Shown here one piece after another: positions 1-64,000 of a stretch of 64,000 nt of DNA (positions within the stretch are counted from its first letter, which is position 1; every line of letters begins with the position of its first letter). The stretch comes from a virus, in IMG/VR virus record IMGVR_UViG_3300030116_007024, positions 1-64,000 of that record. The stretch is one strand, 5' to 3'. The notes below the pieces were generated by a model. That model worked only from the letters and a program-made list of their open reading frames with translations, had not been told where the DNA came from and searched no databases. The position numbers were made by a program, and so were the translations under genes.

Positions 1-539
1 TCACAAAGAAGAATCAACCGCATATATTATTAGATACTTTAAAATTAAACACTAAGAAATTTATAGCAGATGGCTCGGCAACTTTTGATATTTCTAATAT
101 TAAAACTCATGTAAATTATAATGAAATAAGTGTTTTTACACAACGTTTATTTTCGCAATATAAGTTATTTTATAAAAATCAGTTTTCAACAATACTTGAA
201 AACCAAGAACAGTTTCATACAATTCAAGTAGCATTGCCAGAAAAATATGCAGACTTAGCAATTTGGCAAGAACAAGTAGAACTAGATTATAAAACCAACA
301 TATATTCAAAACGTTATGCTTGTATGTCGTCTATTAAAAACTTTGCAAAGTACGATATTTTAGATGACTATATACTATTATATTGTGTAAACAAAAACAA
401 TACAAACGATTTAATAGATATTATACGAATACCTATATTAGAAATAAAAAACGAACGAGTGTATAACTTTTGGGTTAACACAAATAAAGATGTACACTTT
501 CTTCATAATCACCAAAAAATCTTAATGGGCATACAATGA
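1..539 (+). CDS. Hypothetical protein, 5'-truncated by the window edge
   Basis: The frame of ORF 234..539 is open back to position 3 (TKKNQPHILLDTLKL...). Its stop overlaps the next ATG (ATGA). Confidence 0.75.
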   Translation, partial: TKKNQPHILLDTLKLNTKKFIADGSATFDISNIKTHVNYNEISVFTQRLFSQYKLFYKNQFSTILENQEQFHTIQVALPEKYADLAIWQEQVELDYKTNIYSKRYACMSSIKNFAKYDILDDYILLYCVNKNNTNDLIDIIRIPILEIKNERVYNFWVNTNKDVHFLHNHQKILMGIQ

Positions 540-1507
540 AAGTACCAATTACAGAATACGATGTTGTATTCATTAGTTATGATGAGCCCAATGCTGATGA
601 TAACTATGCGGATTTAATTAATAAAATTCCATGGGCTAAACGTTCACATGGAGTATGGGGAAGCGATGCCGCACATAAAGCGGCCGCGGAAATGGCTGAA
701 ACTGATAGATTTATTGGCATTGATGCTGATAATATTATTGATCCTGAATTTTTAAACATTGAATTAGATAATACAACAATTGATCTGTCTATTGATGTTA
801 TTAGCTGGAGTGCTAAAAATCAAGTAAACGGTTTAGTATATGGCAATGGAGGAATCAAGTGTTGGCCAAAAGTGGTTGTTGAGAATATGATGACACATGA
901 AAATGCCAATTCTAAGGAAGGACAAGTAGATTTTTGTTGGGACATACATTATGTGCAAATGAATAACATTTATAGCACAATTTTTAATAATGCAACTCCG
1001 TATCAAGCATATAGAGCAGGCTTTCGTGAAGGCTGTAAAATGAGTTTAGATATGGGAGATGTGGTACCTATAGACCAATTTAAAAAACGAGTACACTATA
1101 AAAATTATAAACGATTATTAGTATGGATGTCTGTTGGTGCAGATACATTAAATGGTTGGTGGTGCATGTATGGTGCTCGCCTAGGATGCTGGATGACAAA
1201 CTTTGAACGAGATAACTGGAATTGGGTCGATGTTCGAGATTTTGAATGGCATACACGTTACTGGAAAGAGAATATTGTTCCACAATTTGAAAACAAAGAA
1301 GGTATTGGTGTAACATGTACTCACACAGGGTGGACATATGACTTTGATAAATTAATATCTGAAACATGTAGAATAGGTGCGGATTTAAGATCAGAATTAA
1401 ATTTAGAAATTGCCGATCTTGATGATTTAGGTAGTAAATTCTTTAAAGAAACTTACACAAATCCGCCACGAACCGCCCCACTAATTAGAGAAGATCAAAT
1501 ATTATGA
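536..1507 (+). CDS. GT-A-like glycosyltransferase (paralog of 21877..22605)
   Basis: N-terminal DVVFISYDE, HGVxGxxxAHK, DxD motif (IDADN), NGLVYGNGGIK, AGFREGCK. Confidence 0.7.
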   Translation: MKVPITEYDVVFISYDEPNADDNYADLINKIPWAKRSHGVWGSDAAHKAAAEMAETDRFIGIDADNIIDPEFLNIELDNTTIDLSIDVISWSAKNQVNGLVYGNGGIKCWPKVVVENMMTHENANSKEGQVDFCWDIHYVQMNNIYSTIFNNATPYQAYRAGFREGCKMSLDMGDVVPIDQFKKRVHYKNYKRLLVWMSVGADTLNGWWCMYGARLGCWMTNFERDNWNWVDVRDFEWHTRYWKENIVPQFENKEGIGVTCTHTGWTYDFDKLISETCRIGADLRSELNLEIADLDDLGSKFFKETYTNPPRTAPLIREDQIL

Positions 1508-3012
1508 GTATATTAAATGAAAATTGGGAAAAAAGAGGTAATTATGTAGTTCATTCGTCGCATAATTTTGAATTAATGAAAAACAAACAAAACGAAATAG
1601 GTCCTGGATTTTGTATAGCAAAGTGGAATCAAGTTTCGTTACATTTAGAAACAGGATTGACACATAGTTGTCATCATCCGACAGCTCATGAAATACCGTT
1701 AGCAGAATTATCAATAGATCCTTCTGCATTACACAATACAGAGTTTAAAAAACAACAAAGAAAAGCTATGCTTGAAGGTAATAGGCCTAAAGAATGCGAT
1801 TATTGTTGGCGTGTCGAAGATCAAAATCAGTATAGCGATCGGCAAATGAAAACTATCGAGCCTTGGGCATTAAAAGATTTTGATGACATAAGTTTAATGA
1901 CCGGTGATGAAAATGTTCCTCCAAAATATTTAGAAGTTAGTTTTACTAATGCATGTAATCAAAAATGTATATATTGTGGACCTGAATTTAGTACGGCTTG
2001 GATAGAAGAATTGAAGGAACAAGGACCGGTAGTAGTTCTAAAAGAACATAATAACTTTAAACGTATAGAGCAAGGATGGCAAAATTTAGATGATCTTTAT
2101 TATAAAAAAAATCAAACCAATCCTTATATAGATGCATTTTGGAAATGGTTTCCAGAAATTTATGATAAATTAGAAATATACAGAATAACAGGAGGCGAAC
2201 CTTTATTAAGCAAAGATACTTTTAAAAGTATGGAGTTTTTTTTAAAAAATCCCAATACTAATTTAGCATTAGCAATTAATAGTAACCTTAGTGTACCTGA
2301 AAGCGTGTGGTCAAAATTTATAATTTTATGTAAAAAGCTCATTACTTCAAAAGCAATAGGTAAATTAACAATATTTACAAGTATAGAAAGTTGGGGCGAA
2401 CAAGCAAATTATGCTAGATATGGTTTAGATTTTGATATCTATAGACAACGTATAGAAGAAATTGCAAATATAAATGATTTAAGATGTGTTTTTATGTCTA
2501 CTTATAATATTTTAAGTGTACCTTCTTTTTATAAAATATTAGAATGGCAATTAGAGCTAAAGAAAAAATACAATACAATAAATCTAGATAATGAAAAACG
2601 ATCACATTCTTGGTTGATGGGTATAGATATCCCGTACCTTAGACATCCTCAATATTTAGATGTAGGTATTCTCACAGATGATATAAAAGAAAAATATATG
2701 TTACCTTGTTTAGATTTCATGAAAAACAATATTTCAACAAACCATACCGGATTTGAAGAATACGAAATGATTAAGTTTCAACGTATTATAGAATCTATTG
2801 ATATTCCTAAAGAAAATAAAACAAAATTAAGTATACGTAGAGCAAAATTTTATGATGTAATAAATGAAATGGACAAAAGACGAGGTACAAATTTTTTAAA
2901 GACTTTTCCTGAATTAAAAGAATTTTATTTTGAATGTGAAAAAAATAGGAATATGATAAAATATGCGGTAAATGTAATGGCAGATGGAGAAGCATATGAG
3001 TACAGTTCATAA
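1504..3012 (+). CDS. Radical SAM protein with N-terminal Twitch-like domain (SCHHP subtype)
   Basis: CNQKCIYC and TGGEP; N-terminal FCIAKW...SCHHP...CDYCW; C-terminal DKRRGTNFLKTFPEL. Confidence 0.92.
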   Translation: MSILNENWEKRGNYVVHSSHNFELMKNKQNEIGPGFCIAKWNQVSLHLETGLTHSCHHPTAHEIPLAELSIDPSALHNTEFKKQQRKAMLEGNRPKECDYCWRVEDQNQYSDRQMKTIEPWALKDFDDISLMTGDENVPPKYLEVSFTNACNQKCIYCGPEFSTAWIEELKEQGPVVVLKEHNNFKRIEQGWQNLDDLYYKKNQTNPYIDAFWKWFPEIYDKLEIYRITGGEPLLSKDTFKSMEFFLKNPNTNLALAINSNLSVPESVWSKFIILCKKLITSKAIGKLTIFTSIESWGEQANYARYGLDFDIYRQRIEEIANINDLRCVFMSTYNILSVPSFYKILEWQLELKKKYNTINLDNEKRSHSWLMGIDIPYLRHPQYLDVGILTDDIKEKYMLPCLDFMKNNISTNHTGFEEYEMIKFQRIIESIDIPKENKTKLSIRRAKFYDVINEMDKRRGTNFLKTFPELKEFYFECEKNRNMIKYAVNVMADGEAYEYSS

Positions 3013-4504
3013 AGCATTTTTAGAGCCTACTATTAGCTATATTAAACGAGTTCTCAATTCAAAAAGTAAATCATTTTGCGGAGCAAAATGGTATAATGCA
3101 ACTATATGGCTAGGACAAGGAGTTAATTCTAGTTGTCACCATCCACCTCCGCATCCTATAGACCAAAATGAGATTAAAACTAATTATAAAGCAATTCATA
3201 ATACAAAATATAAAAAAATAGTTCGTAAACAAATGTTAGAAGGAATTCGGCCTTCTGAATGCGAATATTGTTGGAAAATAGAAGATAATAATATTAATAA
3301 TATAAGTGATAGATTTCATAAAAGTGCAGTATATACAGAAAAAGAATTGCGAGATATTACTAAATTAAAATGGAATGAAGATGTAGATTTATTAACATTA
3401 GAAATTGCATTTGATAATAATTGTAATTTTGCATGTAGTTATTGTAATCCTACGTGCTCCACTACATGGAGTAAAGATATAAAAACACATGGTGCATATG
3501 ATAGTTTACAAGGAGCAGATGATGTCGGTTTAACATTTGCTCAAACCGGAGAATGGGCGTTACCACATGGATCAAAAAATGAGAATAATCCTTATGTAGA
3601 AGCATTTTGGAAATGGTGGGATGCTGATTTATGTACTACATTAAAAGAATTGCGGGTAACTGGTGGTGAACCAACTGTTAGTAATAATTTTTGGAAGTTA
3701 TTAGATTGGTGGAAAGAGCATAAAGAATGCCAAGTAATATTAGCAATTAATTCTAATTTAGGTTTTAAATTTGATATATGCGATAAATTAGTTAAAGCTA
3801 GCCATTATATAAACACATGTCATATTTACACAAGTAACGAAAGTTATGGCAAACATGCAGAATACATTAGAGATGGATTAGTTTGGGACCTATGGACTGA
3901 TAATTTAAATATTATAGCAAAACATAGTAGAATAAAATTAATACATATAATGTTTACGATTAATGCATTGTGTTTAGCAAGCATTACAAAATTAATAGAA
4001 TATATTTTTACTTTTCAAGAAACATATAAAGATATTAAAATAGATATGAGTTTTAATATCTTGCGGTGGCCTAGTTTTCAAAGTATTACAACATTACCTA
4101 AATATTTGGTTGAACAAAAAATTAAAGAATTGGAGGAATTTATAGAACATAATAGTCAGCCACCATATTTTAAGGAAGGTTTAAAAAGTCATCAAGTAGA
4201 TAGATTAACTACTTTAATAAATTATTTAAAAAACGAAGTTGAAGGATTTGATGGCGCAACCGATTTAACCAAAAGACAACAAAATTTTAAAGCATTTTAT
4301 ACTCAATACGATCAACGCAGAAATAAATCTTTTATTGATACATTTGCTGATTGGCCAGAATTAGTTAAATGGTATAATTCTTTAGATTATGAATTTGTAC
4401 CTCAAGAACAAACTAGCGGTGTTCAACCTAAAAATGATCATTATGAAAGAGTGTTAAAGGAAAATAAGGAACAGGTACTTCTCCTTATGGAGGAAAGTAT
4501 GTAG
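2984..4504 (+). CDS. Radical SAM protein with N-terminal Twitch-like domain (SCHHP subtype), tandem paralog of the previous gene
   Basis: CNFACSYC and TGGEP; FCGAKW...SCHHP...CEYCW; NPYVEAFWKW shared with the previous ORF. Confidence 0.92.
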   Translation: MEKHMSTVHKAFLEPTISYIKRVLNSKSKSFCGAKWYNATIWLGQGVNSSCHHPPPHPIDQNEIKTNYKAIHNTKYKKIVRKQMLEGIRPSECEYCWKIEDNNINNISDRFHKSAVYTEKELRDITKLKWNEDVDLLTLEIAFDNNCNFACSYCNPTCSTTWSKDIKTHGAYDSLQGADDVGLTFAQTGEWALPHGSKNENNPYVEAFWKWWDADLCTTLKELRVTGGEPTVSNNFWKLLDWWKEHKECQVILAINSNLGFKFDICDKLVKASHYINTCHIYTSNESYGKHAEYIRDGLVWDLWTDNLNIIAKHSRIKLIHIMFTINALCLASITKLIEYIFTFQETYKDIKIDMSFNILRWPSFQSITTLPKYLVEQKIKELEEFIEHNSQPPYFKEGLKSHQVDRLTTLINYLKNEVEGFDGATDLTKRQQNFKAFYTQYDQRRNKSFIDTFADWPELVKWYNSLDYEFVPQEQTSGVQPKNDHYERVLKENKEQVLLLMEESM

Positions 4505-5671
4505 GTGAGTTCAATGATAAAATATGAAGATATTAAAAAAATTCACGTTGAATTAAGTTCAAAATGTAATGCTAGTTGCCCTGGATGTCCCAGAAATGTT
4601 CAAGGAGGTTACGAGCTTCCTTCATTAAAAAAAGCAGAATTAAGTATAGATGATTTTAAAAAACTTTTTTTAAAAGATTTTTTAAAACAAATAGATTCGA
4701 TTTTATTTTGCGGTAATTATGGCGATCCTATTACTTGCAACGACATTATTCCCATATTAACTTATATTAAATCATGTAGTGACGCAAATATAAGAATTCA
4801 TACTAATGGTAGTCTTAGAACCCCCGAATTTTGGAAAAACATTGCAACTATTCTTTCGCCATCTGATACGATTATATGGAGTATAGATGGATTAAGCGAC
4901 ACGAATCATTTATATAGACGAGGTACTGATTGGAATAAAATTATTGATAATGCAACTTCATTTATAGAAGCAGGAGGTGTCGCAACTTGGGAATATTTAA
5001 TTTTTAAGCATAACGAGCATCAAATAAATGAAGCACATGAATTATCAAAAAAATTAGGATTTCATTATTTTGCTCCTAAAAAAGCATTTGGGTTTGAATC
5101 GGGCAATTATGCAGTTAAAGCAATGCAAGTTGTTAATAAAAATGGTGATCATGATTATTTTATACATCCTCCTAGTGAGAAAAATAGAAATATAGATGTT
5201 TTAAAAGCAAAGCAAAATAAAAACGAAAAACTACATCCTCATTCCTATAATCGTAATAAATTTATTGAAGATTATAATATAAAGTGTAAAGAATCAAATA
5301 AACTAGTTTCAGAAGGTTATTTTGATTATTTAGATAATGTAGAAATAAGTTGTAGCACCATAAACAATTCTGAGATATTTGTAGATAGTCTAGGAGGAGT
5401 TCATCCGTGTTGTTACTTAGGACATGTATCACAAGAAGCCGATTCACATGTAGAAATTCAATATGCTAATTTTATAAATATGCTAGGAACATCATACAAT
5501 TTTAATGGTATTACACATGGTGTTCGTCATATAGTAGAAAATTCATATTTTAATCTAATAAAAGAAACTTGGTCAAAGACTCATAGAAATGGTCGAATAG
5601 CACAATGCTCTAGAATGTGTTCAAAAAATGATAATATTATAGATAGTTTATATAATAAAGAAAATGCATAA
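4505..5671 (+). CDS. Radical SAM protein with C-terminal Twitch/SPASM-like cysteines (paralog of 26720..27796)
   Basis: CNASCPGC, CGNYGDP, SIDGLSDTNHLYR; C-terminal C...HPCC...CSRMC. GTG start. Confidence 0.92.
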   Translation: MSSMIKYEDIKKIHVELSSKCNASCPGCPRNVQGGYELPSLKKAELSIDDFKKLFLKDFLKQIDSILFCGNYGDPITCNDIIPILTYIKSCSDANIRIHTNGSLRTPEFWKNIATILSPSDTIIWSIDGLSDTNHLYRRGTDWNKIIDNATSFIEAGGVATWEYLIFKHNEHQINEAHELSKKLGFHYFAPKKAFGFESGNYAVKAMQVVNKNGDHDYFIHPPSEKNRNIDVLKAKQNKNEKLHPHSYNRNKFIEDYNIKCKESNKLVSEGYFDYLDNVEISCSTINNSEIFVDSLGGVHPCCYLGHVSQEADSHVEIQYANFINMLGTSYNFNGITHGVRHIVENSYFNLIKETWSKTHRNGRIAQCSRMCSKNDNIIDSLYNKENA

Positions 5672-7301
5672 TTATAATTTTGTTTTTAAAAAAGACGATG
5701 TTGGTAACTTTTTAAAAAATCAACCTTTTGTTTTTAGCTTAGAAAATGAGTGGGTTAATCACATAAAAAAAGCATCTGAGATATTTTTTTATAGAATAAA
5801 TTATGGAGCATATAGACAGCATAAAAATTACAATACTATTAAAAATATTTCTCACCATCATATAAATTTTAATATAACAGATTTAGAAGATTTATCAGAA
5901 AAAGATTATTGTTATTATTATATATCTTTTAATGTAATGTATGCCATGTTTCTACCACAAGACTTTAATAACAAAGGTAATGTAGAAAAAACAGGTAGTG
6001 CAGAAATTTTATCAACTTTGGAGAATAGTTGTAAGTTTATTCTTCCGGATGAAATTAAAAAATTATTAGATAAAGATAAATGTAAAATTATTTTAGATAC
6101 TTCTAAAGAAGGAGTCGGACATTTAATTCAATGGGATAAATTTTTTAAACTTACAAATTTAACACCTGATCAAGTTATACATACAACTGGAGATGTTTTA
6201 TTAGGAAGTAACATTAGTATTCCGACTACATTTTATAATCATTGGGAAAGAAATGTTGCAACATTATCATTTTCAAGACACCATGAAGTAATACATAAAT
6301 TAGAAGAATTAATATTAACTAAAGAGAAACGAAAATGGTATGGTTTATGTCTAAACAGAGTTACAAAACCCCACAGAATAGAAATTTGTAAATTTGTTGC
6401 CGAAAATTTACCAAATAAAATAGATTATAGTTTTGGTTTATTTAGTTGGAATACTTTACTTGAACGAGATAAACAAACCGACAAGCCGTTAGATACCGCA
6501 TTGTTTCAAGAATGGAAATATCGTATAGCCAATGATACTGCTAGTTATTTTGCAAATCCAGCTGATGCTAAAGAATATTTTACATGGTTATCTAAACACA
6601 ACGAAAAATCTAGTGATTTAGAACCCAATACATCATTTAGTCATAATATGGTGACTTTTTTTAATAATAATTCATATTATAATTCTTATTTTAGTATTGT
6701 ATGTGAAACATTTTATGAACAACAAGGTGCCTTGTTTGTATCTGAAAAAATTTTTAAACCTATAGCATATTTACAACCATTTATTGTAGTCGGCCAAGCA
6801 TATGTTATAGAATATATGAGGCATTTAGGATATGATGTATTTGATGATATAATAGATCATTCATATGATAAAATATTAAATCCTAGACATAGAATGGAAA
6901 AAATAAAAAAAGAATTAATTAGACTATGTCGTATACCATCAGACCAATGGGCTGATATTTTATATCATATATTTCCTAGATTATATAGCAATTATCATCA
7001 TTTAAATTTAGCATTTTATAGAGATGATAAATTACATATGCCTATTCATTTAAATGAACCAAAATATTACGAACCAATACATTCTTTTGAAACAAAAGAA
7101 GAGTATAGAAAATTATCTAGTTTGCTTAATTCTAAAGTAGAACTATCTAACTCATTTTATTCGTCATTGTATTCTAATATGGAATATGCAAATTTGAGAG
7201 GCAGGACATACACTAATGAAATATATAATCATCTTTTATTAAATAAAAACATGACTAATTCTTATTATAATAAAAACTATAATTATGATAGTACAACATA
7301 A
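5664..7301 (+). CDS. GT10 (alpha-1,3-fucosyltransferase)-like glycosyltransferase
   Basis: CLNRVTKPHR; FSIVCET...FVSEKIFKPI..LQPFIVVG; GYDVFDDIIDHSYD. Confidence 0.6.
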   Translation: MHNYNFVFKKDDVGNFLKNQPFVFSLENEWVNHIKKASEIFFYRINYGAYRQHKNYNTIKNISHHHINFNITDLEDLSEKDYCYYYISFNVMYAMFLPQDFNNKGNVEKTGSAEILSTLENSCKFILPDEIKKLLDKDKCKIILDTSKEGVGHLIQWDKFFKLTNLTPDQVIHTTGDVLLGSNISIPTTFYNHWERNVATLSFSRHHEVIHKLEELILTKEKRKWYGLCLNRVTKPHRIEICKFVAENLPNKIDYSFGLFSWNTLLERDKQTDKPLDTALFQEWKYRIANDTASYFANPADAKEYFTWLSKHNEKSSDLEPNTSFSHNMVTFFNNNSYYNSYFSIVCETFYEQQGALFVSEKIFKPIAYLQPFIVVGQAYVIEYMRHLGYDVFDDIIDHSYDKILNPRHRMEKIKKELIRLCRIPSDQWADILYHIFPRLYSNYHHLNLAFYRDDKLHMPIHLNEPKYYEPIHSFETKEEYRKLSSLLNSKVELSNSFYSSLYSNMEYANLRGRTYTNEIYNHLLLNKNMTNSYYNKNYNYDSTT

Positions 7302-7782
7302 ATGTTTAGTTATTATTGATCCGTGGGCTCGGCATGGTCCTGGAGAAACATATACAAAAATAATTTTATCATTAGAAAAAATAAAATATCCTGTTGTTAT
7401 GGTTAATTATGACGAAACGCCTTATACATATATAGAACGAGCATGTAGAAATGGTACTAATCAAATGCCATATAATGATGGGGTTGGTAGTTATGATTAT
7501 AGCAATAGAATAACAACAAATGATGAGTCAATTTTTTTGCGTTTTTTAATGCATAATAATATAACAGAATTAAACTATTGTGGTGTTAGTTTTCCTGGTT
7601 GTGTTTGGCATCGACCATTAGGTATGCAATACATGAAAGATAAATTTAAATGTAATGTTGTAATTGATTTATGTGATAATAATTATACGCAAGGACCAAC
7701 TATTGATAAAATACATGCCCAATATAAATTTGCCAAATTTAGGAATATTCCTGTAAAATATTCAAATGAAATATATTCGTAA
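7285..7782 (+). CDS. Isochorismatase/cysteine-hydrolase-fold protein
   Basis: LVIIDPW near the N-terminus and ITELNYCGVSFPGCV (Asp...Cys arrangement). Confidence 0.6.
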   Translation: MIVQHKCLVIIDPWARHGPGETYTKIILSLEKIKYPVVMVNYDETPYTYIERACRNGTNQMPYNDGVGSYDYSNRITTNDESIFLRFLMHNNITELNYCGVSFPGCVWHRPLGMQYMKDKFKCNVVIDLCDNNYTQGPTIDKIHAQYKFAKFRNIPVKYSNEIYS

Positions 7783-9022
7783 TAAATTTTATTATTATTT
7801 TAATAAATCAAAAACAAATTATAATATTTTAGGACGTGGATATTTTGGAAATCCTATTCAAGAATCTTTTTATTATGATGCAATTCCTCAATATCAAATA
7901 CCTAAAGATAAGTATTCTTTAATGTTTTGTATAAATCATAAAAAAATAAATGAATGGATAGATAACAAATTTAAAAAAATATCTTTATCAAATAATATTA
8001 TAGATGACGTTAATAATGATAAATGTAACATTTTATTAAATCATAGCCACGAACCTTTTAATAATTTGCCTTTTGATCAAATAAAAAATCAATTTATAAA
8101 TGTAAAGCAAGATAATTTAATATGGATAACAGGCGATAGTAATTTGAATATGTCTAATGAAATATCATCAACTTGGACAAATATTTTTGAAAGATTAACA
8201 TATATGTTACTTCAAGGAAGTAACATAGCTAGAGAAGATTGGATAGAATTGTTAGTGCAACAACATAACCGAATAACAAATAGAACTAATAGAAAACATA
8301 AATTATTATTATATATGCGTCGTCCTAAACCATGGAGGATTGCATTAATGAGTAAAATGTTTGAAAATAGTCTTGTTGAATCACAAGAAACAATCATATC
8401 CTGGGGAGGATCTTCTGGAAGCGGGTATAAAGAAACAACAAAATCTTCATGGGATACATCATTAGATAATATTAGAAATATTAATACTACTTGTTCCCAA
8501 CAAGTATTGGATAAAATTTTAGATATTCAACATCCAATAAAATTAATAGGAAAAGAAAAAGTATTTCCTGACTTTACTATAGGTAAAAATCATAATTATC
8601 TTGTTTCGTCTATAGCAACTCCTTCGCCGACATTAGATATAAACGATGTTGTTAATACATATTTTCAAATAGTATCTGAAGCCAGAATAGATAATAATAT
8701 AGGTTTTATAACAGAAAAAATATATAAAACAATAGCAAGTATGCAACCATTTGTAATTTTTGGACCACCTAACACAGTAACATTTTTAGAAAATCAAGGA
8801 TATAAAATTAAAAATAATTTTATAGATCATAGTTACGATAAAATAGAAACAACAGAAAAAAGATTTAATGCATTATGGGCTGAAATTGAAAGATTAATGA
8901 AATTATCTCATAAGGAATGGGTAGATATTTTATATAATTTGTTACCAGACTTATTATACAATATTAATAATTTTCAGAAATGTTTTCATAGATTATATAA
9001 TGAAAAATATATTGCAAAATAA
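7766..9022 (+). CDS. GT10-like glycosyltransferase paralog
   Basis: MRRPKPWR; FQIVSE...FITEKIYKTI..MQPFVIFG; FIDHSYD. Confidence 0.58.
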   Translation: MKYIRNKFYYYFNKSKTNYNILGRGYFGNPIQESFYYDAIPQYQIPKDKYSLMFCINHKKINEWIDNKFKKISLSNNIIDDVNNDKCNILLNHSHEPFNNLPFDQIKNQFINVKQDNLIWITGDSNLNMSNEISSTWTNIFERLTYMLLQGSNIAREDWIELLVQQHNRITNRTNRKHKLLLYMRRPKPWRIALMSKMFENSLVESQETIISWGGSSGSGYKETTKSSWDTSLDNIRNINTTCSQQVLDKILDIQHPIKLIGKEKVFPDFTIGKNHNYLVSSIATPSPTLDINDVVNTYFQIVSEARIDNNIGFITEKIYKTIASMQPFVIFGPPNTVTFLENQGYKIKNNFIDHSYDKIETTEKRFNALWAEIERLMKLSHKEWVDILYNLLPDLLYNINNFQKCFHRLYNEKYIAK

Positions 9023-9761
9023 TACAATCGTTTTAACACAAATCCGTTCCGGCGGTACTGTTTTAGACTCGTTATTATCTCTCATACATAAGAAAAAAAA
9101 TATAGAATTTCATAATTTTTGGCAATATGTCCCTGATGCAGGTTCGCCTAAAGAATTGGAACAGCAATTTGAAAAAATATATGATAAAATTGCATTATTA
9201 AATGTAAAATGGAATATTCGATTAATAATACCAGAATTAATAAATTTAAATAATGCAGGATATATTACAACGCCAGTGATATCAAAATTATTTAAAAAAT
9301 TAATAACACCAGCAGTAAAAATTTTTTTATATAGACAAGATATTGAGGATTGGTTTTTAAGTTATATAATTGCCGAAAAAACACAAGTATTTCATGTTAA
9401 TGATATTAATAATAATTTAAATTTAGATAAATCTTTTGATGTAAATGAAAACGAAATAATAAAATTTTTAGATACATTATTATTAACAAAAAATGTTTTT
9501 AATTTAATTGAAGATGATAAAACAGTATATATAGAATATAATGATCTATTAAATAAAAAAATATTTTGTGAAGAATTAGGTATAACATTTACTGATAATG
9601 ATAACACGTTTTTAGAAACAGATAATAATGGTTATCCGGTTAAAAAATTATATAGTAAAAATGAAAAAATAAATAAAATTAACAACTGGTCTAAAATTTC
9701 AAAAATTCTACATAATTATTGTAATTACCTCGGTTTTAACAATTCTTTTTTTTATGATTAA
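9000..9761 (+). CDS. Sulfotransferase-like protein (Stf0-like)
   Basis: TQIRSGGT (5'-PSB-like loop), LYRQD...FLSYIIA..TQVFH, IEYNDL. Confidence 0.6.
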   Translation: MKNILQNNTIVLTQIRSGGTVLDSLLSLIHKKKNIEFHNFWQYVPDAGSPKELEQQFEKIYDKIALLNVKWNIRLIIPELINLNNAGYITTPVISKLFKKLITPAVKIFLYRQDIEDWFLSYIIAEKTQVFHVNDINNNLNLDKSFDVNENEIIKFLDTLLLTKNVFNLIEDDKTVYIEYNDLLNKKIFCEELGITFTDNDNTFLETDNNGYPVKKLYSKNEKINKINNWSKISKILHNYCNYLGFNNSFFYD

Positions 9762-10584
9762 AAATTGGCAAGAGCTATCATTTACTATAAAAGAACAACC
9801 TCGTTTTTATTCAGATCTTGATTTTGATTTTACAGTAGAAGATGATATAATGAATATTAACGTAAAAGCGAATCCTAGATGGGAAAATGTATTATCTGGT
9901 GATTTAAAAAATACATGGCAACCTTTGGAAATATTTGAAAATGCCGTTAGCTATGGGTATGTTCCTTCCTTTGGTCATGTTGGACGTATAATTAGGTTAG
10001 ATTCTAATATAGGTTGGATTAATATACCAAAAAATGCAAGCACTTCGATACGTAAAATAACAAACAGTTTTCGAAAAGAAAGAATAGAAACAAAAGTTGA
10101 ATGGCTTTTAAAATATAAAGATTATAAATTATTTGCAGTATTACGAGATCCAATAGATAGGTTAAAATCAGGATTCAAACAATATATTGTAGAAAATCAA
10201 TTTTTAATTCATGATATGAATCATTTTAAGAAAAATATTGATAAAATTTTCTCTTACCCGAGAGATCCCCATATGCTTCCAAATTTTGTTTTTTTTAATA
10301 AATTAAAATTAAATGATATACATTTTATAATTGGTTTAGATAATGTTGATGTTGAAGTAATCAGTTGGTTAAAAAAACAAAACTTAGAAGTAGACAAAAC
10401 AATGTTTGAAAAAGTATATGAAAATAAAGCAATAAATAACAATAGAAAATCTGATTTTAAACCAATTATTGATAATTATATTGATACATTAGATGACAGT
10501 AGCGTATTAGCAAAGTTAATAAAGAAAGATTACGAATTTTTAAATATTATTAGGGAAAAATATTATGATTGTAACTTATCCTAA
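9754..10584 (+). CDS. Sulfotransferase family 2-like protein
   Basis: NIPKNASTSI (5'-PSB), VLRDPIDRLKSGF (3'-PB), DPHMLP. Confidence 0.78.
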   Translation: MIKNWQELSFTIKEQPRFYSDLDFDFTVEDDIMNINVKANPRWENVLSGDLKNTWQPLEIFENAVSYGYVPSFGHVGRIIRLDSNIGWINIPKNASTSIRKITNSFRKERIETKVEWLLKYKDYKLFAVLRDPIDRLKSGFKQYIVENQFLIHDMNHFKKNIDKIFSYPRDPHMLPNFVFFNKLKLNDIHFIIGLDNVDVEVISWLKKQNLEVDKTMFEKVYENKAINNNRKSDFKPIIDNYIDTLDDSSVLAKLIKKDYEFLNIIREKYYDCNLS

Positions 10585-11908
10585 TTTTTTTAAAATTTAT
10601 ATAGATAAACAAGTAAGTGGTTCTACTTTAGATTTTTATAAAACAATACTGTTATCGTATAGTTATGCTAATCCCTTAGATAAAACTGTTCCTCAACCGG
10701 GTATGATTTTTAAAGATATTAATGATAAATTTTTAATATTTGATCTTCTTAATACTTCTGGACCTACAGATGTTACTCGAGATAAAAAAATTACCGAAAA
10801 TCCTTTTAAATTTTTTTATATTGATTTTTCTAGACTCATGACTTTTTTTCATTTTAAATCAGATGATACAATGGATCCCTTTTTAAAATGTATAAGATTT
10901 GAGGTAACAGATGAGGTAAAAACTATATTAAACAATAACACAGGAAAAATTTTATTAGATACCTCAACAGAGTGTATAAGAATGAAATATTTTAATTGGA
11001 AGTATTTTTTTAATCTTACTAAATTAAAACCTGAAAATTTTATTCTTATATCAGGTAATGCATCTAATCAAGTTAAAGCCAACACATTTGTTCCTGCAAT
11101 ATACAGAAATACTTGGGAACGGCGTACATTACATAATCATAGTTTGTATGATTTTGAAGTTGAAGTAAAAGTTGAACATATAATACATAGAAAACTTCCT
11201 AGATGGCATGCATTATGTTTAAATAGGGTAACTAAAATTCATAGAATTTATATATCTAAATTTATTAGTAAACATGAAAATTTAAAAAATAAAATAAATT
11301 ATAGTTTTGGTTTAATTAAACCAGGAGAACATGAACATATAAAAACCAAACCGCAAATTGATTCAAAAAAATGGGACGCATGGATCAAAAATATAAATTA
11401 TGAATGGTCTAATGTATTTTCTGAACCGTTCAACGAAATAGAAAAATGGATGGGGTGGCATCAAGAAAAATACCCAGAAGGTGATACCTTAGCTGATCAT
11501 TCAATTAATATGAACACTCAAATGTGTGCAGAAAATTATTATGATTCTGTTTTTAATATTGTTACTGAATCATTTATATCAGCTGACGACATTTTTTTAA
11601 CAGAGAAAATATTTAAACCTATAATATGGCACCAACCTTTTATAATTATAGGAAATCCAGGGTCTATTGAATTTTTAAGAACAGACGGATTTGATGTATT
11701 TGATGATATAATTGATCATTCATATGATAATATAATAGAAATACCAGAAAGATTTGAATATATTAAAAAAGAGATAATCCGTTTATGTGATATACCAATA
11801 AGTGACTGGGTTGAGATTCTTTATCGTATACTACCTAGACTTAGAAAAAATTACAGTTTGTTTAGAAGTGCTTCATCGAGACATAACATAAGAAATGAAA
11901 TGTTATGA
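10565..11908 (+). CDS. GT10-like glycosyltransferase, close paralog of 5664..7301
   Basis: KILLDTSTE, CLNRVTKIHR, INYSFGL, FLTEKIFKPI..HQPFIIIG, GFDVFDDIIDHSYD. Confidence 0.6.
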   Translation: MIVTYPNFFKIYIDKQVSGSTLDFYKTILLSYSYANPLDKTVPQPGMIFKDINDKFLIFDLLNTSGPTDVTRDKKITENPFKFFYIDFSRLMTFFHFKSDDTMDPFLKCIRFEVTDEVKTILNNNTGKILLDTSTECIRMKYFNWKYFFNLTKLKPENFILISGNASNQVKANTFVPAIYRNTWERRTLHNHSLYDFEVEVKVEHIIHRKLPRWHALCLNRVTKIHRIYISKFISKHENLKNKINYSFGLIKPGEHEHIKTKPQIDSKKWDAWIKNINYEWSNVFSEPFNEIEKWMGWHQEKYPEGDTLADHSINMNTQMCAENYYDSVFNIVTESFISADDIFLTEKIFKPIIWHQPFIIIGNPGSIEFLRTDGFDVFDDIIDHSYDNIIEIPERFEYIKKEIIRLCDIPISDWVEILYRILPRLRKNYSLFRSASSRHNIRNEML

Positions 11909-11940
11909 ACCATAAATTTAATTTTATGAACCATAAATTT
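11903..11940 (+). repeat. 17-bp direct repeat (TTATGAACCATAAATTT x2, 21-bp period) duplicating a start codon
   Basis: Read directly; it gives MNHKFNF-MNHKF. Confidence 0.85.
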
Positions 11941-12699
11941 TTGTATGTTGGTCCAAGTTGGGCTAGATTGAGCTATGACACTAAGTATGGAGATGAAAAG
12001 ACTTCAACTAATTTATTAAAATTATGGAAATTAACTAATAACGCTGTTGATTTATCAAAGAAAGGCGCTGGTCCAAAAGGTGTATTAAAATTATTACAAG
12101 TATATAACAAATGGCGAGGTAACGTCAACTGGAACAATAACAAAGAACAAAAGTTAAATTTACCTATTATATATGTAGCTTGTGAACCATTAAAAGATAT
12201 GGAGAAAGTAGAGAAAGTAGATAAAAAAAATAAACACAGAAAAAACTATAAGGTTGATCATAATTATGATTATATAGCACACGAAAAAGATATAATGAAA
12301 TTTAGAAAACAATTATTAAAATCAGTATATAAAAAATTAAATTTGCTTGGTGTTAGAATAGGAATAATAGGTGGTCATACTGATTGTGAAAATGAAGAAA
12401 ATATTTATGAAAATATAACAGTACTGGATAGAAGTTGGCAAAATTTTTTGGCTCGAGAAGCAGGTATATCTGAACGTAAATATAATTGGGGTGCAGAAGT
12501 ATTTCATAGGCATATACGTCATAGTAGTAATAATCCTATTGATCGTCAAACAGTAATTGATGTAGATAATCAATTTAAATTTTGGCGTGAATTAGAAGAT
12601 GCTAAATTAATGTGTTGGTGCCATCCAACAACATTAGCTAATAAACTTTATGCAGAATATACATATAATAAGGTAATAGATTTTATAAAAGAATATTAA
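11905..12699 (+). CDS. SGNH/GDSL-like hydrolase or acyltransferase (divergent)
   Basis: VGPSW block I-like motif, DLSKKGAG, C-terminal WCHPT...ANKLYA. Confidence 0.55.
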   Translation: MNHKFNFMNHKFLYVGPSWARLSYDTKYGDEKTSTNLLKLWKLTNNAVDLSKKGAGPKGVLKLLQVYNKWRGNVNWNNNKEQKLNLPIIYVACEPLKDMEKVEKVDKKNKHRKNYKVDHNYDYIAHEKDIMKFRKQLLKSVYKKLNLLGVRIGIIGGHTDCENEENIYENITVLDRSWQNFLAREAGISERKYNWGAEVFHRHIRHSSNNPIDRQTVIDVDNQFKFWRELEDAKLMCWCHPTTLANKLYAEYTYNKVIDFIKEY

Positions 12700-12701
12700 A
12701 T

Positions 12702-13250
12702 ATGGCCGAACACCAAGGATTAGTAATAGTGGATGCGTGGGATTATGATGCGTATATTAAAAAGCGTAACGAAATACCGTATTCCCAAGAATGTGCTAAA
12801 GATGGTAGCGAATTTTCTATTTTTTTAAATAGAGTTTGTGAAAAAGAAAGAGCAAATGGCACGACAATAATTTTTGATATTGGATTTAATAAACTAATAG
12901 ATAAAATTACTGTTGACGAAAAAACAGATTTAATATTACCATACATGTATGAAAATAATTATATGAATATAATAAAAGAACGTAAAATAAACGAACTATA
13001 TTTTTGTGGATTTCATTTTGGATTATGTATACATGATAAAATTGCTAACGTAAGTGAATCGACTGATTATAACGGTAAATTAGGCATTATTATAAATTTA
13101 AGTATGTTATTACCAGTAGATACATTTAAAAACAAGTTTGAGCGTTTTCATAAACCTAATAAACCTAGATATAAACCAAATCATGCATGGGATTATTATT
13201 TATGGACACCAAAATGTGAATTTGAAAAAATAGATATAAGTTTTCCATGA
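12702..13250 (+). CDS. Isochorismatase/cysteine-hydrolase-fold protein
   Basis: LVIVDAW and INELYFCGFHFGLCI; paralogous to 7285..7782. Confidence 0.6.
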   Translation: MAEHQGLVIVDAWDYDAYIKKRNEIPYSQECAKDGSEFSIFLNRVCEKERANGTTIIFDIGFNKLIDKITVDEKTDLILPYMYENNYMNIIKERKINELYFCGFHFGLCIHDKIANVSESTDYNGKLGIIINLSMLLPVDTFKNKFERFHKPNKPRYKPNHAWDYYLWTPKCEFEKIDISFP

Positions 13251-14299
13251 CAATATTAAATAAATGGGTTTGTACTAAACCTTGGAATTTTTTAGATGTA
13301 AATCATTATGGTTCTTATATGTGTTGTCCGAGTTGGTTACCTGAAGATATAACTAATCATAATACGCCAGAAGAAGTATCTATTACAAAAGGATGGTTTA
13401 GCGAAAAGGCAGACAGAATTAGAAAAAGTATGTTAGATGGAAGTTTTAGGTACTGCAATCATAAAATTTGTCCTGAATTAAGTGAAGTATTAGCAGGTAG
13501 AGAAACTGAAACTGAATTTTTTAAACTTAAAAAAAATTTTAAACCACCAAAAAAACCAACTGTAGAATTTATATGTTTTGGTCAAGATAGAAGTTGTAAT
13601 ATAAAATGTCCAAGTTGTCGATCAAATGTAATACCTAATGATCGTTTAAATAGTCTGGAACATATAAAAAAACAACAAATACAAGACGAAATTGAAAATA
13701 ATTTTAGTAATAGTATTAAGCGTATCTTATTAACAGGATCAGGTGATCCTATATACAGTAAAATTTATAGAGACTTTTTAATAAACTTCGATAAGACAAA
13801 GTATCCGCAATTAGAAGAAATTCAGATAGTAACAAATGGTATTTTGTTAAATAAAAAAATGTGGAATAGTTTTAATTGTAAAGAGTTCATTAAAATTTTA
13901 GAAATTAGTTTTGATGCTGGTACTAAAAATACATACGAAAATGTTACTCGTTTAGGAGGTAATTGGGATAAGCTCATATCTAATGTAAAGTTTTTAGCAA
14001 TGTTGGCAGATATGAAAAGACATTTTATTTTTAGTTTTGTTGTAAGTGAATATAATTTCAAAGAAATGGTAGCATTAGTAAATCTTATTGATGATATAAC
14101 TAATGGTATGATAGGATCTAAAACTATTCGTTTTTCACAACATGTATATTGGAATACAGGCGCATTAAGTCAAGATGAAGTTAAAAAAATAAGTATTTTT
14201 GATCCTAAACATTTACATCATGACAAATTTTTAAAAGAATTAAAAACTATTAATAAACACCCAAATGTATCGCATAACTTTCATCATTTAATACAATGA
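13247..14299 (+). CDS. Radical SAM protein with N-terminal Twitch-like domain
   Basis: CNIKCPSC, TGSGDP, ISFDAGT; N-terminal CTKPW...MCCPSW...YCNHKICP. Confidence 0.92.
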   Translation: MTILNKWVCTKPWNFLDVNHYGSYMCCPSWLPEDITNHNTPEEVSITKGWFSEKADRIRKSMLDGSFRYCNHKICPELSEVLAGRETETEFFKLKKNFKPPKKPTVEFICFGQDRSCNIKCPSCRSNVIPNDRLNSLEHIKKQQIQDEIENNFSNSIKRILLTGSGDPIYSKIYRDFLINFDKTKYPQLEEIQIVTNGILLNKKMWNSFNCKEFIKILEISFDAGTKNTYENVTRLGGNWDKLISNVKFLAMLADMKRHFIFSFVVSEYNFKEMVALVNLIDDITNGMIGSKTIRFSQHVYWNTGALSQDEVKKISIFDPKHLHHDKFLKELKTINKHPNVSHNFHHLIQ

Positions 14300-15018
14300 A
14301 AAATATATTTTTATATGCTAATGGATGTAGTTTTACCTGGGGCGGTGAATTATATAAATCATTATTTGACAAAAATGATAATTTATTGGATTGTTATAAT
14401 CCATCACCAATTAACAAAGAACGATTACAAGTTACTTGGCCAGGCATTTTATCAAAAAAATTAGGAGGAAGTTTTATAAATGATGCAATGGGATGTGGTA
14501 GTAATGAACGTATACTTAGAACAACAACAAACTTTTTTTTAAAGAATAAACCAGATAATCCTCTTGCAATTATTCAATTTACGAGTCCTATTCGAGGGGA
14601 ATATTATGATGAAGATTTAGAAAAATGGTATCCGTGGAAGGATAAATATCTCGTACTACCGAATAAACTTAAAAATAAACATGATAAATTATATAAGTGT
14701 CTAGAAGAATATATGGTTCTTATTAAATATTCAAAACAATATTATGTTTTCTATCAACAAATGTTAGCTCTACATAATTTTTTTGAATCTAATAATATAC
14801 CTTATATTTTTATGACCATAGGTATTTTTGGTAACATAATAACTGGGGTTAAAAAAATATGTGAAAAGGAAAAATTACCCATGGATATTTTTAATTTTAT
14901 TAAAAAACCAAACGGAAATATTAGATTGGACAATGAGTATGTCTTTGCCTCACACCATCCTAATAGAAAAGGACATACTAAAATTGCAGATATTTTATAT
15001 AATGAAATACAACTTTAA
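14296..15018 (+). CDS. SGNH/GDSL hydrolase family protein
   Basis: ANGCSFTWG, AMGCGSNERI, HHPNRKGH. Confidence 0.82.
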   Translation: MKNIFLYANGCSFTWGGELYKSLFDKNDNLLDCYNPSPINKERLQVTWPGILSKKLGGSFINDAMGCGSNERILRTTTNFFLKNKPDNPLAIIQFTSPIRGEYYDEDLEKWYPWKDKYLVLPNKLKNKHDKLYKCLEEYMVLIKYSKQYYVFYQQMLALHNFFESNNIPYIFMTIGIFGNIITGVKKICEKEKLPMDIFNFIKKPNGNIRLDNEYVFASHHPNRKGHTKIADILYNEIQL

Positions 15019-15029
15019 AAGGATAATTT

Positions 15030-16235
15030 ATGAAAATAGGATTTATTGGTTTAGGAAAACTAGGATTAGAATGTGCAGAAGCAATAGTAGATAAAGGTAT
15101 ACCTGTTACTGGATATGATATTAAAGAAAGGACAAGTAATAAAGTATCTATTGTGTCTGACATAAAAGATGCAGTAACGGGAATGGACTTTATTTTTATT
15201 GCAGTAGAAACACCGCACAATGCAAAATATGACGGTAGCATTCCTTCATCTCATTTATCAAATAAAGATTTTGATTATTCGCATGTTAAAGATGTTCTTG
15301 GACGAATTAATAATATAGTAACAAAAGATCAAGCTATTGTATTAATTAGTACTGTATTACCTGGAACATGTAGAGAACAATTTATACCTATGCTAGGATT
15401 AGGAACAAATTTTATATATAATCCATATTTAATTGCAATGGGAACTACTACATGGGATATGTTAAATCCGGAAATGATTATTATTGGTAATGCCACAGGT
15501 AAACAAGACGATGTTACAGCCAAATTAGTAGATTTTTATAATATGATATTAGAAAAAAATAATACTAGATTTGAAATAGGAACATGGGACGAAGGTGAAT
15601 GTATTAAAATCTTTTATAATACATTTATATCTGCCAAGCTAAGTCTTGTAAATATGATCCAAGATGTTGCTGAATGCAATGGTAATATAAATTGCGATGT
15701 TGTTGCAAATGCTATTACTAATAGTACTCAACGTATTATTAGTCCTATGTATATGAAACCAGGTATGGGCGATGGAGGCCCATGTCATCCTAGAGATAAT
15801 ATTGCATTAAGATATCTAGCAGAAAAGTTAGATCTAGGATATGATTTATTTGATGCCATAATGACCGCTAGGGAGGTACAAGCAAAAAAATTGGCAGAAA
15901 AATTAATTAGTTATGATTTGCCTGTTGTTATTTTAGGCAAATCATTTAAACCAAATACAGAATTTACAGATGGCAGTTATGGAATGTTAGTAGGACATTA
16001 TGTAAAAGAGCTTGCTCCTCATTTAGATTTATATTATGACAAAAATCCAAACGATACGTTCGAACCTATTACTGAAGAAATACATGATGTACCTTGTACA
16101 TATCTATTAGGCCATCGAGGTAAATATTATGATTTTAATTTTAATCGTAATAGTATTATAGTAGATCCTTGGAGAGAGTTTGAAACAGACAATACAAACA
16201 TCAAAGAAATAGTTCATTATGGAAACACTAGATAA
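15030..16235 (+). CDS. ugd: UDP-glucose/GDP-mannose 6-dehydrogenase family protein
   Basis: GFIGLGKLG Rossmann motif, ISTVLPGT, KIFYNTFISAK, GDGGPCHPRD catalytic Cys, GKSFKPNT. AAGGA RBS. Confidence 0.93.
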   Translation: MKIGFIGLGKLGLECAEAIVDKGIPVTGYDIKERTSNKVSIVSDIKDAVTGMDFIFIAVETPHNAKYDGSIPSSHLSNKDFDYSHVKDVLGRINNIVTKDQAIVLISTVLPGTCREQFIPMLGLGTNFIYNPYLIAMGTTTWDMLNPEMIIIGNATGKQDDVTAKLVDFYNMILEKNNTRFEIGTWDEGECIKIFYNTFISAKLSLVNMIQDVAECNGNINCDVVANAITNSTQRIISPMYMKPGMGDGGPCHPRDNIALRYLAEKLDLGYDLFDAIMTAREVQAKKLAEKLISYDLPVVILGKSFKPNTEFTDGSYGMLVGHYVKELAPHLDLYYDKNPNDTFEPITEEIHDVPCTYLLGHRGKYYDFNFNRNSIIVDPWREFETDNTNIKEIVHYGNTR

Positions 16236-16237
16236 TA

Positions 16238-16852
16238 ATGGCGAGAATTACACTAAGTTACATATGTGCGGTAGAATGGACATATCCAACAGTAAATGAA
16301 TTAAGAGACAAGTATGACATTGGTATTCACATAGATTTAATGGATGGGCATTTTGTACCAAGACTTGGAGTACAACCAGAATTAATTGATCTTTTAAAAA
16401 ACGAATGCAATGTTCCTGTTGATGTACATTGTATGCTCACTGCTAATAACCACGCCTGGAAAGATGTGTTAAATAGCAAAGCAGACGTAATTTATGCACA
16501 CTACGAAGCATTTCATAGTAAAGAACACACACTAAAATTTTTAAAACAAGATAGCAGATTACAATTAGCATTTAAACCGCAATGGACTATCCAACAAATA
16601 AATGAAATTTGCGAGGAAATGGGCGTCAATGATTATTTGCTAATGGCATACAATCCAGGTATAACAAAACAGAATTCGTTTTACGATTTAAAAAAGATAA
16701 TGAATACACAACGTTATGTAACAGTAGACGGCGGTATTGATTTTGATACAGTCGAGCAGTTTCTGGGCCACAATAAAGTTAGCCTAGTAGCAGGTAGTAA
16801 ATTATTATTCAATTCAAAATATAAACAAAACATAGAAAGATTATTATGTTAA
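16238..16852 (+). CDS. rpe: Ribulose-phosphate 3-epimerase family protein
   Basis: IHIDLMDGHFVP, DVHCM, LMAYNPG, VDGGI, VAGS. Confidence 0.88.
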   Translation: MARITLSYICAVEWTYPTVNELRDKYDIGIHIDLMDGHFVPRLGVQPELIDLLKNECNVPVDVHCMLTANNHAWKDVLNSKADVIYAHYEAFHSKEHTLKFLKQDSRLQLAFKPQWTIQQINEICEEMGVNDYLLMAYNPGITKQNSFYDLKKIMNTQRYVTVDGGIDFDTVEQFLGHNKVSLVAGSKLLFNSKYKQNIERLLC

Positions 16853-17211
16853 ATGGAACAGATTTAATTAGTGTAGCAAAACAATATTTTGATGCATGGA
16901 ATAACCAAAATATAAATCATTTGTCATTTCTATTTGATAAAGATGTTGTATTACAAGATTGGGATATAACTGCAACAGGCAAAGAAGATGTAGTAAAAGC
17001 CAATCAAAATATTTTCAATAGTGTTAACAACATTTCAGCAGAAGTACAAGACATAGGCTATAACGATAATAAAGTTTATGCAGAATTACTTATAAAAGTA
17101 TTATCATTAGATGCAGTTGATCCATCAGATGAAGATACAATAAAAGTATTAGACGTTATAACAATTAACGACAATTTAAATATAACTAAAATCAGTGCAT
17201 ATAAACAATGA
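16846..17211 (+). CDS. NTF2/SnoaL-like protein
   Basis: YFDAWN...LFDKDVVLQDW...GKEDV...VLDVITINDNLNITKISAY pattern; 121 aa. Confidence 0.78.
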   Translation: MLNGTDLISVAKQYFDAWNNQNINHLSFLFDKDVVLQDWDITATGKEDVVKANQNIFNSVNNISAEVQDIGYNDNKVYAELLIKVLSLDAVDPSDEDTIKVLDVITINDNLNITKISAYKQ

Positions 17212-18629
17212 ATTTATTGATTCCTTGTTCAGGTCCAGGTACACGTTCAAACAGTTACGCAAAATTTCATAAAGCATTAATACGAATAGGTAATAAAGCA
17301 GTATTATCGCACATTATAGATTCGTATGATGATATAGATACAGTTTATATTTTATTAGGTTCGCAAGCAGAGTATATAAAGCAATACATTGAACATTGCA
17401 ATTATACTAATGTTGAATTTATAGAAATTGAAAACTGGAATGATTCGCAATTTACAAGTCTTAAACAAATACCTAAGCATGTATTTGAACAACCATTCTA
17501 TTACAATGCATGTGATAACTGGACTCCAAACGTACCTATTGTAACTAAGAATACTATTTTTAATTATAATTCAGAGAATAAAGATTTATACGATAGTGTA
17601 GATGAAAAAAGTTTTTATGCAGGTATAAGTTACGTTAAAGATGCTAAATTATTTTACAACATTTTACATCATTCAAAAGAAACACGTAATGATTTAAACA
17701 TATATCATGAGTTTGATAGTTTAGAAGTAGCCATGTTAAACGAATGGTATGATGTTGGTAATATGGAAGCCTATATGGCATCAACTGCATTCTTTACAAG
17801 CAATTATAATATATTAGATAAAACTAATCAAGAAATTTATTACGTTAATAATAGAGTTATAAAACTGTTTAAAAATACTATAGAAGACTTGCAACAAGCA
17901 TTAAAATATAACCATTGTTTTCCGCATCCAAGCCCTATATACGAAACTCCTAATGGCATTAGTTATGATTTTGTAGAAGGTAATGTTAACTTAGATGCAG
18001 ACTATAATTATTTGTTAGAAAATTTATGTAAGTTATGGGACTTTACTTTAGCAAATAACAAACCTATTGTTAATAAAGCAATATGGCAAGATAAAACATG
18101 GGAACGTTTTGAAATGTTTTGCGACAAATATCCAGAGTCTGCTGAACCGGTAATTGTAAATGGAAACCAATTAGATCCATTTAGAATATTAGAAAAAATA
18201 GATTGGAGTATTTTAAACAATGGCATTGAAGGTGCATGTCATGGCGATTTAGTATTAGATAATATTATTGTTAATCATGAAAAAATAAATTATATAGATC
18301 ATCGCGAAGGTAATGTTGGTGATGTTTTTTATGATATATGTAAGTTTTATCACAGTTTACATCTGCATAATGTAAACTTACAACGAGCTAATTATTTTAA
18401 TATTATAAATGGCGATGTATATATGCCTACTGTACATCTACCTTTAACTGAAGTAGATTTAGAACGTATAAATAGATTTAAACAAACAACCTTATATCAA
18501 ACACACAAAGCAAAAATAGAATTAGGAGTCGCTTGTATATGGTTAAGTATGGCTCCATTAAATGTTAATAATGACTTAAATAAATTTTTATTTTTGTTTG
18601 CACTAGATCATTTAAACAGACATGTCTAA
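17208..18629 (+). CDS. Fused sugar nucleotidyltransferase + APH/choline-kinase-like phosphotransferase
   Basis: N-terminal IPCSGPGTR...HKALIRIGNK, ACDN, WYDVGN; C-terminal HGDLVLDNII..YIDHR...GDVFYDICK. Confidence 0.85.
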   Translation: MNLLIPCSGPGTRSNSYAKFHKALIRIGNKAVLSHIIDSYDDIDTVYILLGSQAEYIKQYIEHCNYTNVEFIEIENWNDSQFTSLKQIPKHVFEQPFYYNACDNWTPNVPIVTKNTIFNYNSENKDLYDSVDEKSFYAGISYVKDAKLFYNILHHSKETRNDLNIYHEFDSLEVAMLNEWYDVGNMEAYMASTAFFTSNYNILDKTNQEIYYVNNRVIKLFKNTIEDLQQALKYNHCFPHPSPIYETPNGISYDFVEGNVNLDADYNYLLENLCKLWDFTLANNKPIVNKAIWQDKTWERFEMFCDKYPESAEPVIVNGNQLDPFRILEKIDWSILNNGIEGACHGDLVLDNIIVNHEKINYIDHREGNVGDVFYDICKFYHSLHLHNVNLQRANYFNIINGDVYMPTVHLPLTEVDLERINRFKQTTLYQTHKAKIELGVACIWLSMAPLNVNNDLNKFLFLFALDHLNRHV

Positions 18630-19101
18630 TTTTTGGAACGAAATACCTGACGTATATAACGAGCAACATGAAAAAACAATTATAGGGCAAATTGTAAATG
18701 CCCGCAATATTGTTTTTGTAGCAAAAGGTCGGGTTGGCTTAGTTACAAAAATGTTTATGCAACGTTTAATTCAATATGGTTACAACTGTTATTGGCATGA
18801 TGATTTACATGTACCCAAACTTAATAATCAAGACTTAATTATATTCGTTTCTGCTAGTGGACAAACGCTAAGTTCGTGGATATATACACAAGTAGCAAAA
18901 GATATTAATGCTAGAACAATGGCAATAACATTTAATGACACAGGGCGTATAACGAGAGATGTTAAAGTTCCTGTTATATACGATGAAAAGCGAAATAATA
19001 TGCCAATGAAGTCATATTATGAACTAGCATTTATGTATATTTTTGAAAAGTTATTAAGTACGTTTGATACAAGTAAATTTACACACACAAATTTCGAATG
19101 A
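18622..19101 (+). CDS. SIS-domain sugar-phosphate isomerase (3-hexulose-6-phosphate isomerase-like)
   Basis: VFVAKGRVGLVTKMFMQRL, DLIIFVSASGQT, AITFN. Confidence 0.8.
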   Translation: MSNFWNEIPDVYNEQHEKTIIGQIVNARNIVFVAKGRVGLVTKMFMQRLIQYGYNCYWHDDLHVPKLNNQDLIIFVSASGQTLSSWIYTQVAKDINARTMAITFNDTGRITRDVKVPVIYDEKRNNMPMKSYYELAFMYIFEKLLSTFDTSKFTHTNFE

Positions 19102-19436
19102 GCAAAATTATATATGTAGACATTGATGGCACTATTTGTACTGAACGGCCCAATCATCCAAAATCAGCAGTAGACTACAAAGCCGCGAAACCTTTTAAAG
19201 AAAGAATTGATATTATCAATAAATTGTATGATGAAGGAAATGAAATTCATTATTGGACTGCACGAGGTTGTAGTACAGGAATTGATTGGACTGATCTTAC
19301 TAAAGGACAATTAGAAGAATGGGGTGCTAAGTATCACAAATTACACGTAGGTACTAAGCCACATTTTGACATTTATATTTGTGATAAGTCATTTCAAGCG
19401 GATATGTGGTTTAAGAACCAAACAATAATGACATGA
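19098..19436 (+). CDS. Small HAD-superfamily phosphatase (capsule-biosynthesis type)
   Basis: YVDIDGTI, WTARG, KPHFDIYICDK. Confidence 0.88.
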   Translation: MSKIIYVDIDGTICTERPNHPKSAVDYKAAKPFKERIDIINKLYDEGNEIHYWTARGCSTGIDWTDLTKGQLEEWGAKYHKLHVGTKPHFDIYICDKSFQADMWFKNQTIMT

Positions 19437-20926
19437 TAGAATGGGGAATATCAGCACTATCGCATGATGCGGCATTAGCAGTAATTAAAGATAATGAATT
19501 AGTTTATGCTTCGCACTCAGAACGATATAGCAGAATAAAAAATGATAAATTATTACATGCAGATTTACTAACCGATGCATTGCGTTATGGTTCTCCTGAA
19601 GTTATTTATTATTATGAGCAACCTTTTAAAAAACTTACACGACAATTATACGCAAGACAATGGAGCTCTGTTAGCAAATATAATCACAGAGCATTAGCGG
19701 ATCATGTAAAACATGATTTAGGATTTACATTTGGACAAGAGTTACGTCAACATAATATGTCGCATCATATGTCTCATGCGGCAGGCGGATACTTTACATC
19801 TCCGTTTAAAGATGCTACAATAGTTGTTATAGACGCCATAGGCGAATGGGAAGTTCTGACCATTTGGAAAGCAGAAGGAAATAAACTTGAAAAGATAGCC
19901 TCACGGAACTATCCTCACTCATTAGGTTTATTTTATTCTGCAATGACACAACGGTGTGGGCTGAAGCCTAATGAGGAAGAATATATCCTTATGGGTATGT
20001 CGGCACTTGGAGAGCCACACCGTTTCTATGGAGAATTACTTGATGTATTTTTTAATACAAACTTTGCACCATTTCCAAAGTTTAAACACAATTTACACAG
20101 AGGTTGTACATGGTGGAGGTCCGAAGGATTAAAAGCAACAGATATATATGATGTAGCCGCCGCAACGCAATTAGTATATGAAGATATATTAGATGATATA
20201 ATGCAATGGGCTGTCATGCAAGGCTCTAGCAATAATTTAGTGTTTACAGGTGGTTGTGCATTAAATTGTGTAGCAAATAGTAAAATAGCAAAGTATTGGA
20301 ATAATATATGGATTATGCCTAGTCCTGGAGATTCTGGTTCTGCAATAGGTGCAATATTAGCAAATAAACAAGAACATATAAAATGGCCAGGACCATACTT
20401 AGGACATAATATAAAAGGCGACTATCCAATAGTTAAAGTAGTAGATGAATTATATAAAAATAAAATTGTAGGAGTGGCATCCGGTAAAGCAGAATTTGGA
20501 CCACGTGCATTAGGCAATAGATCTTTACTTGCAGATCCACGTGGAAAAGATATTAAAGACTTAGTAAACACATACAAAAAACGTGAGCCATTTAGGCCGT
20601 TCGCACCAATGATATTAAAGGAATGTGTTGACGAAGTATTTGATATGCCAGTAAGTAGTTCTCCGTATATGCAATTTACAGCCAAGTGCAAAAGACCGGA
20701 TGAATTTCCTGCTATTGTTCATTATGATGGAACAAGTAGAGTACAAACAGTCAGCGAAAAAGATAATAAAGAAGTACGTTCATTATTAGAAGCATGGTAT
20801 GTAAAAACAGGATGCCCGTTATTATTAAACACAAGTTTAAATGTGAAAGGCGAGCCATTAGTAAATACTGTTGAAGATGCTCGCCGATTTGAGTCACTTA
20901 ACAAGTTAAAGGTTATTACACCATGA
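19433..20926 (+). CDS. O-carbamoyltransferase (NodU/CmcH/TobZ family)
   Basis: SHDAA, ERYSRIKND, HHMSHAA, VIDAIGE, GGCALNC, EFGPRALGNRSLLA, KREPFRPFAP, LNTSLNVKGEP. Confidence 0.96.
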   Translation: MIEWGISALSHDAALAVIKDNELVYASHSERYSRIKNDKLLHADLLTDALRYGSPEVIYYYEQPFKKLTRQLYARQWSSVSKYNHRALADHVKHDLGFTFGQELRQHNMSHHMSHAAGGYFTSPFKDATIVVIDAIGEWEVLTIWKAEGNKLEKIASRNYPHSLGLFYSAMTQRCGLKPNEEEYILMGMSALGEPHRFYGELLDVFFNTNFAPFPKFKHNLHRGCTWWRSEGLKATDIYDVAAATQLVYEDILDDIMQWAVMQGSSNNLVFTGGCALNCVANSKIAKYWNNIWIMPSPGDSGSAIGAILANKQEHIKWPGPYLGHNIKGDYPIVKVVDELYKNKIVGVASGKAEFGPRALGNRSLLADPRGKDIKDLVNTYKKREPFRPFAPMILKECVDEVFDMPVSSSPYMQFTAKCKRPDEFPAIVHYDGTSRVQTVSEKDNKEVRSLLEAWYVKTGCPLLLNTSLNVKGEPLVNTVEDARRFESLNKLKVITP

Positions 20927-21060
20927 ATAAAAAGTTAAAAAGAAAACTTGAAGTTATGTGGTATTATATTAGTTGGCCATATAATTATATTAAGTTAGAA
21001 ATTCGTTATAGGAAAAAATTAAAAGCACTCCGCGAACAAGACCCTTTCATTTATGATTGA
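20923..21060 (+). CDS. 45-aa small protein not in the ORF track (MNKKLKRKLEVMWYYISWPYNYIKLEIRYRKKLKALREQDPFIYD)
   Basis: Exactly fills the gap between neighbours, with an ATGA overlap upstream and an 8-nt overlap downstream; ends in PFIY. Confidence 0.75.
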   Translation: MNKKLKRKLEVMWYYISWPYNYIKLEIRYRKKLKALREQDPFIYD

Positions 21061-21880
21061 GACAAAAAAGTTATTAGACCGTATTGAGTTATTATTTCCT
21101 TGTAAAGAAAATATACGCTTCAGACGTGCAGTTCTGGACCATGATTTTGAGGCAATAAGATATATTCTTGAAGAACTAAATCAATTTAAACCTTGGTCGT
21201 CTTTTTTACACAACATAATAAAAAAAGTTAGAGACTTTCCAGAAATTGAAGAATGTTTACACGCATCACAGATACAATCAAAGCATTGGTTATTACAGGA
21301 ATTTAAAAATATATTAGAAGAACCAGATTCACAGTATATACGAACGGTGTTTATATACGGAGGATGGTATGGTGTATTAGCAGGAATATTGTTTGCCTAT
21401 TTAAATGTAGATAGGATAAGAAATTTTGATCTTAATCCGGAATGTTATGAGCTTGCACGAAAAATAAATGTAGAACAAACAAAAACATGGGCGTTTACTC
21501 ATGCTACGTTAGATGTAAACAATATAGAGTATTATCAAAGTGAAAAACATAACAAATGGATTACAGAAGTAGAATATTTTAATAATAAAGGCGAAGGCAG
21601 TAAGTTAGAAGAACAACCGGATATTATTATTAATACAAGTGCAGAACACATGGTTCCTAAGTGGTATGATAATTTACCTAAAAACATTCTTACAATAATA
21701 CAATCTAATAATTATGATGATTTAGATGAACATATATTTTGTGTAAAAGATTTAACAGATATGAAAGAAAAATACCCAATGTCTAAAATCTTTTATGAAG
21801 GTGAATTAGATCAGTTAGGACAACCTGTACAAGGTATACCAAAACCATATAAACGATTTATGCTAATAGGAAGAAAATGA
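21053..21880 (+). CDS. Class I SAM-dependent methyltransferase-like protein
   Basis: IYGGWYG, NFDLN, DIIINTSAEH, IQSNNY, YKRFMLIG. Confidence 0.7.
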   Translation: MIETKKLLDRIELLFPCKENIRFRRAVLDHDFEAIRYILEELNQFKPWSSFLHNIIKKVRDFPEIEECLHASQIQSKHWLLQEFKNILEEPDSQYIRTVFIYGGWYGVLAGILFAYLNVDRIRNFDLNPECYELARKINVEQTKTWAFTHATLDVNNIEYYQSEKHNKWITEVEYFNNKGEGSKLEEQPDIIINTSAEHMVPKWYDNLPKNILTIIQSNNYDDLDEHIFCVKDLTDMKEKYPMSKIFYEGELDQLGQPVQGIPKPYKRFMLIGRK

Positions 21881-22605
21881 GTTGTGATGTATTTTTTTTA
21901 AGTTATAACGAAGAGTTTGCAGATGAAAACTTTGAGTTAGTGCAATTAGTAGCACCTCATGCAAAACGTGTACATGGCATTAAAGGAATATTTAATGCAC
22001 ATAAAGAATGTGCAAAGCAAAGTCTTACTAAAAACTTTTACGTAATAGATGCAGATGCAATATTAGAACCAGGGTTTTATTTTGATTTTGAACCTAGAGA
22101 CGATTTATACTGGTGGGCTGGAGTATCTCAAACTGCATGTGTTCATGTGTGGAGAAGTAAAAATCCTATTAATGATTTATTATACGGATATGGTGGAGTT
22201 AAACTTTTTCCTAAACAAGCATTATTAGATTTAGAAGATTGGCACATTGATTTTACTAATTCAGCAAGTGGTAATTTTAAAGCAATGGCACAAGTAAGCA
22301 ACGTTACAGGTTTTAATACAAGTCCTTATAACACATGGAAAAGTGCATTTAGAGAATGTACTAAACTTGCATCGGGTGTAATTAAAAACAAGTACGACGG
22401 ACAAGTAGATAAAAACACAACTGATAGATTAGATACTTGGTGTACTGTTGGTGCAGATAGATTATACGGTAAAGATGCTTTACGTGGAGCAAATGAAGGC
22501 AGAGCATACGGTGAAAAATATGCTAATGATGCTAAAATGTTGGACAATATAAATGACTTTGATTGGCTTAATTCAGTCTGGGAGGGCAAGGTATCTATTA
22601 AGTGA
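21877..22605 (+). CDS. GT-A-like glycosyltransferase (paralog of 536..1507)
   Basis: DVFFLSYNE, HGIKGIFNAHK, VIDADA, NDLLYGYGGVK, SAFRECTK. Confidence 0.7.
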   Translation: MSCDVFFLSYNEEFADENFELVQLVAPHAKRVHGIKGIFNAHKECAKQSLTKNFYVIDADAILEPGFYFDFEPRDDLYWWAGVSQTACVHVWRSKNPINDLLYGYGGVKLFPKQALLDLEDWHIDFTNSASGNFKAMAQVSNVTGFNTSPYNTWKSAFRECTKLASGVIKNKYDGQVDKNTTDRLDTWCTVGADRLYGKDALRGANEGRAYGEKYANDAKMLDNINDFDWLNSVWEGKVSIK

Positions 22606-23718
22606 CCAGTCTTTAAACGCCGGCGATGCAAACAATGGAAATAAATTTCCACATCCTTGAAAAATATGTCTTTGTGTAAGTCTATTCCAACGCAATAAAT
22701 CTTTTAAAGAAAAAATGGTTACGTTTAATTTGGAATTTAAATGTCCATGTAAGGTTAATATTTCTTCCATTGAAGGTTCATTATATGGTGCTAGTCTAAT
22801 ATGCAACATACCTTGCATATCTTTAATACATTGTATTAAATTTATAGGAATTTTATCTCGTTTTTTAACCATATGAAGTAATGGTTGAGCTGGTAAAAAG
22901 TTTTCATATGTTCTATAAAATATACAACTTACACAATCACTATTTTCAATTTTACTAGCAAAGTATAAAGATGTAAAATAGTTATAACCTTCACCGTAAA
23001 AGACATATTTTTTAGTATTAGGTATTAATGTTTTTATATACTCAGCAAGCTCAGAAAGTTCCATGTTATTAATACCAAACTCTCCTGCTTGCATTATAGC
23101 ATCTTTATATGATTGTTTAATTAAAATTAAGTTAGCATTTAACTTTTTTAAACGTTCAACATAAGGAAAAGATACGTTAGTATTTTTAACACTACATGAC
23201 CATCTTCCTGTTTCGGTAAATATCAATGTATAAGGAAGTTTTTTATCTAGTACATATATATTGTTGTCAATGTTTTTAAAATCTTGTAATGGTTTAGCAT
23301 TTTTTGCACTATTATTATCTCTTGTACGAAACACCCAATGTTTTTCATTCCATCGTTCAGGATACTTATGAATATTAAATCCAGTATCTTTAGAACTATA
23401 ATTAATTATAAATATACCAGATTCATTATGTTCTTTGTTACTGAGAGTAAAGTTACCAGGCAAACAATATGTTGTATTTGAGAAATCGTGTTCGTGCAGA
23501 TTCCATTGGCGAGGAATAAATGAAAAAGTATCACTTGTTATATGTATTTTGTTACCACCATAAACAGGATGAATTTGCACAAATTGATCTATATTGAAAT
23601 CTATGTCGCACTGGCCTTGTACATATATGACATCAAAGTTTTTTTCTTTTTCTAAAGAATTTTTTTGATATGATTTATATCTTTTATTAATAAACTCTAA
23701 TATATGAAAGCGATCCAT
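22573..23718 (-). CDS. Hypothetical protein (possible alpha/beta-hydrolase-like C-terminal half)
   Basis: 381-aa ORF filling the gap. YVFYGEGYNYFTSLYFA resembles a degenerate nucleophile elbow (weak). Confidence 0.7.
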   Translation of the reverse strand: MDRFHILEFINKRYKSYQKNSLEKEKNFDVIYVQGQCDIDFNIDQFVQIHPVYGGNKIHITSDTFSFIPRQWNLHEHDFSNTTYCLPGNFTLSNKEHNESGIFIINYSSKDTGFNIHKYPERWNEKHWVFRTRDNNSAKNAKPLQDFKNIDNNIYVLDKKLPYTLIFTETGRWSCSVKNTNVSFPYVERLKKLNANLILIKQSYKDAIMQAGEFGINNMELSELAEYIKTLIPNTKKYVFYGEGYNYFTSLYFASKIENSDCVSCIFYRTYENFLPAQPLLHMVKKRDKIPINLIQCIKDMQGMLHIRLAPYNEPSMEEILTLHGHLNSKLNVTIFSLKDLLRWNRLTQRHIFQGCGNLFPLFASPAFKDWSLNRYLALPD

Positions 23719-25521
23719 ATGCTTAATTCAATTGAACTTTTAGATAGGTTTGAAATATTGGAACCTAGTAATTTAGCACTAAAAGATTTACGTCGATGTA
23801 TAGTTAATAAAGATGTTCGAAGTGTGTTTAAAATGTTCAAGAATATTTATGAAAATGATAACATACATCTTGTAGAGACTGCATGTTTAGATTTAAATGC
23901 ATATGCTTTTTTTAAGTTAGAAGAGAACTTAATTGGTAATGAAGATATGCCATTACTTAAAAAGATAATATGGCAACAAAATCCTTGGGCAGTTTTTAAT
24001 TTCTTTGCAAATCAAGATACTATTGATCCGTTATTAATTAGAAATGTAAAAAATGCTACTTTAATGGAGAAACCTAAAGCTCTCTTAAAATTATTAATAC
24101 ATAAACTTGGTACCGAAGAAGATCCTACTGTATATTTTTTAACTATCTTATTTTATAATACAAGATCTTATGATTTACGAAAAGTATATCGTGTTTTTTC
24201 ATTTTTGCAATCTAAAGGAATAGATATCTACGATGAACATGCGGAAATTTTTATAAAAGCTCTAAATGGAGTACCTATACATCTTGTAAGAATATTCAAG
24301 GCTATTACAAAGGATTTAACTTCTGAGGAACGAGAGGATTATGATTTAACAGTAAATTTCTTTGAAAAAGTTATGATAAAGGAAATGAAATATGACATAA
24401 GAGAAATATATAAAAGTTTTAGACACTTTAATTCTAAAATGGATATACATAATAAAGATAAAGAAATATTTGAAAAAATGATGAACAAAGTTCATTTGCA
24501 TGTAATAAAATTTCTGTCAGTAATGTATCCTAATCAATCATGGATTGAACATATAAGAAAATTTATTGTATTAGAAAATAAAATAAATTATGTCTGGAAA
24601 ATATGTAAAGAGTTTAATTTTCCGTATATAAAAGAACTTGAACTCGCAAGCAAAAATAAGTATTTTGGTATGAAAATGAAACCAGTGTTTGATAGATATA
24701 AAGGTAATAAATTGTACGATTCATATCAAAATGCAACAAATGGTAATGCAAATGAAAATGTACGAATATCAAACACATTAGATGTATTAAAAGAAACAAT
24801 AGGACAACAAACAATAATAGACGATATTAAAGGTAGTTTATTATACGATAATAGAGAAGCATTATATAATGTTGTTAAGTATACATCAAACGACAAACTT
24901 GTAAATACTTTGCAACGATTTGAATCAGAGCAACCTTCTGTATCTTTAAATGATGCGTTTAGTAGAGGCCAACTGTTTAGTAAAAAATGGATAGTAAATA
25001 AAATTAAAGACCTGGACTTAGGAACCATTGTTTTATGTGCAGGCTGGCACGGTTCTCTTATACATTTATTTGCTCGAGAAAATATTAAATTTAAACAATG
25101 TTTTAGTTTTGATATTAATTCTAAGTTTATTGAAACAAGCGAATTATTAAACAAAGACTTAGTACTTGATAATTGGAAATTTAAAGCAACCCATGCAGAT
25201 ATATTAGAATTAGATTATAATCCTGTTGTGTTTAAAACAGTAAAAGCAGACGGAACAGATGAAGTAATATCTGTTACACCAGATACTATTATTAATACAT
25301 CATGCGATCATATTAAAAATTATGATATATGGTATAATAAATTGCCTAACGATAAGTTGTTAATTTTACAAAATAATAATTATTTTGAAGAAGAAGAACA
25401 CGTTAATTCTGTAAAAGATTTAGACACTTTTAAAGAAGCATCGCCTATGTCTAATATAGTGTTTGAAGGTACATTAAATTTAGGCATGTATAAACGTTTC
25501 ATGCTAATAGGATACAAATGA
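23719..25521 (+). CDS. Methyltransferase-like protein with a large helical insertion (paralog of 21053..21880)
   Basis: Shared N-terminus LLDR(F/I)E and C-terminal CAGWHG, SFDIN, IINTSCDH, LQNNNY, YKRFMLIG. Start moved to ATG 23719. Confidence 0.7.
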   Translation: MLNSIELLDRFEILEPSNLALKDLRRCIVNKDVRSVFKMFKNIYENDNIHLVETACLDLNAYAFFKLEENLIGNEDMPLLKKIIWQQNPWAVFNFFANQDTIDPLLIRNVKNATLMEKPKALLKLLIHKLGTEEDPTVYFLTILFYNTRSYDLRKVYRVFSFLQSKGIDIYDEHAEIFIKALNGVPIHLVRIFKAITKDLTSEEREDYDLTVNFFEKVMIKEMKYDIREIYKSFRHFNSKMDIHNKDKEIFEKMMNKVHLHVIKFLSVMYPNQSWIEHIRKFIVLENKINYVWKICKEFNFPYIKELELASKNKYFGMKMKPVFDRYKGNKLYDSYQNATNGNANENVRISNTLDVLKETIGQQTIIDDIKGSLLYDNREALYNVVKYTSNDKLVNTLQRFESEQPSVSLNDAFSRGQLFSKKWIVNKIKDLDLGTIVLCAGWHGSLIHLFARENIKFKQCFSFDINSKFIETSELLNKDLVLDNWKFKATHADILELDYNPVVFKTVKADGTDEVISVTPDTIINTSCDHIKNYDIWYNKLPNDKLLILQNNNYFEEEEHVNSVKDLDTFKEASPMSNIVFEGTLNLGMYKRFMLIGYK

Positions 25522-26111
25522 TAGAAAATGCAATAAAAAATGCAGTAGTTGAAGATGTGCCATTCCCTCATGCGGTACTTAATAATTTTTTTGAAAAAAC
25601 ATATTACCAAGAATTATTAAATGCAATAGATGATGATAACACAACTCCAATACATTTACCAGAAGAAGATTGTTATCCTGATAAGCAACATATAATTGAT
25701 ATTGAAGATATAACAAAAAACTTTAGTTTCTGGGATAACTTTATGCAAATGATGTCTAGTGAAGAAATGTTAAACGAGTTAAAAGAAGTATGGGATTTAA
25801 AGTATCCTATAAACACTATTGTATATAATATTCATAAAGATAAAAAAGGATTTTACAGAGGTCCGCATAATGATGTTAAGTCGTGGAACAGAGAAATGGT
25901 TTCTATACAAGTATTTTGTCCAGCAAATCATGATTTGTCGCATACTGGTACAAGATTACATGAACATAAACAAATAGAATTTGTACCTAATAGAGCATGG
26001 ATATTTAAATCTTGCGATACAAGTGTACATTCAGTAGATGTTGTTGAAGACGATATGCCTAGAAATTCCATATTAATTAAATATATGGCTACAATGAGAA
26101 AGAATGAATAA
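25518..26111 (+). CDS. Fe(II)/2-oxoglutarate dioxygenase
   Basis: PFPHAVLNNFF, HxD (PHNDV), FVPNRA, distal His (VHSV), Arg (PRNS). Confidence 0.85.
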   Translation: MIENAIKNAVVEDVPFPHAVLNNFFEKTYYQELLNAIDDDNTTPIHLPEEDCYPDKQHIIDIEDITKNFSFWDNFMQMMSSEEMLNELKEVWDLKYPINTIVYNIHKDKKGFYRGPHNDVKSWNREMVSIQVFCPANHDLSHTGTRLHEHKQIEFVPNRAWIFKSCDTSVHSVDVVEDDMPRNSILIKYMATMRKNE

Positions 26112-26733
26112 AGAGTTAGCAGTAAAATATTTTAATGCACCTATTATAACAGAACCATGGAATCATATTGTTATTGATAATTTTTTACCAGAAGACTTTT
26201 GGAAATTCATCTTACATAAGTTTGCAACAGATACAACACCTCCAGATAATTTAGATGATTTTCATTATCCATATGGACAAGTAGTGAGTCCGGAAGCAAT
26301 AATGACACATGAAGAATGGCACACGACATCGGGGCTTTTTAAAAATAATACATTTAAAAGGACACTTTTTAAAAAATGGAATATAGAGTATGATGGTATA
26401 ATATACTGTAAGTTTGCCGTACACAAAGATCAAAAAGGATTTTATCAAGATCCTCACACTGATATAAAAGAATACGCTAAAGAAATTATTACAATGCAAG
26501 TATATTGTCCACCAGATGAAAGTTTAAAGCATCTCGGAACATCGTTGTTTAATTCTGTTGAATATAGACCTGAATTAAACGGACCAGAGTTTCATTCTAC
26601 AATAGACTTTATACCTAATAGATGTATTAGTTTTAAATGTGATCCAAATACGTGGCACGGAGTATTTCCTTTTGAAGAAGATACTAATAATAAAAGAAAT
26701 AGTTTGCGATTATTGTATTATGTACCAGTATAA
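26104..26733 (+). CDS. Fe(II)/2-oxoglutarate dioxygenase, tandem paralog
   Basis: PWNHIVIDNFL, PHTDI, FIPNRC, WHGV, KRNS. Confidence 0.87.
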   Translation: MNKELAVKYFNAPIITEPWNHIVIDNFLPEDFWKFILHKFATDTTPPDNLDDFHYPYGQVVSPEAIMTHEEWHTTSGLFKNNTFKRTLFKKWNIEYDGIIYCKFAVHKDQKGFYQDPHTDIKEYAKEIITMQVYCPPDESLKHLGTSLFNSVEYRPELNGPEFHSTIDFIPNRCISFKCDPNTWHGVFPFEEDTNNKRNSLRLLYYVPV

Positions 26734-27796
26734 TGAAATTAAAGCAGTTCATTTAGAAGTTACACAAAGGTGTCAAGCATCTTGTCCTATGTGCGACAGA
26801 AATGAAAACGGTGGCATAGTTAATAGACATTTAACTAATGCTGAACTTAGTTTAGCAGATTGCAAACAAATATTCAAGCCTGAATTTATTGCAAATTTAG
26901 ATAGAATGTATATGTGTGGTAATCATGGTGATCCTATTGTTGCGGAAGATACATTAGAAATATTCAAATATTTTAGAGATAATAATCCAAACATGTGGCT
27001 TAGTATGAATACTAATGCAGGAGCAAAAGACAGCGAGTGGTGGACAGAGTTAGCAAAAATATATGGGCGTATGGGTTGTGTATTGTTTAGTGTAGACGGA
27101 TTAGAAGACACTAATCATTTATATAGACAAAACGTACAATGGCCCATAGTAATGAATAGTATGCAAGCATTTATTAATGCTGGAGGACGGGCTAGATGGG
27201 ATTATATTATATTTGAACACAACGAACATCAAGTAGAAGAAGCAGAAACACTATCAAAGTTAATGGGTTTTGAAAAGTTTCAAAAAAAGAAAACAGGGCG
27301 TTTTTATTCTACTAATAAGTTTAAAACAAAAGACGAACATCAAGCAAAAAATAGAAAAGGTAAAGATACACAAAAACTTGAACTGCCAAAAGAAGAAAAG
27401 AATAAAAATAAAGCATTAGATAAAGTTGCTAAAATAGAAGAAAAATACGGCAGTATGCATGAGTATCATGATAAAGTTAAAATTGATTGTAAAGTAGCAA
27501 AAGAAAAAAACATATACATATCTGCTGAAGGATTAATGTTGCCCTGTTGTTGGACTGCTGGGCGTATGTATAAGTGGTGGTTTGAAGATCCACGTGAAGA
27601 ACAAATATGGAATTACATACAAGATAAAGATGCTATTAACACTAAAATACACGGATTACAAAGTGTAATGGAAAACGGATTTATACAGAGTATACAAAAT
27701 AGTTGGGCATTACCAAATACAAAAGCAGGTAAATTAAAAGTATGTGCCGACAAGTGCGGAGTTGAATTTGATGCATTTAAAGAACAATATACATGA
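26720..27796 (+). CDS. Radical SAM protein with C-terminal Twitch/SPASM-like cysteines
   Basis: CQASCPMC, CGNHGDP, SVDGLEDTNHLYR, LPCCW...CADKC. Start moved to ATG 26720 by alignment with 4505. Confidence 0.93.
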   Translation: MYQYNEIKAVHLEVTQRCQASCPMCDRNENGGIVNRHLTNAELSLADCKQIFKPEFIANLDRMYMCGNHGDPIVAEDTLEIFKYFRDNNPNMWLSMNTNAGAKDSEWWTELAKIYGRMGCVLFSVDGLEDTNHLYRQNVQWPIVMNSMQAFINAGGRARWDYIIFEHNEHQVEEAETLSKLMGFEKFQKKKTGRFYSTNKFKTKDEHQAKNRKGKDTQKLELPKEEKNKNKALDKVAKIEEKYGSMHEYHDKVKIDCKVAKEKNIYISAEGLMLPCCWTAGRMYKWWFEDPREEQIWNYIQDKDAINTKIHGLQSVMENGFIQSIQNSWALPNTKAGKLKVCADKCGVEFDAFKEQYT

Positions 27797-28313
27797 ATAT
27801 TTTATATGTTACGCAGGAGGTTGGCATGGAGATTTTATACATGATTTATTAAGTTTTAAATATCATGGTGTACGTGAACATGGACTAATTGAAGACTGGA
27901 GGAAAACATATCCAAACCATATATACATAGTTCCGTATAGTGTAAAAAATAATCGTTACAGAGTTTTTAATTGGTGGGAAAAAATTGGCAGGCGTAAACA
28001 TAGTGAAACAAATTTAAAAGACTATTATAAAAATTGTATAGACGATACACATAAAAATCTTAGTCAGCCAGATGTATATCCGCTAGATATTGATTTATTT
28101 TTAGACGAAAGCAACATGTTATATGTTAATTGGTTCTTTAGCCAGTTTAATATAGTGTGGTCGGAAAGAATGGAGATGCGGTATGTACAATTTAAAAAAT
28201 ACGAGTATTTTATGAACGAATTAGATAATAATTTTTTAGGAGAAATTAATGACGTCGACTTTTTGCATCCTGCCGTGGATGCACATCGCAACAAATTCTA
28301 CAGGAAACCTTAG
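27771..28313 (+). CDS. Hypothetical protein, P-loop/sulfotransferase-like N-terminus
   Basis: CYAGGWHGDFI resembles YISGTAGDFF in 47917..48861. Start uncertain. Confidence 0.55.
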   Translation: MHLKNNIHEYFICYAGGWHGDFIHDLLSFKYHGVREHGLIEDWRKTYPNHIYIVPYSVKNNRYRVFNWWEKIGRRKHSETNLKDYYKNCIDDTHKNLSQPDVYPLDIDLFLDESNMLYVNWFFSQFNIVWSERMEMRYVQFKKYEYFMNELDNNFLGEINDVDFLHPAVDAHRNKFYRKP

Positions 28314-29421
28314 GGTTTGTTGTAATGCAGTACCTACAAAAAGTTATATCTATAAGTCTGATGGAAAGCCATATAAACTATTTAGAGATGATATTAATGA
28401 AGCATGGCATTCTGAATCATATAAAAGCATACGACAAGACTTTTTAAATGGAAATAAACCTGAAATATGCGAACGATGTTTTAGAGAAGAAGATGCAGGA
28501 TTAAAAAGTGCAAGGCAAAGTGCTAATGAACAATGGGGTACAGAATGCAGTATGACAACTACTCCTAAAATGGATATACGTTATGTTGATTTACGTCTAG
28601 GTAATTTGTGCAATTTAAAGTGCAGAATGTGCAATCCATATTCATCTAGTATATGGGCAAAAGAATGGAATAAAGTAGTTACAAAAGAAGAACAAATTTC
28701 ACAAGATGAAGTTACTAGACTTGCACAAATGGATTGGCCTACAAAGGATAAAACGTGGGATAATATAAAAGAAATAATGCCTAGTGTAGAAATGATATAT
28801 TTTACTGGAGGCGAACCTACATTAACATTGCAACAAATGTCATTATTAGAATATTGTATTGATAATAATTACACAAACGTTACATTAAAATACAATACTA
28901 ATTTAACTAACATACCAGAACGTATGTTAGACTTGTGGAAGAACTTTAAAAAAATTAAAGTTAACGCAAGTATAGATGCAACATACAGACTTAACAGATA
29001 TATACGTTATCCTAGTGACTTTGAAGAAATTGAAAATAATTTAGAAATACTAGGCAACCTTCCAAACGTAAATATACAAATACACACTACTGTTCAAATG
29101 TATAACATAATGAAATTGGACAGAATATTACAGTATTTTGCAGACTATGATCACTATTTAAATATATTAAACCATCCTGAATATTTAAACATTCGTGTAC
29201 TAAAGCAACGACATAAAGAGTTAGTAACAGATCGTTTAGAACGATCATGGAAAGCAGGAGTACAAAATGAAAAGATTAAAGGTATAATTAAATATATGCA
29301 AGAAGACTGGTCAGACAAATGGCCGGAATTTGTTGCCTACACAAAAAACGTTGATAAACAACGTAATGAAACCATTTTAGAACATATAGAGGAATTCAAT
29401 GAAGATTGCAATGACTGGTAA
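28249..29421 (+). CDS. Radical SAM protein with N-terminal Twitch-like domain
   Basis: FCILPW...RVCC...CERC; CNLKCRMC; TGGEP; YIRYPS. Confidence 0.94.
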   Translation: MTSTFCILPWMHIATNSTGNLRVCCNAVPTKSYIYKSDGKPYKLFRDDINEAWHSESYKSIRQDFLNGNKPEICERCFREEDAGLKSARQSANEQWGTECSMTTTPKMDIRYVDLRLGNLCNLKCRMCNPYSSSIWAKEWNKVVTKEEQISQDEVTRLAQMDWPTKDKTWDNIKEIMPSVEMIYFTGGEPTLTLQQMSLLEYCIDNNYTNVTLKYNTNLTNIPERMLDLWKNFKKIKVNASIDATYRLNRYIRYPSDFEEIENNLEILGNLPNVNIQIHTTVQMYNIMKLDRILQYFADYDHYLNILNHPEYLNIRVLKQRHKELVTDRLERSWKAGVQNEKIKGIIKYMQEDWSDKWPEFVAYTKNVDKQRNETILEHIEEFNEDCNDW

Positions 29422-29971
29422 TCCTGAATATGGATTAGCAAAATCATTTAAAAAAATAAGTCCTGAAACAGAATTTTTTAGTAGAGAAACTGGTTGGGAT
29501 TTTGGTAATATTTTAACACGAAAAAAATTAGCAGATCATTTAAATGCTGAAGGATTTAATGTGTTTATTAATAGTAGTGCTTTAAATAATTTTAATCAAT
29601 GTTTATTACTAGAACAAATCTGGGATAGATGGAAGTTAACAGAACGACCTAAACAAATTATTTGTATTGGAAGCACTATTGATAGAGTCTCAAAAGGAAG
29701 TGATTGGATTTATGGTACTGAAAAACATGCATTAAAACAAATGTGCAATGGACTTAGTTTATTAGGAGTATGGAGTGAAATACAATGTAAAGTCACATAC
29801 ATTAGTTTTGGCTCACTTCGCACTCCTAAAGTTACACAAAAACACCCTGATAGGCGACTTATGGATGTTAATAAAGCCGCTACATATATTAAATGGGTAT
29901 TAGATCAACCCCAAGACATAAGTTTAAATGAACTTAGTATAGACCCAAAGCAGATTTTAGCAGATGACTGA
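29399..29971 (+). CDS. Short-chain dehydrogenase/reductase-like protein (compact)
   Basis: KIAMTGNPEYGLA, FINSS, IGS, YGTEK (YxxxK). Confidence 0.75.
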   Translation: MKIAMTGNPEYGLAKSFKKISPETEFFSRETGWDFGNILTRKKLADHLNAEGFNVFINSSALNNFNQCLLLEQIWDRWKLTERPKQIICIGSTIDRVSKGSDWIYGTEKHALKQMCNGLSLLGVWSEIQCKVTYISFGSLRTPKVTQKHPDRRLMDVNKAATYIKWVLDQPQDISLNELSIDPKQILADD

Positions 29972-31361
29972 TACATTTTGTGCCTTACCTTGGCTACATT
30001 TAAGTACTAGACCCGATGGTGCAATGCGAGTTTGTTGTACTGCAAATGCGTCATCTGTAGGTGCAACAAATGAGAAACTGTACGGAGGTAAGCAAGGCGA
30101 ATTACGTACAGAAGATGGCACTCCAGCAAATTTAAATAATTCTGATTTTTTGTCCTCATGGAATAATACGTATATGAAAAATGTACGTAAGCAAATGATG
30201 AACGGGCAAGAACCTCCTAGTTGTCATAAGTGTTATAAAGAAGAACGTGCAGGACATAATTCTAAACGTATGTGGGAAACACGTTATTGGGCAGACTATG
30301 GATATACAAAAGAAAAGTTAATAGCAGAAACAAGTGTTGACGGAGAAATAGAACCTAAAGTACGTTATATTGATTTACGTTTAGGTACTAAGTGCCAATT
30401 GGCTTGTGTTATGTGTTCACCACACGATTCAAGTGGATGGGTTAAAGAATGGATAGACATACATAACGAATGGACACTACCTGAATTAAAAGAAATTAAT
30501 CAATGGCACGGTGGCGGTAAAGACGAATGGGGTGCAACATATAATTGGCATAAAGATAATCCTGTATTTTGGGAGCAACTATATAGTCAAATTCCACATA
30601 TGGAACAGTTATATTTTGCAGGTGGCGAAAGCACTATTATAGACGAGCATTATGAATTACTTGACAAAGTAATAGAAATGGGTTATAATGAAAAGATAGA
30701 ATTACGATATAATAGTAATGGCATAGAACTTCCTGATCGTTTATTAGAATTATGGACAAAATTTAGAAAAGTTAGATTTCATTATTCAGTAGATGCAATA
30801 GGCAAACAAAATGATTTTATACGTTACCCTAGCGAATGGAGTCATACTGAAAAACAATTTTGGCGTTTAAATAACGACACATCAAACAACGTGGAGGTAA
30901 CTGTTGCATGTGCAGTAAATGCACTCAACATATATTACATTCCTGATTTTTTAAAATGGAAACTTGAACAAGGTTTTACAAAAATTAATATGTGGCCATT
31001 TGGGGCAGGTGGTATTAATTATCATTTTGTATATTGGCCTGCTTACCTTAATGTTAAATCACTTCCTATTGGTTTTAAAGAACAATGTGAAGCAAAGTAT
31101 GAGGAATTTTATCCTTGGTGGGAAAAAAATTGGGAGAAAGGCGTTCCGTCTTGGCATAAAGGAAAAGTAACATACGATAAATGGCGAGAAGCAAGTTACG
31201 GTATTAAACGATTACAAGGAATGATTAAGTTTATGAAATCAGAAGATTGGTCTATTCGTGTACCGCAGTTTAAACAGTATATAGATTCCTTAGCAAAACA
31301 TAGAAAAATGCCATTTAAGGAATACTTTCCGGAGATGCATAGTGCCATCGCAGATCAATGA
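29964..31361 (+). CDS. Radical SAM protein with N-terminal Twitch-like domain
   Basis: FCALPW...RVCC...CHKC; CQLACVMC; AGGES; FIRYPSEW; EYFPEM. Confidence 0.94.
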   Translation: MTDTFCALPWLHLSTRPDGAMRVCCTANASSVGATNEKLYGGKQGELRTEDGTPANLNNSDFLSSWNNTYMKNVRKQMMNGQEPPSCHKCYKEERAGHNSKRMWETRYWADYGYTKEKLIAETSVDGEIEPKVRYIDLRLGTKCQLACVMCSPHDSSGWVKEWIDIHNEWTLPELKEINQWHGGGKDEWGATYNWHKDNPVFWEQLYSQIPHMEQLYFAGGESTIIDEHYELLDKVIEMGYNEKIELRYNSNGIELPDRLLELWTKFRKVRFHYSVDAIGKQNDFIRYPSEWSHTEKQFWRLNNDTSNNVEVTVACAVNALNIYYIPDFLKWKLEQGFTKINMWPFGAGGINYHFVYWPAYLNVKSLPIGFKEQCEAKYEEFYPWWEKNWEKGVPSWHKGKVTYDKWREASYGIKRLQGMIKFMKSEDWSIRVPQFKQYIDSLAKHRKMPFKEYFPEMHSAIADQ

Positions 31362-32475
31362 AACTATATGTATATTGCCATGGGTGCATCATTATATATC
31401 ACAAAATCATGATGTGCGTCCTTGTTGTACATCATGGGATTTAACGTTAGGCAATATAACTAAAAATACTTTATCATATATTGATAAAGATATTCCGATG
31501 CAAAAACTAAGACAAAAAATGCAAGATGGTATAAAGCCTAAAACATGTTTAGAATGTTTTCAACGTGAGAAAAATGGTAATAGAAGTCCACGCCAAGAAT
31601 TTAATCATCTATATAATGAAGAGCTTGAGGATATTTTAAATAATAAACCTGTAAAGAAAAAATATCTAGAAGTAAATTTTAGTAATTTATGTAATGCTAG
31701 ATGTAAATCTTGTTCTCCATTAAACAGTACACAATGGTATGAGACTGCTAGAAAATTAAAGGATTGGGAATATTATGATGATCTAGGAAAGTTACCACAC
31801 AATGTTGATTGGGATAACATAGATATTGATTGGCAAGAATTAGATTTAATAAAAATATTAGGTGGTGAGCCGTTTTTACATCCTGATAATGAAAAAATTA
31901 TACAACGTATTTTTGATAAAGGACAGCCTGAAAAATGTAGTTTAGAAGTGTTTACTAATGCAAGCATATTTCCAGATAATAATATGATTGAAGCATTAAA
32001 AAGATTTAAACGTGTTGAAATAAATTTAAGTATTGACGGACTAAGAGAAACATACGAATATATAAGAACTGGACTAAATTTTAATGAAGTATTAGAAGTA
32101 ATTGCAAAATGGAATGAAGTAGATATACCTAATAAACGATTAGGATTTCAAATGTTAGTGCAAGTTGATAATATTTTACAAGTAGCAGAATATGATAAAT
32201 TTTTTAAAGAATTTGTAAACTATAATGGTAACACAGAAAAAAGTTACATGCATTATAATATTTTAACTAATCCAGTATGGCTTCGTCCTAGGAATGCTTC
32301 TGATAATGATAAAGCAAAAGCGATTAAATATTTAGAAGCATATATGGAAATTGATGAAGGATTACAAAAAAGAGATTATGCTAAATTCAAAACAATTATA
32401 AAAGAATTACAACAACCTGCAGAAGATAGATATAAATTAGAACAATTTAATAAAGTATTCCATGGAACATCCTAA
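31342..32475 (+). CDS. Radical SAM protein with N-terminal Twitch-like domain
   Basis: ICILPW...RPCC...CLEC; CNARCKSC; LGGEP; SIDG...EYIR. Confidence 0.94.
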   Translation: MPSQINETICILPWVHHYISQNHDVRPCCTSWDLTLGNITKNTLSYIDKDIPMQKLRQKMQDGIKPKTCLECFQREKNGNRSPRQEFNHLYNEELEDILNNKPVKKKYLEVNFSNLCNARCKSCSPLNSTQWYETARKLKDWEYYDDLGKLPHNVDWDNIDIDWQELDLIKILGGEPFLHPDNEKIIQRIFDKGQPEKCSLEVFTNASIFPDNNMIEALKRFKRVEINLSIDGLRETYEYIRTGLNFNEVLEVIAKWNEVDIPNKRLGFQMLVQVDNILQVAEYDKFFKEFVNYNGNTEKSYMHYNILTNPVWLRPRNASDNDKAKAIKYLEAYMEIDEGLQKRDYAKFKTIIKELQQPAEDRYKLEQFNKVFHGTS

Positions 32476-33772
32476 ACCAGAAGATGGCAATATAGTAGCA
32501 AAACATTTTTGTGCATTGCCGTTTACACAATTTAGTACATTTAATCATGGACGACATAGACTATGTTGTATGGCACAAGAGCCCGAAGTTGATAACCCTA
32601 CAGATGATTTAGAAACTGTATGGAATGGCGATTATATGAAAAATGTACGTAAACGAATGCATGCCGGAGAAGCATTAAAAGAATGTAGGGATTGTTATGA
32701 TTTAGAACGTCAAGGCATAATGAGCGATAGGCAATGGGAAAATATCCAAAATAAGGATATAGTTGAAAAGGAAATTGCAACATGGGAACAAAACAATTAC
32801 AATATAGAGGCACCGATAATATACGATTTGCGTTTAGGCAACAGGTGCAATCTTCAATGCTCTATGTGCAGTGGCATACACAGCCACTTGGTACATGTAG
32901 AACGTTCAAAAATGGTAGCCCAAGGTAAAAACTTTTTTAGCGGACATCGTCCTTATGTATATGGCGAAGCATTAACTGGACAAACATATTCTAAAAAAGA
33001 TGCATTATTAGCAAGTTCAGTTGACTGGAGTTACATATTAAACAATACTGCTAATGTAAAACAAATAAAAATTATAGGCGGCGAACCTACTATTAGCGAA
33101 GATTTGTTTGAGTTAATGGACGCCTGTGTAGAACGTAATCATGCAAAAAATATTGAGTTACAATTTTTTACTAATGCCACAAACTTTACAGATACGTTTT
33201 TAGATAACTTAACAAAGTTTAAAGGTACTAAAATTACAACAAGTATAGATGGCTGGGGCGAAATGAATGATTATATTCGTTATCCTAGTAAGTGGGATCA
33301 TATATGGGAAAATTTTACTAAGTTAGTTGATGTAAGTAAAGAACATAAAAAAGTTAAAGTACGACTTAGTACTGTATCACAAATTACTAATATATGGCAT
33401 TTAAAAAAGTTTTACAAAAATTTATTTGAGTTCCAAGAAAGTACACCAGTAAGAATAGGTTTAAGTTCTAATCAATTAGTAGATCCAGATTATTATAATG
33501 TTAGATATGCTCCGCTGTTTATGAAAACGCTTGCAAGATCGGCATTAACAGAATTTTTAAATGATATTAAAAGTTCTTACTGGTATAATGAAACGTTTAA
33601 GGAACCTGTAGAAGATATTATTAAATGGATGGAGCCGGAAAATCATATTGAAAACGACGAAGTATTAAAAAAATATATCCATGTTACACAGGATTATGAT
33701 ACGTTTCGTAAAGTAGATATAAGAGAAGTATCACCTGCATTTGATTATATTAAATCATATTGCGGCTTGTAA
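32462..33772 (+). CDS. Radical SAM protein with N-terminal Twitch-like domain
   Basis: FCALPF...RLCC...CRDC; CNLQCSMC; IGGEP; YIRYPSKW. Confidence 0.94.
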   Translation: MEHPKPEDGNIVAKHFCALPFTQFSTFNHGRHRLCCMAQEPEVDNPTDDLETVWNGDYMKNVRKRMHAGEALKECRDCYDLERQGIMSDRQWENIQNKDIVEKEIATWEQNNYNIEAPIIYDLRLGNRCNLQCSMCSGIHSHLVHVERSKMVAQGKNFFSGHRPYVYGEALTGQTYSKKDALLASSVDWSYILNNTANVKQIKIIGGEPTISEDLFELMDACVERNHAKNIELQFFTNATNFTDTFLDNLTKFKGTKITTSIDGWGEMNDYIRYPSKWDHIWENFTKLVDVSKEHKKVKVRLSTVSQITNIWHLKKFYKNLFEFQESTPVRIGLSSNQLVDPDYYNVRYAPLFMKTLARSALTEFLNDIKSSYWYNETFKEPVEDIIKWMEPENHIENDEVLKKYIHVTQDYDTFRKVDIREVSPAFDYIKSYCGL

Positions 33773-34582
33773 TTTACTAACAAGTTCAGGTAATGTATTA
33801 CTAGTAGATTTCATTGTTTTTACATCAATATCATTTTCCCACATTTGACATTTTTCGCCCCACACAACAGAATGATTCATTACATTAGAATTAAATATCC
33901 AAATAGATTTAGGTGGAAATGTTACAAATGTTACTGGTAAACCAGCATAGTCATTTTCTCCGTTCCATATTACTTCGTTTCTTAATTCAAAAATAAAATC
34001 GTGTATGTTCATATCTTTATATCTTGTTTTATCTGCAACACGATCGAATAAAAGATTAATATGTTCACCTATTGCAAGTGTTCTAGGTTTATAACTAAGA
34101 TTAATTGACATTCGTAATTGATGTTCTGTGCCAGTATGATCACCATCAAGTAAATCTAAATGTTGCCTATTATATACAAGTGTATTATATCGATGACTTA
34201 AACATTCCATATCACCTTTATAATTAGGAAATAATTGTTTTTGAAACTCAATCCATGCTTGATGAGTACGCCTGTGCATTTTACGAAAAACATTTGTATC
34301 GTTTTCATCTAAATCTAAATCACGAAATAATCTATGACGTTCGGACCAATCTTCCTTTAATACTTCACGTGGAAACATTGGCGGTTCCCATCTGTTATTT
34401 TTAGTAGTATATGTAGGAATTTTATCCATCCAATAGTCGTAAGGAAAATCAGGAATGTTAACGCCATCTAAAACTATAAAATCATTACGTTCAAAAGGCT
34501 CAGTTAAGTCTTTTACTTCGTTAACTGTAATAATATTAAAGCCTCGATACTCCGGGGCAACTGCTAGTAATGTATTTTTCAT
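33755..34582 (-). CDS. Kdo-hydroxylase (KdoO)-like Fe(II)/2OG dioxygenase
   Basis: HxD (QHLD) followed by QLRMSINLSYKPR, then VTFPPKSIWIFNS..MNHSVVWG. This matches the KdoO layout as I recall it (LHVD...LRVFxN...PR...FPxGxxW...HA..G). Confidence 0.6.
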   Translation of the reverse strand: MKNTLLAVAPEYRGFNIITVNEVKDLTEPFERNDFIVLDGVNIPDFPYDYWMDKIPTYTTKNNRWEPPMFPREVLKEDWSERHRLFRDLDLDENDTNVFRKMHRRTHQAWIEFQKQLFPNYKGDMECLSHRYNTLVYNRQHLDLLDGDHTGTEHQLRMSINLSYKPRTLAIGEHINLLFDRVADKTRYKDMNIHDFIFELRNEVIWNGENDYAGLPVTFVTFPPKSIWIFNSNVMNHSVVWGEKCQMWENDIDVKTMKSTSNTLPELVSKLQAAI

Positions 34583-34586
34583 GATG

Positions 34587-34615
34587 ATAAATATTTGTGG
34601 TTCAACTCTATTTAT
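34587..34615. promoter_or_regulatory. Pair of opposed late-promoter-like ATAAATA boxes serving divergent genes
   Basis: ATAAATA on + at 34587-34593 and on - at 34609-34615, each about 30 nt upstream of an ATG in a 42-nt gap. Confidence 0.55.
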
Positions 34616-34624
34616 TAATCAATT

Positions 34625-35443
34625 ATGAAAGAATATTTTAAAGACGACAAACTTACTGTCGCCTGTGTTGGTACTCAGCATACATATGGCATGAGTTACC
34701 CAGACGGAGAGTACCCTTATGAAAAAACGTGGCCTGGTAAACTAGCAGAAAAGACAGGGTATAATGTTTTAAACTTTGGTGTTACAGGTTCGAGTATTAC
34801 TCCGTTTGGTGAACGTATACTAAGAATTCAAGATATGTATAGACCAGATGTATGGATACTAGAAATACCTATGGGCGAAAAAGTAACAATAGGATACGAA
34901 GAGCCTGATGAAATAGAGAAAGATAGTCAGTTATTCACACATACACGAGTACAAGGTCCAGATTGGGAATTAGGATCTAATAGTAAAGATTGTAGAATTA
35001 ATTTTGGGCGGGGCGAATTAGAAAGCCAAGAAGATATACAATATCTTCAAGAAGAAAAGTTTAATTTAATTACTAGTAAATGGAAATCAATAACACAAGA
35101 AGATTTGATGGGCTGGGCAAAAATATTTGCATGGCAAGTAGATAGGAATATGCATCATATAAGATACACACAAGAAGTATTCTGTATACAATGTATAATG
35201 GAATCTTTTGATAAACCATTTATGATGTTTCAATGGAATTGGAACATGTTTAAATCTCCATTTGTAGAATTATTAAATAAAGAATATTGGTTAGACAAAT
35301 CATATTCTGGTAATTTAAAACGAACACTAAAAAAAAGTAGGCCTGATTTTTGGGCAGATAGTCAACATCTAAACGAAAAGGGCATGGACTATATAGCAAC
35401 GCAAATTTATGACGATCTTGACAGAATTATGGCAAAAAAATAA
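34625..35443 (+). CDS. SGNH-fold protein with a non-canonical block I (GTQHTYG)
   Basis: CVGTQHTYG, TWPGKL, NFGVTGSS, DSQHLNEKG (DxxH). Confidence 0.75.
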   Translation: MKEYFKDDKLTVACVGTQHTYGMSYPDGEYPYEKTWPGKLAEKTGYNVLNFGVTGSSITPFGERILRIQDMYRPDVWILEIPMGEKVTIGYEEPDEIEKDSQLFTHTRVQGPDWELGSNSKDCRINFGRGELESQEDIQYLQEEKFNLITSKWKSITQEDLMGWAKIFAWQVDRNMHHIRYTQEVFCIQCIMESFDKPFMMFQWNWNMFKSPFVELLNKEYWLDKSYSGNLKRTLKKSRPDFWADSQHLNEKGMDYIATQIYDDLDRIMAKK

Positions 35444-36008
35444 AGTATACACAGAACCATTTAAACATGTAATTATTAATAATATTTTTCCCGAAGACAT
35501 TTTAAATGACATTTTAAAAAACTTGCCTAACCATAAGTTAGAACCAGTTATGTCGCACTACCCGTATGGCAAAGTATATGCTATGGGTGCAGATGATTGT
35601 GTTAGTAATAAATTTTGGTCAAATGTACACAGGTTTTTTAATAGTACTGATGTATTAGAATTTGTTGAAGATAAGTTTAATTTAGATTTTAAACTTAAAG
35701 AAGCAAATTTAAGTATACACTATGATTATGAAGGAGAACAATTAGGCCCTCATATTGATCAGTTATACACTTTAATAATTTTTTTAGATAAAATTAACAA
35801 TCCACAAGAATCCGGAACTGAATACTACATAAGACAACCCAGTAATTATGCAGATAATAAAATTGCTAAGTGGAGTAATTTTTCAGTGTTTAAAACAATA
35901 CCTGCAATTCAAAATACTGGACATTTATTTGCACCATCAGAAAATTCATGGCACGGATTTTATAATTTAAATGAAACAAGATCATGCTTAGTAATGAGGT
36001 TTAAATGA
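35409..36008 (+). CDS. Fe(II)/2-oxoglutarate dioxygenase
   Basis: EPFKHVIINNIF, PHID, SWHGF, TRSC. Confidence 0.85.
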   Translation: MTILTELWQKNKVYTEPFKHVIINNIFPEDILNDILKNLPNHKLEPVMSHYPYGKVYAMGADDCVSNKFWSNVHRFFNSTDVLEFVEDKFNLDFKLKEANLSIHYDYEGEQLGPHIDQLYTLIIFLDKINNPQESGTEYYIRQPSNYADNKIAKWSNFSVFKTIPAIQNTGHLFAPSENSWHGFYNLNETRSCLVMRFK

Positions 36009-37054
36009 AAACAAATTGTTACACAGAATGGAGTAAATTGCGTGAAGTTTTTGTAGGATCTACATATCCTGCAGATGCCTTTGATTACCATAAAGACCCT
36101 GAGTTTCGTGATAATATGAAACGTATATTAACCGAAACGCAAGAAGATTTAGATGCGTTAGCAGAAATGCTATCAAAAGAGTTTGATGTTACAGTACATA
36201 GGCCTGATACTACTCTTTTTAAAGTAGGACAAGAACACACTAATGGACATTTTAATTTTTCTTATCCTAATCATCCATTAATGCCTAGAGATACTGTTGG
36301 TGCATTTGGCGATACAATAGTGCAAACATATACAAATACAGATAGTAGATATTTTGAAAATAATTGTTGGTACAGTCATTGTAAAAATTATTTCGATCAA
36401 GGTAGCAAATGGATTAGTTTACCTGCACCACATATAATACCTGGAAAGCAATATAAAGAGGAAGGTGTTGCTCACCAAGTATTTCAGCATACTGCTAATT
36501 TTATTAAGTGTGGTACTGATATATTTTATAGTTTACCAGGCGATATTGATGTTAATAAAGGTAAAGGTACGTCAGCAGGTTTATTCTGGTTTCAACGACA
36601 TTTATCTAACTTTGAATTTACTGCGGTAAATGTTGGCGGGCATGTTGATGGAAAAATTGCTTTATTACGTCCAGGTTTATTAATGACATGGAATAAAAAT
36701 TGGGTACCTGAAAAGTTACAATCGTGGGAAATAATTGAAATAGAAGATAATTCAGATTTTCCTGAAGATTTTGTTAAAACAAAAAAGAAACGTTACTACG
36801 GAGACTATGTTAAAAAGTATCTTACTAATTGGATAGGATTTGCAGATGAATCTGTATTTGATGTAAATGTTTTAAGTGTAGACGAGCAACGTGTAATTGT
36901 TACAGGCAACGATCCTAAGATATTAAGGCAATTAGAAAGTTACGGACTTACACCTATATATTGGAAATTTAGACATCAATATTTTTGGGATGGTGGCATA
37001 CATTGTGTTACTGCTGATATGGTACGAGATGGAGAACCGGAAACATATTGCTAA
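36005..37054 (+). CDS. Amidinotransferase (glycine/inosamine-phosphate amidinotransferase family)
   Basis: TEWSKLREVFVG, MPRD, GHVDGKIALLRPG, DVNVLSVD, GGIHCVT (Asp-His-Cys triad). Confidence 0.92.
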   Translation: MKTNCYTEWSKLREVFVGSTYPADAFDYHKDPEFRDNMKRILTETQEDLDALAEMLSKEFDVTVHRPDTTLFKVGQEHTNGHFNFSYPNHPLMPRDTVGAFGDTIVQTYTNTDSRYFENNCWYSHCKNYFDQGSKWISLPAPHIIPGKQYKEEGVAHQVFQHTANFIKCGTDIFYSLPGDIDVNKGKGTSAGLFWFQRHLSNFEFTAVNVGGHVDGKIALLRPGLLMTWNKNWVPEKLQSWEIIEIEDNSDFPEDFVKTKKKRYYGDYVKKYLTNWIGFADESVFDVNVLSVDEQRVIVTGNDPKILRQLESYGLTPIYWKFRHQYFWDGGIHCVTADMVRDGEPETYC

Positions 37055-37712
37055 AGAAACTATATTAATTTTAGGACCACAAGGAATTGGCAATGAATGT
37101 ATGGCCAACATGCTTGATGCACATCCTGAATTACATGTTCCGGGTAGAGCAGGAGGACAATCTGAAACAGGCAAGTTTCATTTTGGTTACGGATATGAAA
37201 TAGGCGAAGTTAATTTACGATGGGAACCTCCAAGACTTCCAGCTGGCGAACATGCAAGACAAGTGCAACATGAAGTAGACATGGCTAGCCAACAAATTAT
37301 ACATAGAACTTCAGATCCACCATTAATTATAGGAAGCCATCAGTTTTGGCCTTATACCGCAGATATTTTTACAAACTTAAAAATTATTGTTATAATGCCT
37401 AGGTATTCATCAACAAACGAAAAACATTTACTAGAAAATTACATAGCAAAAAATTATGAAAGAGATAAAGACATATTAAGTGTACAAGGATTAATAACAG
37501 GATTTAGTCCATTTATGAATGGAATTAGAAAATTCTATGAAGATGCTTTACCGTTTTTACATTGTTATGATACTTGCATTGTAATGTTTGAAGATATTTT
37601 TTTAGGGCGACATTATTACGAATACAAGGCAATAGCTAACTTTTTAAACCTAGAAGAACGCCCGGACATATATTTTAAATATCACAAGTTGTTTACAAAT
37701 TATGGAGAATAA
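37029..37712 (+). CDS. P-loop/sulfotransferase-like hypothetical protein
   Basis: LILGPQGIGNECMANMLDAHPEL, IVMFEDIF, IANFLNL. Start moved to ATG 37029. Confidence 0.55.
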   Translation: MENRKHIAKETILILGPQGIGNECMANMLDAHPELHVPGRAGGQSETGKFHFGYGYEIGEVNLRWEPPRLPAGEHARQVQHEVDMASQQIIHRTSDPPLIIGSHQFWPYTADIFTNLKIIVIMPRYSSTNEKHLLENYIAKNYERDKDILSVQGLITGFSPFMNGIRKFYEDALPFLHCYDTCIVMFEDIFLGRHYYEYKAIANFLNLEERPDIYFKYHKLFTNYGE

Positions 37713-38910
37713 ACAATTTTATCATAACGAATCAATACCTTTATGTCTTGCTCCGTGGCATGCTCTAACTGTTAATTGGAACGGAAATATAAAGCCTGAT
37801 GTACATGCTAAAATGGTATTGGGCAATATTAAAGAAGATTCATTAGATGATATTTACAAGTCTAAAAAGTTTATTGATTTAACTAATAAGATGAAGCAAC
37901 GTGAGTGGCCCGAAGGCTGCCAGAGATGCAAAGATAAAGAAAGTATTAGTGGCAGAAGTAGACGTACATATTTTTGGGATACATTACCGTTAGACTTGCG
38001 AACAAACATATCATTTAAAAATAAGTTATCATATTTAGATATTAACACAAGCAATAAATGTAATTTAAAATGCATACATTGTAATGGCGAAGTCAGCACA
38101 AGTTGGATTAAGGATGAAAAAAAGTTAAACAGAGAACATGTACACCAAAAAGAAGTACGTTATCAAAAGTTAACAGAAGAAGATATTGATAGGTTATTTA
38201 ATTGTGATGCAATTAAAGGAATAGATACTATTGCATTACGTGGAGGAGAACCATTAGATGAGCCCAACAACATTTACATTATACAAAAGTTAGAGCAACT
38301 AGGTATTATAGGAAATGTAGTTTTAGATATATCTACTAATTTAACTATATTAAATGATAAAATACTTAATCTGTTTAGCAAGTTTAAACGTGTATTAATG
38401 TATGTTAGTTTAGAAGGTGTACACGAACGTTATGAGTATATACGTGGAGGTAAAAATTTTACATTTGCTGATTTAGAAAATAACATAAAAATAATTAAAC
38501 AACTTAATAATGTAGAAATTTGTTATGCAGTTACATTAATGAATTTGAACATTACTACTATACCCGAAATACATGAGTGGCTTACTACACAAGATTTATC
38601 ACGTTCATTAGTAAGTTTTTCTAATGTAGTTGCAAGACCAGAATATTTAAGGGCAGATATTTTACCAAATAACTTAAAAAAACAAACATTAGAAAAAATA
38701 CAAAATATACCTAAGGAATTAACGTGGCCTAAGGATAGTATTGATATTGGAGCAGGTGGATTATACGATACGGGCATGTCCGACATTATAAATATTTTAA
38801 ACAAAGATTCCGAAAACCCACCTTTGTTAAAACAGTTAACACAATATTTAAATAGTTTGGACAAATTACGTAATACAAACTGGAAACAAACATTCCCGGA
38901 GTTTACATGA
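37702..38910 (+). CDS. Radical SAM protein with a variant N-terminal Twitch-like domain
   Basis: CLAPW...KPDVH (CC replaced)...CQRC; CNLKCIHC; RGGEP; DKLRNTNWKQTFPEF. Confidence 0.94.
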   Translation: MENKQFYHNESIPLCLAPWHALTVNWNGNIKPDVHAKMVLGNIKEDSLDDIYKSKKFIDLTNKMKQREWPEGCQRCKDKESISGRSRRTYFWDTLPLDLRTNISFKNKLSYLDINTSNKCNLKCIHCNGEVSTSWIKDEKKLNREHVHQKEVRYQKLTEEDIDRLFNCDAIKGIDTIALRGGEPLDEPNNIYIIQKLEQLGIIGNVVLDISTNLTILNDKILNLFSKFKRVLMYVSLEGVHERYEYIRGGKNFTFADLENNIKIIKQLNNVEICYAVTLMNLNITTIPEIHEWLTTQDLSRSLVSFSNVVARPEYLRADILPNNLKKQTLEKIQNIPKELTWPKDSIDIGAGGLYDTGMSDIINILNKDSENPPLLKQLTQYLNSLDKLRNTNWKQTFPEFT

Positions 38911-39821
38911 AAACTAAAACAGGTGATCCTCAATTTAAATTTGAAAAAGGCGGAAATAGTGTATGGCATAATCCGTTTATGGAATTTATTGAAAAGGAAG
39001 AAATTTTACAAAAGTACCTCGATGGATTTCCAATGATTCAAGACGAATTCTTAGAATTATATCCTGAATGGATTAATACAAGTAAAAAGAATTCAGTCGT
39101 AGGAATGAATAATTTTAAGTATAAAGCAATTAGTGTAGGTTGCACACAAGCATTAGATTGGTTTCATTTATATGCGGCACAAAATGGTCTTATATTAAAA
39201 TTATTTAGAGGCGAATATCCATATAATAGAGATATCGGATTATTTAATTATCAAAAACAAATGATTAATGAATATGAAGAATTAAAAGAAGGCGATGCAC
39301 TTATATTAAGTTATCCATTTAGTGGTCATGGTAATAAACATGAACAATATGAATATGTAATGGAACATTGTACTAATTTAAACATTCCTGTATTAATAGA
39401 TTGTGCATGGTTAGGTAGTGCAAAGGATATGCATATTATGTTAGATTATGATTGCATATACGGTGTTGCATTTAGTTTGAGTAAATCATTAAGTTGCGGT
39501 AATTGGCGATCTGGTATGTTTTTAACAAATGACGAAAGATGTAGTATGGTATTATGTACAGAATGGAATCACCAAGTACATTTGAATACATGGATATGTT
39601 ATAATTTAATACAAAATTTTGGACCTGATTCATTGCAAGAAACATTTAATAAGTATCAACAAAAAGTTTGTAGAGATTATAAATTAATACCAACTAATAC
39701 TGTACACATTTGTTTATCATACGATGAAAAGTGGAAAGACTATCATAGAGATTTTAGTAAGTATTACAGAATTAATATTAGAAAGCCATTAAAACTTTAC
39801 AGAAAGCAAAAGATTGAATGA
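38907..39821 (+). CDS. PLP-dependent (fold I) aminotransferase-like protein
   Basis: GCTQALD, FRGEY, PVLIDCAW, FSLSKSL (PLP Lys), WRSG. Confidence 0.78.
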   Translation: MKTKTGDPQFKFEKGGNSVWHNPFMEFIEKEEILQKYLDGFPMIQDEFLELYPEWINTSKKNSVVGMNNFKYKAISVGCTQALDWFHLYAAQNGLILKLFRGEYPYNRDIGLFNYQKQMINEYEELKEGDALILSYPFSGHGNKHEQYEYVMEHCTNLNIPVLIDCAWLGSAKDMHIMLDYDCIYGVAFSLSKSLSCGNWRSGMFLTNDERCSMVLCTEWNHQVHLNTWICYNLIQNFGPDSLQETFNKYQQKVCRDYKLIPTNTVHICLSYDEKWKDYHRDFSKYYRINIRKPLKLYRKQKIE

Positions 39822-40927
39822 AATATGCTTGCCGTTATCCATTAAAGGCTGTTCATATATTTCCTAATACAAAGGACACTCCATGTTGTCGCTTTCATCA
39901 AATGTATCTTAAAGATAACGATGTAAGCACTATACAAAATTATGATAATATGTTTTCTTCTATAAGAAATAACATGTTAACATCACCAATACATGGTTGT
40001 GAAAAATGCTATGAGCAAGACGGACGAGGTATTGACAGTATGCGAGCAGAAAGTTATAGACTGTTTGATAACGATGATGTAGCATTAGAATGTATCGAAA
40101 TATCAGTAGGACGTTTATGTAATTTAGCATGTGTATCTTGTGGAATTGATTCTAGCACAACATGGGAAGAAGATTCTTATGTGTGGAACGATACACCAAC
40201 GCCAAAGGAAACAGAAGTACACATTCCTTTAAATAAAGACATATACAAAGATTTAAAAATTTTAAAAATTACTGGTGGTGAACCTTTTTTACATATTAAG
40301 TTTTTAAAGTTTCTTAAGTTTTTAGTAGATAGTGATTTGGCAAAAAATATTGAACTGGAAATTTTTACTAATACGACTTTTTATCCTACTAAGTTGGATG
40401 TTGATAATTTACTATGTTTTAAATCTGTTACTTTAAGTTGCAGTATTGATGGTATAGGCGAAGTTAATGAATTCCTACGATATCCAAGCAAATGGAAAGC
40501 AACAGAAGAAATATTTATTAAATGGAAAACATTAGCAGAAGCAAACAAAAATTTTAATATTAATGTTGCATGTACTGTTGGTTGGTTAAATCTTTTATAT
40601 GTTAAAGAATTATTACATTGGGCTAGAATACATCACGATACTCCAATGATTTTACAATTTATTGATGGTCCTTCGTGGCTTAGTATAAACTGTTTACCAT
40701 CAAATTACAAGAAAAAAATACGTTATGCTCTTGATTTACAATTTGATGAGTTCTATCATAAGCGACAAAAGTACGATAACATTTATAATCAATTAAAAGC
40801 AAAACTAGATTCGCCAGGTAATGTAGATGATTACGAACTTGGTGTTGAAAAATTACAAACATTAATGGCACATAGACAGCAAGACTTTAGTGCTTTTAAC
40901 AAGCATTTTGAATTGATTGCATTATGA
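39818..40927 (+). CDS. Radical SAM protein with N-terminal Twitch-like domain
   Basis: ACRYP...TPCC...CEKC; CNLACVSC; TGGEP; FLRYPSKW. Confidence 0.94.
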   Translation: MKYACRYPLKAVHIFPNTKDTPCCRFHQMYLKDNDVSTIQNYDNMFSSIRNNMLTSPIHGCEKCYEQDGRGIDSMRAESYRLFDNDDVALECIEISVGRLCNLACVSCGIDSSTTWEEDSYVWNDTPTPKETEVHIPLNKDIYKDLKILKITGGEPFLHIKFLKFLKFLVDSDLAKNIELEIFTNTTFYPTKLDVDNLLCFKSVTLSCSIDGIGEVNEFLRYPSKWKATEEIFIKWKTLAEANKNFNINVACTVGWLNLLYVKELLHWARIHHDTPMILQFIDGPSWLSINCLPSNYKKKIRYALDLQFDEFYHKRQKYDNIYNQLKAKLDSPGNVDDYELGVEKLQTLMAHRQQDFSAFNKHFELIAL

Positions 40928-42126
40928 AATCTATTTCACATTTAAAAGATTCAAATACATTTTGCTTATTACCTTTTATGCACACATATGGAAGTGCTAA
41001 TGGTAATCTTGTATTATGTTGTGAAGCACAAGAATATGAATGCGGAAAAGGTGGTAAAACACTTGACAGTAAATGGAATAGTAAAGAATATAAAGAAGTA
41101 CGTCAAGCCTTAGTAGAAGGTAGAAAGCACGAAGCATGCCATGTATGTTGGCACAACGAAGATAATGGAATAGAAAGCAATAGACAATTACACACAGAAC
41201 AACATTGGGATGAGTTTTCGCAATTAATAAAATTAAATGATGATTATTCAGTTAGTAATCAACCCGTATGGTTTGAATTAAAAATAGGAAACTTTTGTAA
41301 CCTTGCTTGTAGAATGTGTAGCACACATAGTAGTTATAAGCGAGCCCAAGATATTGATATTATAGGTAAGTATAGCGGATTTGATAATCAAGAAACAAAA
41401 CTTGTAACACCTGATAATTTGTTTTCAATACTGCAAAGTGATGTAGACTGGACTCAAGTAGAACGATTACAGTTTACAGGCGGTGAGCCTATAATAAATG
41501 AAATGCATTACGATTTATTGTATAGCATACCTAAAGAATATAGGCATTTAATTCGTTTGCGTTATGCAACAAATTTAACACATTTAAAGTATAAACAACA
41601 CGACTTAATAGATATATGGAGGCAATTTAAACATGTTAATGTTAAAGTCAGTATGGATGGCGCCGGCGATGTTTATAATTATATACGTATTGGTGCTAAT
41701 TTTGATACTGTCGCAAACAACATGAATAAATTAAAAAATGTTGATAACGTAGACATAGCAGTTGGTTTAACAATACAAGCATATAATGTATTTGCATTAC
41801 CTGAGTTTTTTGATTGGATAAATAGAACTGGAATTAACTTTAGTTTTGTTGGATCCTTTTTACTACAAACTCCAAAGTACCTTAATATATCAGTATTACC
41901 ACAACATTTAAAAGATCAAATTTGCGATAAACTTAGCAAGTATGATGGAAAAGTCAACATACATAGACACGATAATTTTGATACTATCATAGAGTATATG
42001 CAAAAAAATAATAACGAAAAACTCTATTGGAAGAAAACTATGCCATACACAAAAGATATGGAAAATAGACATCCAGATAGTATAACATTTAGTAACCTAC
42101 TTAAAACACATGGAATTAGTATATAA
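40924..42126 (+). CDS. Radical SAM protein with N-terminal Twitch-like domain
   Basis: FCLLPF...VLCC...CHVC; CNLACRMC; TGGEP; SMDG...NYIR. Confidence 0.94.
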   Translation: MKSISHLKDSNTFCLLPFMHTYGSANGNLVLCCEAQEYECGKGGKTLDSKWNSKEYKEVRQALVEGRKHEACHVCWHNEDNGIESNRQLHTEQHWDEFSQLIKLNDDYSVSNQPVWFELKIGNFCNLACRMCSTHSSYKRAQDIDIIGKYSGFDNQETKLVTPDNLFSILQSDVDWTQVERLQFTGGEPIINEMHYDLLYSIPKEYRHLIRLRYATNLTHLKYKQHDLIDIWRQFKHVNVKVSMDGAGDVYNYIRIGANFDTVANNMNKLKNVDNVDIAVGLTIQAYNVFALPEFFDWINRTGINFSFVGSFLLQTPKYLNISVLPQHLKDQICDKLSKYDGKVNIHRHDNFDTIIEYMQKNNNEKLYWKKTMPYTKDMENRHPDSITFSNLLKTHGISI

Positions 42127-43603
42127 CCCAATTGAAATTGGTATTAAAAATATGAACCATAAGTTTATAAACTTTTTGGTTTACCCTGATTGGAATTCAC
42201 GAAGGCACAATCGCAAACATTTGCCTTTATTTGAAAAATTATTAGAGCTAACACATTGGGGCTCCTCTGATATATTTTATGCCATGAATCATGCATTTCT
42301 ACCAGAAATGTGGATACCACAAGCCATAATACAAGCAAATAGATTAGGTATGGAAATAGTTAACATATTCTATATAGGTACTTCAATTACTGATAGTGAA
42401 GTAGATTTTATAGATAAAGTTACAGACTACCATGCAAGTGCAAAAAAAGAATTACTTACAACTAATGATAGATTTGTATTAGCAGGAGAAATAGATCAAA
42501 GTCAAATATATCCTCGATTTAAAAGAAGTTACATGTTAGTTAATATTGATAATTATATTCAACATGGTTGTCCTAGATTTATTATAGAACCTGAATTACA
42601 TTATACATATTGTTGTACACACTACAATGATTTTGAACGTAACTGTATTGAAGGATTATGGCCTGATACTGAAAAAATGGGCAAGCAAATACCTCCTCCG
42701 AGTCTAGAATGGAGTGCTCCTGCAATATCTACTGTTTTATCATGGGGAACACCGGTACTACAATTACCAGAAACAATAACAAAAGAACTTCATACTGTTC
42801 CGTGGGATGAAGATAGAGATTACTGGCAAGATATATATTGTAATAATCCACATAAGTTAAAAGAATTATGTTATGAATATGAAATGGATCCTCAGTACGA
42901 AAAAATTCGTAGTAAGCACGAACTTAATAAAATTATTCCACCAGAATACGGAGGTAAGGCTGTTCCGTTTATTTTAAACACAGAAGATTATATTGAAGAA
43001 AAAAGACTAGCAGATGATTATAAATTAACAAATGTAGTAACTATTGCGGCAGGATTTAAATTTATAAATTTAATAGATGTATTAGAACATACCGATGATT
43101 GTAAAATTATATTTTATGATTATAACATACAAACATTAAATCTTAAAAAACATATCATAAAAAATTGGGATGGTAAGAGTGATTTAAAAGAATTTTTAAG
43201 AAAAGACTATCCTAAATTAATTGAAGAATACTGGAATGATTACGCATGGTTTAGAGATCAACGTGATCTTCCAAAATTGCAATCACTATTTTTAAAATCT
43301 AGAGAATGGAATAATGAATATCATAACATTGATATTTTACATGATTTGGATAATTTTTTAAGTATAATACCAGACAAGGAAGGTACTGTTGTTTTTATAA
43401 GTAACATATTTGATTTTGTTCAAAATTGGATTTTAGGATCATTAGCATTACATGAAAAATGGATTAAATTTGTAAGACACTTACAAGCATATGAAAATGA
43501 TATATTAGTAATTGGAGCAGATCCTTTACGTAATACAATATTTGATTTTGCTAAAAATATCCACTCAATGAGACCTAGCAAGTTGCATACATGGGAGTCA
43601 TAA
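42110..43603 (+). CDS. Uncharacterised two-domain protein, local paralog family X
   Basis: LAGEID...MLVNIDNYIQHGCP; TIAAGF; IFYDYN; FISNIFD. Motifs are shared with 44357, 45259 and 62803. Confidence 0.7.
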   Translation: MELVYNPIEIGIKNMNHKFINFLVYPDWNSRRHNRKHLPLFEKLLELTHWGSSDIFYAMNHAFLPEMWIPQAIIQANRLGMEIVNIFYIGTSITDSEVDFIDKVTDYHASAKKELLTTNDRFVLAGEIDQSQIYPRFKRSYMLVNIDNYIQHGCPRFIIEPELHYTYCCTHYNDFERNCIEGLWPDTEKMGKQIPPPSLEWSAPAISTVLSWGTPVLQLPETITKELHTVPWDEDRDYWQDIYCNNPHKLKELCYEYEMDPQYEKIRSKHELNKIIPPEYGGKAVPFILNTEDYIEEKRLADDYKLTNVVTIAAGFKFINLIDVLEHTDDCKIIFYDYNIQTLNLKKHIIKNWDGKSDLKEFLRKDYPKLIEEYWNDYAWFRDQRDLPKLQSLFLKSREWNNEYHNIDILHDLDNFLSIIPDKEGTVVFISNIFDFVQNWILGSLALHEKWIKFVRHLQAYENDILVIGADPLRNTIFDFAKNIHSMRPSKLHTWES

Positions 43604-44373
43604 TGAAACATCCTTATTTTGTACCAGATACAGTCCAAGAAGATAAAACAGAAGATGTCGATGATATGGTACGATTTATATCAGGGCATGAACTATTTAA
43701 TAATAAAATGTATTATGATACATTGTATAATGTATTAACAGAATATGAGAAAACTAAGGATATTGATACTATTATAATGAGTTGGTTGCCTTTTTTAAAA
43801 ATAAAAACTCCTATACCACATGAAGAAATGTTTGATGAGGCAAAACGATTATTACCATTTTTTGTTAATCATAGAGGAGATGCATACAACTGGAAAAGTT
43901 TATGCTTATGGGGACTAAGTCATGCACACACAGGTGTTCCTGAAGATTACGGCATGGAAGAAACCGAAGAACTAGAAGAACAATATATGGATTGGACAGA
44001 TATGTCTAAGTTTTGTCCTGCTACTAAAAATTGGTTAGAAAATGATTTTGGTTTTAATAGTTTTACTAGAGTGCGTTTTATGTTAATTGAGCCAGGAGGT
44101 TACATTAAACCACATAGTGATACAGATCATTCAGAGTTAATCGCAATTAACATTGCGTTAAACATGCCAAAAAAATGTTATTTTATAGTAGACAAATATG
44201 GATGTTTACCTTTAAATGCAGGAGATATATTTTTGTTTAATAATTCATACACACATGCAGTATGGAATCAATCCAACGAACCGCGAATACATATGATAGT
44301 TTATGGTGGCAGAGACTGGAATTGGTGGGAGAAAAAAATAGTAGAAAATTTAAAAAATGTCACTAAGTTATAG
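43591..44373 (+). CDS. Aspartyl/asparaginyl beta-hydroxylase-like 2OG dioxygenase
   Basis: RVRFMLIEPGGYIKPHSD, INIALNMP, THAVWNQSNEPRIHMI. The start may be 43603. Confidence 0.87.
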   Translation: MGVIMKHPYFVPDTVQEDKTEDVDDMVRFISGHELFNNKMYYDTLYNVLTEYEKTKDIDTIIMSWLPFLKIKTPIPHEEMFDEAKRLLPFFVNHRGDAYNWKSLCLWGLSHAHTGVPEDYGMEETEELEEQYMDWTDMSKFCPATKNWLENDFGFNSFTRVRFMLIEPGGYIKPHSDTDHSELIAINIALNMPKKCYFIVDKYGCLPLNAGDIFLFNNSYTHAVWNQSNEPRIHMIVYGGRDWNWWEKKIVENLKNVTKL

Positions 44374-45235
44374 CATTAATAATATAGATTTTACTAATCC
44401 TGAACATAAAACTTGGGCAATATTTGCAAAAAGATTGCATCAAGATATAAAGTTTGATAGTGATGCAGATATAGTGTTAGAACCAGGACAATTTGTAGAT
44501 AGTCATAAAATATATGATTTACGTGATCAAAACTCGCATGTTTTTAAAACATGGTATAAAGAATGGGCTAACTTAGAAAATACTGTTTGGCTATGGCATT
44601 CGGATGAATTAAGTATACCAGATTTATATTTAGATACAAAGTTTGATACAATAGTTGCACCCGGTAGTGGGTTTTATGCATATGAAACTTGGTGTAAATT
44701 AGGCAGGCCTAATGCTAGAATTGTAATTTACGATTACAATCCACATGCAATTAAATTTCAAAAAGAATTACATGAGTATTTTGATGGAATTGATTATCCG
44801 GCTTATCTTGGCGAATATATGGATCTAAATAAAGAATTATATGCTCCACCAAATACTGATAATAAAGTGTTTAATGAAGAGCATTGGAAAGAATATTTAA
44901 AACTAGATCATTGGATTATGCAAACAGATTTACTGCACGATAATATTATTTTTTCATATCCAAAGGGTAAAACATTTTTTAGTGTTTCTGATATATTTGA
45001 TTACCCAGAATTATTATTAAAATATGGATATGAAAAACTTAAAAAATATTATCTTGATTTTTTAAAATTTGGGCAAATAAATATAGGAAAGACTATTATA
45101 TATTTTGAAAAACCTAACAATGCATATGTCGATAATAGTTTTAAAGAACATCCGTGGCACGAGTATTTAAAATTTAAAATACCAAAAGATACTATGTTGT
45201 ATCTGTACGGAACAAGGTTTGAATTACGCCTATAA
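44357..45235 (+). CDS. Uncharacterised protein, family X (C-terminal Rossmann-like domain)
   Basis: IVAPGSGF, VIYDYNPHAIKFQK, TDLLH, FSVSDIFDY. Confidence 0.7.
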   Translation: MSLSYSINNIDFTNPEHKTWAIFAKRLHQDIKFDSDADIVLEPGQFVDSHKIYDLRDQNSHVFKTWYKEWANLENTVWLWHSDELSIPDLYLDTKFDTIVAPGSGFYAYETWCKLGRPNARIVIYDYNPHAIKFQKELHEYFDGIDYPAYLGEYMDLNKELYAPPNTDNKVFNEEHWKEYLKLDHWIMQTDLLHDNIIFSYPKGKTFFSVSDIFDYPELLLKYGYEKLKKYYLDFLKFGQINIGKTIIYFEKPNNAYVDNSFKEHPWHEYLKFKIPKDTMLYLYGTRFELRL

Positions 45236-45238
45236 ATA
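45231..45238 (+). promoter_or_regulatory. T4-type late promoter consensus TATAAATA
   Basis: Exact consensus 20 nt upstream of ATG 45259, in one of the few intergenic gaps. Confidence 0.65.
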
Positions 45239-45258
45239 TAGTATAATGAGAGATTCAA

Positions 45259-47076
45259 ATGGCAGAAAATAATAATAAAGATTTAATACGACTCTTTCCT
45301 GATAGACATAGCACTGATAAAAGATATATGTTTGCCTTATGGGACAGACGGATTGGTTCGCCTAACTATAATGATGGAGACAAGGCAACGGATGGAATAT
45401 CCAGTGTATTTGCTAAATTAGCATATGCAGAATTTGCAAAATTATCAGGCAAAAAAATAATTGCTAGTGAAATAGCAAAAATATTCATAGAAGCAACTCA
45501 AAGCAATAAAGAATATCTTATAGTAATACCTACAACGGTGACAATTATTAATGCTAAAAAAATGCAGGATAATATTGATGCTTTTATTGATGCAGATAAT
45601 GATTGGATGGTTGCAGGACATTTAGGCGAACAAAGCATTCAGGCGTTTGTATATAATCAAAAAACATATTGGCGTAGTTTAGATGGTGAAGAACGCGAAG
45701 AAGATCCAATGATTAATATACAGGAGAGGTTTGGATATTTGTATGAAAATCCATTTATTATTAACATAGCAAAATATAAGTTACATGGAACATACGAATT
45801 TGGTGAACGATCAAGTTTAATGACTTCTCTCATAAAACAAAAAATAAACGACAATGTAATGACCGGGCATCCTGATAAAATAGAACAAGACACAGCCGAA
45901 GACCAGCAATATCAGTTTTGGGCAGATATATATGATTTACCAGTAGATGTACACGGATGGTCGTTAATACATAATTGCGTACAAACAGATCAGAAAGTAA
46001 TATCGTTAACGACTAATATTAGATCAGCATATTATAGTTCATATTGGCCAGTACACGACTCTTTTATACATGATATAAACAGTAAAGCACAAGCAAGTAC
46101 TGAAGCAATGCGATCTATACTTTCAATGGATAACAGAAAAGCATGGTTAGCAGAAACCAAAACCCAAGCAATGTCAAAAGATCCAATAGATGCTTGTAGT
46201 GATGACCAACAAGAATATTTAGGCATACTTCACGATTATGCAAACATGAAAGAAAATTGGGGAATAGGTAGTTTAAAACCGCAATGGAGTGGCGGAACCG
46301 ATACTGCAATGTTAGGTACAGACGAGTTTACTGCTATCTCTAATTTACAACAACTTGTTGATTTGCCTAAATTTGATAGAATAATATCCGTAGCAAATGG
46401 TTTAAATGTTTGTCGTTTTATGGACAATTTAGATTTTACTAATGTTAAAGAAATATTTTGGATTAGTGGATCTCATAAAGCAATGGATTTTCAACGACAA
46501 TTAGTAGCAGAAATACAAAGTAGAGTAAAAGCAGATACTCTTAGCGATTTTAATTATGGTACTTTTTATAATACATGGTTAGGAAACAATTCTAGTTGGA
46601 TAGGCGATTATGCAGGTGTACAAGACATATTAGATGATACACTTAATATGTCTGAATCATATGTTAATGACTCTAACCTTGCCGTAATAGGCGATGCTAA
46701 TATATCACATAAATTTGTTAGTTTTTCGTATTCGCCAATGAATCTTGCTCCAATGTTAAAACTAATGTTTAAAGAAAATTCATCATTAGAAAATGTGTTT
46801 ATAGATTTTGACGACATGTTTATTAGTCCATATTATATGTTATCTTGTGTTAAAACACAACCTGATTATCTTCAAGGAAAAAACGATAATACTCGTCGAG
46901 ATAATGATTTAGATCAAGGTAATAGATATAGACCAGAAATAGAATTTAATGATGTAATATACTATCTTGGACAACAGGCTAACAGAAAAAGATTTGATGT
47001 TGAAAAAGATTTTACAATCTATCTACATTGTTTTTGGCCTGGTACATATACCGGTATTAACACTCAACTTTACTGA
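45259..47076 (+). CDS. Uncharacterised 605-aa acidic protein, family X
   Basis: VAGHLG...FIINIAKYKLHG matches 42110; ISVANGL; FIDFDDMF. Confidence 0.72.
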   Translation: MAENNNKDLIRLFPDRHSTDKRYMFALWDRRIGSPNYNDGDKATDGISSVFAKLAYAEFAKLSGKKIIASEIAKIFIEATQSNKEYLIVIPTTVTIINAKKMQDNIDAFIDADNDWMVAGHLGEQSIQAFVYNQKTYWRSLDGEEREEDPMINIQERFGYLYENPFIINIAKYKLHGTYEFGERSSLMTSLIKQKINDNVMTGHPDKIEQDTAEDQQYQFWADIYDLPVDVHGWSLIHNCVQTDQKVISLTTNIRSAYYSSYWPVHDSFIHDINSKAQASTEAMRSILSMDNRKAWLAETKTQAMSKDPIDACSDDQQEYLGILHDYANMKENWGIGSLKPQWSGGTDTAMLGTDEFTAISNLQQLVDLPKFDRIISVANGLNVCRFMDNLDFTNVKEIFWISGSHKAMDFQRQLVAEIQSRVKADTLSDFNYGTFYNTWLGNNSSWIGDYAGVQDILDDTLNMSESYVNDSNLAVIGDANISHKFVSFSYSPMNLAPMLKLMFKENSSLENVFIDFDDMFISPYYMLSCVKTQPDYLQGKNDNTRRDNDLDQGNRYRPEIEFNDVIYYLGQQANRKRFDVEKDFTIYLHCFWPGTYTGINTQLY

Positions 47077-47915
47077 TGATAGAATACTCACATTTTGATA
47101 ATTTAACAACCGGTATCTTTGAAGATACCGACACAGTACAAGTTATAGACATTCCTAGATTACATTTATACCAAGATAGACTTAAACGTGTAGAAGATAC
47201 ATGGAGGCAGTTTTCTTGGAATAAATGTGTATCAATTGGCGAAGATGAGCCACATATACATGAGTGGGTGTTTCCAAAAAACAAATTGTTTACTGGAGTG
47301 CAATATTCAAATGATGTTGTAGGTTATGATATAGATTATTACGAACCTGAAACAGATGACGGCGACCCTAGTGGAAAAAAGGTTACCAGAGAAAAAATAT
47401 ATTGTTATGAGTGGACACATAGACGCTTTGGAAAACATTTACCTTGGGCAAGATACTGGTACGATTTAGTTAATGATTTAGAATGTGTAGTTGAAAAATT
47501 ATTGCCAGCATTTGATTTACCGGAAGATTCATATACACAACGTCAATTAAACATTATAAAATATGAATGCAAAGAAGCAAGTAACAACGAAGAACTTAAA
47601 ATACATAGACGTGAAAGCAGTGATAGATTTGGCGTAGATCATATTGATGGTACGTTATTTGGATTGCACTTAGGAGAATCGCATCCTGAAATACATGCAA
47701 AACCAGACGGAGCAGATGAATATGTTAAACCAGATTTAACAGGAAATAAAGTACTTTTATTAGTAGGAGAACATGCCGCTGATCTTAAAAACGGCCGTGG
47801 AACAGATCATAGATTATTTTACAACGGCGATTATCTAACAACATCTCGTTATTCATTAATATTAGATATTACATTACGTTTTAAAGATGAAGAAGAACTA
47901 GAGCATCCTATGTAA
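47076..47915 (+). CDS. Fe(II)/2OG dioxygenase-like protein (IPNS-like fold, divergent)
   Basis: LNIIKY...DHIDGTLFGL...LLLVGE...TDHRL...RYS. Confidence 0.68.
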   Translation: MIEYSHFDNLTTGIFEDTDTVQVIDIPRLHLYQDRLKRVEDTWRQFSWNKCVSIGEDEPHIHEWVFPKNKLFTGVQYSNDVVGYDIDYYEPETDDGDPSGKKVTREKIYCYEWTHRRFGKHLPWARYWYDLVNDLECVVEKLLPAFDLPEDSYTQRQLNIIKYECKEASNNEELKIHRRESSDRFGVDHIDGTLFGLHLGESHPEIHAKPDGADEYVKPDLTGNKVLLLVGEHAADLKNGRGTDHRLFYNGDYLTTSRYSLILDITLRFKDEEELEHPM

Positions 47916-47916
47916 A

Positions 47917-48861
47917 ATGTTAGAATCAGACAAAATTATAATAGACCCTACAAAATCAAGACAAAAAATGCCTAGAGAATATGCTATTCCTAGACGTGCT
48001 AGATTAATAGATCAAATAAGTTGGATTTATAGTGAATACATTTCTGGTACTGCTGGAGATTTTTTCAGCCAATTTACTGCTGGAAGTAGTCCAAATATAA
48101 TAGCATTTAATAAAATTTTACAACAAGATTTACCTGCTGAACATGCTTTGTTTGCAACTAACGTAGAACTCGCAACTGTTAGAGGTGTTAATTTTAGTTC
48201 AAAAAATGTTATTGAAGCATGTTTATTTGATCAAGTAGCAAGTTTAAAAAATGTACTAGAAGGTTTATTAATTTATCAGTTATCTAAAAAGCGTGACGGT
48301 AATTGGACAAGAGATTATTTAGAAGGATACTTACAACTAAAGAAAGGATTTTTTACAACCCATCCACATGAATGCACTGGTTATAAAACAAACATAACAA
48401 GATTAAAACAGGAATTAGGAAGTGATAAATTAACATCTATTGCAGTAGTACCATCTACATTTGAAAGTTTTTATTTTATGTGTAGTTATAGAGTATTAGG
48501 AAAGTCTATAGATAAAGAACATCAAAATACTGAAAGATTAAACGAAATTGCTAGAACTAATACTCGATCTTTATTAGAAGAATTTGCCTCATGGTTACAA
48601 GATATAAAGCATAGAAAAGATATTATATTTGTTGATCATATTAATGGTATTGTAAACAATAAAGACAACTTTATTAATAAAATGGAAGACATTTTTGGCA
48701 TGATTGATAGAGAATATTCTGACTATGTGATAAATTCCTATATAGAAAAACGATTTAATAATAATTTAGATCGCATGGACAAATGGAAAGCAATTATGGA
48801 AAGAGAGTGGTTATCTAGCGAATATGCAGTAGATATTTTAAAGGAGCTAAGTATTATATGA
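47917..48861 (+). CDS. Hypothetical protein, P-loop/sulfotransferase-like
   Basis: EYISGTAGDFF and FTTHP. Confidence 0.6.
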   Translation: MLESDKIIIDPTKSRQKMPREYAIPRRARLIDQISWIYSEYISGTAGDFFSQFTAGSSPNIIAFNKILQQDLPAEHALFATNVELATVRGVNFSSKNVIEACLFDQVASLKNVLEGLLIYQLSKKRDGNWTRDYLEGYLQLKKGFFTTHPHECTGYKTNITRLKQELGSDKLTSIAVVPSTFESFYFMCSYRVLGKSIDKEHQNTERLNEIARTNTRSLLEEFASWLQDIKHRKDIIFVDHINGIVNNKDNFINKMEDIFGMIDREYSDYVINSYIEKRFNNNLDRMDKWKAIMEREWLSSEYAVDILKELSII

Positions 48862-50021
48862 GCCTAAGTAAAAGTGGTTACGATTTTACAAAAATACCAT
48901 TTGATGATTTAGTACGAGTGGGCCAACGTAATATGTTATATAGAGACTTGTTTACAGTCTCATGGTTACTTGGCAGATTTTGTAATTATAAATGTTCATA
49001 TTGTTGGACCCATGGACGGAGTGATGAGCATGATCATAGACCAACTGAGATGTGTCTTAGAACCATCGACGAAATTAAACGACAAGCCCGAGAGCGTGGT
49101 TTTAATAGTTTTCATTTTAGCCTCTCTGGGGGTGAGCCTACATTGCATCCTGGTTACCTTGATATATTACGGCACCTTAATGATGACGTAGGTAATACAA
49201 ATTACACAAGTGTACACATGACTTCAAACTGCTCGCAAGGGATGAAGTGGTTTGAGGAGTATGTTCGTGCGGTCAGTAACTTCCATAGAGCAAGTATAAC
49301 ATGCAGTTATCACAGAGAATATATTAAAAATACTAAAAAACAAAATCAACTATCTGATAAATTAGAACTTTGTCAAGAATGGGATGTCCAAATTACAATA
49401 AATGTTGTAATGGTACCTGAGTGGTTTTGGCAAATAATGGACGAAGTACAACTGTTTCATGAACGTGGAATCAATGTTACACTTAAACCACAAAGCAATC
49501 CTAATGCAACATTTGTTGTAGAAGGGTATACAGACGAAATGCTAGAAATGTTACATAATGGAATGCCTCAACGTGGGTTTACAGAAGCAAAAAATAAACA
49601 TGTTACACGACCTAAACCCACATTTATAAAAGCACCAGATCCTATATACTGGGAAGAAAACGATGGCGTTCCACAACATTTTCAAGTAGAATTTAAAGAT
49701 AGTAAGAATAAGCCATGGTTTATGGATCAAGCAGAACGTTTTAATGCATTTAATTTTAACAACTTTTTAGGATGGGAATGTAGTAGTGGTTATAGAAGCA
49801 TTATTATACGTGAGCCTGACGGAAGTATTAAACGAAGTTATAGTTGTGCTGATGAACCATTAGGTTATATATACGATGAATTTAATTTATTTGACGGGCC
49901 TAAGCCTTGTTTGAGCAAAAGTTGTGTTAGTTCTGCAGATAGTAAAATACCTAAGCGTAAACCAGGAACTAAATTACCTTTGTGGCCAGGAGATAAAACA
50001 TATGAGCTTCCATCTGTTTAA
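48858..50021 (+). CDS. Radical SAM protein with C-terminal Twitch-like cysteines
   Basis: CNYKCSYC, SGGEPT; C-terminal WECSSG...SYSC...PCLSKSCVSSAD. Confidence 0.93.
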   Translation: MSLSKSGYDFTKIPFDDLVRVGQRNMLYRDLFTVSWLLGRFCNYKCSYCWTHGRSDEHDHRPTEMCLRTIDEIKRQARERGFNSFHFSLSGGEPTLHPGYLDILRHLNDDVGNTNYTSVHMTSNCSQGMKWFEEYVRAVSNFHRASITCSYHREYIKNTKKQNQLSDKLELCQEWDVQITINVVMVPEWFWQIMDEVQLFHERGINVTLKPQSNPNATFVVEGYTDEMLEMLHNGMPQRGFTEAKNKHVTRPKPTFIKAPDPIYWEENDGVPQHFQVEFKDSKNKPWFMDQAERFNAFNFNNFLGWECSSGYRSIIIREPDGSIKRSYSCADEPLGYIYDEFNLFDGPKPCLSKSCVSSADSKIPKRKPGTKLPLWPGDKTYELPSV

Positions 50022-50628
50022 TACTTTAACGGCATATGGAGATCAATACGCCTTAAGGTTACGTGTAGAATTAGCTGATGTACTATTAGAATTAGATAAT
50101 TATAAAAATAGTTGGACACCATATAACCCAAGAAAAAAGATTAATAGATGGGGGTTAAGTTTAACAAATTTAGATGGAAAACTAGGACCAGGTCCTGACT
50201 TAGATAGTTTACGAGAATACAACGCAGAACACAATACAAAAATTAGAGAAAAAGACTTTATAGTACCTACTCCAGTATATGATATTTTTAGTGATGTTCT
50301 TGCTCCAATTTCACAATGGTTAGTGCGATGTCATTTATTACAATTAAGACCTGGCGGATATTTTCCAACACACATTGATAATTATGGTACTGATATTGAA
50401 TCGTTTAGGTTGCTTATACCTTTAGAAAATATGAATCCAGATCATAGTTGGTTTATAATTGAAAATAAAATTTTATACTGGGAATATGGTGATATGTATT
50501 TTTTGAATACTTGCAAACAACATACATTGTTTAATGCTGGATTTAAAAATATGACTATGGTTGTTTTAAATGTTTTATTAGAAAAAGAAGTAGTAGATTA
50601 TATATTAAGTTCAAAGGTTATGTATTGA
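50002..50628 (+). CDS. Aspartyl beta-hydroxylase-like 2OG dioxygenase
   Basis: RCHLLQLRPGGYFPTHID, FRLLIP, NTCKQHTLFN. Start moved to ATG 50002. Confidence 0.83.
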   Translation: MSFHLFNTLTAYGDQYALRLRVELADVLLELDNYKNSWTPYNPRKKINRWGLSLTNLDGKLGPGPDLDSLREYNAEHNTKIREKDFIVPTPVYDIFSDVLAPISQWLVRCHLLQLRPGGYFPTHIDNYGTDIESFRLLIPLENMNPDHSWFIIENKILYWEYGDMYFLNTCKQHTLFNAGFKNMTMVVLNVLLEKEVVDYILSSKVMY

Positions 50629-51179
50629 TGTATTGGGAAGAATTACCATATAAAATAGATGTAGATAAAATACAAGAAACATGGAAAGCAATACGACTTA
50701 AATCGGCCTTAAAAAAGACACGAAGAGGGTTAAATACTACTGAGGGAGAACAAATCCAGTGGACAGATACAGCCCCTACTTTGCAAACTGCATTACAGTA
50801 TAGTCAATATTCGGAAAACAAATATTTAGATCCTTGTCGTATAGCAATTAAAGATACCGATTTTAAGGATATATTAGATTTTTATAAAGACACATATTTT
50901 GAAGAACTGATACAGGAGTTTAGCCTAGTAAGAACTAGGCTATGTTTATTACAACCAAAATCAACATACAGTATTCATAACGACCCTACGTGGAGAATAC
51001 AAATTCCTGTGCTAACAAATAAAGATAATTACTTTATTTGGTTTGGTGATAAAATAGAAGTAAAGCATTTAGAATTGGGAAAAGCATACAAAGTTAACAC
51101 AACAATTAATCATACTTTTGCCAACTTTTCTGACGAAGAAAGAATACATCTGTTAGGAGTCCAACATGACAAATCTTGA
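50625..51179 (+). CDS. Aspartyl beta-hydroxylase-like 2OG dioxygenase
   Basis: RTRLCLLQPKSTYSIHND, RIQIPVLTN, NTTINHTFANFSDEERIHLL. Confidence 0.85.
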   Translation: MMYWEELPYKIDVDKIQETWKAIRLKSALKKTRRGLNTTEGEQIQWTDTAPTLQTALQYSQYSENKYLDPCRIAIKDTDFKDILDFYKDTYFEELIQEFSLVRTRLCLLQPKSTYSIHNDPTWRIQIPVLTNKDNYFIWFGDKIEVKHLELGKAYKVNTTINHTFANFSDEERIHLLGVQHDKS

Positions 51180-51837
51180 AATATCCAAAATAGTACGTAG
51201 ATGTCAACGTAACTGGGATCACTCAAAAAGTATACCAGATGAACATGTAAAAGAATTGTTACATATAGCAAAACATGCACCTAGTAAACAAGACGAGGGT
51301 TATTACGATATTGCAGTTATACAATCAAGAAAAATAATTGAACAAATTTATCAACACACAGACGGATTTACGGTTCTTAATCCAGCAACAGGAAAATGGG
51401 ATATAACATGGCTAAATGCACAGGCAAATGCTAATGTATTGTTTATTTGGCATCCTAAAGAACCTGACGCAAAAAATAATAGAAATTTTTGGAATAAAAC
51501 AACAGGGCTAATACGGGACGGATATGAGGCAGAACGATTAGGACAAGCAAAACCAAATAATTCATTTAGTAGAGTTGTAGAAAATGCATATTGTGCTATG
51601 GGTTGTAGTATGGGTATTACTGCATGGGCGGCCGCCGAAATGGGTTATGTAACTGGTTTTAATAAAAATATTGATATGGATGAGGTTGTAAAAATTACAG
51701 GAATGTCATACCCGAGGTTTAGTTTAGGAATAGGTTTTCCTAAGTTATCTGAGGATAAATGGTATGTATCAAATGAAGGTAACGAGTATACTCGGCATTC
51801 ATTAAAAGAAAAACAAGTAACAGTAAAGTATTTTTAA
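51166..51837 (+). CDS. Nitroreductase-family flavoprotein
   Basis: RRCQRNWD..IPDEHVKELL.IAKHAPSKQ, AAAEMGYVTG, LGIGFP. Confidence 0.82.
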   Translation: MTNLEISKIVRRCQRNWDHSKSIPDEHVKELLHIAKHAPSKQDEGYYDIAVIQSRKIIEQIYQHTDGFTVLNPATGKWDITWLNAQANANVLFIWHPKEPDAKNNRNFWNKTTGLIRDGYEAERLGQAKPNNSFSRVVENAYCAMGCSMGITAWAAAEMGYVTGFNKNIDMDEVVKITGMSYPRFSLGIGFPKLSEDKWYVSNEGNEYTRHSLKEKQVTVKYF

Positions 51838-51846
51838 GGAAGAATA

Positions 51847-52434
51847 GTGAAAATTGAAAAGCATAGTTTCCCGTGGGATCATTGGACAATCAAAAATTCT
51901 TTGTCGCCAGAAACGGCTAGACGATGTTTTAATGCATGTACTGCAAATAGAGGAGCAGTTTACCGCTACGGCAAACGATCTGGGCAAACATATGAAAAAC
52001 GTACTTTTTTAGAAAGTATGTGGTGGCAAAAGGAATTGGATGCAACGTGGCTCAACCCAACACTTTTGCCTTATATAAAAGAAAATTGTAGCAAGCATTA
52101 TAAATTTCAGGAAGGAGATAGATGGAGATTAGAATTTACTGCCGATCCTCCAGGCTTTCATTTAGATATGCATCCTGATATTAAAGAGAAAAAACTGTCA
52201 TTAATGGTGTACTTAGGACAAGAAACAAACGAAGGAACAACGTTATATGATGGTAAAGGAAAAACAAAACATGTACCAAGTGGGTTTAATACAGGCATGT
52301 TCTTTTTTCCAGATACACATACATTACATGGGTTCCCTAAGGAACGAGCAGTACCTAGATATAGATATGCCATTATCTTAAATATAGTTGATAAGAACTT
52401 TTCAGAAGAACCCACCTGGCCCGTAACTTTTTAA
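51847..52434 (+). CDS. Fe(II)/2-oxoglutarate dioxygenase
   Basis: FPWDHWTI, MHPDIKEKKLSLMVYL, GTTLY, TLHGF, RYAIILN. AAGGAAG RBS before a GTG start. Confidence 0.85.
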   Translation: MKIEKHSFPWDHWTIKNSLSPETARRCFNACTANRGAVYRYGKRSGQTYEKRTFLESMWWQKELDATWLNPTLLPYIKENCSKHYKFQEGDRWRLEFTADPPGFHLDMHPDIKEKKLSLMVYLGQETNEGTTLYDGKGKTKHVPSGFNTGMFFFPDTHTLHGFPKERAVPRYRYAIILNIVDKNFSEEPTWPVTF

Positions 52435-53720
52435 TGGAATTTATAGATAATAAAGCTCGCATTTTTGAAGTAACTAAAACAAAACATGATGTGTTATTTT
52501 GGTATAATACAGATTCGTTTAATAACGAAGCATGGATACCGGAAGACGATAATGCACCAAGTATTTGGGCAGATGCATTATTAAATGCCTGTCGTGAAAA
52601 GAAACCTCCACGATTTCAAGGTAATTGGGCATACGTTTATATTTGTAAAGATTATTGGTTAGCCGCAGTTGATCATTATGCAAGTATAAATTTATTCTTT
52701 AGTGAAAAAATTATAACACATAATTGGAATCTTATTAAACAAAAGCCTAACGATAATATAGGTATAGAACAACAACGTGTATTACGTAGAATGCTTGTTG
52801 GTTCACGTACAACTGTTAAAAATGTAAAAAGAATTCCGCCAGGATGTTATGCAATAAATGGCGAGATACATGAGTATGCTAATTTTAGAGAACTTAGTTT
52901 TCCAGATTCAAAACAGGTAGTAAAAAGTTTTGATAGGCTTACTAATCATATAAAAGGTCTAGTTTTATATAGTGGCGGTACTGATAGTTATATGTTAGCA
53001 TGTCAAGGACAGGATAAACATCGTTATATTACAATAACAAGTCCAAATATAAAATATAATTTTCAAATACCTAAACCGGGAATTGTAACAAAAGAATATG
53101 AAGTAGAACCTGAAATTAGTTGGAGCGACGACTTTATGACAGAACCAACTATGAATTATAAAATACAAACATTAGAAAAAGCAGGTGAAAATCGTTTTGG
53201 ACAATATGTATTAACAGGCGAAACAGGTAATGCTCCTTTGATGGCCACACATTTAGTTCATGCATATGTAAATGATCCTTCTATAAGTTTACAACGATAT
53301 GCTGATAGTGCTATACGTTTATTAAGGCACGATACACATACTTGGAATGTAGGCGAACAAGATGATACTTTAGAAAATGATTATCCAGACGGCTATAAAG
53401 AAATTAGCGAACATTTTATAAACAAGTTAAAAGATACACGTTACGACATGTTAAGAAAATTAGTTACTATATATGGAGAAGAACACACTAATTATAGATT
53501 ATATCCATATAGTCAAAATTTAAAATGGAGTTGGTATCATCCGTTTTCAACTGCATTATGGGCATCATGCTATTTTCAAAATGAAATTGTTGCTAATCCA
53601 AGAAAGCATTTACTTTATATTGTTGCTACACGAAAGAACTTTCCAATGCAACCATGGACAGTACCTAAAGTAGGAATGAGTATTCCAACAAAAGAAAAAT
53701 ATGTACGAACTAAGACTTAA
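52434..53720 (+). CDS. Asparagine-synthetase-like amide ligase (N-type ATP pyrophosphatase, no N-terminal Cys)
   Basis: FQGNWAYV..LAAVDHYA, KRIPPG, LYSGGTDS (PP-loop), VLTGETGN. Confidence 0.75.
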   Translation: MEFIDNKARIFEVTKTKHDVLFWYNTDSFNNEAWIPEDDNAPSIWADALLNACREKKPPRFQGNWAYVYICKDYWLAAVDHYASINLFFSEKIITHNWNLIKQKPNDNIGIEQQRVLRRMLVGSRTTVKNVKRIPPGCYAINGEIHEYANFRELSFPDSKQVVKSFDRLTNHIKGLVLYSGGTDSYMLACQGQDKHRYITITSPNIKYNFQIPKPGIVTKEYEVEPEISWSDDFMTEPTMNYKIQTLEKAGENRFGQYVLTGETGNAPLMATHLVHAYVNDPSISLQRYADSAIRLLRHDTHTWNVGEQDDTLENDYPDGYKEISEHFINKLKDTRYDMLRKLVTIYGEEHTNYRLYPYSQNLKWSWYHPFSTALWASCYFQNEIVANPRKHLLYIVATRKNFPMQPWTVPKVGMSIPTKEKYVRTKT

Positions 53721-54471
53721 AAATTTTATAATTTTTAGAAATGCTAAACTATATGACGAAATAGTTCCACAAATGCAAGAGCATTATTGTGACTTTCATG
53801 GATTTAGTTTAGATTTAAAACGACCACTAGATGAAAAATTATGTGAACATATGTTCTCATTTCTAAATATAAAAGAAGATGTTAATATAGTATTAGTTGG
53901 ATTACCTGATCTTAGTTTGCCAGCAAAAAGAAAAATTAGTTTTGATTGGTTATTATTTAATGATTTAGTTAAGCCAGATAGAATAGCAATGGAACAAAAA
54001 TTTCCAAAGTTAGATATTGATATTGCAAAGTTTTCTACATTATGTGCTTGGTGGTTTAATTATGGCAAGTTTAAAACAGTTCGTTATAATAGTTTTGAAG
54101 CAGATAATGCTATAAATCTTCTTGAAAAAACAGATGATCCGTATTTTGAAAAAATAAGTTTTAAGTCACGAGTATTATTTGATTGCAAATTACAAGATGT
54201 ATTTTATACATTTGAATCTATTTGTACTAATAAAAAAATAATGACTAGTTATAATAAAAAATATCCATTAGTTGCATGTAGAGCAGAAACTCGAAAGGCT
54301 GTGGCTTCACAGAAACGTATAGGATATTGTGCTGGTTACATAAAGAATAGTTCTTTATATATTCATCATTGTAATGTTATAAAAAGATATAGAGGATTAG
54401 GAATTGAAAAAACTATGGAACAAGTATTATTTGATTGGGCCGAAGGTGAAGGTGCTAAAACTATTCTATAG
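53701..54471 (+). CDS. Protein with a C-terminal GNAT acetyltransferase domain
   Basis: IGYCAG...LYIHHCNVIKRYRGLGIEK...WAEGEGA. Confidence 0.7.
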   Translation: MYELRLKNFIIFRNAKLYDEIVPQMQEHYCDFHGFSLDLKRPLDEKLCEHMFSFLNIKEDVNIVLVGLPDLSLPAKRKISFDWLLFNDLVKPDRIAMEQKFPKLDIDIAKFSTLCAWWFNYGKFKTVRYNSFEADNAINLLEKTDDPYFEKISFKSRVLFDCKLQDVFYTFESICTNKKIMTSYNKKYPLVACRAETRKAVASQKRIGYCAGYIKNSSLYIHHCNVIKRYRGLGIEKTMEQVLFDWAEGEGAKTIL

Positions 54472-55162
54472 TAAACGGAACTGTATCTCTAAGTATTTTC
54501 TTTGTTTTTTCTGTAGGATCGCCTGTTATTTGCAACATAGGTCTATCCTCCCAGCTCATGTTAAAAGTTGAATGCGGAACTGAGATCCAATCAAACCACC
54601 AAGTATCCCCTGAACGCCATCTATCTAAAAAGTAATTACCGAACAATACACCTTGTCCAGGTTCCCAGTCTCTTAAAAATACAAGGAATCTTACTGTTTT
54701 ACTAGTTCTATCACTTTTTAATACATTTTCTTTTGTAGGCTTTCCTGGCAGGTTATCTACATGCCAAAGTAAATTATCTGTCGGATATTGTACATTATAT
54801 TTCCATGTATAATTTTCTAATTCAAAATACTCAAATGCTTTTCGCATATTAGGAAAATTATCTAACGAAATATCTTTTTCTCGCTTAGGCCAAACAACTG
54901 ATCTAAACATAGGTTGATCTGGATTTCCGCCTAAATCTCTAAGTTCTTTATCTTCTACTACATTTCCTTTAGAAGGCTTATTTGAAGAATGTCCATAATT
55001 TTGTTTATTATACGGAGCATCTTCTACATATTTGTTTGCTTCAGGCCACTCGTTACTAAAATCAAAAAGAAATCGTCCACAACGTTTAAAAAATCCGTTA
55101 GGACTATCTACGTGCCATTTCTCGAAGTGATACACTTTCCTTTCCTTTATACAATGCGGCAC
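54461..55162 (-). CDS. Fe(II)/2OG dioxygenase-like protein
   Basis: NVQYP..LLWHVD, VRFLVFLRDWEPGQ, PHSTFN...RPMLQITG. Confidence 0.75.
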   Translation of the reverse strand: MPHCIKERKVYHFEKWHVDSPNGFFKRCGRFLFDFSNEWPEANKYVEDAPYNKQNYGHSSNKPSKGNVVEDKELRDLGGNPDQPMFRSVVWPKREKDISLDNFPNMRKAFEYFELENYTWKYNVQYPTDNLLWHVDNLPGKPTKENVLKSDRTSKTVRFLVFLRDWEPGQGVLFGNYFLDRWRSGDTWWFDWISVPHSTFNMSWEDRPMLQITGDPTEKTKKILRDTVPFTIE

Positions 55163-55781
55163 TTACGGTTGGTTCATGAATTTCGTAAGGCGGGTCCTTA
55201 ATATAATTTATCATCTCTGGCCAATTTCGTGTAAGCCAATTATCAGTATTAATTCCTTTTTGCCATTGTATATTATGCTTCTTTGTAAATTGAGCAATGC
55301 ATCTTGTTTCTACATTAATTTGACGCCACATCATTTCTTCTGTGCCATACCATTTATATGTAGGATATTGAATATGCCATCCGCCCGCTTCAAACCACCA
55401 ATCAAAACATATTTGTGGAGGTCTTAACACTAATAAAATATCTATTTCTGGTAAGTTTTCTGTGATCCAATCTAGTTGGTACGAAAACCAATGACATCTA
55501 CAGAAACGTATACAATTATCTGCATCAGCATCTAAATGAGCTTTATCAATTTCTGTAAATATTTCTTCTCTTGTTAATAAATGCAAGTTGTCAAAGTTTT
55601 CGCCACATTCATGGAATGGTCCAAAAAAAGCATGAGCATGATTACTATGATTTTCTGGATTATCTATACGCCATGGCGTATTGTCTGAACTGTCAACAAT
55701 AGTTGTTGATTGGCTTAACCATTTAGAAAGACCGGCCCATTTAGATCCTGGTGGACCGGTTACAAAGACATATTTAATCAT
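55104..55781 (-). CDS. P-loop sulfotransferase/kinase-like protein
   Basis: YVFVTGPPGSKW, RCHWF, LLVLRP. Confidence 0.6.
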   Translation of the reverse strand: MIKYVFVTGPPGSKWAGLSKWLSQSTTIVDSSDNTPWRIDNPENHSNHAHAFFGPFHECGENFDNLHLLTREEIFTEIDKAHLDADADNCIRFCRCHWFSYQLDWITENLPEIDILLVLRPPQICFDWWFEAGGWHIQYPTYKWYGTEEMMWRQINVETRCIAQFTKKHNIQWQKGINTDNWLTRNWPEMINYIKDPPYEIHEPTVSAALYKGKESVSLREMARR

Positions 55782-56400
55782 GTTTTTTCCACCACCAAAC
55801 CATGCATAAAGGAAACTTTACTTTTGCCGCTTCTTCGCGGGTTTTGTATAAGTGATGAGGAGCATGAGCCATCTCAGTTTCTGGTTCCTTATGCATACTA
55901 ACATTACTGAGTTGTTCAGTCATTTTATATGCATCGTCAAGAGTCCAATTAAAACTTATAAATCCTTTATTTTCTTGTTCTTTTTCAGGTGGTATAGCAC
56001 TACCTAATCGTGCCCGGCATATGACAAACCCTCCTGGTTTTGTCCAATTAACACATGCCTCTAATTGTTTATATATTCTGTTATAATCGCCGAAGTTAAT
56101 GCTACCTAATGCAAGGACTGCATCAGCACAATCCTTGCCAAAGATATTATGTTTTACAACATCTTCAAACGATAGGTTTAAATCAACAGTATCATAAACA
56201 GTAGCAGGATCAAACCCTACTACGTTAGGCACTTTTCCTTTATATGGATTTGTTCCGCAACCAGCATCAATAATTAAATTAGGATTTAATGCAGTTAACT
56301 CAGCAATTAAGTTATTACTAGTTAATTCATGTGTTTCCCATTCTAGATGCCTGTAAGGCTTTTGGTTAAAATGTTCTACTACTGTATTATGATAGTCCAT
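55774..56400 (-). CDS. Class I SAM-dependent methyltransferase
   Basis: IIDAGCGTN, VGFDP, ADAVLALGSINF, TKPGG. Confidence 0.85.
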   Translation of the reverse strand: MDYHNTVVEHFNQKPYRHLEWETHELTSNNLIAELTALNPNLIIDAGCGTNPYKGKVPNVVGFDPATVYDTVDLNLSFEDVVKHNIFGKDCADAVLALGSINFGDYNRIYKQLEACVNWTKPGGFVICRARLGSAIPPEKEQENKGFISFNWTLDDAYKMTEQLSNVSMHKEPETEMAHAPHHLYKTREEAAKVKFPLCMVWWWKKHD

Positions 56401-56401
56401 G

Positions 56402-57496
56402 TTAATTTAAGAGCTCTTCTTTAAGAGTTGCTTTGTAACCCAACCCTTCGTTAACAAAACGTACTGCAACTTCAAGAGCACCTCTGTCAACTAAACCTAA
56501 AACTCGTGACATGACAAGTTCTGCATCACGCCCAACAAAAGCATCATAATTGCCTAATTTTGCAATTCGCTCTTCTTGGAAGGCCGGATCGTTCCATGTA
56601 GCCTTGGTAATCTTAACCATATCATTGGTATACTTACTACCTTTATTAATGAATAAACTCTTTTGTACTCCATCTCTCCATAGACGGGTTAGTACATAAC
56701 CATCATAAACAGTACCTGCAGGCTTCCTGCCCCATCTTGCTTCAAATACATCGTCAAAGCACATTCCTTTGAGTTGATCATTAGGATCATCAACCCATGT
56801 TGCAGTATTGTAATTCATCTGACAATGATGAAACCAAAGTTTAACTTTGTCTAAGTTGTCCTGATAAACTGCATTACCACTCCAATGTTGCCATGTTTCA
56901 CGACCTACTGACAATTCGCCATTAACAAGAGCTTGTTGTCTGCCGGATTTCATACCACGTACAATGATAACTTTTTCATCAAAGCATGCCATAAACTTAT
57001 CCATATTATCAGTAAATGGACACACCATTAATGCGGCCGCCCAGTGATCTGGCTCAGAACCGCCACCAGGATTAAGTGCTGATTTTTGAATGTCTGTTTC
57101 CGGATTATAATTTATATTGACAGGAACAAGCATGTTTCCTGGATGAATCATAATAGGAGTATATTTTCTAAAGTCATATCCTCCTACATCCTCAAGTAAT
57201 GTAGACACGGCATTACCACCATGACTTACTTGCATATGAGTAGGATCATGTCGTAATTGATTATGAAATGCTCTTAAGGATTTTTTACCTCGATTTCCAA
57301 TTACATACTTAAAATCAACTTTAGAAACAATTGAACCCTGATGAATATTATTATTCATGTGCTTGGCCCAAAGCCACGCCCATCTTGTTGTGCCACCTGG
57401 TTTAGGTCTTCCAGGAATTACTGCCCACATAGTTTCAGCAACTACCGCAGTAGAAATAAGAAGCATTGTAGCTAATACAAAATACTTTTTAAACAT
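56402..57496 (-). CDS. tctC: Tripartite tricarboxylate transporter substrate-binding protein (TctC/Bug-like, divergent)
   Basis: Signal peptide (MFKKYFVLATMLLISTAVVA), VIPGRPKPGGTT, directly downstream of tctA. Confidence 0.65.
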   Translation of the reverse strand: MFKKYFVLATMLLISTAVVAETMWAVIPGRPKPGGTTRWAWLWAKHMNNNIHQGSIVSKVDFKYVIGNRGKKSLRAFHNQLRHDPTHMQVSHGGNAVSTLLEDVGGYDFRKYTPIMIHPGNMLVPVNINYNPETDIQKSALNPGGGSEPDHWAAALMVCPFTDNMDKFMACFDEKVIIVRGMKSGRQQALVNGELSVGRETWQHWSGNAVYQDNLDKVKLWFHHCQMNYNTATWVDDPNDQLKGMCFDDVFEARWGRKPAGTVYDGYVLTRLWRDGVQKSLFINKGSKYTNDMVKITKATWNDPAFQEERIAKLGNYDAFVGRDAELVMSRVLGLVDRGALEVAVRFVNEGLGYKATLKEELLN

Positions 57497-58934
57497 AATT
57501 TACCTTTATTTTATTTGAAAATATTACCATCATTATTGATAATCCAATTACTATCATAACAAATGGTCTAGTTATTATTTGATAAAAATCATACATATCA
57601 TATAATTGATATGTGTATTCTTCGACTTTACTGCTGAGTATAAAACCAAGCAAAATTGCCGGTCTGCTGATGCTATAATACTTACATGCAAAGCCAAAAG
57701 CGGAAAATAACAAAAACATTAATGTATCTTCCAATATTGAGCTATAAAAATTTGTTGATATACAAGCCCACCATGTTACAATTATTATTGTAACAATAAA
57801 GAAATATTTATTAACACGTAAAATAGTTGATAACGGCCCTGCTAACAATAGTGACATTACTACTGTTACTATAAGAGCAATAAAGTATGAACTAAAAACT
57901 GTATTAATAAATTTTTGATCTTCCAGTAAGTAAGATTCACCTATTGGAAAACCAACAAATTGCCAAAGTCCCATAATAATCATTGTCCATGTAGACCCTG
58001 GTATACCTAACAGTAAAGTAGGCATTAACGCACCTGCTTTACCTGCATTATTAACACCCTCTGGTGCTACTAATCCCTCTGGTGCTCCTTTACCAAACGG
58101 AGTTTTAAATTTTCTTTTTAATTTTGTACCTATACCATATGAAAGCCATTCGGAACCCAGACCTCCATATCCTGGTAAGCATCCATAAAAGAAGCCTATT
58201 GCACCGCCTAAAAAACTATGTCGCCATAAACGAAAAGCATCTTTCACACCTTCTTTAATTTGGGTGAAATTGCTAACATGTTTTTCATATTTTATATCTG
58301 TTTTCCATAGAGACCATAATTCCGGAATACAAAAAAATCCTGTGGCTATAATTACTACACTAATACCATCATAAAAGTAGTCGTCGTGTCCAAATGTAAA
58401 TCTTGGATTACCAACGACATCGGATCCTATGGTTCCTAATCCAATTCCTATTGCTACTGCAATAATTCCTTTAAAAAAGCTACTTGTTAATAAACTTACG
58501 GTTAAAAAACTAAAAACAATAATACACCATATCTCTGGTATCATTAATAAATGTACATAATTTAGATATACTGGAAGTATTATCATAACAGGAATAACCC
58601 ATATTAATCCTTGTAAACCGCTTGTTGTAACTGCAAGAGCTATTGCATACGAACTTCTACCTTCCTTAGTCATTGGAAAGCCTTCTACCATAGTTGCGGC
58701 CGCAGAGTTAGCACCTGGTACACCTATGTATACACCAGCAAAACTATCACCTATTGTACATGAAATAGCCGCCGCCATGCTGAATGCAACAAACTCGTAA
58801 GGCATTCCCCAGAAATATGTTGCAATACTGAATAATAAAATTAGTGCTTTATTTGATCCTGAGGATGGTATAATACCAATAAAGAGTCCGTATAGCGTGC
58901 CTATAAAGGCAAACGACACAATACTTAAATCCAT
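57489..58934 (-). CDS. tctA: Tripartite tricarboxylate transporter permease TctA
   Basis: Polytopic membrane protein with G(V/I)PG repeats, AATMVEGFPM, PRFTFG, GCLPGYGG, APEGVNNA, PTLLLGIPGS, RPAILLGFIL. Confidence 0.93.
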   Translation of the reverse strand: MDLSIVSFAFIGTLYGLFIGIIPSSGSNKALILLFSIATYFWGMPYEFVAFSMAAAISCTIGDSFAGVYIGVPGANSAAATMVEGFPMTKEGRSSYAIALAVTTSGLQGLIWVIPVMIILPVYLNYVHLLMIPEIWCIIVFSFLTVSLLTSSFFKGIIAVAIGIGLGTIGSDVVGNPRFTFGHDDYFYDGISVVIIATGFFCIPELWSLWKTDIKYEKHVSNFTQIKEGVKDAFRLWRHSFLGGAIGFFYGCLPGYGGLGSEWLSYGIGTKLKRKFKTPFGKGAPEGLVAPEGVNNAGKAGALMPTLLLGIPGSTWTMIIMGLWQFVGFPIGESYLLEDQKFINTVFSSYFIALIVTVVMSLLLAGPLSTILRVNKYFFIVTIIIVTWWACISTNFYSSILEDTLMFLLFSAFGFACKYYSISRPAILLGFILSSKVEEYTYQLYDMYDFYQIITRPFVMIVIGLSIMMVIFSNKIKVNYV

Positions 58935-58955
58935 TTATTTTTATTTTATTTAGGC

Positions 58956-59010
58956 AACTCTGTAAGAGTTAGTTTAGTGCTCTGTAAGAGCGTATACATG
59001 TGATGCATAC
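58956..59010 (-). repeat. Tandem palindromic repeats/hairpins in the tctA leader (CTCTGTAAGAG x2 plus a third hairpin)
   Basis: AACTCT-GTA-AGAGTT (58956-58970), GCTCT-GTA-AGAGC (58979-58991), GTATACAT-GTG-ATGCATAC (58992-59010). Confidence 0.75.
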
Positions 59011-59016
59011 AAAATT

Positions 59017-59035
59017 TATTTATCTTTTATTTATA
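59017..59035 (-). promoter_or_regulatory. Late-promoter-like boxes upstream of the tct operon
   Basis: TATAAATA on - at 59028-59035 and GATAAATA on - at 59017-59024. Confidence 0.55.
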
Positions 59036-59354
59036 GATATTCGTTATACAAATCTTCTGTTACACGAACAAAATTATTATCATCACCAACTTCTCCCCAA
59101 TTAGGAGTTTCCGTTTTTGCAGTAATAAAATCAAGTTCGTTGTTCCATTCTACTTTCATTAGTACTAGTTTTTTATTTGACGATAAGGTAAACTCTGGGT
59201 TAATTCCATACGTTGGTGTAACATTAGTATTAATCCAATTCTTTACAGTATCAAGCTCATTTATGGTTTCAAACTCAGTTATATCTGTATATATCCTGTC
59301 GGTATTGTCGAAAAAGTTCTTCCCATAAATAAACATGTACACAGTATACGCCAT
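59031..59354 (-). CDS. Small acidic hypothetical protein (107 aa), weakly similar to 61912..62211
   Basis: Intact ORF filling the gap; FTLSSNKKLVLMKVEWNN vs IALTSSNDGFVVTRTWTD. Confidence 0.7.
   Translation of the reverse strand: MAYTVYMFIYGKNFFDNTDRIYTDITEFETINELDTVKNWINTNVTPTYGINPEFTLSSNKKLVLMKVEWNNELDFITAKTETPNWGEVGDDNNFVRVTEDLYNEYL
59325..59331 (+). promoter_or_regulatory. Late-promoter-like ATAAATA upstream of the radical SAM/SPASM cassette
   Basis: About 21 nt upstream of ATG 59353, inside the opposite-strand ORF. Confidence 0.4.
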
Positions 59355-60252
59355 GATTAACCACCTAAATTTAGAATTATTCGGAGGATGTAATTACACT
59401 TGTAAAATATGTCCTCAAGGTATTTATCAGAGAGAGAAACCATTTCTTACACATTTACCGTTTAAGTTTGCAACAGATATAATAGAACATGCACAAATGC
59501 ATGGCATTAAATCTGTGAGCTTACAGGGCTCTGGTGAACCAATTCTTTACAAAAAGTTAAAAGAAATTATAAGTTTTTGTAAAAAACTAGGTCTAAAATC
59601 TTATATAACAACCAATTTAAGCACAAAAAACGTCCAAGAACTTGAAGAATTATTTGACGCAGGACTAACAAGTATTCGTGTTAGTTTCATTGGATATGAT
59701 GCTAAGACGTATAACGAGTGGATGGGCCAAGATAAATTCCATGATGTGTACGATAAAGTTTGTGCCATGTATAATTATAACATATCTGTTAACTGTATTG
59801 CAATCGAAAAATACTGGTTAAATGAATATAAATTATTGTTCGATAACAAAGTTAAATTTGTTGTATGGAATAAGCATAACTGGTCTGGACAACTAAGTCA
59901 AGAAGAATCTAACGAACCTTGTCCTAAAGTATCGTGGCCTGTTTTAAATGTAAGAGCTGGTGGTTTAGATGGACATAAAGGTGCCGTTGTACCATGTTGC
60001 AATGTATTAGGTCAAGATAGTAAAGCCGTGCTAGGACATTTAGATGTAAATACAATATCTGAAATATGGAACGGCAAAGCATATAATAAGTTTAGAAAAA
60101 AGCACAAGGAAGGTAAAGCACATAAGATTGATGTTTGCAAAAACTGCGATCAACGAAGTGCAAGCAGGGATGCTCTACTTTATAGTAACTATGATATAAC
60201 ACAACGAGAGAATCATTCTGTATGGTTAGAGAATTATCGTTTGCGGAAATAA
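59353..60252 (+). CDS. Radical SAM protein with C-terminal SPASM/Twitch domain
   Basis: CNYTCKIC, QGSGEP; C-terminal PCPK...VPCC...LGHL...EIWNG...CKNC. Start moved to ATG 59353. Confidence 0.93.
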   Translation: MINHLNLELFGGCNYTCKICPQGIYQREKPFLTHLPFKFATDIIEHAQMHGIKSVSLQGSGEPILYKKLKEIISFCKKLGLKSYITTNLSTKNVQELEELFDAGLTSIRVSFIGYDAKTYNEWMGQDKFHDVYDKVCAMYNYNISVNCIAIEKYWLNEYKLLFDNKVKFVVWNKHNWSGQLSQEESNEPCPKVSWPVLNVRAGGLDGHKGAVVPCCNVLGQDSKAVLGHLDVNTISEIWNGKAYNKFRKKHKEGKAHKIDVCKNCDQRSASRDALLYSNYDITQRENHSVWLENYRLRK

Positions 60253-60692
60253 AAGAAATTTGGGCAAAGGATCTTTGGAACGAAAAGTACAAAATAGAAG
60301 TGTTCAAAGACGGGCAGTTTCAACCTCAAGAAATTAAACCAATGAGTTGTATGGTGTTTAATAATTTACAACGTCTTGATGAAAATATATTTAAATTATA
60401 TACTCCTTTATTTTTAGGGTACTATAATAATGGTATAAAGGCGGTTAATTCAGGTCATAAAACGTCTGTATTACATTACCGTACTAGAGGAGCATGGTGT
60501 GATATGGATTGTAGACGCAAAGGATACAGCCATGAGATAATGAAAGTACTAGAAGAAGATGCTAAAAAACAACATGCAGAAATGATGTGGACATTTTCAA
60601 AAACATCCAGCATTCCTTTTTATGAAAGTTGTGGCTTTGAAAAAACAGGCCAAGGTAACGACACCAATTGGTATATGTACAAATATGTTTAA
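60222..60692 (+). CDS. GNAT acetyltransferase
   Basis: YRTRGAWC...RRKGYSHEI, SIPFYESCGF. Confidence 0.85.
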   Translation: MVRELSFAEIKEIWAKDLWNEKYKIEVFKDGQFQPQEIKPMSCMVFNNLQRLDENIFKLYTPLFLGYYNNGIKAVNSGHKTSVLHYRTRGAWCDMDCRRKGYSHEIMKVLEEDAKKQHAEMMWTFSKTSSIPFYESCGFEKTGQGNDTNWYMYKYV

Positions 60693-61365
60693 GAAGATTT
60701 CATTAACCACAGGTTTTTATTTAGAAACCTCTGGTACTACTGGCAAGCACAAAAAAATATTTCATACACCTGAACGTTTAAAAGCATCAAACAAAGCAGG
60801 TGTTGATTCTCAACAATTAACTAGCAAATCTAAAGTATTAACTGTATGCTCATTAAAACATGCAGGTGGCACAACTGCACAATCATTACCTGCAATAAGT
60901 GTAGGTGCTGAAGTAGTAGTTAAAAAATTTAATGCATTTACTTTTCATAACGATATTAAAGGATATACACATACACATTTAACTCCAGGTTTTTGTGAAT
61001 TATTAATGCGAAATAAAAACTGGGATAAACTTGATTTAACTGGTGTATGGGTTACATGTGGATCCGATTCAGTTTATCCATCTGTTATACAAGCATTTGT
61101 AAATAAAGGTGCTACGTTTATGTGTAATTGGGGTATGACAGAAGTTGGACCTTGTGCAATTAATAGAGTATTTGAGCCAAATAAAGAAGTAGGGTTATTA
61201 AATTATCCTTACTTAGGCAACAGATATTATTGTGATTATCGTATAGTTAATAATATATTGGAAGTAAAAGGCGATATCGTTTATGTTGACGATTGGTTTA
61301 GTACTGGCGATTTAGTAACACATGACAATGACGGACTCTGGTATCACGGTAGAAGTTCTAAGTAA
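60685..61365 (+). CDS. Minimal adenylate-forming (ANL/AMP-binding) enzyme lacking the C-terminal subdomain
   Basis: ETSGTTGKHK (A3), WGMTEVGP (A5), STGDL (A7), GR (A8), then stop. Start moved to ATG 60685. Confidence 0.82.
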   Translation: MFKKISLTTGFYLETSGTTGKHKKIFHTPERLKASNKAGVDSQQLTSKSKVLTVCSLKHAGGTTAQSLPAISVGAEVVVKKFNAFTFHNDIKGYTHTHLTPGFCELLMRNKNWDKLDLTGVWVTCGSDSVYPSVIQAFVNKGATFMCNWGMTEVGPCAINRVFEPNKEVGLLNYPYLGNRYYCDYRIVNNILEVKGDIVYVDDWFSTGDLVTHDNDGLWYHGRSSK

Positions 61366-61894
61366 ACATAGAAAAGACTTTGTTCAATTAAAAGAATTTT
61401 GTAAAGTTTGTGCTACAAAAGGATACAGAAATAATGTTGATTTTGGAAAATTAAAACTTAACAAAATGGTACCTCCTTATGGACAATATTGGGTTGTTAA
61501 AAGAGATAATAAAATTATTTGTTTAAGTGGTTGCCATAAGTTTCCTGAAATAGACGATACTTCTTACAGAATTTTATTTAGAGCAGTAGGTTTAGAAACA
61601 CGTACTGGATTAAGTAGATATCATTTTAATAGTTTACCATTTTATTGGCATGTAAGACCACAAGTAGAATGGATTAAAAAACAAGGTGGAGAACGTTTCT
61701 TTATAACTACACAAACAGATGAAGGCAGTGATGTATCGGGTAAAATGTTTAGGATGGATAAAGTTATGCATTTACTTGAAAAACAAGGAATACTAAAATT
61801 AGAAACTATTCTAAAAATAGGATACACTAAAGAACATATTTGGGAATTAAATTATGACAAATATTTGTCTAAAAGGTTTAATAAATATGCTTAA
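61322..61894 (+). CDS. GNAT-fold-like hypothetical protein
   Basis: YWVVKRDNKIICLSGCH...YRILFRA...WIKKQGGERFFITT strand/helix pattern. Confidence 0.55.
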   Translation: MTMTDSGITVEVLSKHRKDFVQLKEFCKVCATKGYRNNVDFGKLKLNKMVPPYGQYWVVKRDNKIICLSGCHKFPEIDDTSYRILFRAVGLETRTGLSRYHFNSLPFYWHVRPQVEWIKKQGGERFFITTQTDEGSDVSGKMFRMDKVMHLLEKQGILKLETILKIGYTKEHIWELNYDKYLSKRFNKYA

Positions 61895-61904
61895 TAAATT
61901 GGAG
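61880..61904 (+). promoter_or_regulatory. Late-promoter-like AATAAATA plus GGAG RBS for the 99-aa gene
   Basis: AATAAATA at 61880-61887; GGAG at 61901-61904, 7 nt before ATG 61912. Confidence 0.55.
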
Positions 61905-61911
61905 TATTATA

Positions 61912-62211
61912 ATGGCAGTAACACAAACTGTTACATTAACAAAAGATGGTGCTACGTTTGGTAGTGCTACCGAAGCCGCTAATCTTTTTATATCTGAATG
62001 TGATGCAGATTCACAACTCACTACCAACAAAACATATAACGAAAACGCCATTGAATCAGGAGATATGATTGAATCTATTGCCTTGACATCCTCAAATGAT
62101 GGATTTGTTGTCACCAGAACATGGACAGATGCAAAATATGCCGAAGCACAATCAACAAAATCTCCACTTACGTTGGGTAGTGGTTGGACAAAAACAAACG
62201 TTATATCTTAA
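61912..62211 (+). CDS. Small Ser/Thr-rich protein (99 aa), possibly structural or a modification substrate
   Basis: Clear RBS; about 28 of 99 residues are Ser/Thr; no enzyme motif. Confidence 0.8.
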   Translation: MAVTQTVTLTKDGATFGSATEAANLFISECDADSQLTTNKTYNENAIESGDMIESIALTSSNDGFVVTRTWTDAKYAEAQSTKSPLTLGSGWTKTNVIS

Positions 62212-62212
62212 T

Positions 62213-62818
62213 CTAGTAGTATCCAAACGCCCGGACCTTTTCATTACACCACCAACACTTCTTACATGGCCTTGGCGGATGCATAGTTTCACAACTTACT
62301 GTTAATTTCACTAATTCTTCTAAATTATGTTTTACACAAAGTTTAGCGATATCTTTTTTATTAATTTTTGAAAGAGGACTATAACTTTGTATGTTATTAA
62401 ATATAATATTTTTAAATGGTTGTCCTGGATAATCACGATGTACATCACGTTCTTCCGTTAAAAATTCTGGATCAATAGGATTCAAAGAAAACCCGTTACT
62501 CCATGCATTTAAGTTAAACGTATTAGTAAGAAGTTTTACTTGTTTTTCTTTATTAGCCCTTGCCTCAGTTTTGTTTTTAACATGGGCTATTTCGTGGGCT
62601 ATAATAGAACAATCAGTTTTTTCTTTAACCCAACCAACAACATTTTTGGCATTTAATTCATTATCTTGGCCATCGTTTGCTCTTACTACGGTATATACAA
62701 GAAATTGACTTTTTAAATATTTTGCCATTAGATAAAACAGAATAGCACTATCAATACCACCACTAAGAAATATCCCATATCGAATATTATCAGGCATTAT
62801 TTCTATATTAGTTTCCAC
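62213..62818 (-). CDS. QueC-like N-type ATP pyrophosphatase with C-terminal Zn motif
   Basis: FLSGGIDSA PP-loop, PLSKINKKDI, TVSC...PCKKCWWCNEK. Confidence 0.82.
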   Translation of the reverse strand: METNIEIMPDNIRYGIFLSGGIDSAILFYLMAKYLKSQFLVYTVVRANDGQDNELNAKNVVGWVKEKTDCSIIAHEIAHVKNKTEARANKEKQVKLLTNTFNLNAWSNGFSLNPIDPEFLTEERDVHRDYPGQPFKNIIFNNIQSYSPLSKINKKDIAKLCVKHNLEELVKLTVSCETMHPPRPCKKCWWCNEKVRAFGYY

Positions 62819-63900
62819 AACGATTCTCTACTATTATGCATTGTTTTGTTGATTGCCTCTTTTACTGTTATACCATTATACTCAGTAATACAATGATCAT
62901 TACCATATGCAACCATATTTGAATTATAACTGTTTAATGTTTCTAAAAATGTTTTTACTGATTGAAAACTCTGTTCAGATGTTTTTAAAATGCTTCCTGG
63001 TAATCTTTTGAGAGCACCGTTCCACCAAAACGTAGATACTTTTTTATTTGGATTGTGTTTATTTAAAATGTTTATTAATGACTTATTATCATTAAGGTTA
63101 CAAAAATGATAATAATGATTGCATTGTTTATACTTTTTCCAATGCTCTAGCCAGTTGGTATCAAATGTTTGTTCCATATGTTCTAAACATTGACTTGAGA
63201 TAGACTTAGAAAACATGTTTAATAAAGGAAATTTTTTATGTAAATGCTCAACCCATAAATTAAAATCTTGTCCATCCCAATGTTCTATAGTATATCTTCT
63301 AATACGTAGGCTAGGTTTACTAATATCAATGTGATGTATATTTGCATCGTCCTTAAATCCATTATTGTAAAGAACATAATTAATATAAAATCCACTACTT
63401 ACAGTCATTGCCCATTCTATTTCTTTGTTAAATGATTTAGGAGTTGGTATTTCGTTATGCATAATGTAACATGTATTGCTATTTTTTAATAATAAATCAA
63501 TAGCACTTTCGTGGGTTGCTGAGAATGTATCTTCAGATGACGAATCAATAAACGGCAAGGGCCAGTTTAATGTTAATTCTTCTCTACCTTTTCCTCCGGG
63601 TTTTATTATAGTAACAGTTGGAGTATCTTTAAAGTTAATATACTCTGCATTACTTTTTTTGATAGGTTCATGCATCTGTTCTTCATAAAAAGTGTATGGT
63701 ATAATAGTTCCACTATCAACAATTATTACATATTCATATCTATAGATATTAACTAAATTCGCATCATTTGTTATTATGAATTCAAAGTCAGGTTTATTAA
63801 TTCGATTGCCCATGCAATAGTCAAAATTTAACTGAGTATAATTTAAAGCGATGTTAGAAATCCAATCACTTTTTTTAGTAATAATTACAAATGCTCTCAT
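62803..63900 (-). CDS. Uncharacterised protein, family X
   Basis: YVIIVDSGT, TVSSGF, HHIDISKPSLRIRRYTIEHWDG (compare KKHIIKNWDG in 42110). Confidence 0.7.
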   Translation of the reverse strand: MRAFVIITKKSDWISNIALNYTQLNFDYCMGNRINKPDFEFIITNDANLVNIYRYEYVIIVDSGTIIPYTFYEEQMHEPIKKSNAEYINFKDTPTVTIIKPGGKGREELTLNWPLPFIDSSSEDTFSATHESAIDLLLKNSNTCYIMHNEIPTPKSFNKEIEWAMTVSSGFYINYVLYNNGFKDDANIHHIDISKPSLRIRRYTIEHWDGQDFNLWVEHLHKKFPLLNMFSKSISSQCLEHMEQTFDTNWLEHWKKYKQCNHYYHFCNLNDNKSLINILNKHNPNKKVSTFWWNGALKRLPGSILKTSEQSFQSVKTFLETLNSYNSNMVAYGNDHCITEYNGITVKEAINKTMHNSRESLWKLI

Positions 63901-64000
63901 TTAAAAATTATGATATCCTAATAATACATCATATTTTATATTTGCATAAGGGTCAGGGTTAGTCTCAAACCATCCTTCAATTTGTCTTATATTTCTTACT
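63901..64000 (-). CDS. 3' end of a CDS running off the window
   Basis: Open - frame ...VRNIRQIEGWFETNPDPYANIKYDVLLGYHNF* ends immediately before the ATG at 63900. Confidence 0.6.
   Translation of the reverse strand, partial: VRNIRQIEGWFETNPDPYANIKYDVLLGYHNF

Follow-up and report, generated by a model that had tools for sequence, protein, structure and literature searches.

An island rich in radical SAM genes in a probable jumbo phage is organised around a core also present in Bdellovibrionota

Introduction

What might a phage make with at least 62 kb of soluble cytoplasmic modifying enzymes, encoded by approximately 55 to 60 genes? The question was raised by the window analysed here, the 64-kb stretch of DNA that forms the first part of a 98.8-kb IMG/VR virus contig. 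A sequence-only reading had described it as a probable jumbo-phage cluster of tailoring enzymes for a modified glycan or virion coat, the host surface, or DNA. Sugar and amino acid modification clusters of 8 to 12 genes have been described from cyanophages, with capsule decoration or a secondary metabolite proposed as their role (Iyer, Anantharaman, Krishnan, Burroughs, Aravind 2021, PMC7824862, section 3.4.10); the word "radical" does not occur in that paper. Glycans are carried by mycobacteriophage capsids and tails (Freeman et al. 2023, as cited in PMC12619734), and metavirome gene clusters with cytoplasmic GT-A and GT-B enzymes have been assigned to DNA glycans in a study silent on radical SAM enzymes (Pyle et al., bioRxiv 10.1101/2023.12.21.572611). 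We found no paper in the literature that describes an island such as this one.

Results

Origin and layout of the island. The contig encodes PolB, FEN, and ThyX, and the PolB is 43 to 47% identical to those of jumbo phages (Atu_ph07 and the RaK2/121Q group, phages of 285 to 490 kb). A 499-amino-acid ORF is 36% identical to a protein of the PA5oct group, T4 Gp23 capsid genes were found in four of the five larger contigs that have the core described below, and CheckV gave a completeness of 28%, which corresponds to a genome of approximately 350 kb, where jumbo phages are those above 200 kb (relatives of 203 to 246 kb were 56 to 67% complete). Together these results support the proposed jumbo-phage origin, with the contig as a fragment. 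Classification by marker genes succeeded in part: PolB pointed to jumbo phages, and no capsid, terminase, or tail hallmark gene was found on the 98.8-kb contig. The window is probably part of the approximately 350-kb genome of an uncultured T4-like jumbo phage.

The window contains 70 ORFs, 60 of them on the + strand, that cover 99% of its sequence (Table 1). The translationally coupled arrays noted earlier show overlaps at 51 of 62 same-strand junctions, an upper bound given the use of longest-ORF starts. Family searches also bore out the claims that nearly every recognisable gene encodes a soluble tailoring enzyme and that many have local paralogs; approximately 20 ORFs had no family assignment. 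The ORF cut by the contig end, whose homologue in sister phage G001 has 331 amino acids, had no Pfam or phage match. As had been stated, Pfam detected no PKS/NRPS, regulator domain, or Wzx/Wzy/ABC exporter in the window, and the sole multi-pass membrane protein was TctA, an importer with 8 hydrophobic segments. No initiating lipid-carrier transferase was matched by Pfam in the window either, and by this measure the window is not an EPS/LPS export locus.

The motif TATAAATA, which we take to be the T4 late promoter, was depleted in the window (6 copies versus 26.8 expected). Of 11 copies contig-wide, however, five fall in the approximately 1% of DNA that is intergenic, and 4 of these 5 are followed, 8 to 94 nt further on, by a start codon in the same orientation. 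In the sister phage, a copy lies 36 nt ahead of the ORF chain that enters the island. From this placement, late expression of the island is only plausible.

Table 1. Features of the window, with the evidence for each
Position	Strand	Feature	Evidence
3..539	+	C-terminal part of ORF cut by contig end	91% identical to G001 7752-8054
536..1507	+	GT2-like (GT-A) protein, paralog of 21877-22605	Paralogy, ESM Atlas, DGD motif
1504..4504	+	Two N-twitch radical SAM genes (1504-3012, 2984-4504)	NF033640 310, 293 bits
4505..5671	+	Radical SAM without N-twitch, Cys-rich C-terminus	Pfam Radical_SAM 31.5 bits
5664..11908	+	AT-rich block: three GT-B (GT10-like) paralogs (5664-7301, 7766-9022, 10565-11908), sulfotransferase, two ORFs without family	GC 0.25
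9754..10584	+	Sulfotransferase	Sulfotransfer_2 E 1e-4; 23 bits, cutoff 22
11905..13250	+	Two ORFs	No family match
13247..14299	+	Radical SAM, divergent N-twitch-like	Pfam 32 bits; NF033640 59 bits (below cutoff)
14296..15018	+	DUF6071 protein	Pfam E 5.5e-11
15030..19436	+	Sugar-nucleotide cassette	Pfam
19433..20926	+	O-carbamoyltransferase (NodU/CmcH/TobZ family)	Carbam_trans_C 3.7e-53, Carbam_trans_N 9.6e-42
21053..25521	+	Core-associated genes: two paralogs (21053-21880, 23704-25521) and core GT2-like 21877-22605	
22573..23718	-	ORF without family, within 21053..25521	
25518..26733	+	Two 2OG-Fe(II) oxygenase paralogs (25518, 26104)	2OG-FeII_Oxy_3 E 0.004; HxD...H...R conserved
26639..27796	+	Core radical SAM without N-twitch	Counterparts in viral loci and Bdellovibrionota
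28249..33772	+	Four N-twitch radical SAM (28249, 29964 = core, 31342, 32462); SDR-like (29399-29971)	NF033640 373, 398, 268, 302 bits
33755..34582	-	Conserved ORF	Homologs in G001, G002, Bdellovibrionales locus L016
34625..36008	+	SGNH-like ORF (weak); third 2OG oxygenase paralog (35409-36008)	Lipase_GDSL_2 E 0.006; paralogy, motif
36005..37054	+	Amidinotransferase	PDB profile search
37702..42126	+	N-twitch radical SAM 37702, PLP-dependent enzyme 38907, N-twitch radical SAM 39818 and 40924	NF033640 263, 220, 325 bits
42110..45235	+	Family X 42110-43603, cupin hydroxylase 43591-44373, short family X paralog 44357-45235	Hydroxylase: Asp_Arg_Hydrox 2.8e-17
45231..45238	+	TATAAATA	21 nt 5' of start at 45259
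45259..48861	+	Three ORFs	No family match; conservation in G001 only
48858..50021	+	Core radical SAM, third type	Pfam 49 bits
49924..54471	+	Two cupin hydroxylase paralogs (49924, 50625), nitroreductase, fourth 2OG oxygenase paralog (51847), ORF without family, GNAT (53701)	
54461..58934	-	Five-gene operon: three ORFs without family, TctC-like ORF, TctA permease	TctA E 1.5e-80
59035..59028	-	TATAAATA	Precedes TctA operon
59031..62211		Separate small cassette: radical SAM with C-terminal SPASM (59335), GNAT (60222), split AMP-binding enzyme, two small ORFs	
62213..63900	-	PP-loop ATPase (QueC/Asn-synthase-like) and family X paralog	

Radical SAM enzymes. The earlier count of 14 radical SAM genes was exact, since each product has the CX3CX2C motif and matches Pfam or NCBIfam. 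Nine exceeded the curated whole-protein cutoff of NCBIfam NF033640 (N_Twi_rSAM, N-terminal twitch; 170 bits), one of which (2984-4504) had no Pfam match. The products of 4505-5671, 13247-14299, 26639-27796, and 48858-50021 scored below the cutoff and were excluded from that family; the first is 31% identical to the third, which is of the same class, and no counterpart of the second was found in G001. In the nine NF033640 proteins, an auxiliary Cys domain (C..PW...CC...CxxC) lies ahead of the CX3CX2C core, with C15, C73, and C76 of the N-twitch domain invariant, and in seven proteins Pfam placed SPASM (residues ~6 to 90) N-terminal to Radical_SAM (~110 to 290). NF033640 is catalogued under a name with no function assigned, and we found no paper on it in the literature. 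Identity of the paralogs reached 66% with a counterpart in another genome versus 24 to 32% with paralogs in their own. For every paralog the nearest relative was such a counterpart, and the copies therefore have distinct roles; the paralogs are old.

The conserved core. A conserved core underlies the layout of the island and comprises a GT2-like gene, a radical SAM gene, and an N-twitch radical SAM gene, with or without an SDR gene and a third type of radical SAM gene. To it the lineage has added more of the old N-twitch paralogs, the sugar-nucleotide cassette, transferases of GT-B and GT-A-like type, and decorating enzymes. When synteny was checked in relatives, 79 viral loci besides this one were compared and 68 had the core in identical order; the core was also common to hundreds of other phage contigs and was present, with its order recurring, in Bdellovibrionota chromosomes, which carry 12 to 24 NF033640 genes apiece. 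Both this shared core and the catalogued status of the radical SAM family had been overlooked by the sequence-only reading. Counterparts of 29964-31361 were found in all 79 viral loci (median identity 64%; 55 to 59% with Bdellovibrionota proteins), those of 26639-27796 at 40% identity or more in 74 (median 61%; 47 to 49%), and those of 48858-50021 in 49 (median 67%; 55 to 65%). The GT2-like 21877-22605 had counterparts in 68 loci (median 48%) and the family of 21053-21880 was found in 73, and both also occur in Bdellovibrionota loci. Among 132 ORFs surrounding the Bdellovibrionota arrays, 42 were radical SAM genes and 2 had Pfam GT2 matches; with so few GT2 genes, the radical SAM enzymes do not require a sugar-rich neighbourhood. 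In the sister phage, a virion structural protein of PA5oct has a 25% identical match (E 1e-12) in an ORF approximately 6 kb upstream, and some of the ORFs upstream are also found next to the core in 4 to 12 other loci, which hints weakly that the island may be linked to structural genes.

Decorating enzymes and sugar-nucleotide genes. Approximately 10 2OG oxygenases had been claimed, and seven were verified by the HxD...H triad: four resembling 2OG-FeII_Oxy_3 (25518, 26104, 35409, and 51847) and three resembling Asp/Arg hydroxylases of the cupin type (43591, 49924, and 50625). Two of them (43591 and 50625) passed the Pfam cutoff, and the other five were paralogs or had sub-threshold scores. 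The amidinotransferase, a member of the GME superfamily with H213, D215, H324, C334, and D338 invariant, matched HsvA (6.5e-54), StrB1 (6e-50), AGAT (6e-49), and SxtG (3e-48) in a profile search against the PDB, and its alignments to StrB1 and SxtG were full-length. The PLP-dependent enzyme scored 20.1 bits against Aminotran_1_2 (cutoff 19.7) with an invariant S-x-x-K, and amidinotransferase, radical SAM, and PLP genes were neighbours in four lineages (G001, G002, L006, and L016). The sugar-nucleotide cassette encodes an NDP-sugar 6-dehydrogenase (UDPG_MGDP_dh_N, 7e-19), an Rpe-family epimerase (Ribul_P_3_epim, 4e-25), a SnoaL-like protein (SnoaL_2, 6e-9), a SIS isomerase (SIS, 9e-8), a HAD-like phosphatase, and a nucleotidyltransferase fused to a kinase-like domain; matches to NTP_transf_3, an APH/GntI-like domain, and HAD_PNKP were weak.

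The list of transferases given earlier stood by family or profile for the carbamoyl-, amidino-, and sulfotransferases and the GNATs, by fold or feature for glycosyltransferases, and by fold only for methyltransferases. Approximately six proteins were glycosyltransferase-like at this fold or feature level, which is not that of a curated family threshold (three GT-B, two GT2-like, and one GT-A/methyltransferase-like fusion family), and no glycosyltransferase Pfam match in the window reached E 0.01 or better. The 536-1507 protein, with a conserved DGD motif, matched viral clusters auto-named "Glycosyltransferase 2-like" in the ESM Atlas (0.99), and PF00535 or PF13641 was present in 5 of 120 homologs among the matches listed. 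The AF2 model of the 7766-9022 protein (pLDDT 70.6, pTM 0.79) suggested a GT-B fold, with Helicobacter pylori alpha1,3-FucT as the top VIA match (Z 11.4), tied with T4 BGT (10.9) and T4 AGT (10.6). GT10 membership was defined by FxxxE(N/T)...TEK plus a curated family match; F.IV.ET...F.TEK is present, and Pfam Glyco_transf_10 gave no match to the GT-B proteins at E 0.01 or better. One metagenome protein joins a UDP-glucose dehydrogenase to this GT-B family. Family X (845 representatives; AF2 model of 42110-43603, pLDDT 76.8) is predicted to fuse a GT-A-like N-domain to a methyltransferase-like C-domain, the latter fold matching 6ulo over residues 279 to 493 (Z 11.6).

Discussion

The product of the island is most likely sugar-derived, and on balance we favour a system in which soluble enzymes build and edit that product on a cytoplasmic acceptor. 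The cassette (SIS isomerase, kinase/nucleotidyltransferase fusion, HAD phosphatase, and 6-dehydrogenase) would supply an activated sugar of the heptose or hexose type, or a uronate. HygY, NeoN, and AprD4 are twitch/SPASM radical SAM enzymes that tailor sugars in aminoglycoside pathways, and BtrN is a sugar-type dehydrogenase. The auxiliary-cluster domain found here is homologous to the BtrN twitch domain (E 2.5e-4), but it is permuted to the N-terminus, and beyond the Cys domain the proteins hardly resemble each other. By analogy, the N-twitch enzymes may act on sugars, taking C-H hydrogen atoms for oxidation, epimerisation, deoxygenation, or branching; sugar chemistry is an analogy here because the substrate of no NF033640 member is established. 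An N-twitch enzyme with the neighbouring PLP enzyme and amidinotransferase could convert a hydroxyl via a ketone and an amine to a guanidine, as in aminoglycoside pathways, although the island differs from these in having no cyclitol synthase and its sugar substrate is putative. The oxygenases, carbamoyltransferase, sulfotransferase, and GNATs would add further groups, and the glycosyltransferase-like proteins would link units onto an acceptor present in the cytoplasm. Radical SAM enzymes are oxygen sensitive and 2OG oxygenases require oxygen, and the two therefore need not share one substrate.

The same trio would also suit a biosynthetic cluster for a free aminoglycoside- or aminocyclitol-like molecule with guanidino, carbamoyl, and sulfo groups, made in the infected cell to commandeer the host or hold back competitors and in Bdellovibrionota to act against prey. 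We consider this possible but unlikely. The StrB1 and SxtG matches, the PLP enzyme and BtrN-like radical SAM enzyme beside the amidinotransferase, the TobZ-family carbamoyltransferase, the SnoaL-like, nitroreductase, AMP-binding, and GNAT genes, and the presence of the core in bacterial chromosomes, which have no virion, all fit such a molecule, as does the secondary metabolite proposed for the smaller cyanophage clusters (PMC7824862, section 3.4.10). Against it, Pfam matched no enzyme that forms a cyclitol (2-deoxy-scyllo-inosose synthase or inositol-phosphate synthase), searches of the window revealed neither an exporter nor a self-resistance gene, and approximately six glycosyltransferase-like genes exceed the usual need of such molecules. 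Moreover, we know of no virus-encoded antibiotic pathway.

It is more doubtful that peptides or proteins are the substrates of the radical SAM enzymes, through RiPP-like maturation or direct tailoring of virion proteins, with the sugar genes as a separate module. Most characterised SPASM/twitch relatives that scored are peptide maturases (anSME, PapB, DynA, and SkfB), yet every peptide-maturase model scored far under its cutoff. The Bdellovibrionota arrays are nearly all radical SAM, and proteins are the substrates of Asp/Arg beta-hydroxylase-like oxygenases; against this, a GT2-like gene is always part of the core, and Pfam detected no RRE/PqqD domain in the window. Small ORFs adjoin a radical SAM gene, the one with a C-terminal SPASM, only in the side cassette at 59031-62211, and the main arrays, with overlapping genes and almost no spacers, have no precursor-like small ORF.

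Remodelling of the host LPS or capsule, which would block superinfection, has a precedent put forward for cyanophage glycosyltransferase clusters (PMC7824862) and would employ the sugar-nucleotide genes, glycosyltransferase-like proteins, and sulfotransferase. We regard it as improbable and disfavour a host-surface polysaccharide as target because the membrane enzymes are absent: the window lacks an initiating lipid-carrier transferase, a flippase, a polymerase, and a ligase, and the + strand arrays have no membrane protein. A lytic T4-like phage also has little time for surface renewal. Least probable is glycan hypermodification of the phage DNA, which the tie of the GT-B model with T4 DNA glucosyltransferases and the QueC-like PP-loop ATPase and ThyX on the contig might suggest, but which is disfavoured because no C5-methyltransferase or TET/JBP, nor a hydroxymethylase or DpdA/TGT, was found on a 99-kb contig that is 28% of the genome (PF00145 and PF12851 gave no match, the latter in a search with no positive control), and bacterial chromosomes carry the core too.

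Compared with known systems, the island shares with the cyanophage clusters large T4-like phages as carriers, a carbamoyltransferase, 2OG/cupin oxygenases, a HAD phosphatase, methyltransferases, and glycosyltransferases, and differs in being larger, in carrying 14 radical SAM genes, and in having its core in common with Bdellovibrionota. With virion glycosylation systems it shares virus-borne soluble glycosyltransferases and sugar-nucleotide enzymes, and the modelled family X N-domain superposes on the glycosyltransferases PBCV-1 A64R (Z 9.7) and mimivirus R699 (Z 9.0); those systems, however, have few glycosyltransferases and no radical SAM array, and attachment to the virion is putative here. 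The C5-methyltransferase and 5mYOX/TET that define the phage DNA-glycan clusters were not found on the 99-kb contig. Members of NF033640 have the same N-terminal auxiliary Cys domain as the nine window proteins (220 to 398 bits), and what distinguishes this locus is a nine-copy set inside one phage island.

For the phage product, a glycan on virion proteins takes the largest share of our expectation, well short of half, other forms together take somewhat less, and a free pseudo-oligosaccharide takes the least. What is new is an island built on a conserved core that is also present in Bdellovibrionota chromosomes. Because the same core occurs there, we read it as the maker of an unusual sugar, for which the peripheral transferases would determine the choice of acceptor.

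Composition of the island

Of the 70 ORFs that a simple ORF call placed in the window, 60 were on the plus strand, and the coding density was 99%. The sequence-only reading described translationally coupled arrays; by this call, 51 of the 62 same-strand junctions overlapped, an upper bound. That reading had counted 14 radical SAM (rSAM) genes, and all 14 were found to carry CX3CX2C together with a Pfam or NCBIfam match. Its estimate of about ten oxygenases was too high: seven were verified, comprising a four-member 2OG-FeII_Oxy_3-like family and a three-member Asp/Arg-hydroxylase-like cupin family, and HxD...H was kept in all seven. PKS/NRPS, exporter and regulator genes, which it had reported as missing, were not found in the window, nor was any transcription-factor domain. 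The outline of the island as first described was correct, and the feature is real and large.

The remaining enzymes included a carbamoyltransferase (E 4e-53), an amidinotransferase whose profile matched HsvA (6.5e-54), StrB1 (6e-50), AGAT and SxtG in the PDB, a single sulfotransferase barely above the Pfam cut-off, GNATs, a nitroreductase, an SDR-like protein and a PLP enzyme, for which PDB sequence profiles gave weak aminotransferase matches only. PDB searches with ORF 17208-18629 and with the rSAM at 48858-50021 returned nothing informative. The isomerase, kinase, phosphatase and nucleotidyltransferase of the sugar-nucleotide cassette would together follow the logic of NDP-heptose synthesis.

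The sole multi-pass membrane protein in the window was TctA, an importer with 8 hydrophobic segments. The TctA/TctC pair was also found in the sister phage G001, the more distant phage G002 and a 167-kb, 99%-complete phage (loci L011/L013), and it may serve the oxygenases by taking up a carboxylate, for example 2-oxoglutarate or citrate. Next to this operon lies a separate cassette whose AMP-binding enzyme is without about the first 170 profile positions; the cassette could serve to modify proteins or peptides. Another local feature is a divergent rSAM gene (13247-14299) without a counterpart in the otherwise colinear G001, and therefore a recent gain or loss inside the AT-rich block (GC 0.25 at 6-12 kb).

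Features of the island and its contig (window positions unless stated; ORFs are named by window coordinates)
Feature	Position	Strand	Content or remark
GT2-like pair	536-1507, 21877-22605		second member belongs to the core
GT-B family	5664-7301, 7766, 10565		triplicated
Divergent rSAM gene	13247-14299
Sugar-nucleotide cassette	15030-19436		NDP-sugar 6-dehydrogenase, Rpe-family epimerase, SnoaL-like protein, SIS isomerase, nucleotidyltransferase fused to APH-like kinase domain (weak), HAD-like phosphatase (weak)
21053/23704 family	21053, 23704
rSAM	26639-27796		core
SDR	29399-29971		core, in some loci
N-twitch rSAM	29964-31361		core
Trio	36005-37054, 37702-38910, 38907-39821		amidinotransferase, N-twitch rSAM, PLP enzyme
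Family X	42110, 44357, 62803		GT-A-like and methyltransferase-like fusion
rSAM	48858-50021		core, in some loci
TctA operon	54461-58934	-	TctA permease, TctC-like ORF, three unknown ORFs; TATAAATA ahead at 59035-59028
Separate cassette	59031-62211		rSAM with normal C-terminal SPASM domain, GNAT, AMP-binding enzyme split over two overlapping ORFs (60622-61365, 61322-61894), two small ORFs (107 and 99 aa)
rSAM-like frame	contig 81577-82269 (L002:1577-2269)	-	3 TGA and 1 TAA stops inside NF033640 match

The N-twitch radical SAM family

Nine window proteins scored above the cut-off of NCBIfam NF033640 ("twitch domain-containing radical SAM protein"). In these nine an auxiliary Cys domain precedes the rSAM core, and its sole PDB relative by sequence was the C-terminal twitch domain of BtrN. 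A literature search found no paper on NF033640 and no description of N-twitch rSAM arrays in phages or Bdellovibrionota. The rSAM paralogs each shared 24-32% identity with their nearest paralog in the same genome, against as much as 66% with a counterpart in a distant phage and up to 59-65% with a bacterial protein. Since the counterparts elsewhere are closer than the paralogs within one genome, these results demonstrate that the island paralogs are old, and they are functionally distinct.

Glycosyltransferase-like families

Pfam named no glycosyltransferase, so three families were tested by fold and other features, and the glycosyltransferase calls for all three are at the level of fold, not of family membership. 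The AF2 model of the triplicated family (pLDDT 70.6, pTM 0.79) had a GT-B fold when aligned with VIA-align; its matches to H. pylori alpha1,3-fucosyltransferase (Z 11.4), T4 beta-glucosyltransferase (10.9) and T4 alpha-glucosyltransferase (10.6) were moderate and were counted as ties. A motif of the GT10 kind, F..ET...F.TEK, was present. In the 772-aa metagenome protein P0151, UDP-glucose/GDP-mannose dehydrogenase domains are naturally fused to this family, which links it to nucleotide-sugar metabolism. The family of the GT2-like pair is mostly viral and very large (at least 7,471 clusters among 8,000 candidates scored); its GT2-like name is an automatic one from the ESM Atlas, a few members match PF00535 or PF13641, and a DGD motif is conserved. 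For family X (845 representatives; AF2 model pLDDT 76.8), the N-terminal domain was GT-A-like, matching PBCV-1 A64R (Z 9.7), mimivirus R699 (Z 9.0) and many other GT-A enzymes, and the C-terminal domain was a methyltransferase-like Rossmann fold (6ulo, Z 11.6; CheR, PNMT and INMT, Z about 8). PDB sequence profiles gave no match for any of these three families or for the 21053/23704 family.

The source virus

The window covers bases 1-64000 of one contig, an IMG/VR virus record for which CheckV gave a completeness of 28%, implying a genome of about 350 kb from the 98,776 bp present. The GC content of the window was 25-35%, and neither tRNA genes nor Rfam matches were found in it. The remaining 35 kb of the contig encode a family B DNA polymerase, ThyX, a 5'-3' exonuclease, a MoxR ATPase with a DUF2201 VWA-metallopeptidase, an HtrA-like protease, further rSAM genes and a 499-aa ORF whose full-length alignment with a conserved PA5oct-group protein showed 36% identity. 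In tblastn searches, the DNA polymerase aligned best, across 98% of its length and at 43-47% identity, with sequences of jumbo phages whose sizes span 285-490 kb (Atu_ph07, Phosso, XaC1, Vibrio 2.275.O and the RaK2/K64-1/121Q group). Neither a capsid nor a terminase gene was found on the 98,776-bp contig, and a 780-aa ORF at its end had no match. Five larger IMG/VR contigs with the core (106-246 kb, 30-67% complete) again implied about 360 kb; each carried 8-17 NF033640 matches at E <= 1e-10, the majority exceeding the family cut-off, and a T4 Gp23-type major capsid gene was present in four. The capsid genes and implied size of these relatives, together with the evidence from the contig, make the assignment to a T4-like jumbo phage well supported, though capsid and terminase genes are absent from this contig.

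The replication-side flank (contig 64001-98776; loci L001 and L002) also carries a fatty-acid desaturase and a TauD-family oxygenase adjoining another rSAM gene, and its HtrA-like protease has a PDZ domain. The interrupted rSAM-like frame in this flank adjoins two intact rSAM ORFs and may be a decayed copy.

The late promoter motif

Enrichment in the island of TATAAATA, the T4 late promoter motif cited in the sequence-only reading, was rejected: the window contained 6 copies versus 26.8 expected, a depletion, and the motif was about four-fold rarer on the whole contig than in shuffled sequence. Of the 11 copies on the contig, 5 lay in intergenic DNA, which makes up roughly 1% of the total. Four intergenic copies stood 8-94 nt before a same-strand start codon, and one copy lay ahead of ORF 45259 and one ahead of the TctA operon. 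In G001, a copy was located 36 nt before an overlapping ORF chain running into the island. Such a distribution fits a T4-type late promoter that is functional and kept out of coding sequence; it does not by itself time the expression of the island.

Conservation in phages and Bdellovibrionota

The sister phage G001 (78 kb) was colinear with window positions 234-62211 at 49-99% protein identity and reached 7.7 kb further upstream. That flank contained an ORF with 25% identity (E 1e-12) to a "virion structural protein" of PA5oct, as well as a small ORF that weakly matched a phage-tail domain; its remaining ORFs had no Pfam or phage-database match. G002 had about 40 genes in common with the island, in a different order. 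Orthologs of the core N-twitch rSAM (29964-31361) were present in at least 174 IMG/VR contigs, and in the 79 best loci kept they showed 63-71% identity. Within these 79, its neighbors were the 26639-type rSAM in 74, the 21877-type GT2-like gene in 68, the 48858-type rSAM in 49 and the SDR in 32, and 68 kept the one-strand order GT2-like, rSAM, N-twitch rSAM, with or without SDR and the third rSAM. Only 4 of 50,697 deposited phage genomes had even a weak homolog (RsoM2USA, which has two, Vibrio K566, Vibrio K567 and a marine single-cell virus fragment), and in no case were the surroundings annotated.

The core genes, the 21053/23704 family, a carbamoyltransferase and the trio were also found in assemblies of Bdellovibrionales and Bacteriovoracaceae, on contigs of 0.5-3 Mb. 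The bacterial counterparts were sought by the single pattern CNLKC[RI][MH]C, and the predominance of Bdellovibrionota among the matches listed may partly be a sampling effect. The expansion of NF033640 in five such Bdellovibrionota genomes (12-24 matches per genome) is real. In the Bdellovibrionota genome G009 (a 1.9-Mb chromosome with 16 N-twitch rSAM copies), eight of these genes stand head to tail (locus L053 and G009:C1:792852-803016), with almost no other gene types between array genes. The 132 ORFs around the bacterial arrays included 42 rSAM genes and only 2 Pfam GT2 genes, and the flanks were housekeeping genes. Taken together, these results demonstrate that the core of the island is conserved and shared with a bacterial phylum.

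Possible products of the island

Soluble tailoring enzymes make up the island, on a contig whose assignment to a jumbo phage is well supported. We propose that the core would make an unusual sugar by radical chemistry, that the accessory enzymes would decorate it, and that the glycosyltransferase-like proteins would attach it to a cytoplasmic acceptor. By analogy with BtrN and StrB1 chemistry, the conserved trio fits a route from alcohol to ketone to amine to guanidine. The main caution against this sugar reading is that the bacterial arrays are nearly free of glycosyltransferases.

Two rivals are live. One is a free aminoglycoside-like metabolite. In its fullest form, the virus would encode the whole pathway to a free aminoglycoside-like pseudo-oligosaccharide with guanidino, carbamoyl and sulfo groups, built by an unstudied rSAM family with a core common to the predatory Bdellovibrionota, and both attackers would disable invaded Gram-negative cells with the compound. 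We consider this version improbable; if true, it would be the first virus-borne antibiotic-type biosynthetic cluster and would assign a chemistry to NF033640. The other live rival is modification of proteins or peptides by the island. Present evidence makes glycans on DNA unlikely: neither a C5-methyltransferase nor a TET was found on the contig, which is 28% of the genome. The lack of membrane machinery makes a host-surface polysaccharide unlikely.

The closest account in the literature concerns cyanophage clusters of 8-12 genes with carbamoyltransferase, oxygenase and HAD genes, whose product is unknown (PMC7824862); rSAM enzymes are not mentioned in that paper. We rate the island as a variant of phage sugar or secondary-metabolite tailoring islands.

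Phages are known to have a small number of sugar or "auxiliary" genes. In this phage, about one-sixth of an estimated 350-kb genome is given to one multi-step chemical pathway, whose key rSAM family is named in a database but lacks a known reaction. The conserved five-gene core is a small, testable unit for enzymologists. Be it a virion glycan or a small molecule, the product would bring to light a new layer of phage-host interaction in aquatic systems and probably also new radical carbohydrate chemistry.

Follow-up and report, generated by a model that had tools for sequence, protein, structure and literature searches.

The archetypal Twitch enzyme is BtrN, the butirosin 2-deoxy-scyllo-inosamine dehydrogenase (PDB 4M7T), in which an auxiliary-cluster domain with the arrangement Cys…Cys…C-x2-C lies after the radical SAM core. 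The anaerobic sulfatase maturase anSME (PDB 4K38), which has two auxiliary clusters, and the cytosylglucuronate decarboxylase BlsE (PDB 7VOB) possess C-terminal SPASM or partial-SPASM domains of their own. In the solved structure of another radical SAM enzyme, the tetraether lipid synthase GDGT-MAS/Tes (PDB 7TOL/7TOM), an auxiliary [4Fe-4S] domain precedes the core; the N-terminal cluster is bound by C73, C77, C80 and a His, and the domain is not called a Twitch (PMC9433317). The NCBIfam family NF033640 (N_Twi_rSAM), which has no assigned function or substrate, places a Twitch domain before the core; the literature search found no description of its function, its substrate or phage arrays, nor of a setting with 9-10 copies in one jumbo phage.

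The window analyzed here covers positions 1 to 64,000 of an IMG/VR viral record 98.8 kb in length. It carries ten intact ORFs resembling this family, all on the + strand, which are listed together with neighbouring features discussed below.

536..1507, + strand: partner with a predicted GT-A / nucleotide-diphospho-sugar-transferase fold; 4-nt overlap with the 1504 gene
1504..3012, + strand: N_Twi radical SAM protein, 502 aa, long form; NF033640 310 bits; Cys 37/56/98/101 and C151-x3-C-x2-C; first member of a conserved adjacent pair
2984..4504, + strand: N_Twi radical SAM protein, 506 aa; 29-nt overlap with the 1504 gene; NF033640 292 bits
13247..14299, + strand: divergent N-terminal-Twitch-like radical SAM protein, 350 aa, the outlier; NF033640 61 bits, below 170
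15030..20926, + strand: cassette of nucleotide-sugar type, within the strand block that holds the array
28249..29421, + strand: N_Twi radical SAM protein, 390 aa, core subfamily; NF033640 374 bits
29964..31361, + strand: N_Twi radical SAM protein, 465 aa, core subfamily; NF033640 398 bits, the best family match
31342..32475, + strand: N_Twi radical SAM protein, 377 aa, without C-terminal tail; NF033640 269 bits, SPASM 34 bits
32462..33772, + strand: N_Twi radical SAM protein, 436 aa; NF033640 302 bits
37702..38910, + strand: N_Twi radical SAM protein, 402 aa; NF033640 263 bits, SPASM 45.5 bits
39818..40927, + strand: N_Twi radical SAM protein, 369 aa; NF033640 221 bits
40924..42126, + strand: N_Twi radical SAM protein, 400 aa; NF033640 326 bits
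59335..60252, + strand: canonical-order radical SAM protein with a C-terminal Twitch/SPASM-like segment, outside the array

Family membership and cysteine motifs

The initial annotation had described a family of ten. Nine of these ORFs score about 220-398 bits against NF033640, a whole-protein HMM of 398 positions with a curated cut-off of 170 bits, and their matches, which were confirmed on DNA, cover essentially the entire profile from the N-terminal Twitch through the core to the C-terminal tail; the tenth (13247..14299) falls below the cut-off and is a divergent relative. None of 14 control genomes has a match over the cut-off, and the family matches are not due to chance. Since nine ORFs pass the curated profile, their N-terminal-Twitch architecture has already been catalogued, and this placement of the domain is not new.

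A Twitch-type Cys module ahead of CxxxCxxC, which had been proposed for all ten ORFs, is present in each of them, and the CxxxCxxC core is intact throughout. The SAM motif is GGE(P/S) in nine ORFs and SGDP in 13247; these motifs, together with the barrel-like core of the one modelled protein, place the array in the radical SAM superfamily. The proposed module C-x2-(P/K)(W/F)...CC...CxxC recurs with variants: C-x2-(P/K)(W/F/L), including a (P/K)L form, precedes the core in all ten; the CC pair is found in seven, being replaced by a single Cys in 1504 and 2984 and absent from 37702, which lacks the second module Cys and retains three N-terminal Cys only; and C-x2-C is found in nine, 13247 having C-x4-C. 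The general pattern before the core is C-x12-G-x4-C(C)…C-x2-C. Across 88 diverse family members it reads C6…G19-x4-C24C25…C74-x2-C77, C74 and C77 being invariant and the other module positions at least 90% conserved. In-match TGA codons were considered as selenocysteine codons in relatives, and this was rejected, as they are the genes' own stop codons.

At the sequence level, the N-terminal Cys pattern matches the SPASM/Twitch signature in its first half. Pfam SPASM (PF13186) matches residues ~6-90 of six of the ten proteins and exceeds the gathering score in four (the 2984 protein has no Pfam match), and residues 185-257 of BtrN, its C-terminal Twitch, align with family profile positions 5-79 (E 4.5e-5). 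The only conserved non-core Cys are C6, C24/C25, C74 and C77, none being conserved after the core; this leaves one set of about four auxiliary Cys without a second SPASM cluster motif, as in the Twitch subclass. The canonical C-terminal position of the auxiliary domain is absent: in all ten proteins the domain occupies residues ~1-100, before the core.

Shared C-terminal tails had also been claimed. The 'YIRYPS' motif is real and its Arg is invariant, but the remainder of the tail is looser, with D/E-x2-R in about 6-7 of the ten and FPE in 3-4; in the alignment, 31342 and 13247 are without the tail motif. In the tail, D369 and R372 show conservation of at least 90% in members from bacteria and phages alike; the tail lies within the NF033640 profile and is modelled as confident helices. 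It thus belongs to the fold of the whole family and is not specific to the array, and docking or oligomerisation, which had been suggested as its role, is a candidate function.

Natural di- and tri-module fusions of family proteins exist. The 950-aa protein P0141 consists of a 1504-type module followed by a 2984-type module, and 13247 shares 43% identity with the C-terminal half of another fused protein, P0157. Such fusions suggest physical coupling of the modules.

Gene neighbourhood and candidate substrates

The product of 536..1507 has no Pfam or PHROG match. Its AlphaFold2 model (pLDDT 87) matches GT-A enzymes over residues 1-150 with Z 8-10.4 and a Foldseek E-value of ~1e-3, and its DxD motif, D63-A-D65, is invariant in 33 homologues. 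A trio of such a gene and two N_Twi genes is also found in the sister phage contig G001, in the complete phage G002 and in one MAG contig. The GT-A-type fold also includes nucleotidyltransferases. As leads only, ESM Atlas linked 536-1507 with a GT2-like name and 36005-37054 with ADI/DDAH.

The 15030..20926 cassette contains an NDP-sugar dehydrogenase family member (Pfam; TIGR03026 at 144 bits, under its cut-off), an Rpe family member, a weak NTP-transferase match, a SIS domain and a NodU-type carbamoyltransferase; the carbohydrate context also includes a weak sulfotransferase match. In 59335..60252, the segment that matches NF033640 profile positions 17-75 (residues 215-277) comes after the core. 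Family arrays also occur in Bdellovibrionia chromosomes, where a UDPGP-family gene stands at the head of the array, and Asp/Asn-beta-hydroxylase-type cupins (PF05118) are found in both the phage and the Bdellovibrionia clusters; known PF05118 members act on proteins or lipid A. Searches of Pfam, NCBIfam, PHROGs and PDB sequences left most neighbours without a family assignment.

The most probable reading (roughly 55%) is that the array forms a tailoring battery of N-terminal-Twitch radical SAM enzymes acting on a nucleotide-sugar or glycan-type substrate. The data show family membership, motifs, fold, phage origin, age, selection and gene context; the type of reaction, the class of substrate, the role in biology and the binding of Fe-S are inferred. 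In the proposed mechanism, the core would be a partial TIM barrel whose CxxxCxxC holds a [4Fe-4S] cluster and whose GGE binds SAM, the N-terminal Twitch of ~100 residues should hold one auxiliary [4Fe-4S] cluster by its four conserved Cys, and the helical C-terminal tail would be the third, family-wide part of each enzyme. Reductive cleavage of SAM would generate a 5'-deoxyadenosyl radical able to abstract a substrate H, whereupon the auxiliary cluster would accept or give back an electron. BtrN and BlsE suggest, by analogy, that a hydroxylated carbon may be oxidised or decarboxylated, and what is generally known of radical SAM enzymes acting on sugars adds epimerisation and dehydration to the possible outcomes. 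The copies would serve as position-specific tailoring enzymes during infection, with glycosyltransferase-fold, carbamoyl-, sulfo- and oxygenase-type enzymes as partners.

For a carbohydrate substrate as such we see about an even chance. It is favoured by the GT-A-fold partner, the nucleotide-sugar genes and the lack of precursor-size ORFs, of which none was found, the intergenic space between 536 and 54471 being essentially nil. The similarity to GT-A enzymes is moderate, however, most neighbours remain unnamed by family, PF05118 cupins are present, no exporter or Wzx/Wzy-type gene was identified within the 64-kb window, and most characterised SPASM/Twitch enzymes act on peptides or proteins.

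The last point leads to the strongest alternative, which we consider rather unlikely: a protein or peptide substrate, such as a RiPP-like product or a protein of the virion or tail fibre, undergoing the cross-links, epimerisations or oxidations typical of most characterised SPASM/Twitch radical SAM enzymes. It would agree with the secondary NCBIfam matches, which are mostly to peptide maturases (PapB, WgkB, GggB, YhhB) at weak scores, with SkfB and anSME among the top structural matches and with the co-occurring hydroxylase-type cupins. However, no RRE or leader-binding domain was matched in Pfam or NCBIfam, no gap of at least 60 nt or plausible small ORF adjoins any of the ten genes (a substrate protein may be encoded elsewhere), the conserved partners are the GT-A-fold protein and nucleotide-sugar-type enzymes, and single-auxiliary-cluster Twitch enzymes include the small-molecule enzymes BtrN, BlsE and MoaA.

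Still less probable is a nucleotide- or nucleoside-derived product in place of a glycan, perhaps a small molecule of the nucleoside/aminocyclitol type or a hypermodified DNA base decoration. Structurally close enzymes include viperin (CTP), MoaA (GTP) and BlsE (cytosylglucuronate), the conserved R62, R89, R253 and R372 could bind phosphate or carboxylate, an earlier reading placed a candidate QueC-like gene at 62213-62818, and phages reportedly use radical SAM enzymes in thymidine hypermodification. Yet the Bdellovibrionia arrays are flanked by housekeeping genes (rpoD, dnaG and an acyl-CoA carboxylase) and showed no DNA-modification genes, and the tailoring block extends over most of the 64-kb window, a size far beyond that of any DNA-modification pathway known to us.

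Phage origin, age and spread of the copies

The source is an uncultured jumbo/giant phage of ~350 kb; CheckV completeness of the record is 28%. The record encodes a T4-type DNA polymerase (phrog_262) with nearest relatives in Rak2-like jumbo phages (43-47% identity to Atu_ph07, XaC1 and K64-1) as well as other PHROG families, and its polymerase is 59% identical to that of G002, a terminal-repeat-complete 328-kb phage carrying 14 NF033640-family members. Family searches of ORFs found no phage hallmark genes in the first 54 kb, a scan detected no tRNAs, and there is a single trivial tandem repeat. The viral record and its polymerase matches establish the phage origin of the array. A cellular glycosylation island miscalled viral, or an array of decaying or redundant paralogues, is accordingly very improbable despite the incomplete record, the hallmark-free first 54 kb and the existence of bacterial arrays, given the phage genes on the same contig, the 14 members in the complete phage, the intactness of all ten ORFs and the nine members with intact motifs and dN/dS of 0.06-0.39.

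Alignment and phylogeny had been suggested as a check; on the tree 13247, which falls below the family cut-off, has a branch length of 3.34. Pairwise identity of the ten proteins is 14-33% (median 22%), and no window copies are sisters on the 83-sequence tree, where the set needs ten separate label origins. The idea of a diversified paralogue array of one family is supported, and low identity without sister copies fits different specificities rather than redundancy. Recent expansion inside the phage was rejected for want of any two sister copies.

Nine of the ten copies have an 83-97% identical orthologue in G001, with dN/dS from 0.06 (39818, which overlaps both neighbouring genes by 4 nt) through 0.09 (29964) and 0.16 (37702) to 0.39 (1504, whose orthologue is 94% identical and which has another in G002). 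The exception is 13247: no orthologue was found in G001 and no close relatives in cultured phages. Most copies have orthologues in the complete 328-kb phage and in Bdellovibrionia chromosomes; 32462 groups with a Bdellovibrionia orthologue and 40924 lies in a clade with several, each at 99% SH-aLRT. Purifying selection has maintained these old subfamilies in a jumbo phage of ~350 kb.

The family is widespread, with 8053 representatives (50% identity) at E<=1e-30. Eight other phage records that were checked have 3-18 copies each, five large phage contigs have 3-18 over the cut-off, and relatives of 28249 occur in at least 109 IMG/VR stretches; the locus searches used an alignment of closer homologues instead of the ten-paralogue alignment. 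Relatives of 29964 are 62-63% identical in G002 and in a Crocinitomicaceae-MAG contig (L005). This MAG was rejected as a cellular source, being probably phage contamination (phage-type DNA polymerase at 58% identity), as was the Gammaproteobacteria MED685 contig, whose proteins are 79-89% identical to those of the present phage. Only Bdellovibrionia, Oligoflexia and Cytophagales loci were counted as cellular.

A bolder reading, which we offer tentatively and well short of even odds, makes the array the catalytic heart of a phage system for combinatorial radical glycan editing, with a conserved core, swappable paralogues and a hypervariable sugar decoration. Non-Twitch radical SAM enzymes and the GT-A partner would make up the conserved core along with enzymes of the 28249 and 29964 types, near-identical phages would differ by single gains and losses of accessory paralogues, and the virion or the infected cell would carry the heavily rebuilt decoration. 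If true, this would be a class of chemistry common to phage and predatory Bdellovibrionia, and we know of no characterised example of such a system.

Identification of the substrate would give a function to thousands of NF033640 genes. The presence of 3-18 copies in tailoring blocks of abundant ~350-kb phages points to major unexplored radical chemistry in phage-host biology, and the question is experimentally approachable, since family genes are present in cultured phages: Vibrio phages K566/K567 have two over the cut-off and three near it, at 161.5-168.3 kb and 177.9-178.9 kb.

Comparison with known systems

The AlphaFold2 model of 28249 (pLDDT 95.3, pTM 0.92) has a barrel-like beta/alpha core which anSME, SkfB, viperin and BlsE match at Z 13-14. 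Among the best core matches to this model, anSME gives Z 13.9 and rmsd 3.5 over 216 residues, and BlsE gives Z 13.4 and rmsd 3.9 over 215 residues; only residues 109-359 align with these two enzymes (core 109-353), at 18-20% identity. With GDGT-MAS/Tes the alignment extends into the N-terminal region of the model (Z 11-11.5); that enzyme contains, in addition, rubredoxin and C-terminal cluster domains, and its substrates are lipids. BtrN appears, from the motifs, to share with the array enzymes a single auxiliary-cluster domain with Cys…Cys…C-x2-C, although overall sequence similarity is marginal. As the Twitch precedes the core in the array and follows it in BtrN, the domain order is permuted relative to BtrN, and identification of the substrate would test whether an N-terminally placed Twitch works as a C-terminal one does.

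The ten-member array and its protein family

The ten ORFs that the initial annotation had read as radical SAM paralogs with an N-terminal Twitch module are all present on the + strand, starting at 1504, 2984, 13247, 28249, 29964, 31342, 32462, 37702, 39818 and 40924, and their alignment confirmed an invariant CxxxCxxC core with a Cys module upstream. The genes are closely spaced, some overlapping by 4-29 nt, and the median pairwise identity of their products is 22% (range 14-33%). The N-terminal Cys positions are distributed as follows:

Eight of the ten proteins, + strand: four positions, C…C(C)…C-x2-C
37702, + strand: three Cys, the second of the module missing
13247, + strand: C-x4-C, with SGDP replacing GGEP

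Nine ORFs score 221-398 bits against NCBIfam NF033640 ("N_Twi_rSAM, twitch domain-containing radical SAM protein", hereafter N_Twi; cut-off 170 bits), while none of 14 control genomes yielded a match over the cut-off. The tenth, 13247 (61 bits), is an outlier on a long branch of the tree; it is not an orphan, because it shares 43% identity with the C-terminal half of the fused metagenomic protein P0157. The N-terminal-Twitch architecture is already catalogued and not new. Screening 1.84 billion representatives with a profile retrieved 8053 proteins at E<=1e-30. A literature search found no paper on the function of the family.

The C-terminal tail was annotated as shared by most of the array and as a possible docking or oligomerisation element; since the NF033640 matches extend to the final profile positions, it is a feature of the whole family and not specific to the array. 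Proteins in which two or three N_Twi modules are naturally fused are common (750-1466 aa; P0136-P0168 and others). At least 750 residues were found in 39 of the 150 best representatives, nearly all 39 having two or three matched stretches, and phage contigs also contain fused ORFs uninterrupted by stop codons (among them G012:C1:20681-23185 and G011:C1:19460-22159). In P0141 (950 aa) a 1504-type module is followed by a 2984-type module, paralleling the overlapping pair in the window; P0157 combines 1504-type and 13247-type modules. Such fusions, including the 1504-type/2984-type one, indirectly support the possibility that the modules associate physically, not specifically via the tail.

Phage and cellular arrays

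The IMG/VR viral record, of which the window makes up the first 64 kb, has 98,776 bp (CheckV completeness 28%). Farther downstream it encodes a T4-type DNA polymerase (phrog_262, E 9e-195) and further phage families; this polymerase shares 43-47% identity with the enzymes of the Rak2-like jumbo phages Atu_ph07, Phosso, XaC1 and K64-1 (347-490 kb). In a sister phage contig (G001), nine of the ten array genes have counterparts at 83-97% identity, and ten members exceed the cut-off. The 328-kb phage G002, which is complete and has terminal repeats, encodes a polymerase 59% identical to that of the window phage and carries 14 such members and about seven further radical SAM genes. Five large phage contigs contain 3, 11, 11, 11 and 18 over-cut-off members, and relatives of the 28249 protein are encoded in at least 109 IMG/VR stretches.

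On a maximum-likelihood tree of 83 sequences no window copies form sister pairs; nine of ten pair with a G001 orthologue, and most have G002 and/or Bdellovibrionia orthologues in well-supported clades. The window label requires 10 separate origins on this tree, and the phage-like versus cellular label 20 changes. The dN/dS ratios between the window phage and G001 are 0.06-0.39 for all nine family members. The array is old, under constraint and of a kind typical for a clade of uncultured jumbo phages that is abundant.

The window phage and the G001 phage, about 90% identical at the protein level, differ by clean single-gene gain or loss of N_Twi genes: 13247-14299 is without counterpart in G001, and an N_Twi gene found only in G001 (L017:12233-13450) is flanked by the orthologues of 21877-22605 and 22573-23718, a pattern resembling cassette-style turnover of accessory paralogs. 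The dS values vary more than ten-fold between neighbouring genes (0.06-0.07 for 1504 and 2984; 0.5-0.7 for 28249, 32462 and 37702), which suggests that the cluster has undergone mosaic recombination.

Arrays in cellular genomes are real. In one Bdellovibrionia MAG, 20 matches to the family reach E<=1e-30, 13 of them within 31 kb of a 917-kb contig; this array is bordered by rpoD, dnaG and acyl-CoA carboxylase, begins next to a UDPGP-family gene and also contains PF05118 cupins.

Two other MAG contigs were rejected as cellular and are probably mis-binned jumbo-phage contigs, i.e. phage contamination: the phage-type DNA polymerase on JBDNIA010000282.1 (Crocinitomicaceae) shares 58% identity with that of the window phage, and on NZGL01000008.1 (Gammaproteobacteria MED685) there are genes whose products show 79-89% identity to those of 73081-74668 in the record of the window phage.

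The cultured Vibrio phage K566 (OZ196521.1, 255 kb) and its relative K567 have two N_Twi genes over the cut-off and three near it. They form a small cluster with genes for hypothetical proteins, in K566 at 161.5-168.3 kb and 177.9-178.9 kb. K566 offers an experimental route into the family.

Neighbouring genes and candidate substrate

The gene neighbourhood of the array includes:

536-1507: putative GT-A-type gene, overlapping the 1504 gene by 4 nt
Same block, + strand: nucleotide-sugar-type genes (NDP-sugar dehydrogenase, Rpe-family, SIS proteins, NodU-type carbamoyltransferase)
Same block, + strand: weak matches to sulfotransferase, aminotransferase and GNAT
Same block, + strand: three PF05118 cupins and three non-Twitch radical SAM enzymes

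From 536 to 54471, just two intergenic gaps reach 60 nt. The trio of a 536-1507-type gene and two N_Twi genes recurs in G001, G002 and a MAG contig. The 536-1507 product has more than 7300 homologue clusters, with no Pfam domain in any of the 120 that were listed; some homologues are encoded on contigs of 337-354 kb. Its model resembles a GT-A/nucleotide-diphospho-sugar-transferase fold (Z 8-10.4), and the DAD motif is invariant.

Given this predicted GT-A partner, the nucleotide-sugar-type genes, the UDPGP-family neighbour of the Bdellovibrionia array and the finding of no plausible precursor ORF between 536 and 54471 of the window, a carbohydrate or nucleotide-sugar substrate is favoured, with a probability of roughly 0.5. 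A protein substrate is a less likely alternative, followed by a nucleotide or DNA substrate.

PF05118 cupins (Asp/Asn-beta-hydroxylase-type oxygenases) co-occur with radical SAM genes in the phage (window 43591-44373, 49924-50628 and 50625-51179) and Bdellovibrionia (L028:3370-4173 and 6215-6958) clusters alike. Cupins of this type require O2, and radical SAM enzymes are O2-sensitive.

Three paralogous proteins of 418-545 aa (5664-7301, 7766-9022 and 10565-11908) are encoded where the window is richest in AT (GC about 25-26%). They have no Pfam or PHROG match, the 10565-11908 product has no PDB sequence match, and the sole match of the three is a G002 ORF (26-37% identity).

Domain organisation and known radical SAM enzymes

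The model of the 28249 protein (pTM 0.92, pLDDT 95.3) comprises:

Residues 1-96: Twitch, a beta-hairpin plus helices
Residues 112-306: beta/alpha core
Up to residue 389: C-terminal helices, confidently predicted

Its full-length structural matches in BFVD come from uncultured Caudovirales (TM 0.7-0.84), with weaker relatives in Vibrio phages KVP40 and phi-pp2. The modelled core resembles anSME (Z 13.9) and BlsE (Z 13.4), as well as SkfB and viperin.

An alignment of 88 diverse NF033640-type members gave the family-wide module C6-x12-G19-x4-C24C25…C74-x2-C77, with C74 and C77 invariant and at least 90% conservation at the remaining positions. No conserved Cys was found downstream of the core in this alignment; hence the auxiliary domain is a Twitch with one predicted cluster, as opposed to a full SPASM. 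In contrast to this permuted family, the product of 59335-60252, encoded in a separate cassette beside small proteins and GNAT-like genes, is a radical SAM enzyme in the canonical order, whose Twitch/SPASM-like segment is C-terminal.

At the level of sequence profiles, the Twitch homology of the N-terminal module was confirmed in two ways. Pfam SPASM (PF13186) matches residues ~6-90 in six of the ten proteins, preceding Radical_SAM, and the Twitch of BtrN, which is C-terminal there, aligns to family profile positions 5-79, which are N-terminal here. The nearest published precedent for an auxiliary cluster N-terminal to the core is GDGT-MAS, whose cluster uses a motif different from the N_Twi module (PMC9433317).

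Follow-up and report, generated by a model that had tools for sequence, protein, structure and literature searches.

What a phage might build with an array of radical SAM (rSAM) enzymes packed around an amidinotransferase is the question raised by the window analysed here, a stretch of 64,000 nucleotides from the IMG/VR record IMGVR_UViG_3300030116_007024. The region of interest, 28249–42126, occupies the central part of a ∼54 kb block of tailoring genes carried by an uncultured jumbo phage of the T4 type. The 98.8 kb contig examined represents ∼28% of the phage genome, and its polymerase clusters with those of Rak2/Atu_ph07-like jumbo phages. The 14 genes of the region are closely spaced and purifying selection acts on every one of them (dN/dS of 0.06–0.48 against the sister contig L003), while all proteins of the 54-kb island are predicted to be soluble, with no membrane protein among them. 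An earlier note on this DNA had described seven N-Twitch rSAM genes surrounding an SDR, an amidinotransferase and a PLP enzyme, and, under the label of an aminocyclitol/guanidino-type sub-cluster compared with streptidine synthesis, had inferred that they could make guanidinylated or carbamoylated amino-sugars. We conclude that the cluster is a real and widespread tailoring pathway, because Bdellovibrio-type bacteria, which are predatory, carry the same gene set, and that its probable role is to guanidinylate a sugar-type molecule. In the literature, arrays of this kind are mentioned only in passing.

The radical SAM array

N-twitch rSAMs were called with the NCBIfam model NF033640 (N_Twi_rSAM) at its curated cut-off of 170 bits. 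Seven open reading frames in 28249–42126 exceed this value over the full model length (221–398 bits) and nine do so across the contig, whereas none of the 14 control genomes reached it. The array described in the earlier note is thus genuine, as are the classes assigned to the enzymes within it. All seven rSAMs carry CX3CX2C and the N-terminal Cys motif of the family. They differ from other members in forming arrays of 7–9 ancient paralogues: pairwise identity among the seven is 19–33%, and in a tree with Bdellovibrionia copies, approximately seven of the nine N-twitch paralogues in the window fall into mixed phage/bacterial orthologous clades. A literature search found no NF033640 member with a tested function.

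All genes described here lie on the plus strand unless otherwise stated. The first of the array (28249–29421; 373.6 bits, CX3CX2C at residue 121) has orthologues both in phage loci (47–51% identity) and in Bdellovibrionia (45%). The most conserved paralogue (29964–31361; 397.9 bits) is 62–65% identical in eight viral loci, and 55% and 50% in Bdellovibrionia loci L013 and L021, respectively. It is followed by 31342–32475 (268.8 bits), which is isolated in the tree, and 32462–33772 (302.1 bits), which clusters with a copy from Bdellovibrionia genome G001. On the 3′ side of the amidinotransferase, 37702–38910 (263.3 bits) departs from the family in that its twitch motif lacks the second Cys. The last two, 39818–40927 (221.2 bits) and 40924–42126 (325.7 bits), each fall into a clade with three copies from Bdellovibrionia (34–39% identity for the latter gene). 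Outside the region, a non-twitch rSAM belonging to the conserved core (26639–27796; Pfam Radical_SAM, E 2e-4) is 58–61% identical in all viral loci and 33–45% in Bdellovibrionia. Because the paralogues are ancient and have their own phage and Bdellovibrionia orthologues, each rSAM most likely catalyses a different C–H-activating step on one shared scaffold, with dehydrogenation, epimerisation and dehydration as candidates.

The amidinotransferase and the PLP enzyme

The predicted product of 36005–37054 is an amidinotransferase of the pentein fold. It does not reach E 0.01 with Pfam PF02274, but phmmer searches of the PDB gave full-length matches to StrB1 (4.8e-22), HsvA (2.5e-21), SxtG (7.5e-19) and AGAT (2e-18). 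A family profile matched amidinotransferases only, and full-length homology to these four enzymes (1bwd, 5wpi, 6u1r and 1jdw, respectively) extends from E 1e-18 to 1e-41. D96, H213, D215 and C334 are invariant across 80 relatives, and the catalytic Cys and His of the solved enzymes are retained, along with their two guanidinium-binding Asp. The triad Asp position (D179 in StrB1) is His in 70 of the 80, which may indicate that activity or chemistry differs from that of the characterised enzymes. The earlier note had set this enzyme beside StrB1, with AGAT, SxtG and AmtA as further comparators. The family forms a separate deep clade at roughly equal distance from the four solved enzymes, and lies no nearer to StrB1 than to the others. 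It is ∼25% identical to homologues in cultured phage isolates.

The partner encoded at 38907–39821 is a short fold-type-I PLP enzyme resembling class I/II aminotransferases. Its Pfam Aminotran_1_2 score is barely above threshold (20.1 vs 19.7); however, its AF2 model (pLDDT 85, pTM 0.86) has at least 500 Foldseek matches at E ≤1e-3, and all those listed are PLP fold-type-I enzymes (VIA-align Z 19–21 over 276–289 residues). K193 and D165 are invariant in the family. Amino-acid aminotransferases or lyases make up all of its best 50 structural neighbours, and the nearest structures all use alpha-amino or alpha-keto acids.

In a streptidine- or 2-deoxystreptamine-like pathway, a cyclitol would be oxidised by a BtrN-like rSAM dehydrogenase, transaminated and amidinated. 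The co-occurrence of twitch rSAMs, a PLP enzyme and an amidinotransferase does recall the BtrN/BtrS/StrB1 logic as a possible hydroxyl-to-guanidine route, and the strongest PDB match in the single-sequence search is StrB1, of near-equal length (348 vs 349 aa). We nevertheless regard an aminocyclitol as very unlikely, since HsvA outscores StrB1 once the family profile is used, with SxtG and AGAT close behind, structure places the PLP enzyme with amino-acid aminotransferases rather than the DegT/StsC type, and the twitch domain is N-terminal here but C-terminal in BtrN. Moreover, a DHQS-like cyclase, an inositol-1-phosphate synthase and a DegT/StsC-type aminotransferase were not found in the 98.8 kb. 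The aminocyclitol label of the earlier note is therefore not supported.

The structural neighbours of the PLP enzyme would better suit an amino-acid or peptide product, i.e., a guanidino amino acid in free form, or else a peptide or protein of ribosomal origin (e.g., a virion protein) tailored by rSAM crosslinking or epimerisation, Asp/Asn hydroxylation and amidination of Lys or Orn side chains. Characterised amidinotransferases such as AGAT and HsvA mostly take amino-acid or polyamine acceptors, peptides are frequent substrates of PF05118 (Asp/Asn) hydroxylases and of SPASM/twitch rSAMs, and secondary NCBIfam matches of the rSAMs here include the PapB, mycofactocin and WgkB maturases. However, the contig is without a PqqD/RRE domain and 28249–42126 without a precursor-like small ORF, no protease or exporter was seen, all island proteins are predicted to be soluble, and the KdoO-like enzyme and sugar-phosphate/nucleotidyl cassette described below indicate sugars. 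Such a product is thus unlikely.

Oxygenases, the SDR and remaining genes

Relative to the gene list of the earlier note, the region contains four further ORFs, at 33755–34582, 34625–35443, 35409–36008 and 36990–37712.

The gene at 33755–34582, on the minus strand, is predicted to encode a KdoO-like Fe(II)/2-oxoglutarate (2OG) dioxygenase that Pfam does not detect. KdoO, the Kdo 3-hydroxylase (5yka, 6a2e), was the sole meaningful match of its family profile in the PDB (E 0.024, HxD...H aligned). It also took the first five places in a Foldseek search (E 4e-10, TM 0.64–0.66) with an AF2 model of moderate confidence (pLDDT 64), the next fold reaching only E 1e-4 and TM 0.43. The two proteins are similar in size but only ∼16% identical; the iron ligands H141, D143 and H237 are invariant in the family, which is retained in Bdellovibrionia clusters. 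Just downstream of the array, 42110–44373 encodes a 497-aa protein and then an Asp/Asn beta-hydroxylase-family oxygenase (43591–44373; PF05118, E 2.8e-17). Both of these conserved neighbours have homologues in Bdellovibrionia clusters, where the former is longer (678 aa) with a sub-threshold 2OG-FeII_Oxy match (E 0.001, 19.8 vs 23 bits). The HxD...H protein of 35409–36008 was without match in Pfam, NCBIfam and PDB searches, and its GPHID and SWHG motifs, recognised by eye, suggest that it may be 2OG-oxygenase-like. The 34625–35443 product (dN/dS 0.12 against L003) weakly resembles SGNH/GDSL proteins (Pfam Lipase_GDSL_2, E 0.006, sub-threshold). The 240-aa product of 36990–37712 (dN/dS 0.48) gave no Pfam, NCBIfam or PDB match, and a homologue was found only in L003.

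The SDR-like oxidoreductase (29399–29971) is minimal, at 190 aa, and scores below the Pfam threshold (18 vs 27 bits). A profile of 16 homologues retrieved only SDRs from the PDB (best E 1e-6), with G7/G12 (TG-x4-G), N58, S92 and Y105-x3-K109 invariant. Among the loci compared, it is kept only in the near-identical contig L003 and so lies outside the conserved core.

Recurrence in phages and Bdellovibrionia

That core comprises the PLP enzyme, the amidinotransferase, one particular rSAM, further N-twitch rSAMs and 2OG hydroxylases, and it was found again in nine other viral contigs and in Bdellovibrionia chromosomes. The PLP enzyme, amidinotransferase and 37702-type rSAM are adjacent in viral loci L003–L006 and Bdellovibrionia loci L012–L017; the PLP enzyme is conserved beside the amidinotransferase in L004–L006 and in Bdellovibrionia, and the rSAM lies immediately downstream of the amidinotransferase in L004–L012, L014, L016 and L017. 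This adjacency fits the chain of oxidation, transamination and amidination put forward in the earlier note, although the SDR named there is not part of the conserved core. The amidinotransferase is missing from most N-twitch arrays in the sampled Bdellovibrionota, and guanidinylation is therefore an optional step.

Genes of a sugar-handling kind occur among the neighbours. Upstream in the phage lie genes for a UDP-Glc/GDP-Man dehydrogenase, Rpe, SIS, a nucleotidyltransferase-kinase, HAD and a carbamoyltransferase. In Bdellovibrionota genome G027 an N-twitch array stands alongside a kinase, a nucleotidyltransferase and SGNH proteins, and the G001 array is bordered by a UDPGP-type enzyme. KdsA and KdsB adjoin the amidinotransferase of cyanophage S-SCSM2R, as do two GT-A proteins and a PAP2 phosphatase that of Campylobacter phage CP220.

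The KdsA/KdsB and PAP2 neighbours, the closeness in structure to KdoO and the presence of PF05118, the family to which LpxO belongs, might together suggest remodelling of the LPS inner core or lipid A, with the infected host as the target in the case of the phage and the bacterium's own LPS in the case of Bdellovibrionia. Kdo-lipid A would then be the substrate of KdoO-like and LpxO-family hydroxylases, with other enzymes adding amino or guanidino groups. Yet the island has no membrane protein, whereas LpxO and the lipid A phosphatases belong to the membrane, KdsA and KdsB were not found in the contig, and identity to KdoO is low. We judge this decidedly unlikely.

Hypermodification of phage DNA or RNA, with rSAM, PLP and transferase enzymes producing a base that bears an amino or guanidino group, is the least probable reading, and very improbable. 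The genome is that of a phage, rSAM and PLP enzymes participate in known phage thymidine hypermodifications, and the earlier note had read a QueC-like gene near 62–64 kb from the sequence alone. However, a thymidylate-synthase-like hydroxymethylase and TGT/DpdA were not found in the contig, and Bdellovibrionia chromosomes carry the same gene set among sugar-activating genes.

A proposed guanidino group on a sugar scaffold

Our best guess is conversion of hydroxyl to ketone, amine and finally guanidine, the most likely scaffold being an NDP-activated sugar or a 2-keto-3-deoxy sugar acid. An rSAM enzyme (or the SDR) would oxidise the hydroxyl and the PLP enzyme would aminate the ketone. The amidinotransferase would then pass an amidino group, probably from L-arginine, via Cys334 to the amine, while the KdoO-like and Asp/Asn-hydroxylase-like oxygenases would add hydroxyls; the final target may be the virion or host surface. 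The data show the enzyme identities, their conservation, synteny and selection, whereas the sequence of steps, scaffold, amidino donor and target are inferred. A sugar is favoured because of the KdoO-like fold and upstream genes, and the scheme as a whole because of the trio adjacency, mixed rSAM clades, purifying selection, enzyme classes, predicted solubility and the neighbours in G027, G001, S-SCSM2R and CP220. The interpretation given in the earlier note is partly supported. Against it count the substrates of the PLP enzyme's nearest structures, the His at the triad position, the peptide habits of Asp/Asn hydroxylases and SPASM/twitch rSAMs, and the many Bdellovibrionota arrays without an amidinotransferase. 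In the contig, itself just over a quarter of the genome, no glycosyltransferase was recognised (PF00535 gave no match; PF00852 was also negative, uninformatively so since it matched nothing in any control genome), and KdsA, KdsB and a DegT-type enzyme were not found. Taken whole, the scheme is therefore held tentatively, falling a little short of an even balance.

Related phage modules

The suggestion that such a cluster would be unusual for a virus was overstated, as modules of rSAM and amidinotransferase genes occur in Campylobacter phages (PMC2853527) and cyanophage S-SCSM2R (PMC12801897). In the T4-like phages CP220 and CPt10, an interchangeable module with a "glycine amidinotransferase" was reported with no function assigned (Timms et al., 2010, PMC2853527). 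Like the present array it has rSAM genes (about five) around the amidinotransferase, one directly after it. The CP220 enzyme, however, is only 22–27% identical to 36005–37054, its rSAMs resemble the non-twitch rSAMs of the window (4505, 26639 and 48858) rather than the N-twitch ones, and the module has GT-A and PAP2 genes but no PLP enzyme.

Marine T4-like myophages carry host recognition clusters or hypervariable islands, and 12 rSAM genes are present in a single T4-like environmental genome (Zaragoza-Solas et al., 2020, PMC7029224; Nishimura et al., 2017, PMC5332604). Those papers merely list the genes, and the present phage differs in its Rak2/Atu_ph07-like polymerase and in having no recognised tail-fibre gene within the 98.8 kb contig. 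Nonetheless, the islands are likewise large, variable and aquatic, combining rSAM cassettes with Asp/Asn beta-hydroxylases and sugar-handling genes.

Genomic setting of the interval

The 98,776-base single IMG/VR contig (G+C content approximately 30%, CheckV completeness 28%), of which the window is the initial 64 kb, encodes a T4-type DNA polymerase (phrog_262, E 9e-195) outside the window, together with exonuclease, ATPase and HNH endonuclease genes. This polymerase shares 44-47% identity with those of Atu_ph07, Phosso, XaC1 and Rak2-like Escherichia jumbo phages (340-490 kb) and groups with them, so the contig is a piece of an uncultured jumbo myophage. Between 1 and 54 kb of the window, the genes form one nearly unbroken, plus-strand block with short overlaps, and no product has a predicted membrane span. 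Promoter-like and terminator-like sites did not exceed their frequency in shuffled sequence.

The cluster at 28249-42126 is real, conserved and under selection. All 14 of its genes have dN/dS values of 0.06-0.48 in comparison with the near-identical sister viral contig. The earlier note was right in its enzyme calls, namely seven N-twitch radical SAM (rSAM) genes around a short-chain dehydrogenase/reductase (SDR), an amidinotransferase and a PLP enzyme; the interval otherwise contains an ORF on the minus strand (33755-34582) and three small ORFs with weak or no family affinity. Upstream lies a sugar-activation cassette confirmed by Pfam (15030-20926), comprising members of the UDP-Glc/GDP-Man dehydrogenase and ribulose-phosphate 3-epimerase families, a SnoaL-like protein, a nucleotidyltransferase with a kinase-like C-terminus, SIS and HAD proteins, followed by a NodU/CmcH-type carbamoyltransferase. 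The GT10-like glycosyltransferases previously proposed at 5664-12699 were not borne out by Pfam, which gave a marginal sulfotransferase match alone in that region (9754-10584). No GT2 match (PF00535) was obtained in the 98.8-kb contig, and a GT10 profile search was blank in the contig and in every control genome alike, making it uninformative. Two 605-aa ORFs, at 23704 and 45259, were considered as paralogues and ruled out as such by comparison.

The N-twitch radical SAM array

All seven rSAMs of the interval matched the NF033640 model (N_Twi_rSAM) over positions of about 1-396, with scores of 221-398 bits against a curated cut-off of 170 bits. Their Pfam domain order is unusual, with an N-terminal, SPASM-type Cys-rich domain preceding the radical SAM core. 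Two further members, at 1504-3012 and 2984-4504 (310 and 293 bits), bring the total in the contig to nine, against none in the control genomes. The CX3CX2C motif is present in all nine, and the N-terminal twitch Cys columns (C, (C)C and CxxC) are conserved, save that the second twitch Cys is missing from the paralogue at 37702-38910 and kept in the other eight. Weaker rSAMs start at window positions 4505, 13247, 26639, 48858 and 59335 and at genome position 80376, so that the whole 99-kb contig carries approximately 15 rSAM genes. Enzymes of this class are costly and sensitive to oxygen; nine N-twitch copies among some 15 rSAMs within 99 kb represent a heavy phage investment in uncharacterised chemistry.

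Pairwise identity among the N-twitch paralogues of the window is just 19-33%, and about seven of the nine fall in mixed phage and bacterial clades of the tree. The array is thus an old set of distinct enzymes and not the result of recent amplification. The 29964-type rSAM (named, like the other paralogues, by its start coordinate) was found on no plasmid. Among cultured phages, Ralstonia phage RsoM2USA and Vibrio phages K566/K567 have homologues of the N-twitch rSAMs. In the sister contig, an extra 231-aa ORF (L003:4643-5338) lies between the 29964-type and 31342-type rSAM genes and is missing from the window, so cassettes come and go within the array.

The amidinotransferase and accompanying enzymes

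In a PDB sequence search, the product of 36005-37054 aligned over its full length with the amidinotransferases StrB1 (4.8e-22), HsvA, SxtG and AGAT. There are approximately 80 metagenomic relatives at a minimum of 38% identity, and all 80 close relatives compared retain C334, H213, D215 and D96. These residues align with StrB1 C332, H227, D229 and D108, i.e., the catalytic Cys and His and the two guanidinium-holding Asp residues. The catalytic-triad Asp (AGAT D254, StrB1 D179) is replaced by His162, and across the relatives this position is His in 70 of 80, with Asp and Glu in five each. Judged by these residues, the protein is a predicted member of the AGAT/StrB1 clade of the pentein superfamily in all but the triad Asp.

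The PLP enzyme (38907-39821; model pLDDT 85) matched exclusively fold-type-I PLP enzymes among the hits listed, with structural alignments of Z 19-21 over 276-289 of 304 residues; its Pfam score was 20.1 bits against a cut-off of 19.7. Both K193 (the Schiff-base Lys, in FSLSK) and D165 (the pyridine-N Asp, in DCAW) are invariant in nine homologues. The SDR (29399-29971) has 190 aa, around 60 residues fewer than a classical SDR, and a sub-threshold Pfam score. A family profile built from 16 homologues retrieved no PDB entries other than SDRs (best E 1.1e-6), and G7 and G12 of the Gly-rich dinucleotide motif, N58, and the S92, Y105 and K109 of the S-Y-K catalytic set are invariant in all 16. For the minus-strand ORF at 33755-34582, the Kdo 3-hydroxylase KdoO was the best profile match and by far the best structural match (Foldseek E 4e-10; TM 0.64-0.66 for five KdoO entries, against 0.43 for the next fold), with a model confidence that is only moderate (pLDDT 64). 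The residues of its HxD...H triad (H141, D143 and H237) are invariant, and the model points to a KdoO-type double-stranded beta-helix fold.

Conservation in phages and Bdellovibrionia

The amidinotransferase is present in nine viral contigs, one of which is syntenic throughout. The other eight retain a core of two uncharacterised proteins, a non-twitch rSAM of the 26639 type, the 29964-type N-twitch rSAM (62-65% identical), the amidinotransferase, the 37702-type rSAM directly 3' of it, and the 28249-type rSAM; in three of the eight the PLP enzyme comes next. A contig from a 'Chloroflexota' MAG (PAAV01000055.1; 27% G+C) has a phage-type gene set, with a 29964-type rSAM at 50% and an amidinotransferase at 38% identity, and is possibly viral, having been binned with bacterial sequence.

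The amidinotransferase family also occurs in Bdellovibrionia MAGs at 39-47% identity, in one case on a 917-kb contig. Here it again adjoins a PLP enzyme and a 37702-type rSAM, surrounded by many N-twitch rSAMs, two Asp/Asn-hydroxylase-family proteins, a KdoO-like protein and one related to 42110-43603. One such genome has approximately 20 N_Twi_rSAM genes above the cut-off, and 13 of these are packed into 30 kb. That predatory bacteria carry this gene set as well shows it to be a portable pathway as opposed to viral junk. The rSAM family was found in 14 of the 81 Bdellovibrionota genomes sampled, and among these 14 a close amidinotransferase occurred in the centre genome only. Since most of the sampled N-twitch genomes lack it, amidination seems to be an optional side path within a more extensive rSAM-array system. 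A further Bdellovibrionota genome has a distant amidinotransferase (E 3e-33 to the clade profile) adjoining an N-twitch rSAM (G053:C2:183591-185779), indicating that the pairing recurs beyond the close clade.

In most related loci (L007-L012 and L019), a family of 170-190 aa, in which the motifs CP[FY]A and YYxxWxxxYY are invariant, is encoded directly upstream of the amidinotransferase. The member in this phage (188 aa; L002:6097-6615, i.e., genome 87097-87615 on the minus strand) lies in the replication region, 50 kb from the amidinotransferase. The family had no Pfam or PDB match, and comparison showed it to be unrelated to CP220 gp085 or to 35409-36008, both of which had been considered as relatives. 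ESM Atlas returned only viral hypothetical clusters for this protein and for 42110-43603. Searching the PDB by sequence gave nothing for 35409-36008, 36990-37712 and 42110-43603, and PHROGs gave no result for ten uncharacterised neighbour proteins.

Proposed chemistry and scaffold

The rSAM, PLP enzyme and amidinotransferase hold a fixed neighbourhood, which fits the conversion of a hydroxyl into a guanidine. In the mechanism that we retain as the best, a hydroxyl would be oxidised to a ketone, the ketone converted to an amine and the amine to a guanidine. This logic, which underlay the earlier note, is plausible given the conserved trio, and each of its steps is one that we infer.

The aminocyclitol or streptidine-type label attached to the interval did not survive a search for the corresponding markers. 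The cyclitol-forming enzymes (a cyclase or inositol-phosphate synthase; PF01658 and PF01761) went unmatched, at E values up to 0.01, in the 98.8-kb contig, which is approximately 28% of the genome, while the control genomes were matched. Nor was there a match in the contig to a DegT/DnrJ/StsC-type aminotransferase (PF01041). Single-sequence scores were 82 bits for StrB1 and 79.6 for HsvA, and the family profile ranked HsvA (145 bits) above StrB1 (134), SxtG (129) and AGAT (121). DNA-modification markers (PF00303 and PF01702) likewise had no match in the contig.

Several features hint at a sugar or sugar-acid scaffold. These are the KdoO-like fold of 33755-34582 and, upstream, the genes for a UDP-Glc/GDP-Man-type dehydrogenase, Rpe, SIS, nucleotidyltransferase-kinase, HAD and carbamoyltransferase proteins. 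Beyond this phage, an independent array in one Bdellovibrionota genome (G027) contains kinase, nucleotidyltransferase and SGNH proteins, and a UDPGP-type gene borders that of another (G001). In cyanophage S-SCSM2R, KdsA and KdsB adjoin the amidinotransferase, and the module of Campylobacter phage CP220 contains GT-A and PAP2 genes. Against such a scaffold, the contig has no recognised glycosyltransferase or DegT enzyme, and the Kdo synthesis families of KdsA and KdsB (PF00793 and PF02348) had no match in it. Furthermore, the best 50 structural neighbours of the PLP enzyme all act on amino or keto acids, the nearest being class I/II amino-acid enzymes, an objection qualified by the fact that open-chain ulosonic acids are themselves alpha-keto acids. 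Lastly, the hydroxylase and rSAM families also contain peptide modifiers. The contig gave no hit to a PqqD-like RiPP recognition element (PF05402; E values up to 0.1), and the packed interval 28249-42126 has no free small ORF for a RiPP precursor.

We tentatively suggest, as a possibility that is still somewhat doubtful, a widespread biosynthetic system common to marine jumbo phages and Bdellovibrionia, in which the ancient N-twitch rSAM paralogues would edit an activated sugar acid stepwise and the dedicated rSAM/PLP/amidinotransferase trio would add a guanidino group, giving a new class of cationic glycan residue for the virion or host surface. If true, this would be the first function for NF033640 and for the His-variant amidinotransferase clade.

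Relation to previously described cassettes

Timms et al. (2010; PMC2853527) described an interchangeable module of five rSAM genes and a 'glycine amidinotransferase' in Campylobacter phages CP220 and CPt10, whose rSAMs are of the non-twitch kind, in contrast to those of the interval studied here. Twelve rSAM genes were found in one T4-like marine genome (Nishimura et al., 2017; PMC5332604), the host recognition clusters of pelagimyophages contain rSAM cassettes (Zaragoza-Solas et al., 2020; PMC7029224), and such genes were termed 'antibiotic synthesis genes' in S-SCSM2R (PMC12801897). None of these four papers includes functional tests of the cassettes. Solving the present cluster would assign a function to a curated enzyme family and explain the rSAM cassettes in marine T4-like phage islands, known since 2010; it could also uncover new guanidino-sugar chemistry and a new phage route to altering virion or host surfaces. 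The window further encodes two proteins of the Asp/Asn beta-hydroxylase family (PF05118; 43591-44373 and 50625-51179), both predicted to be soluble, and this family is core to all pelagimyophages (Zaragoza-Solas et al., 2020).
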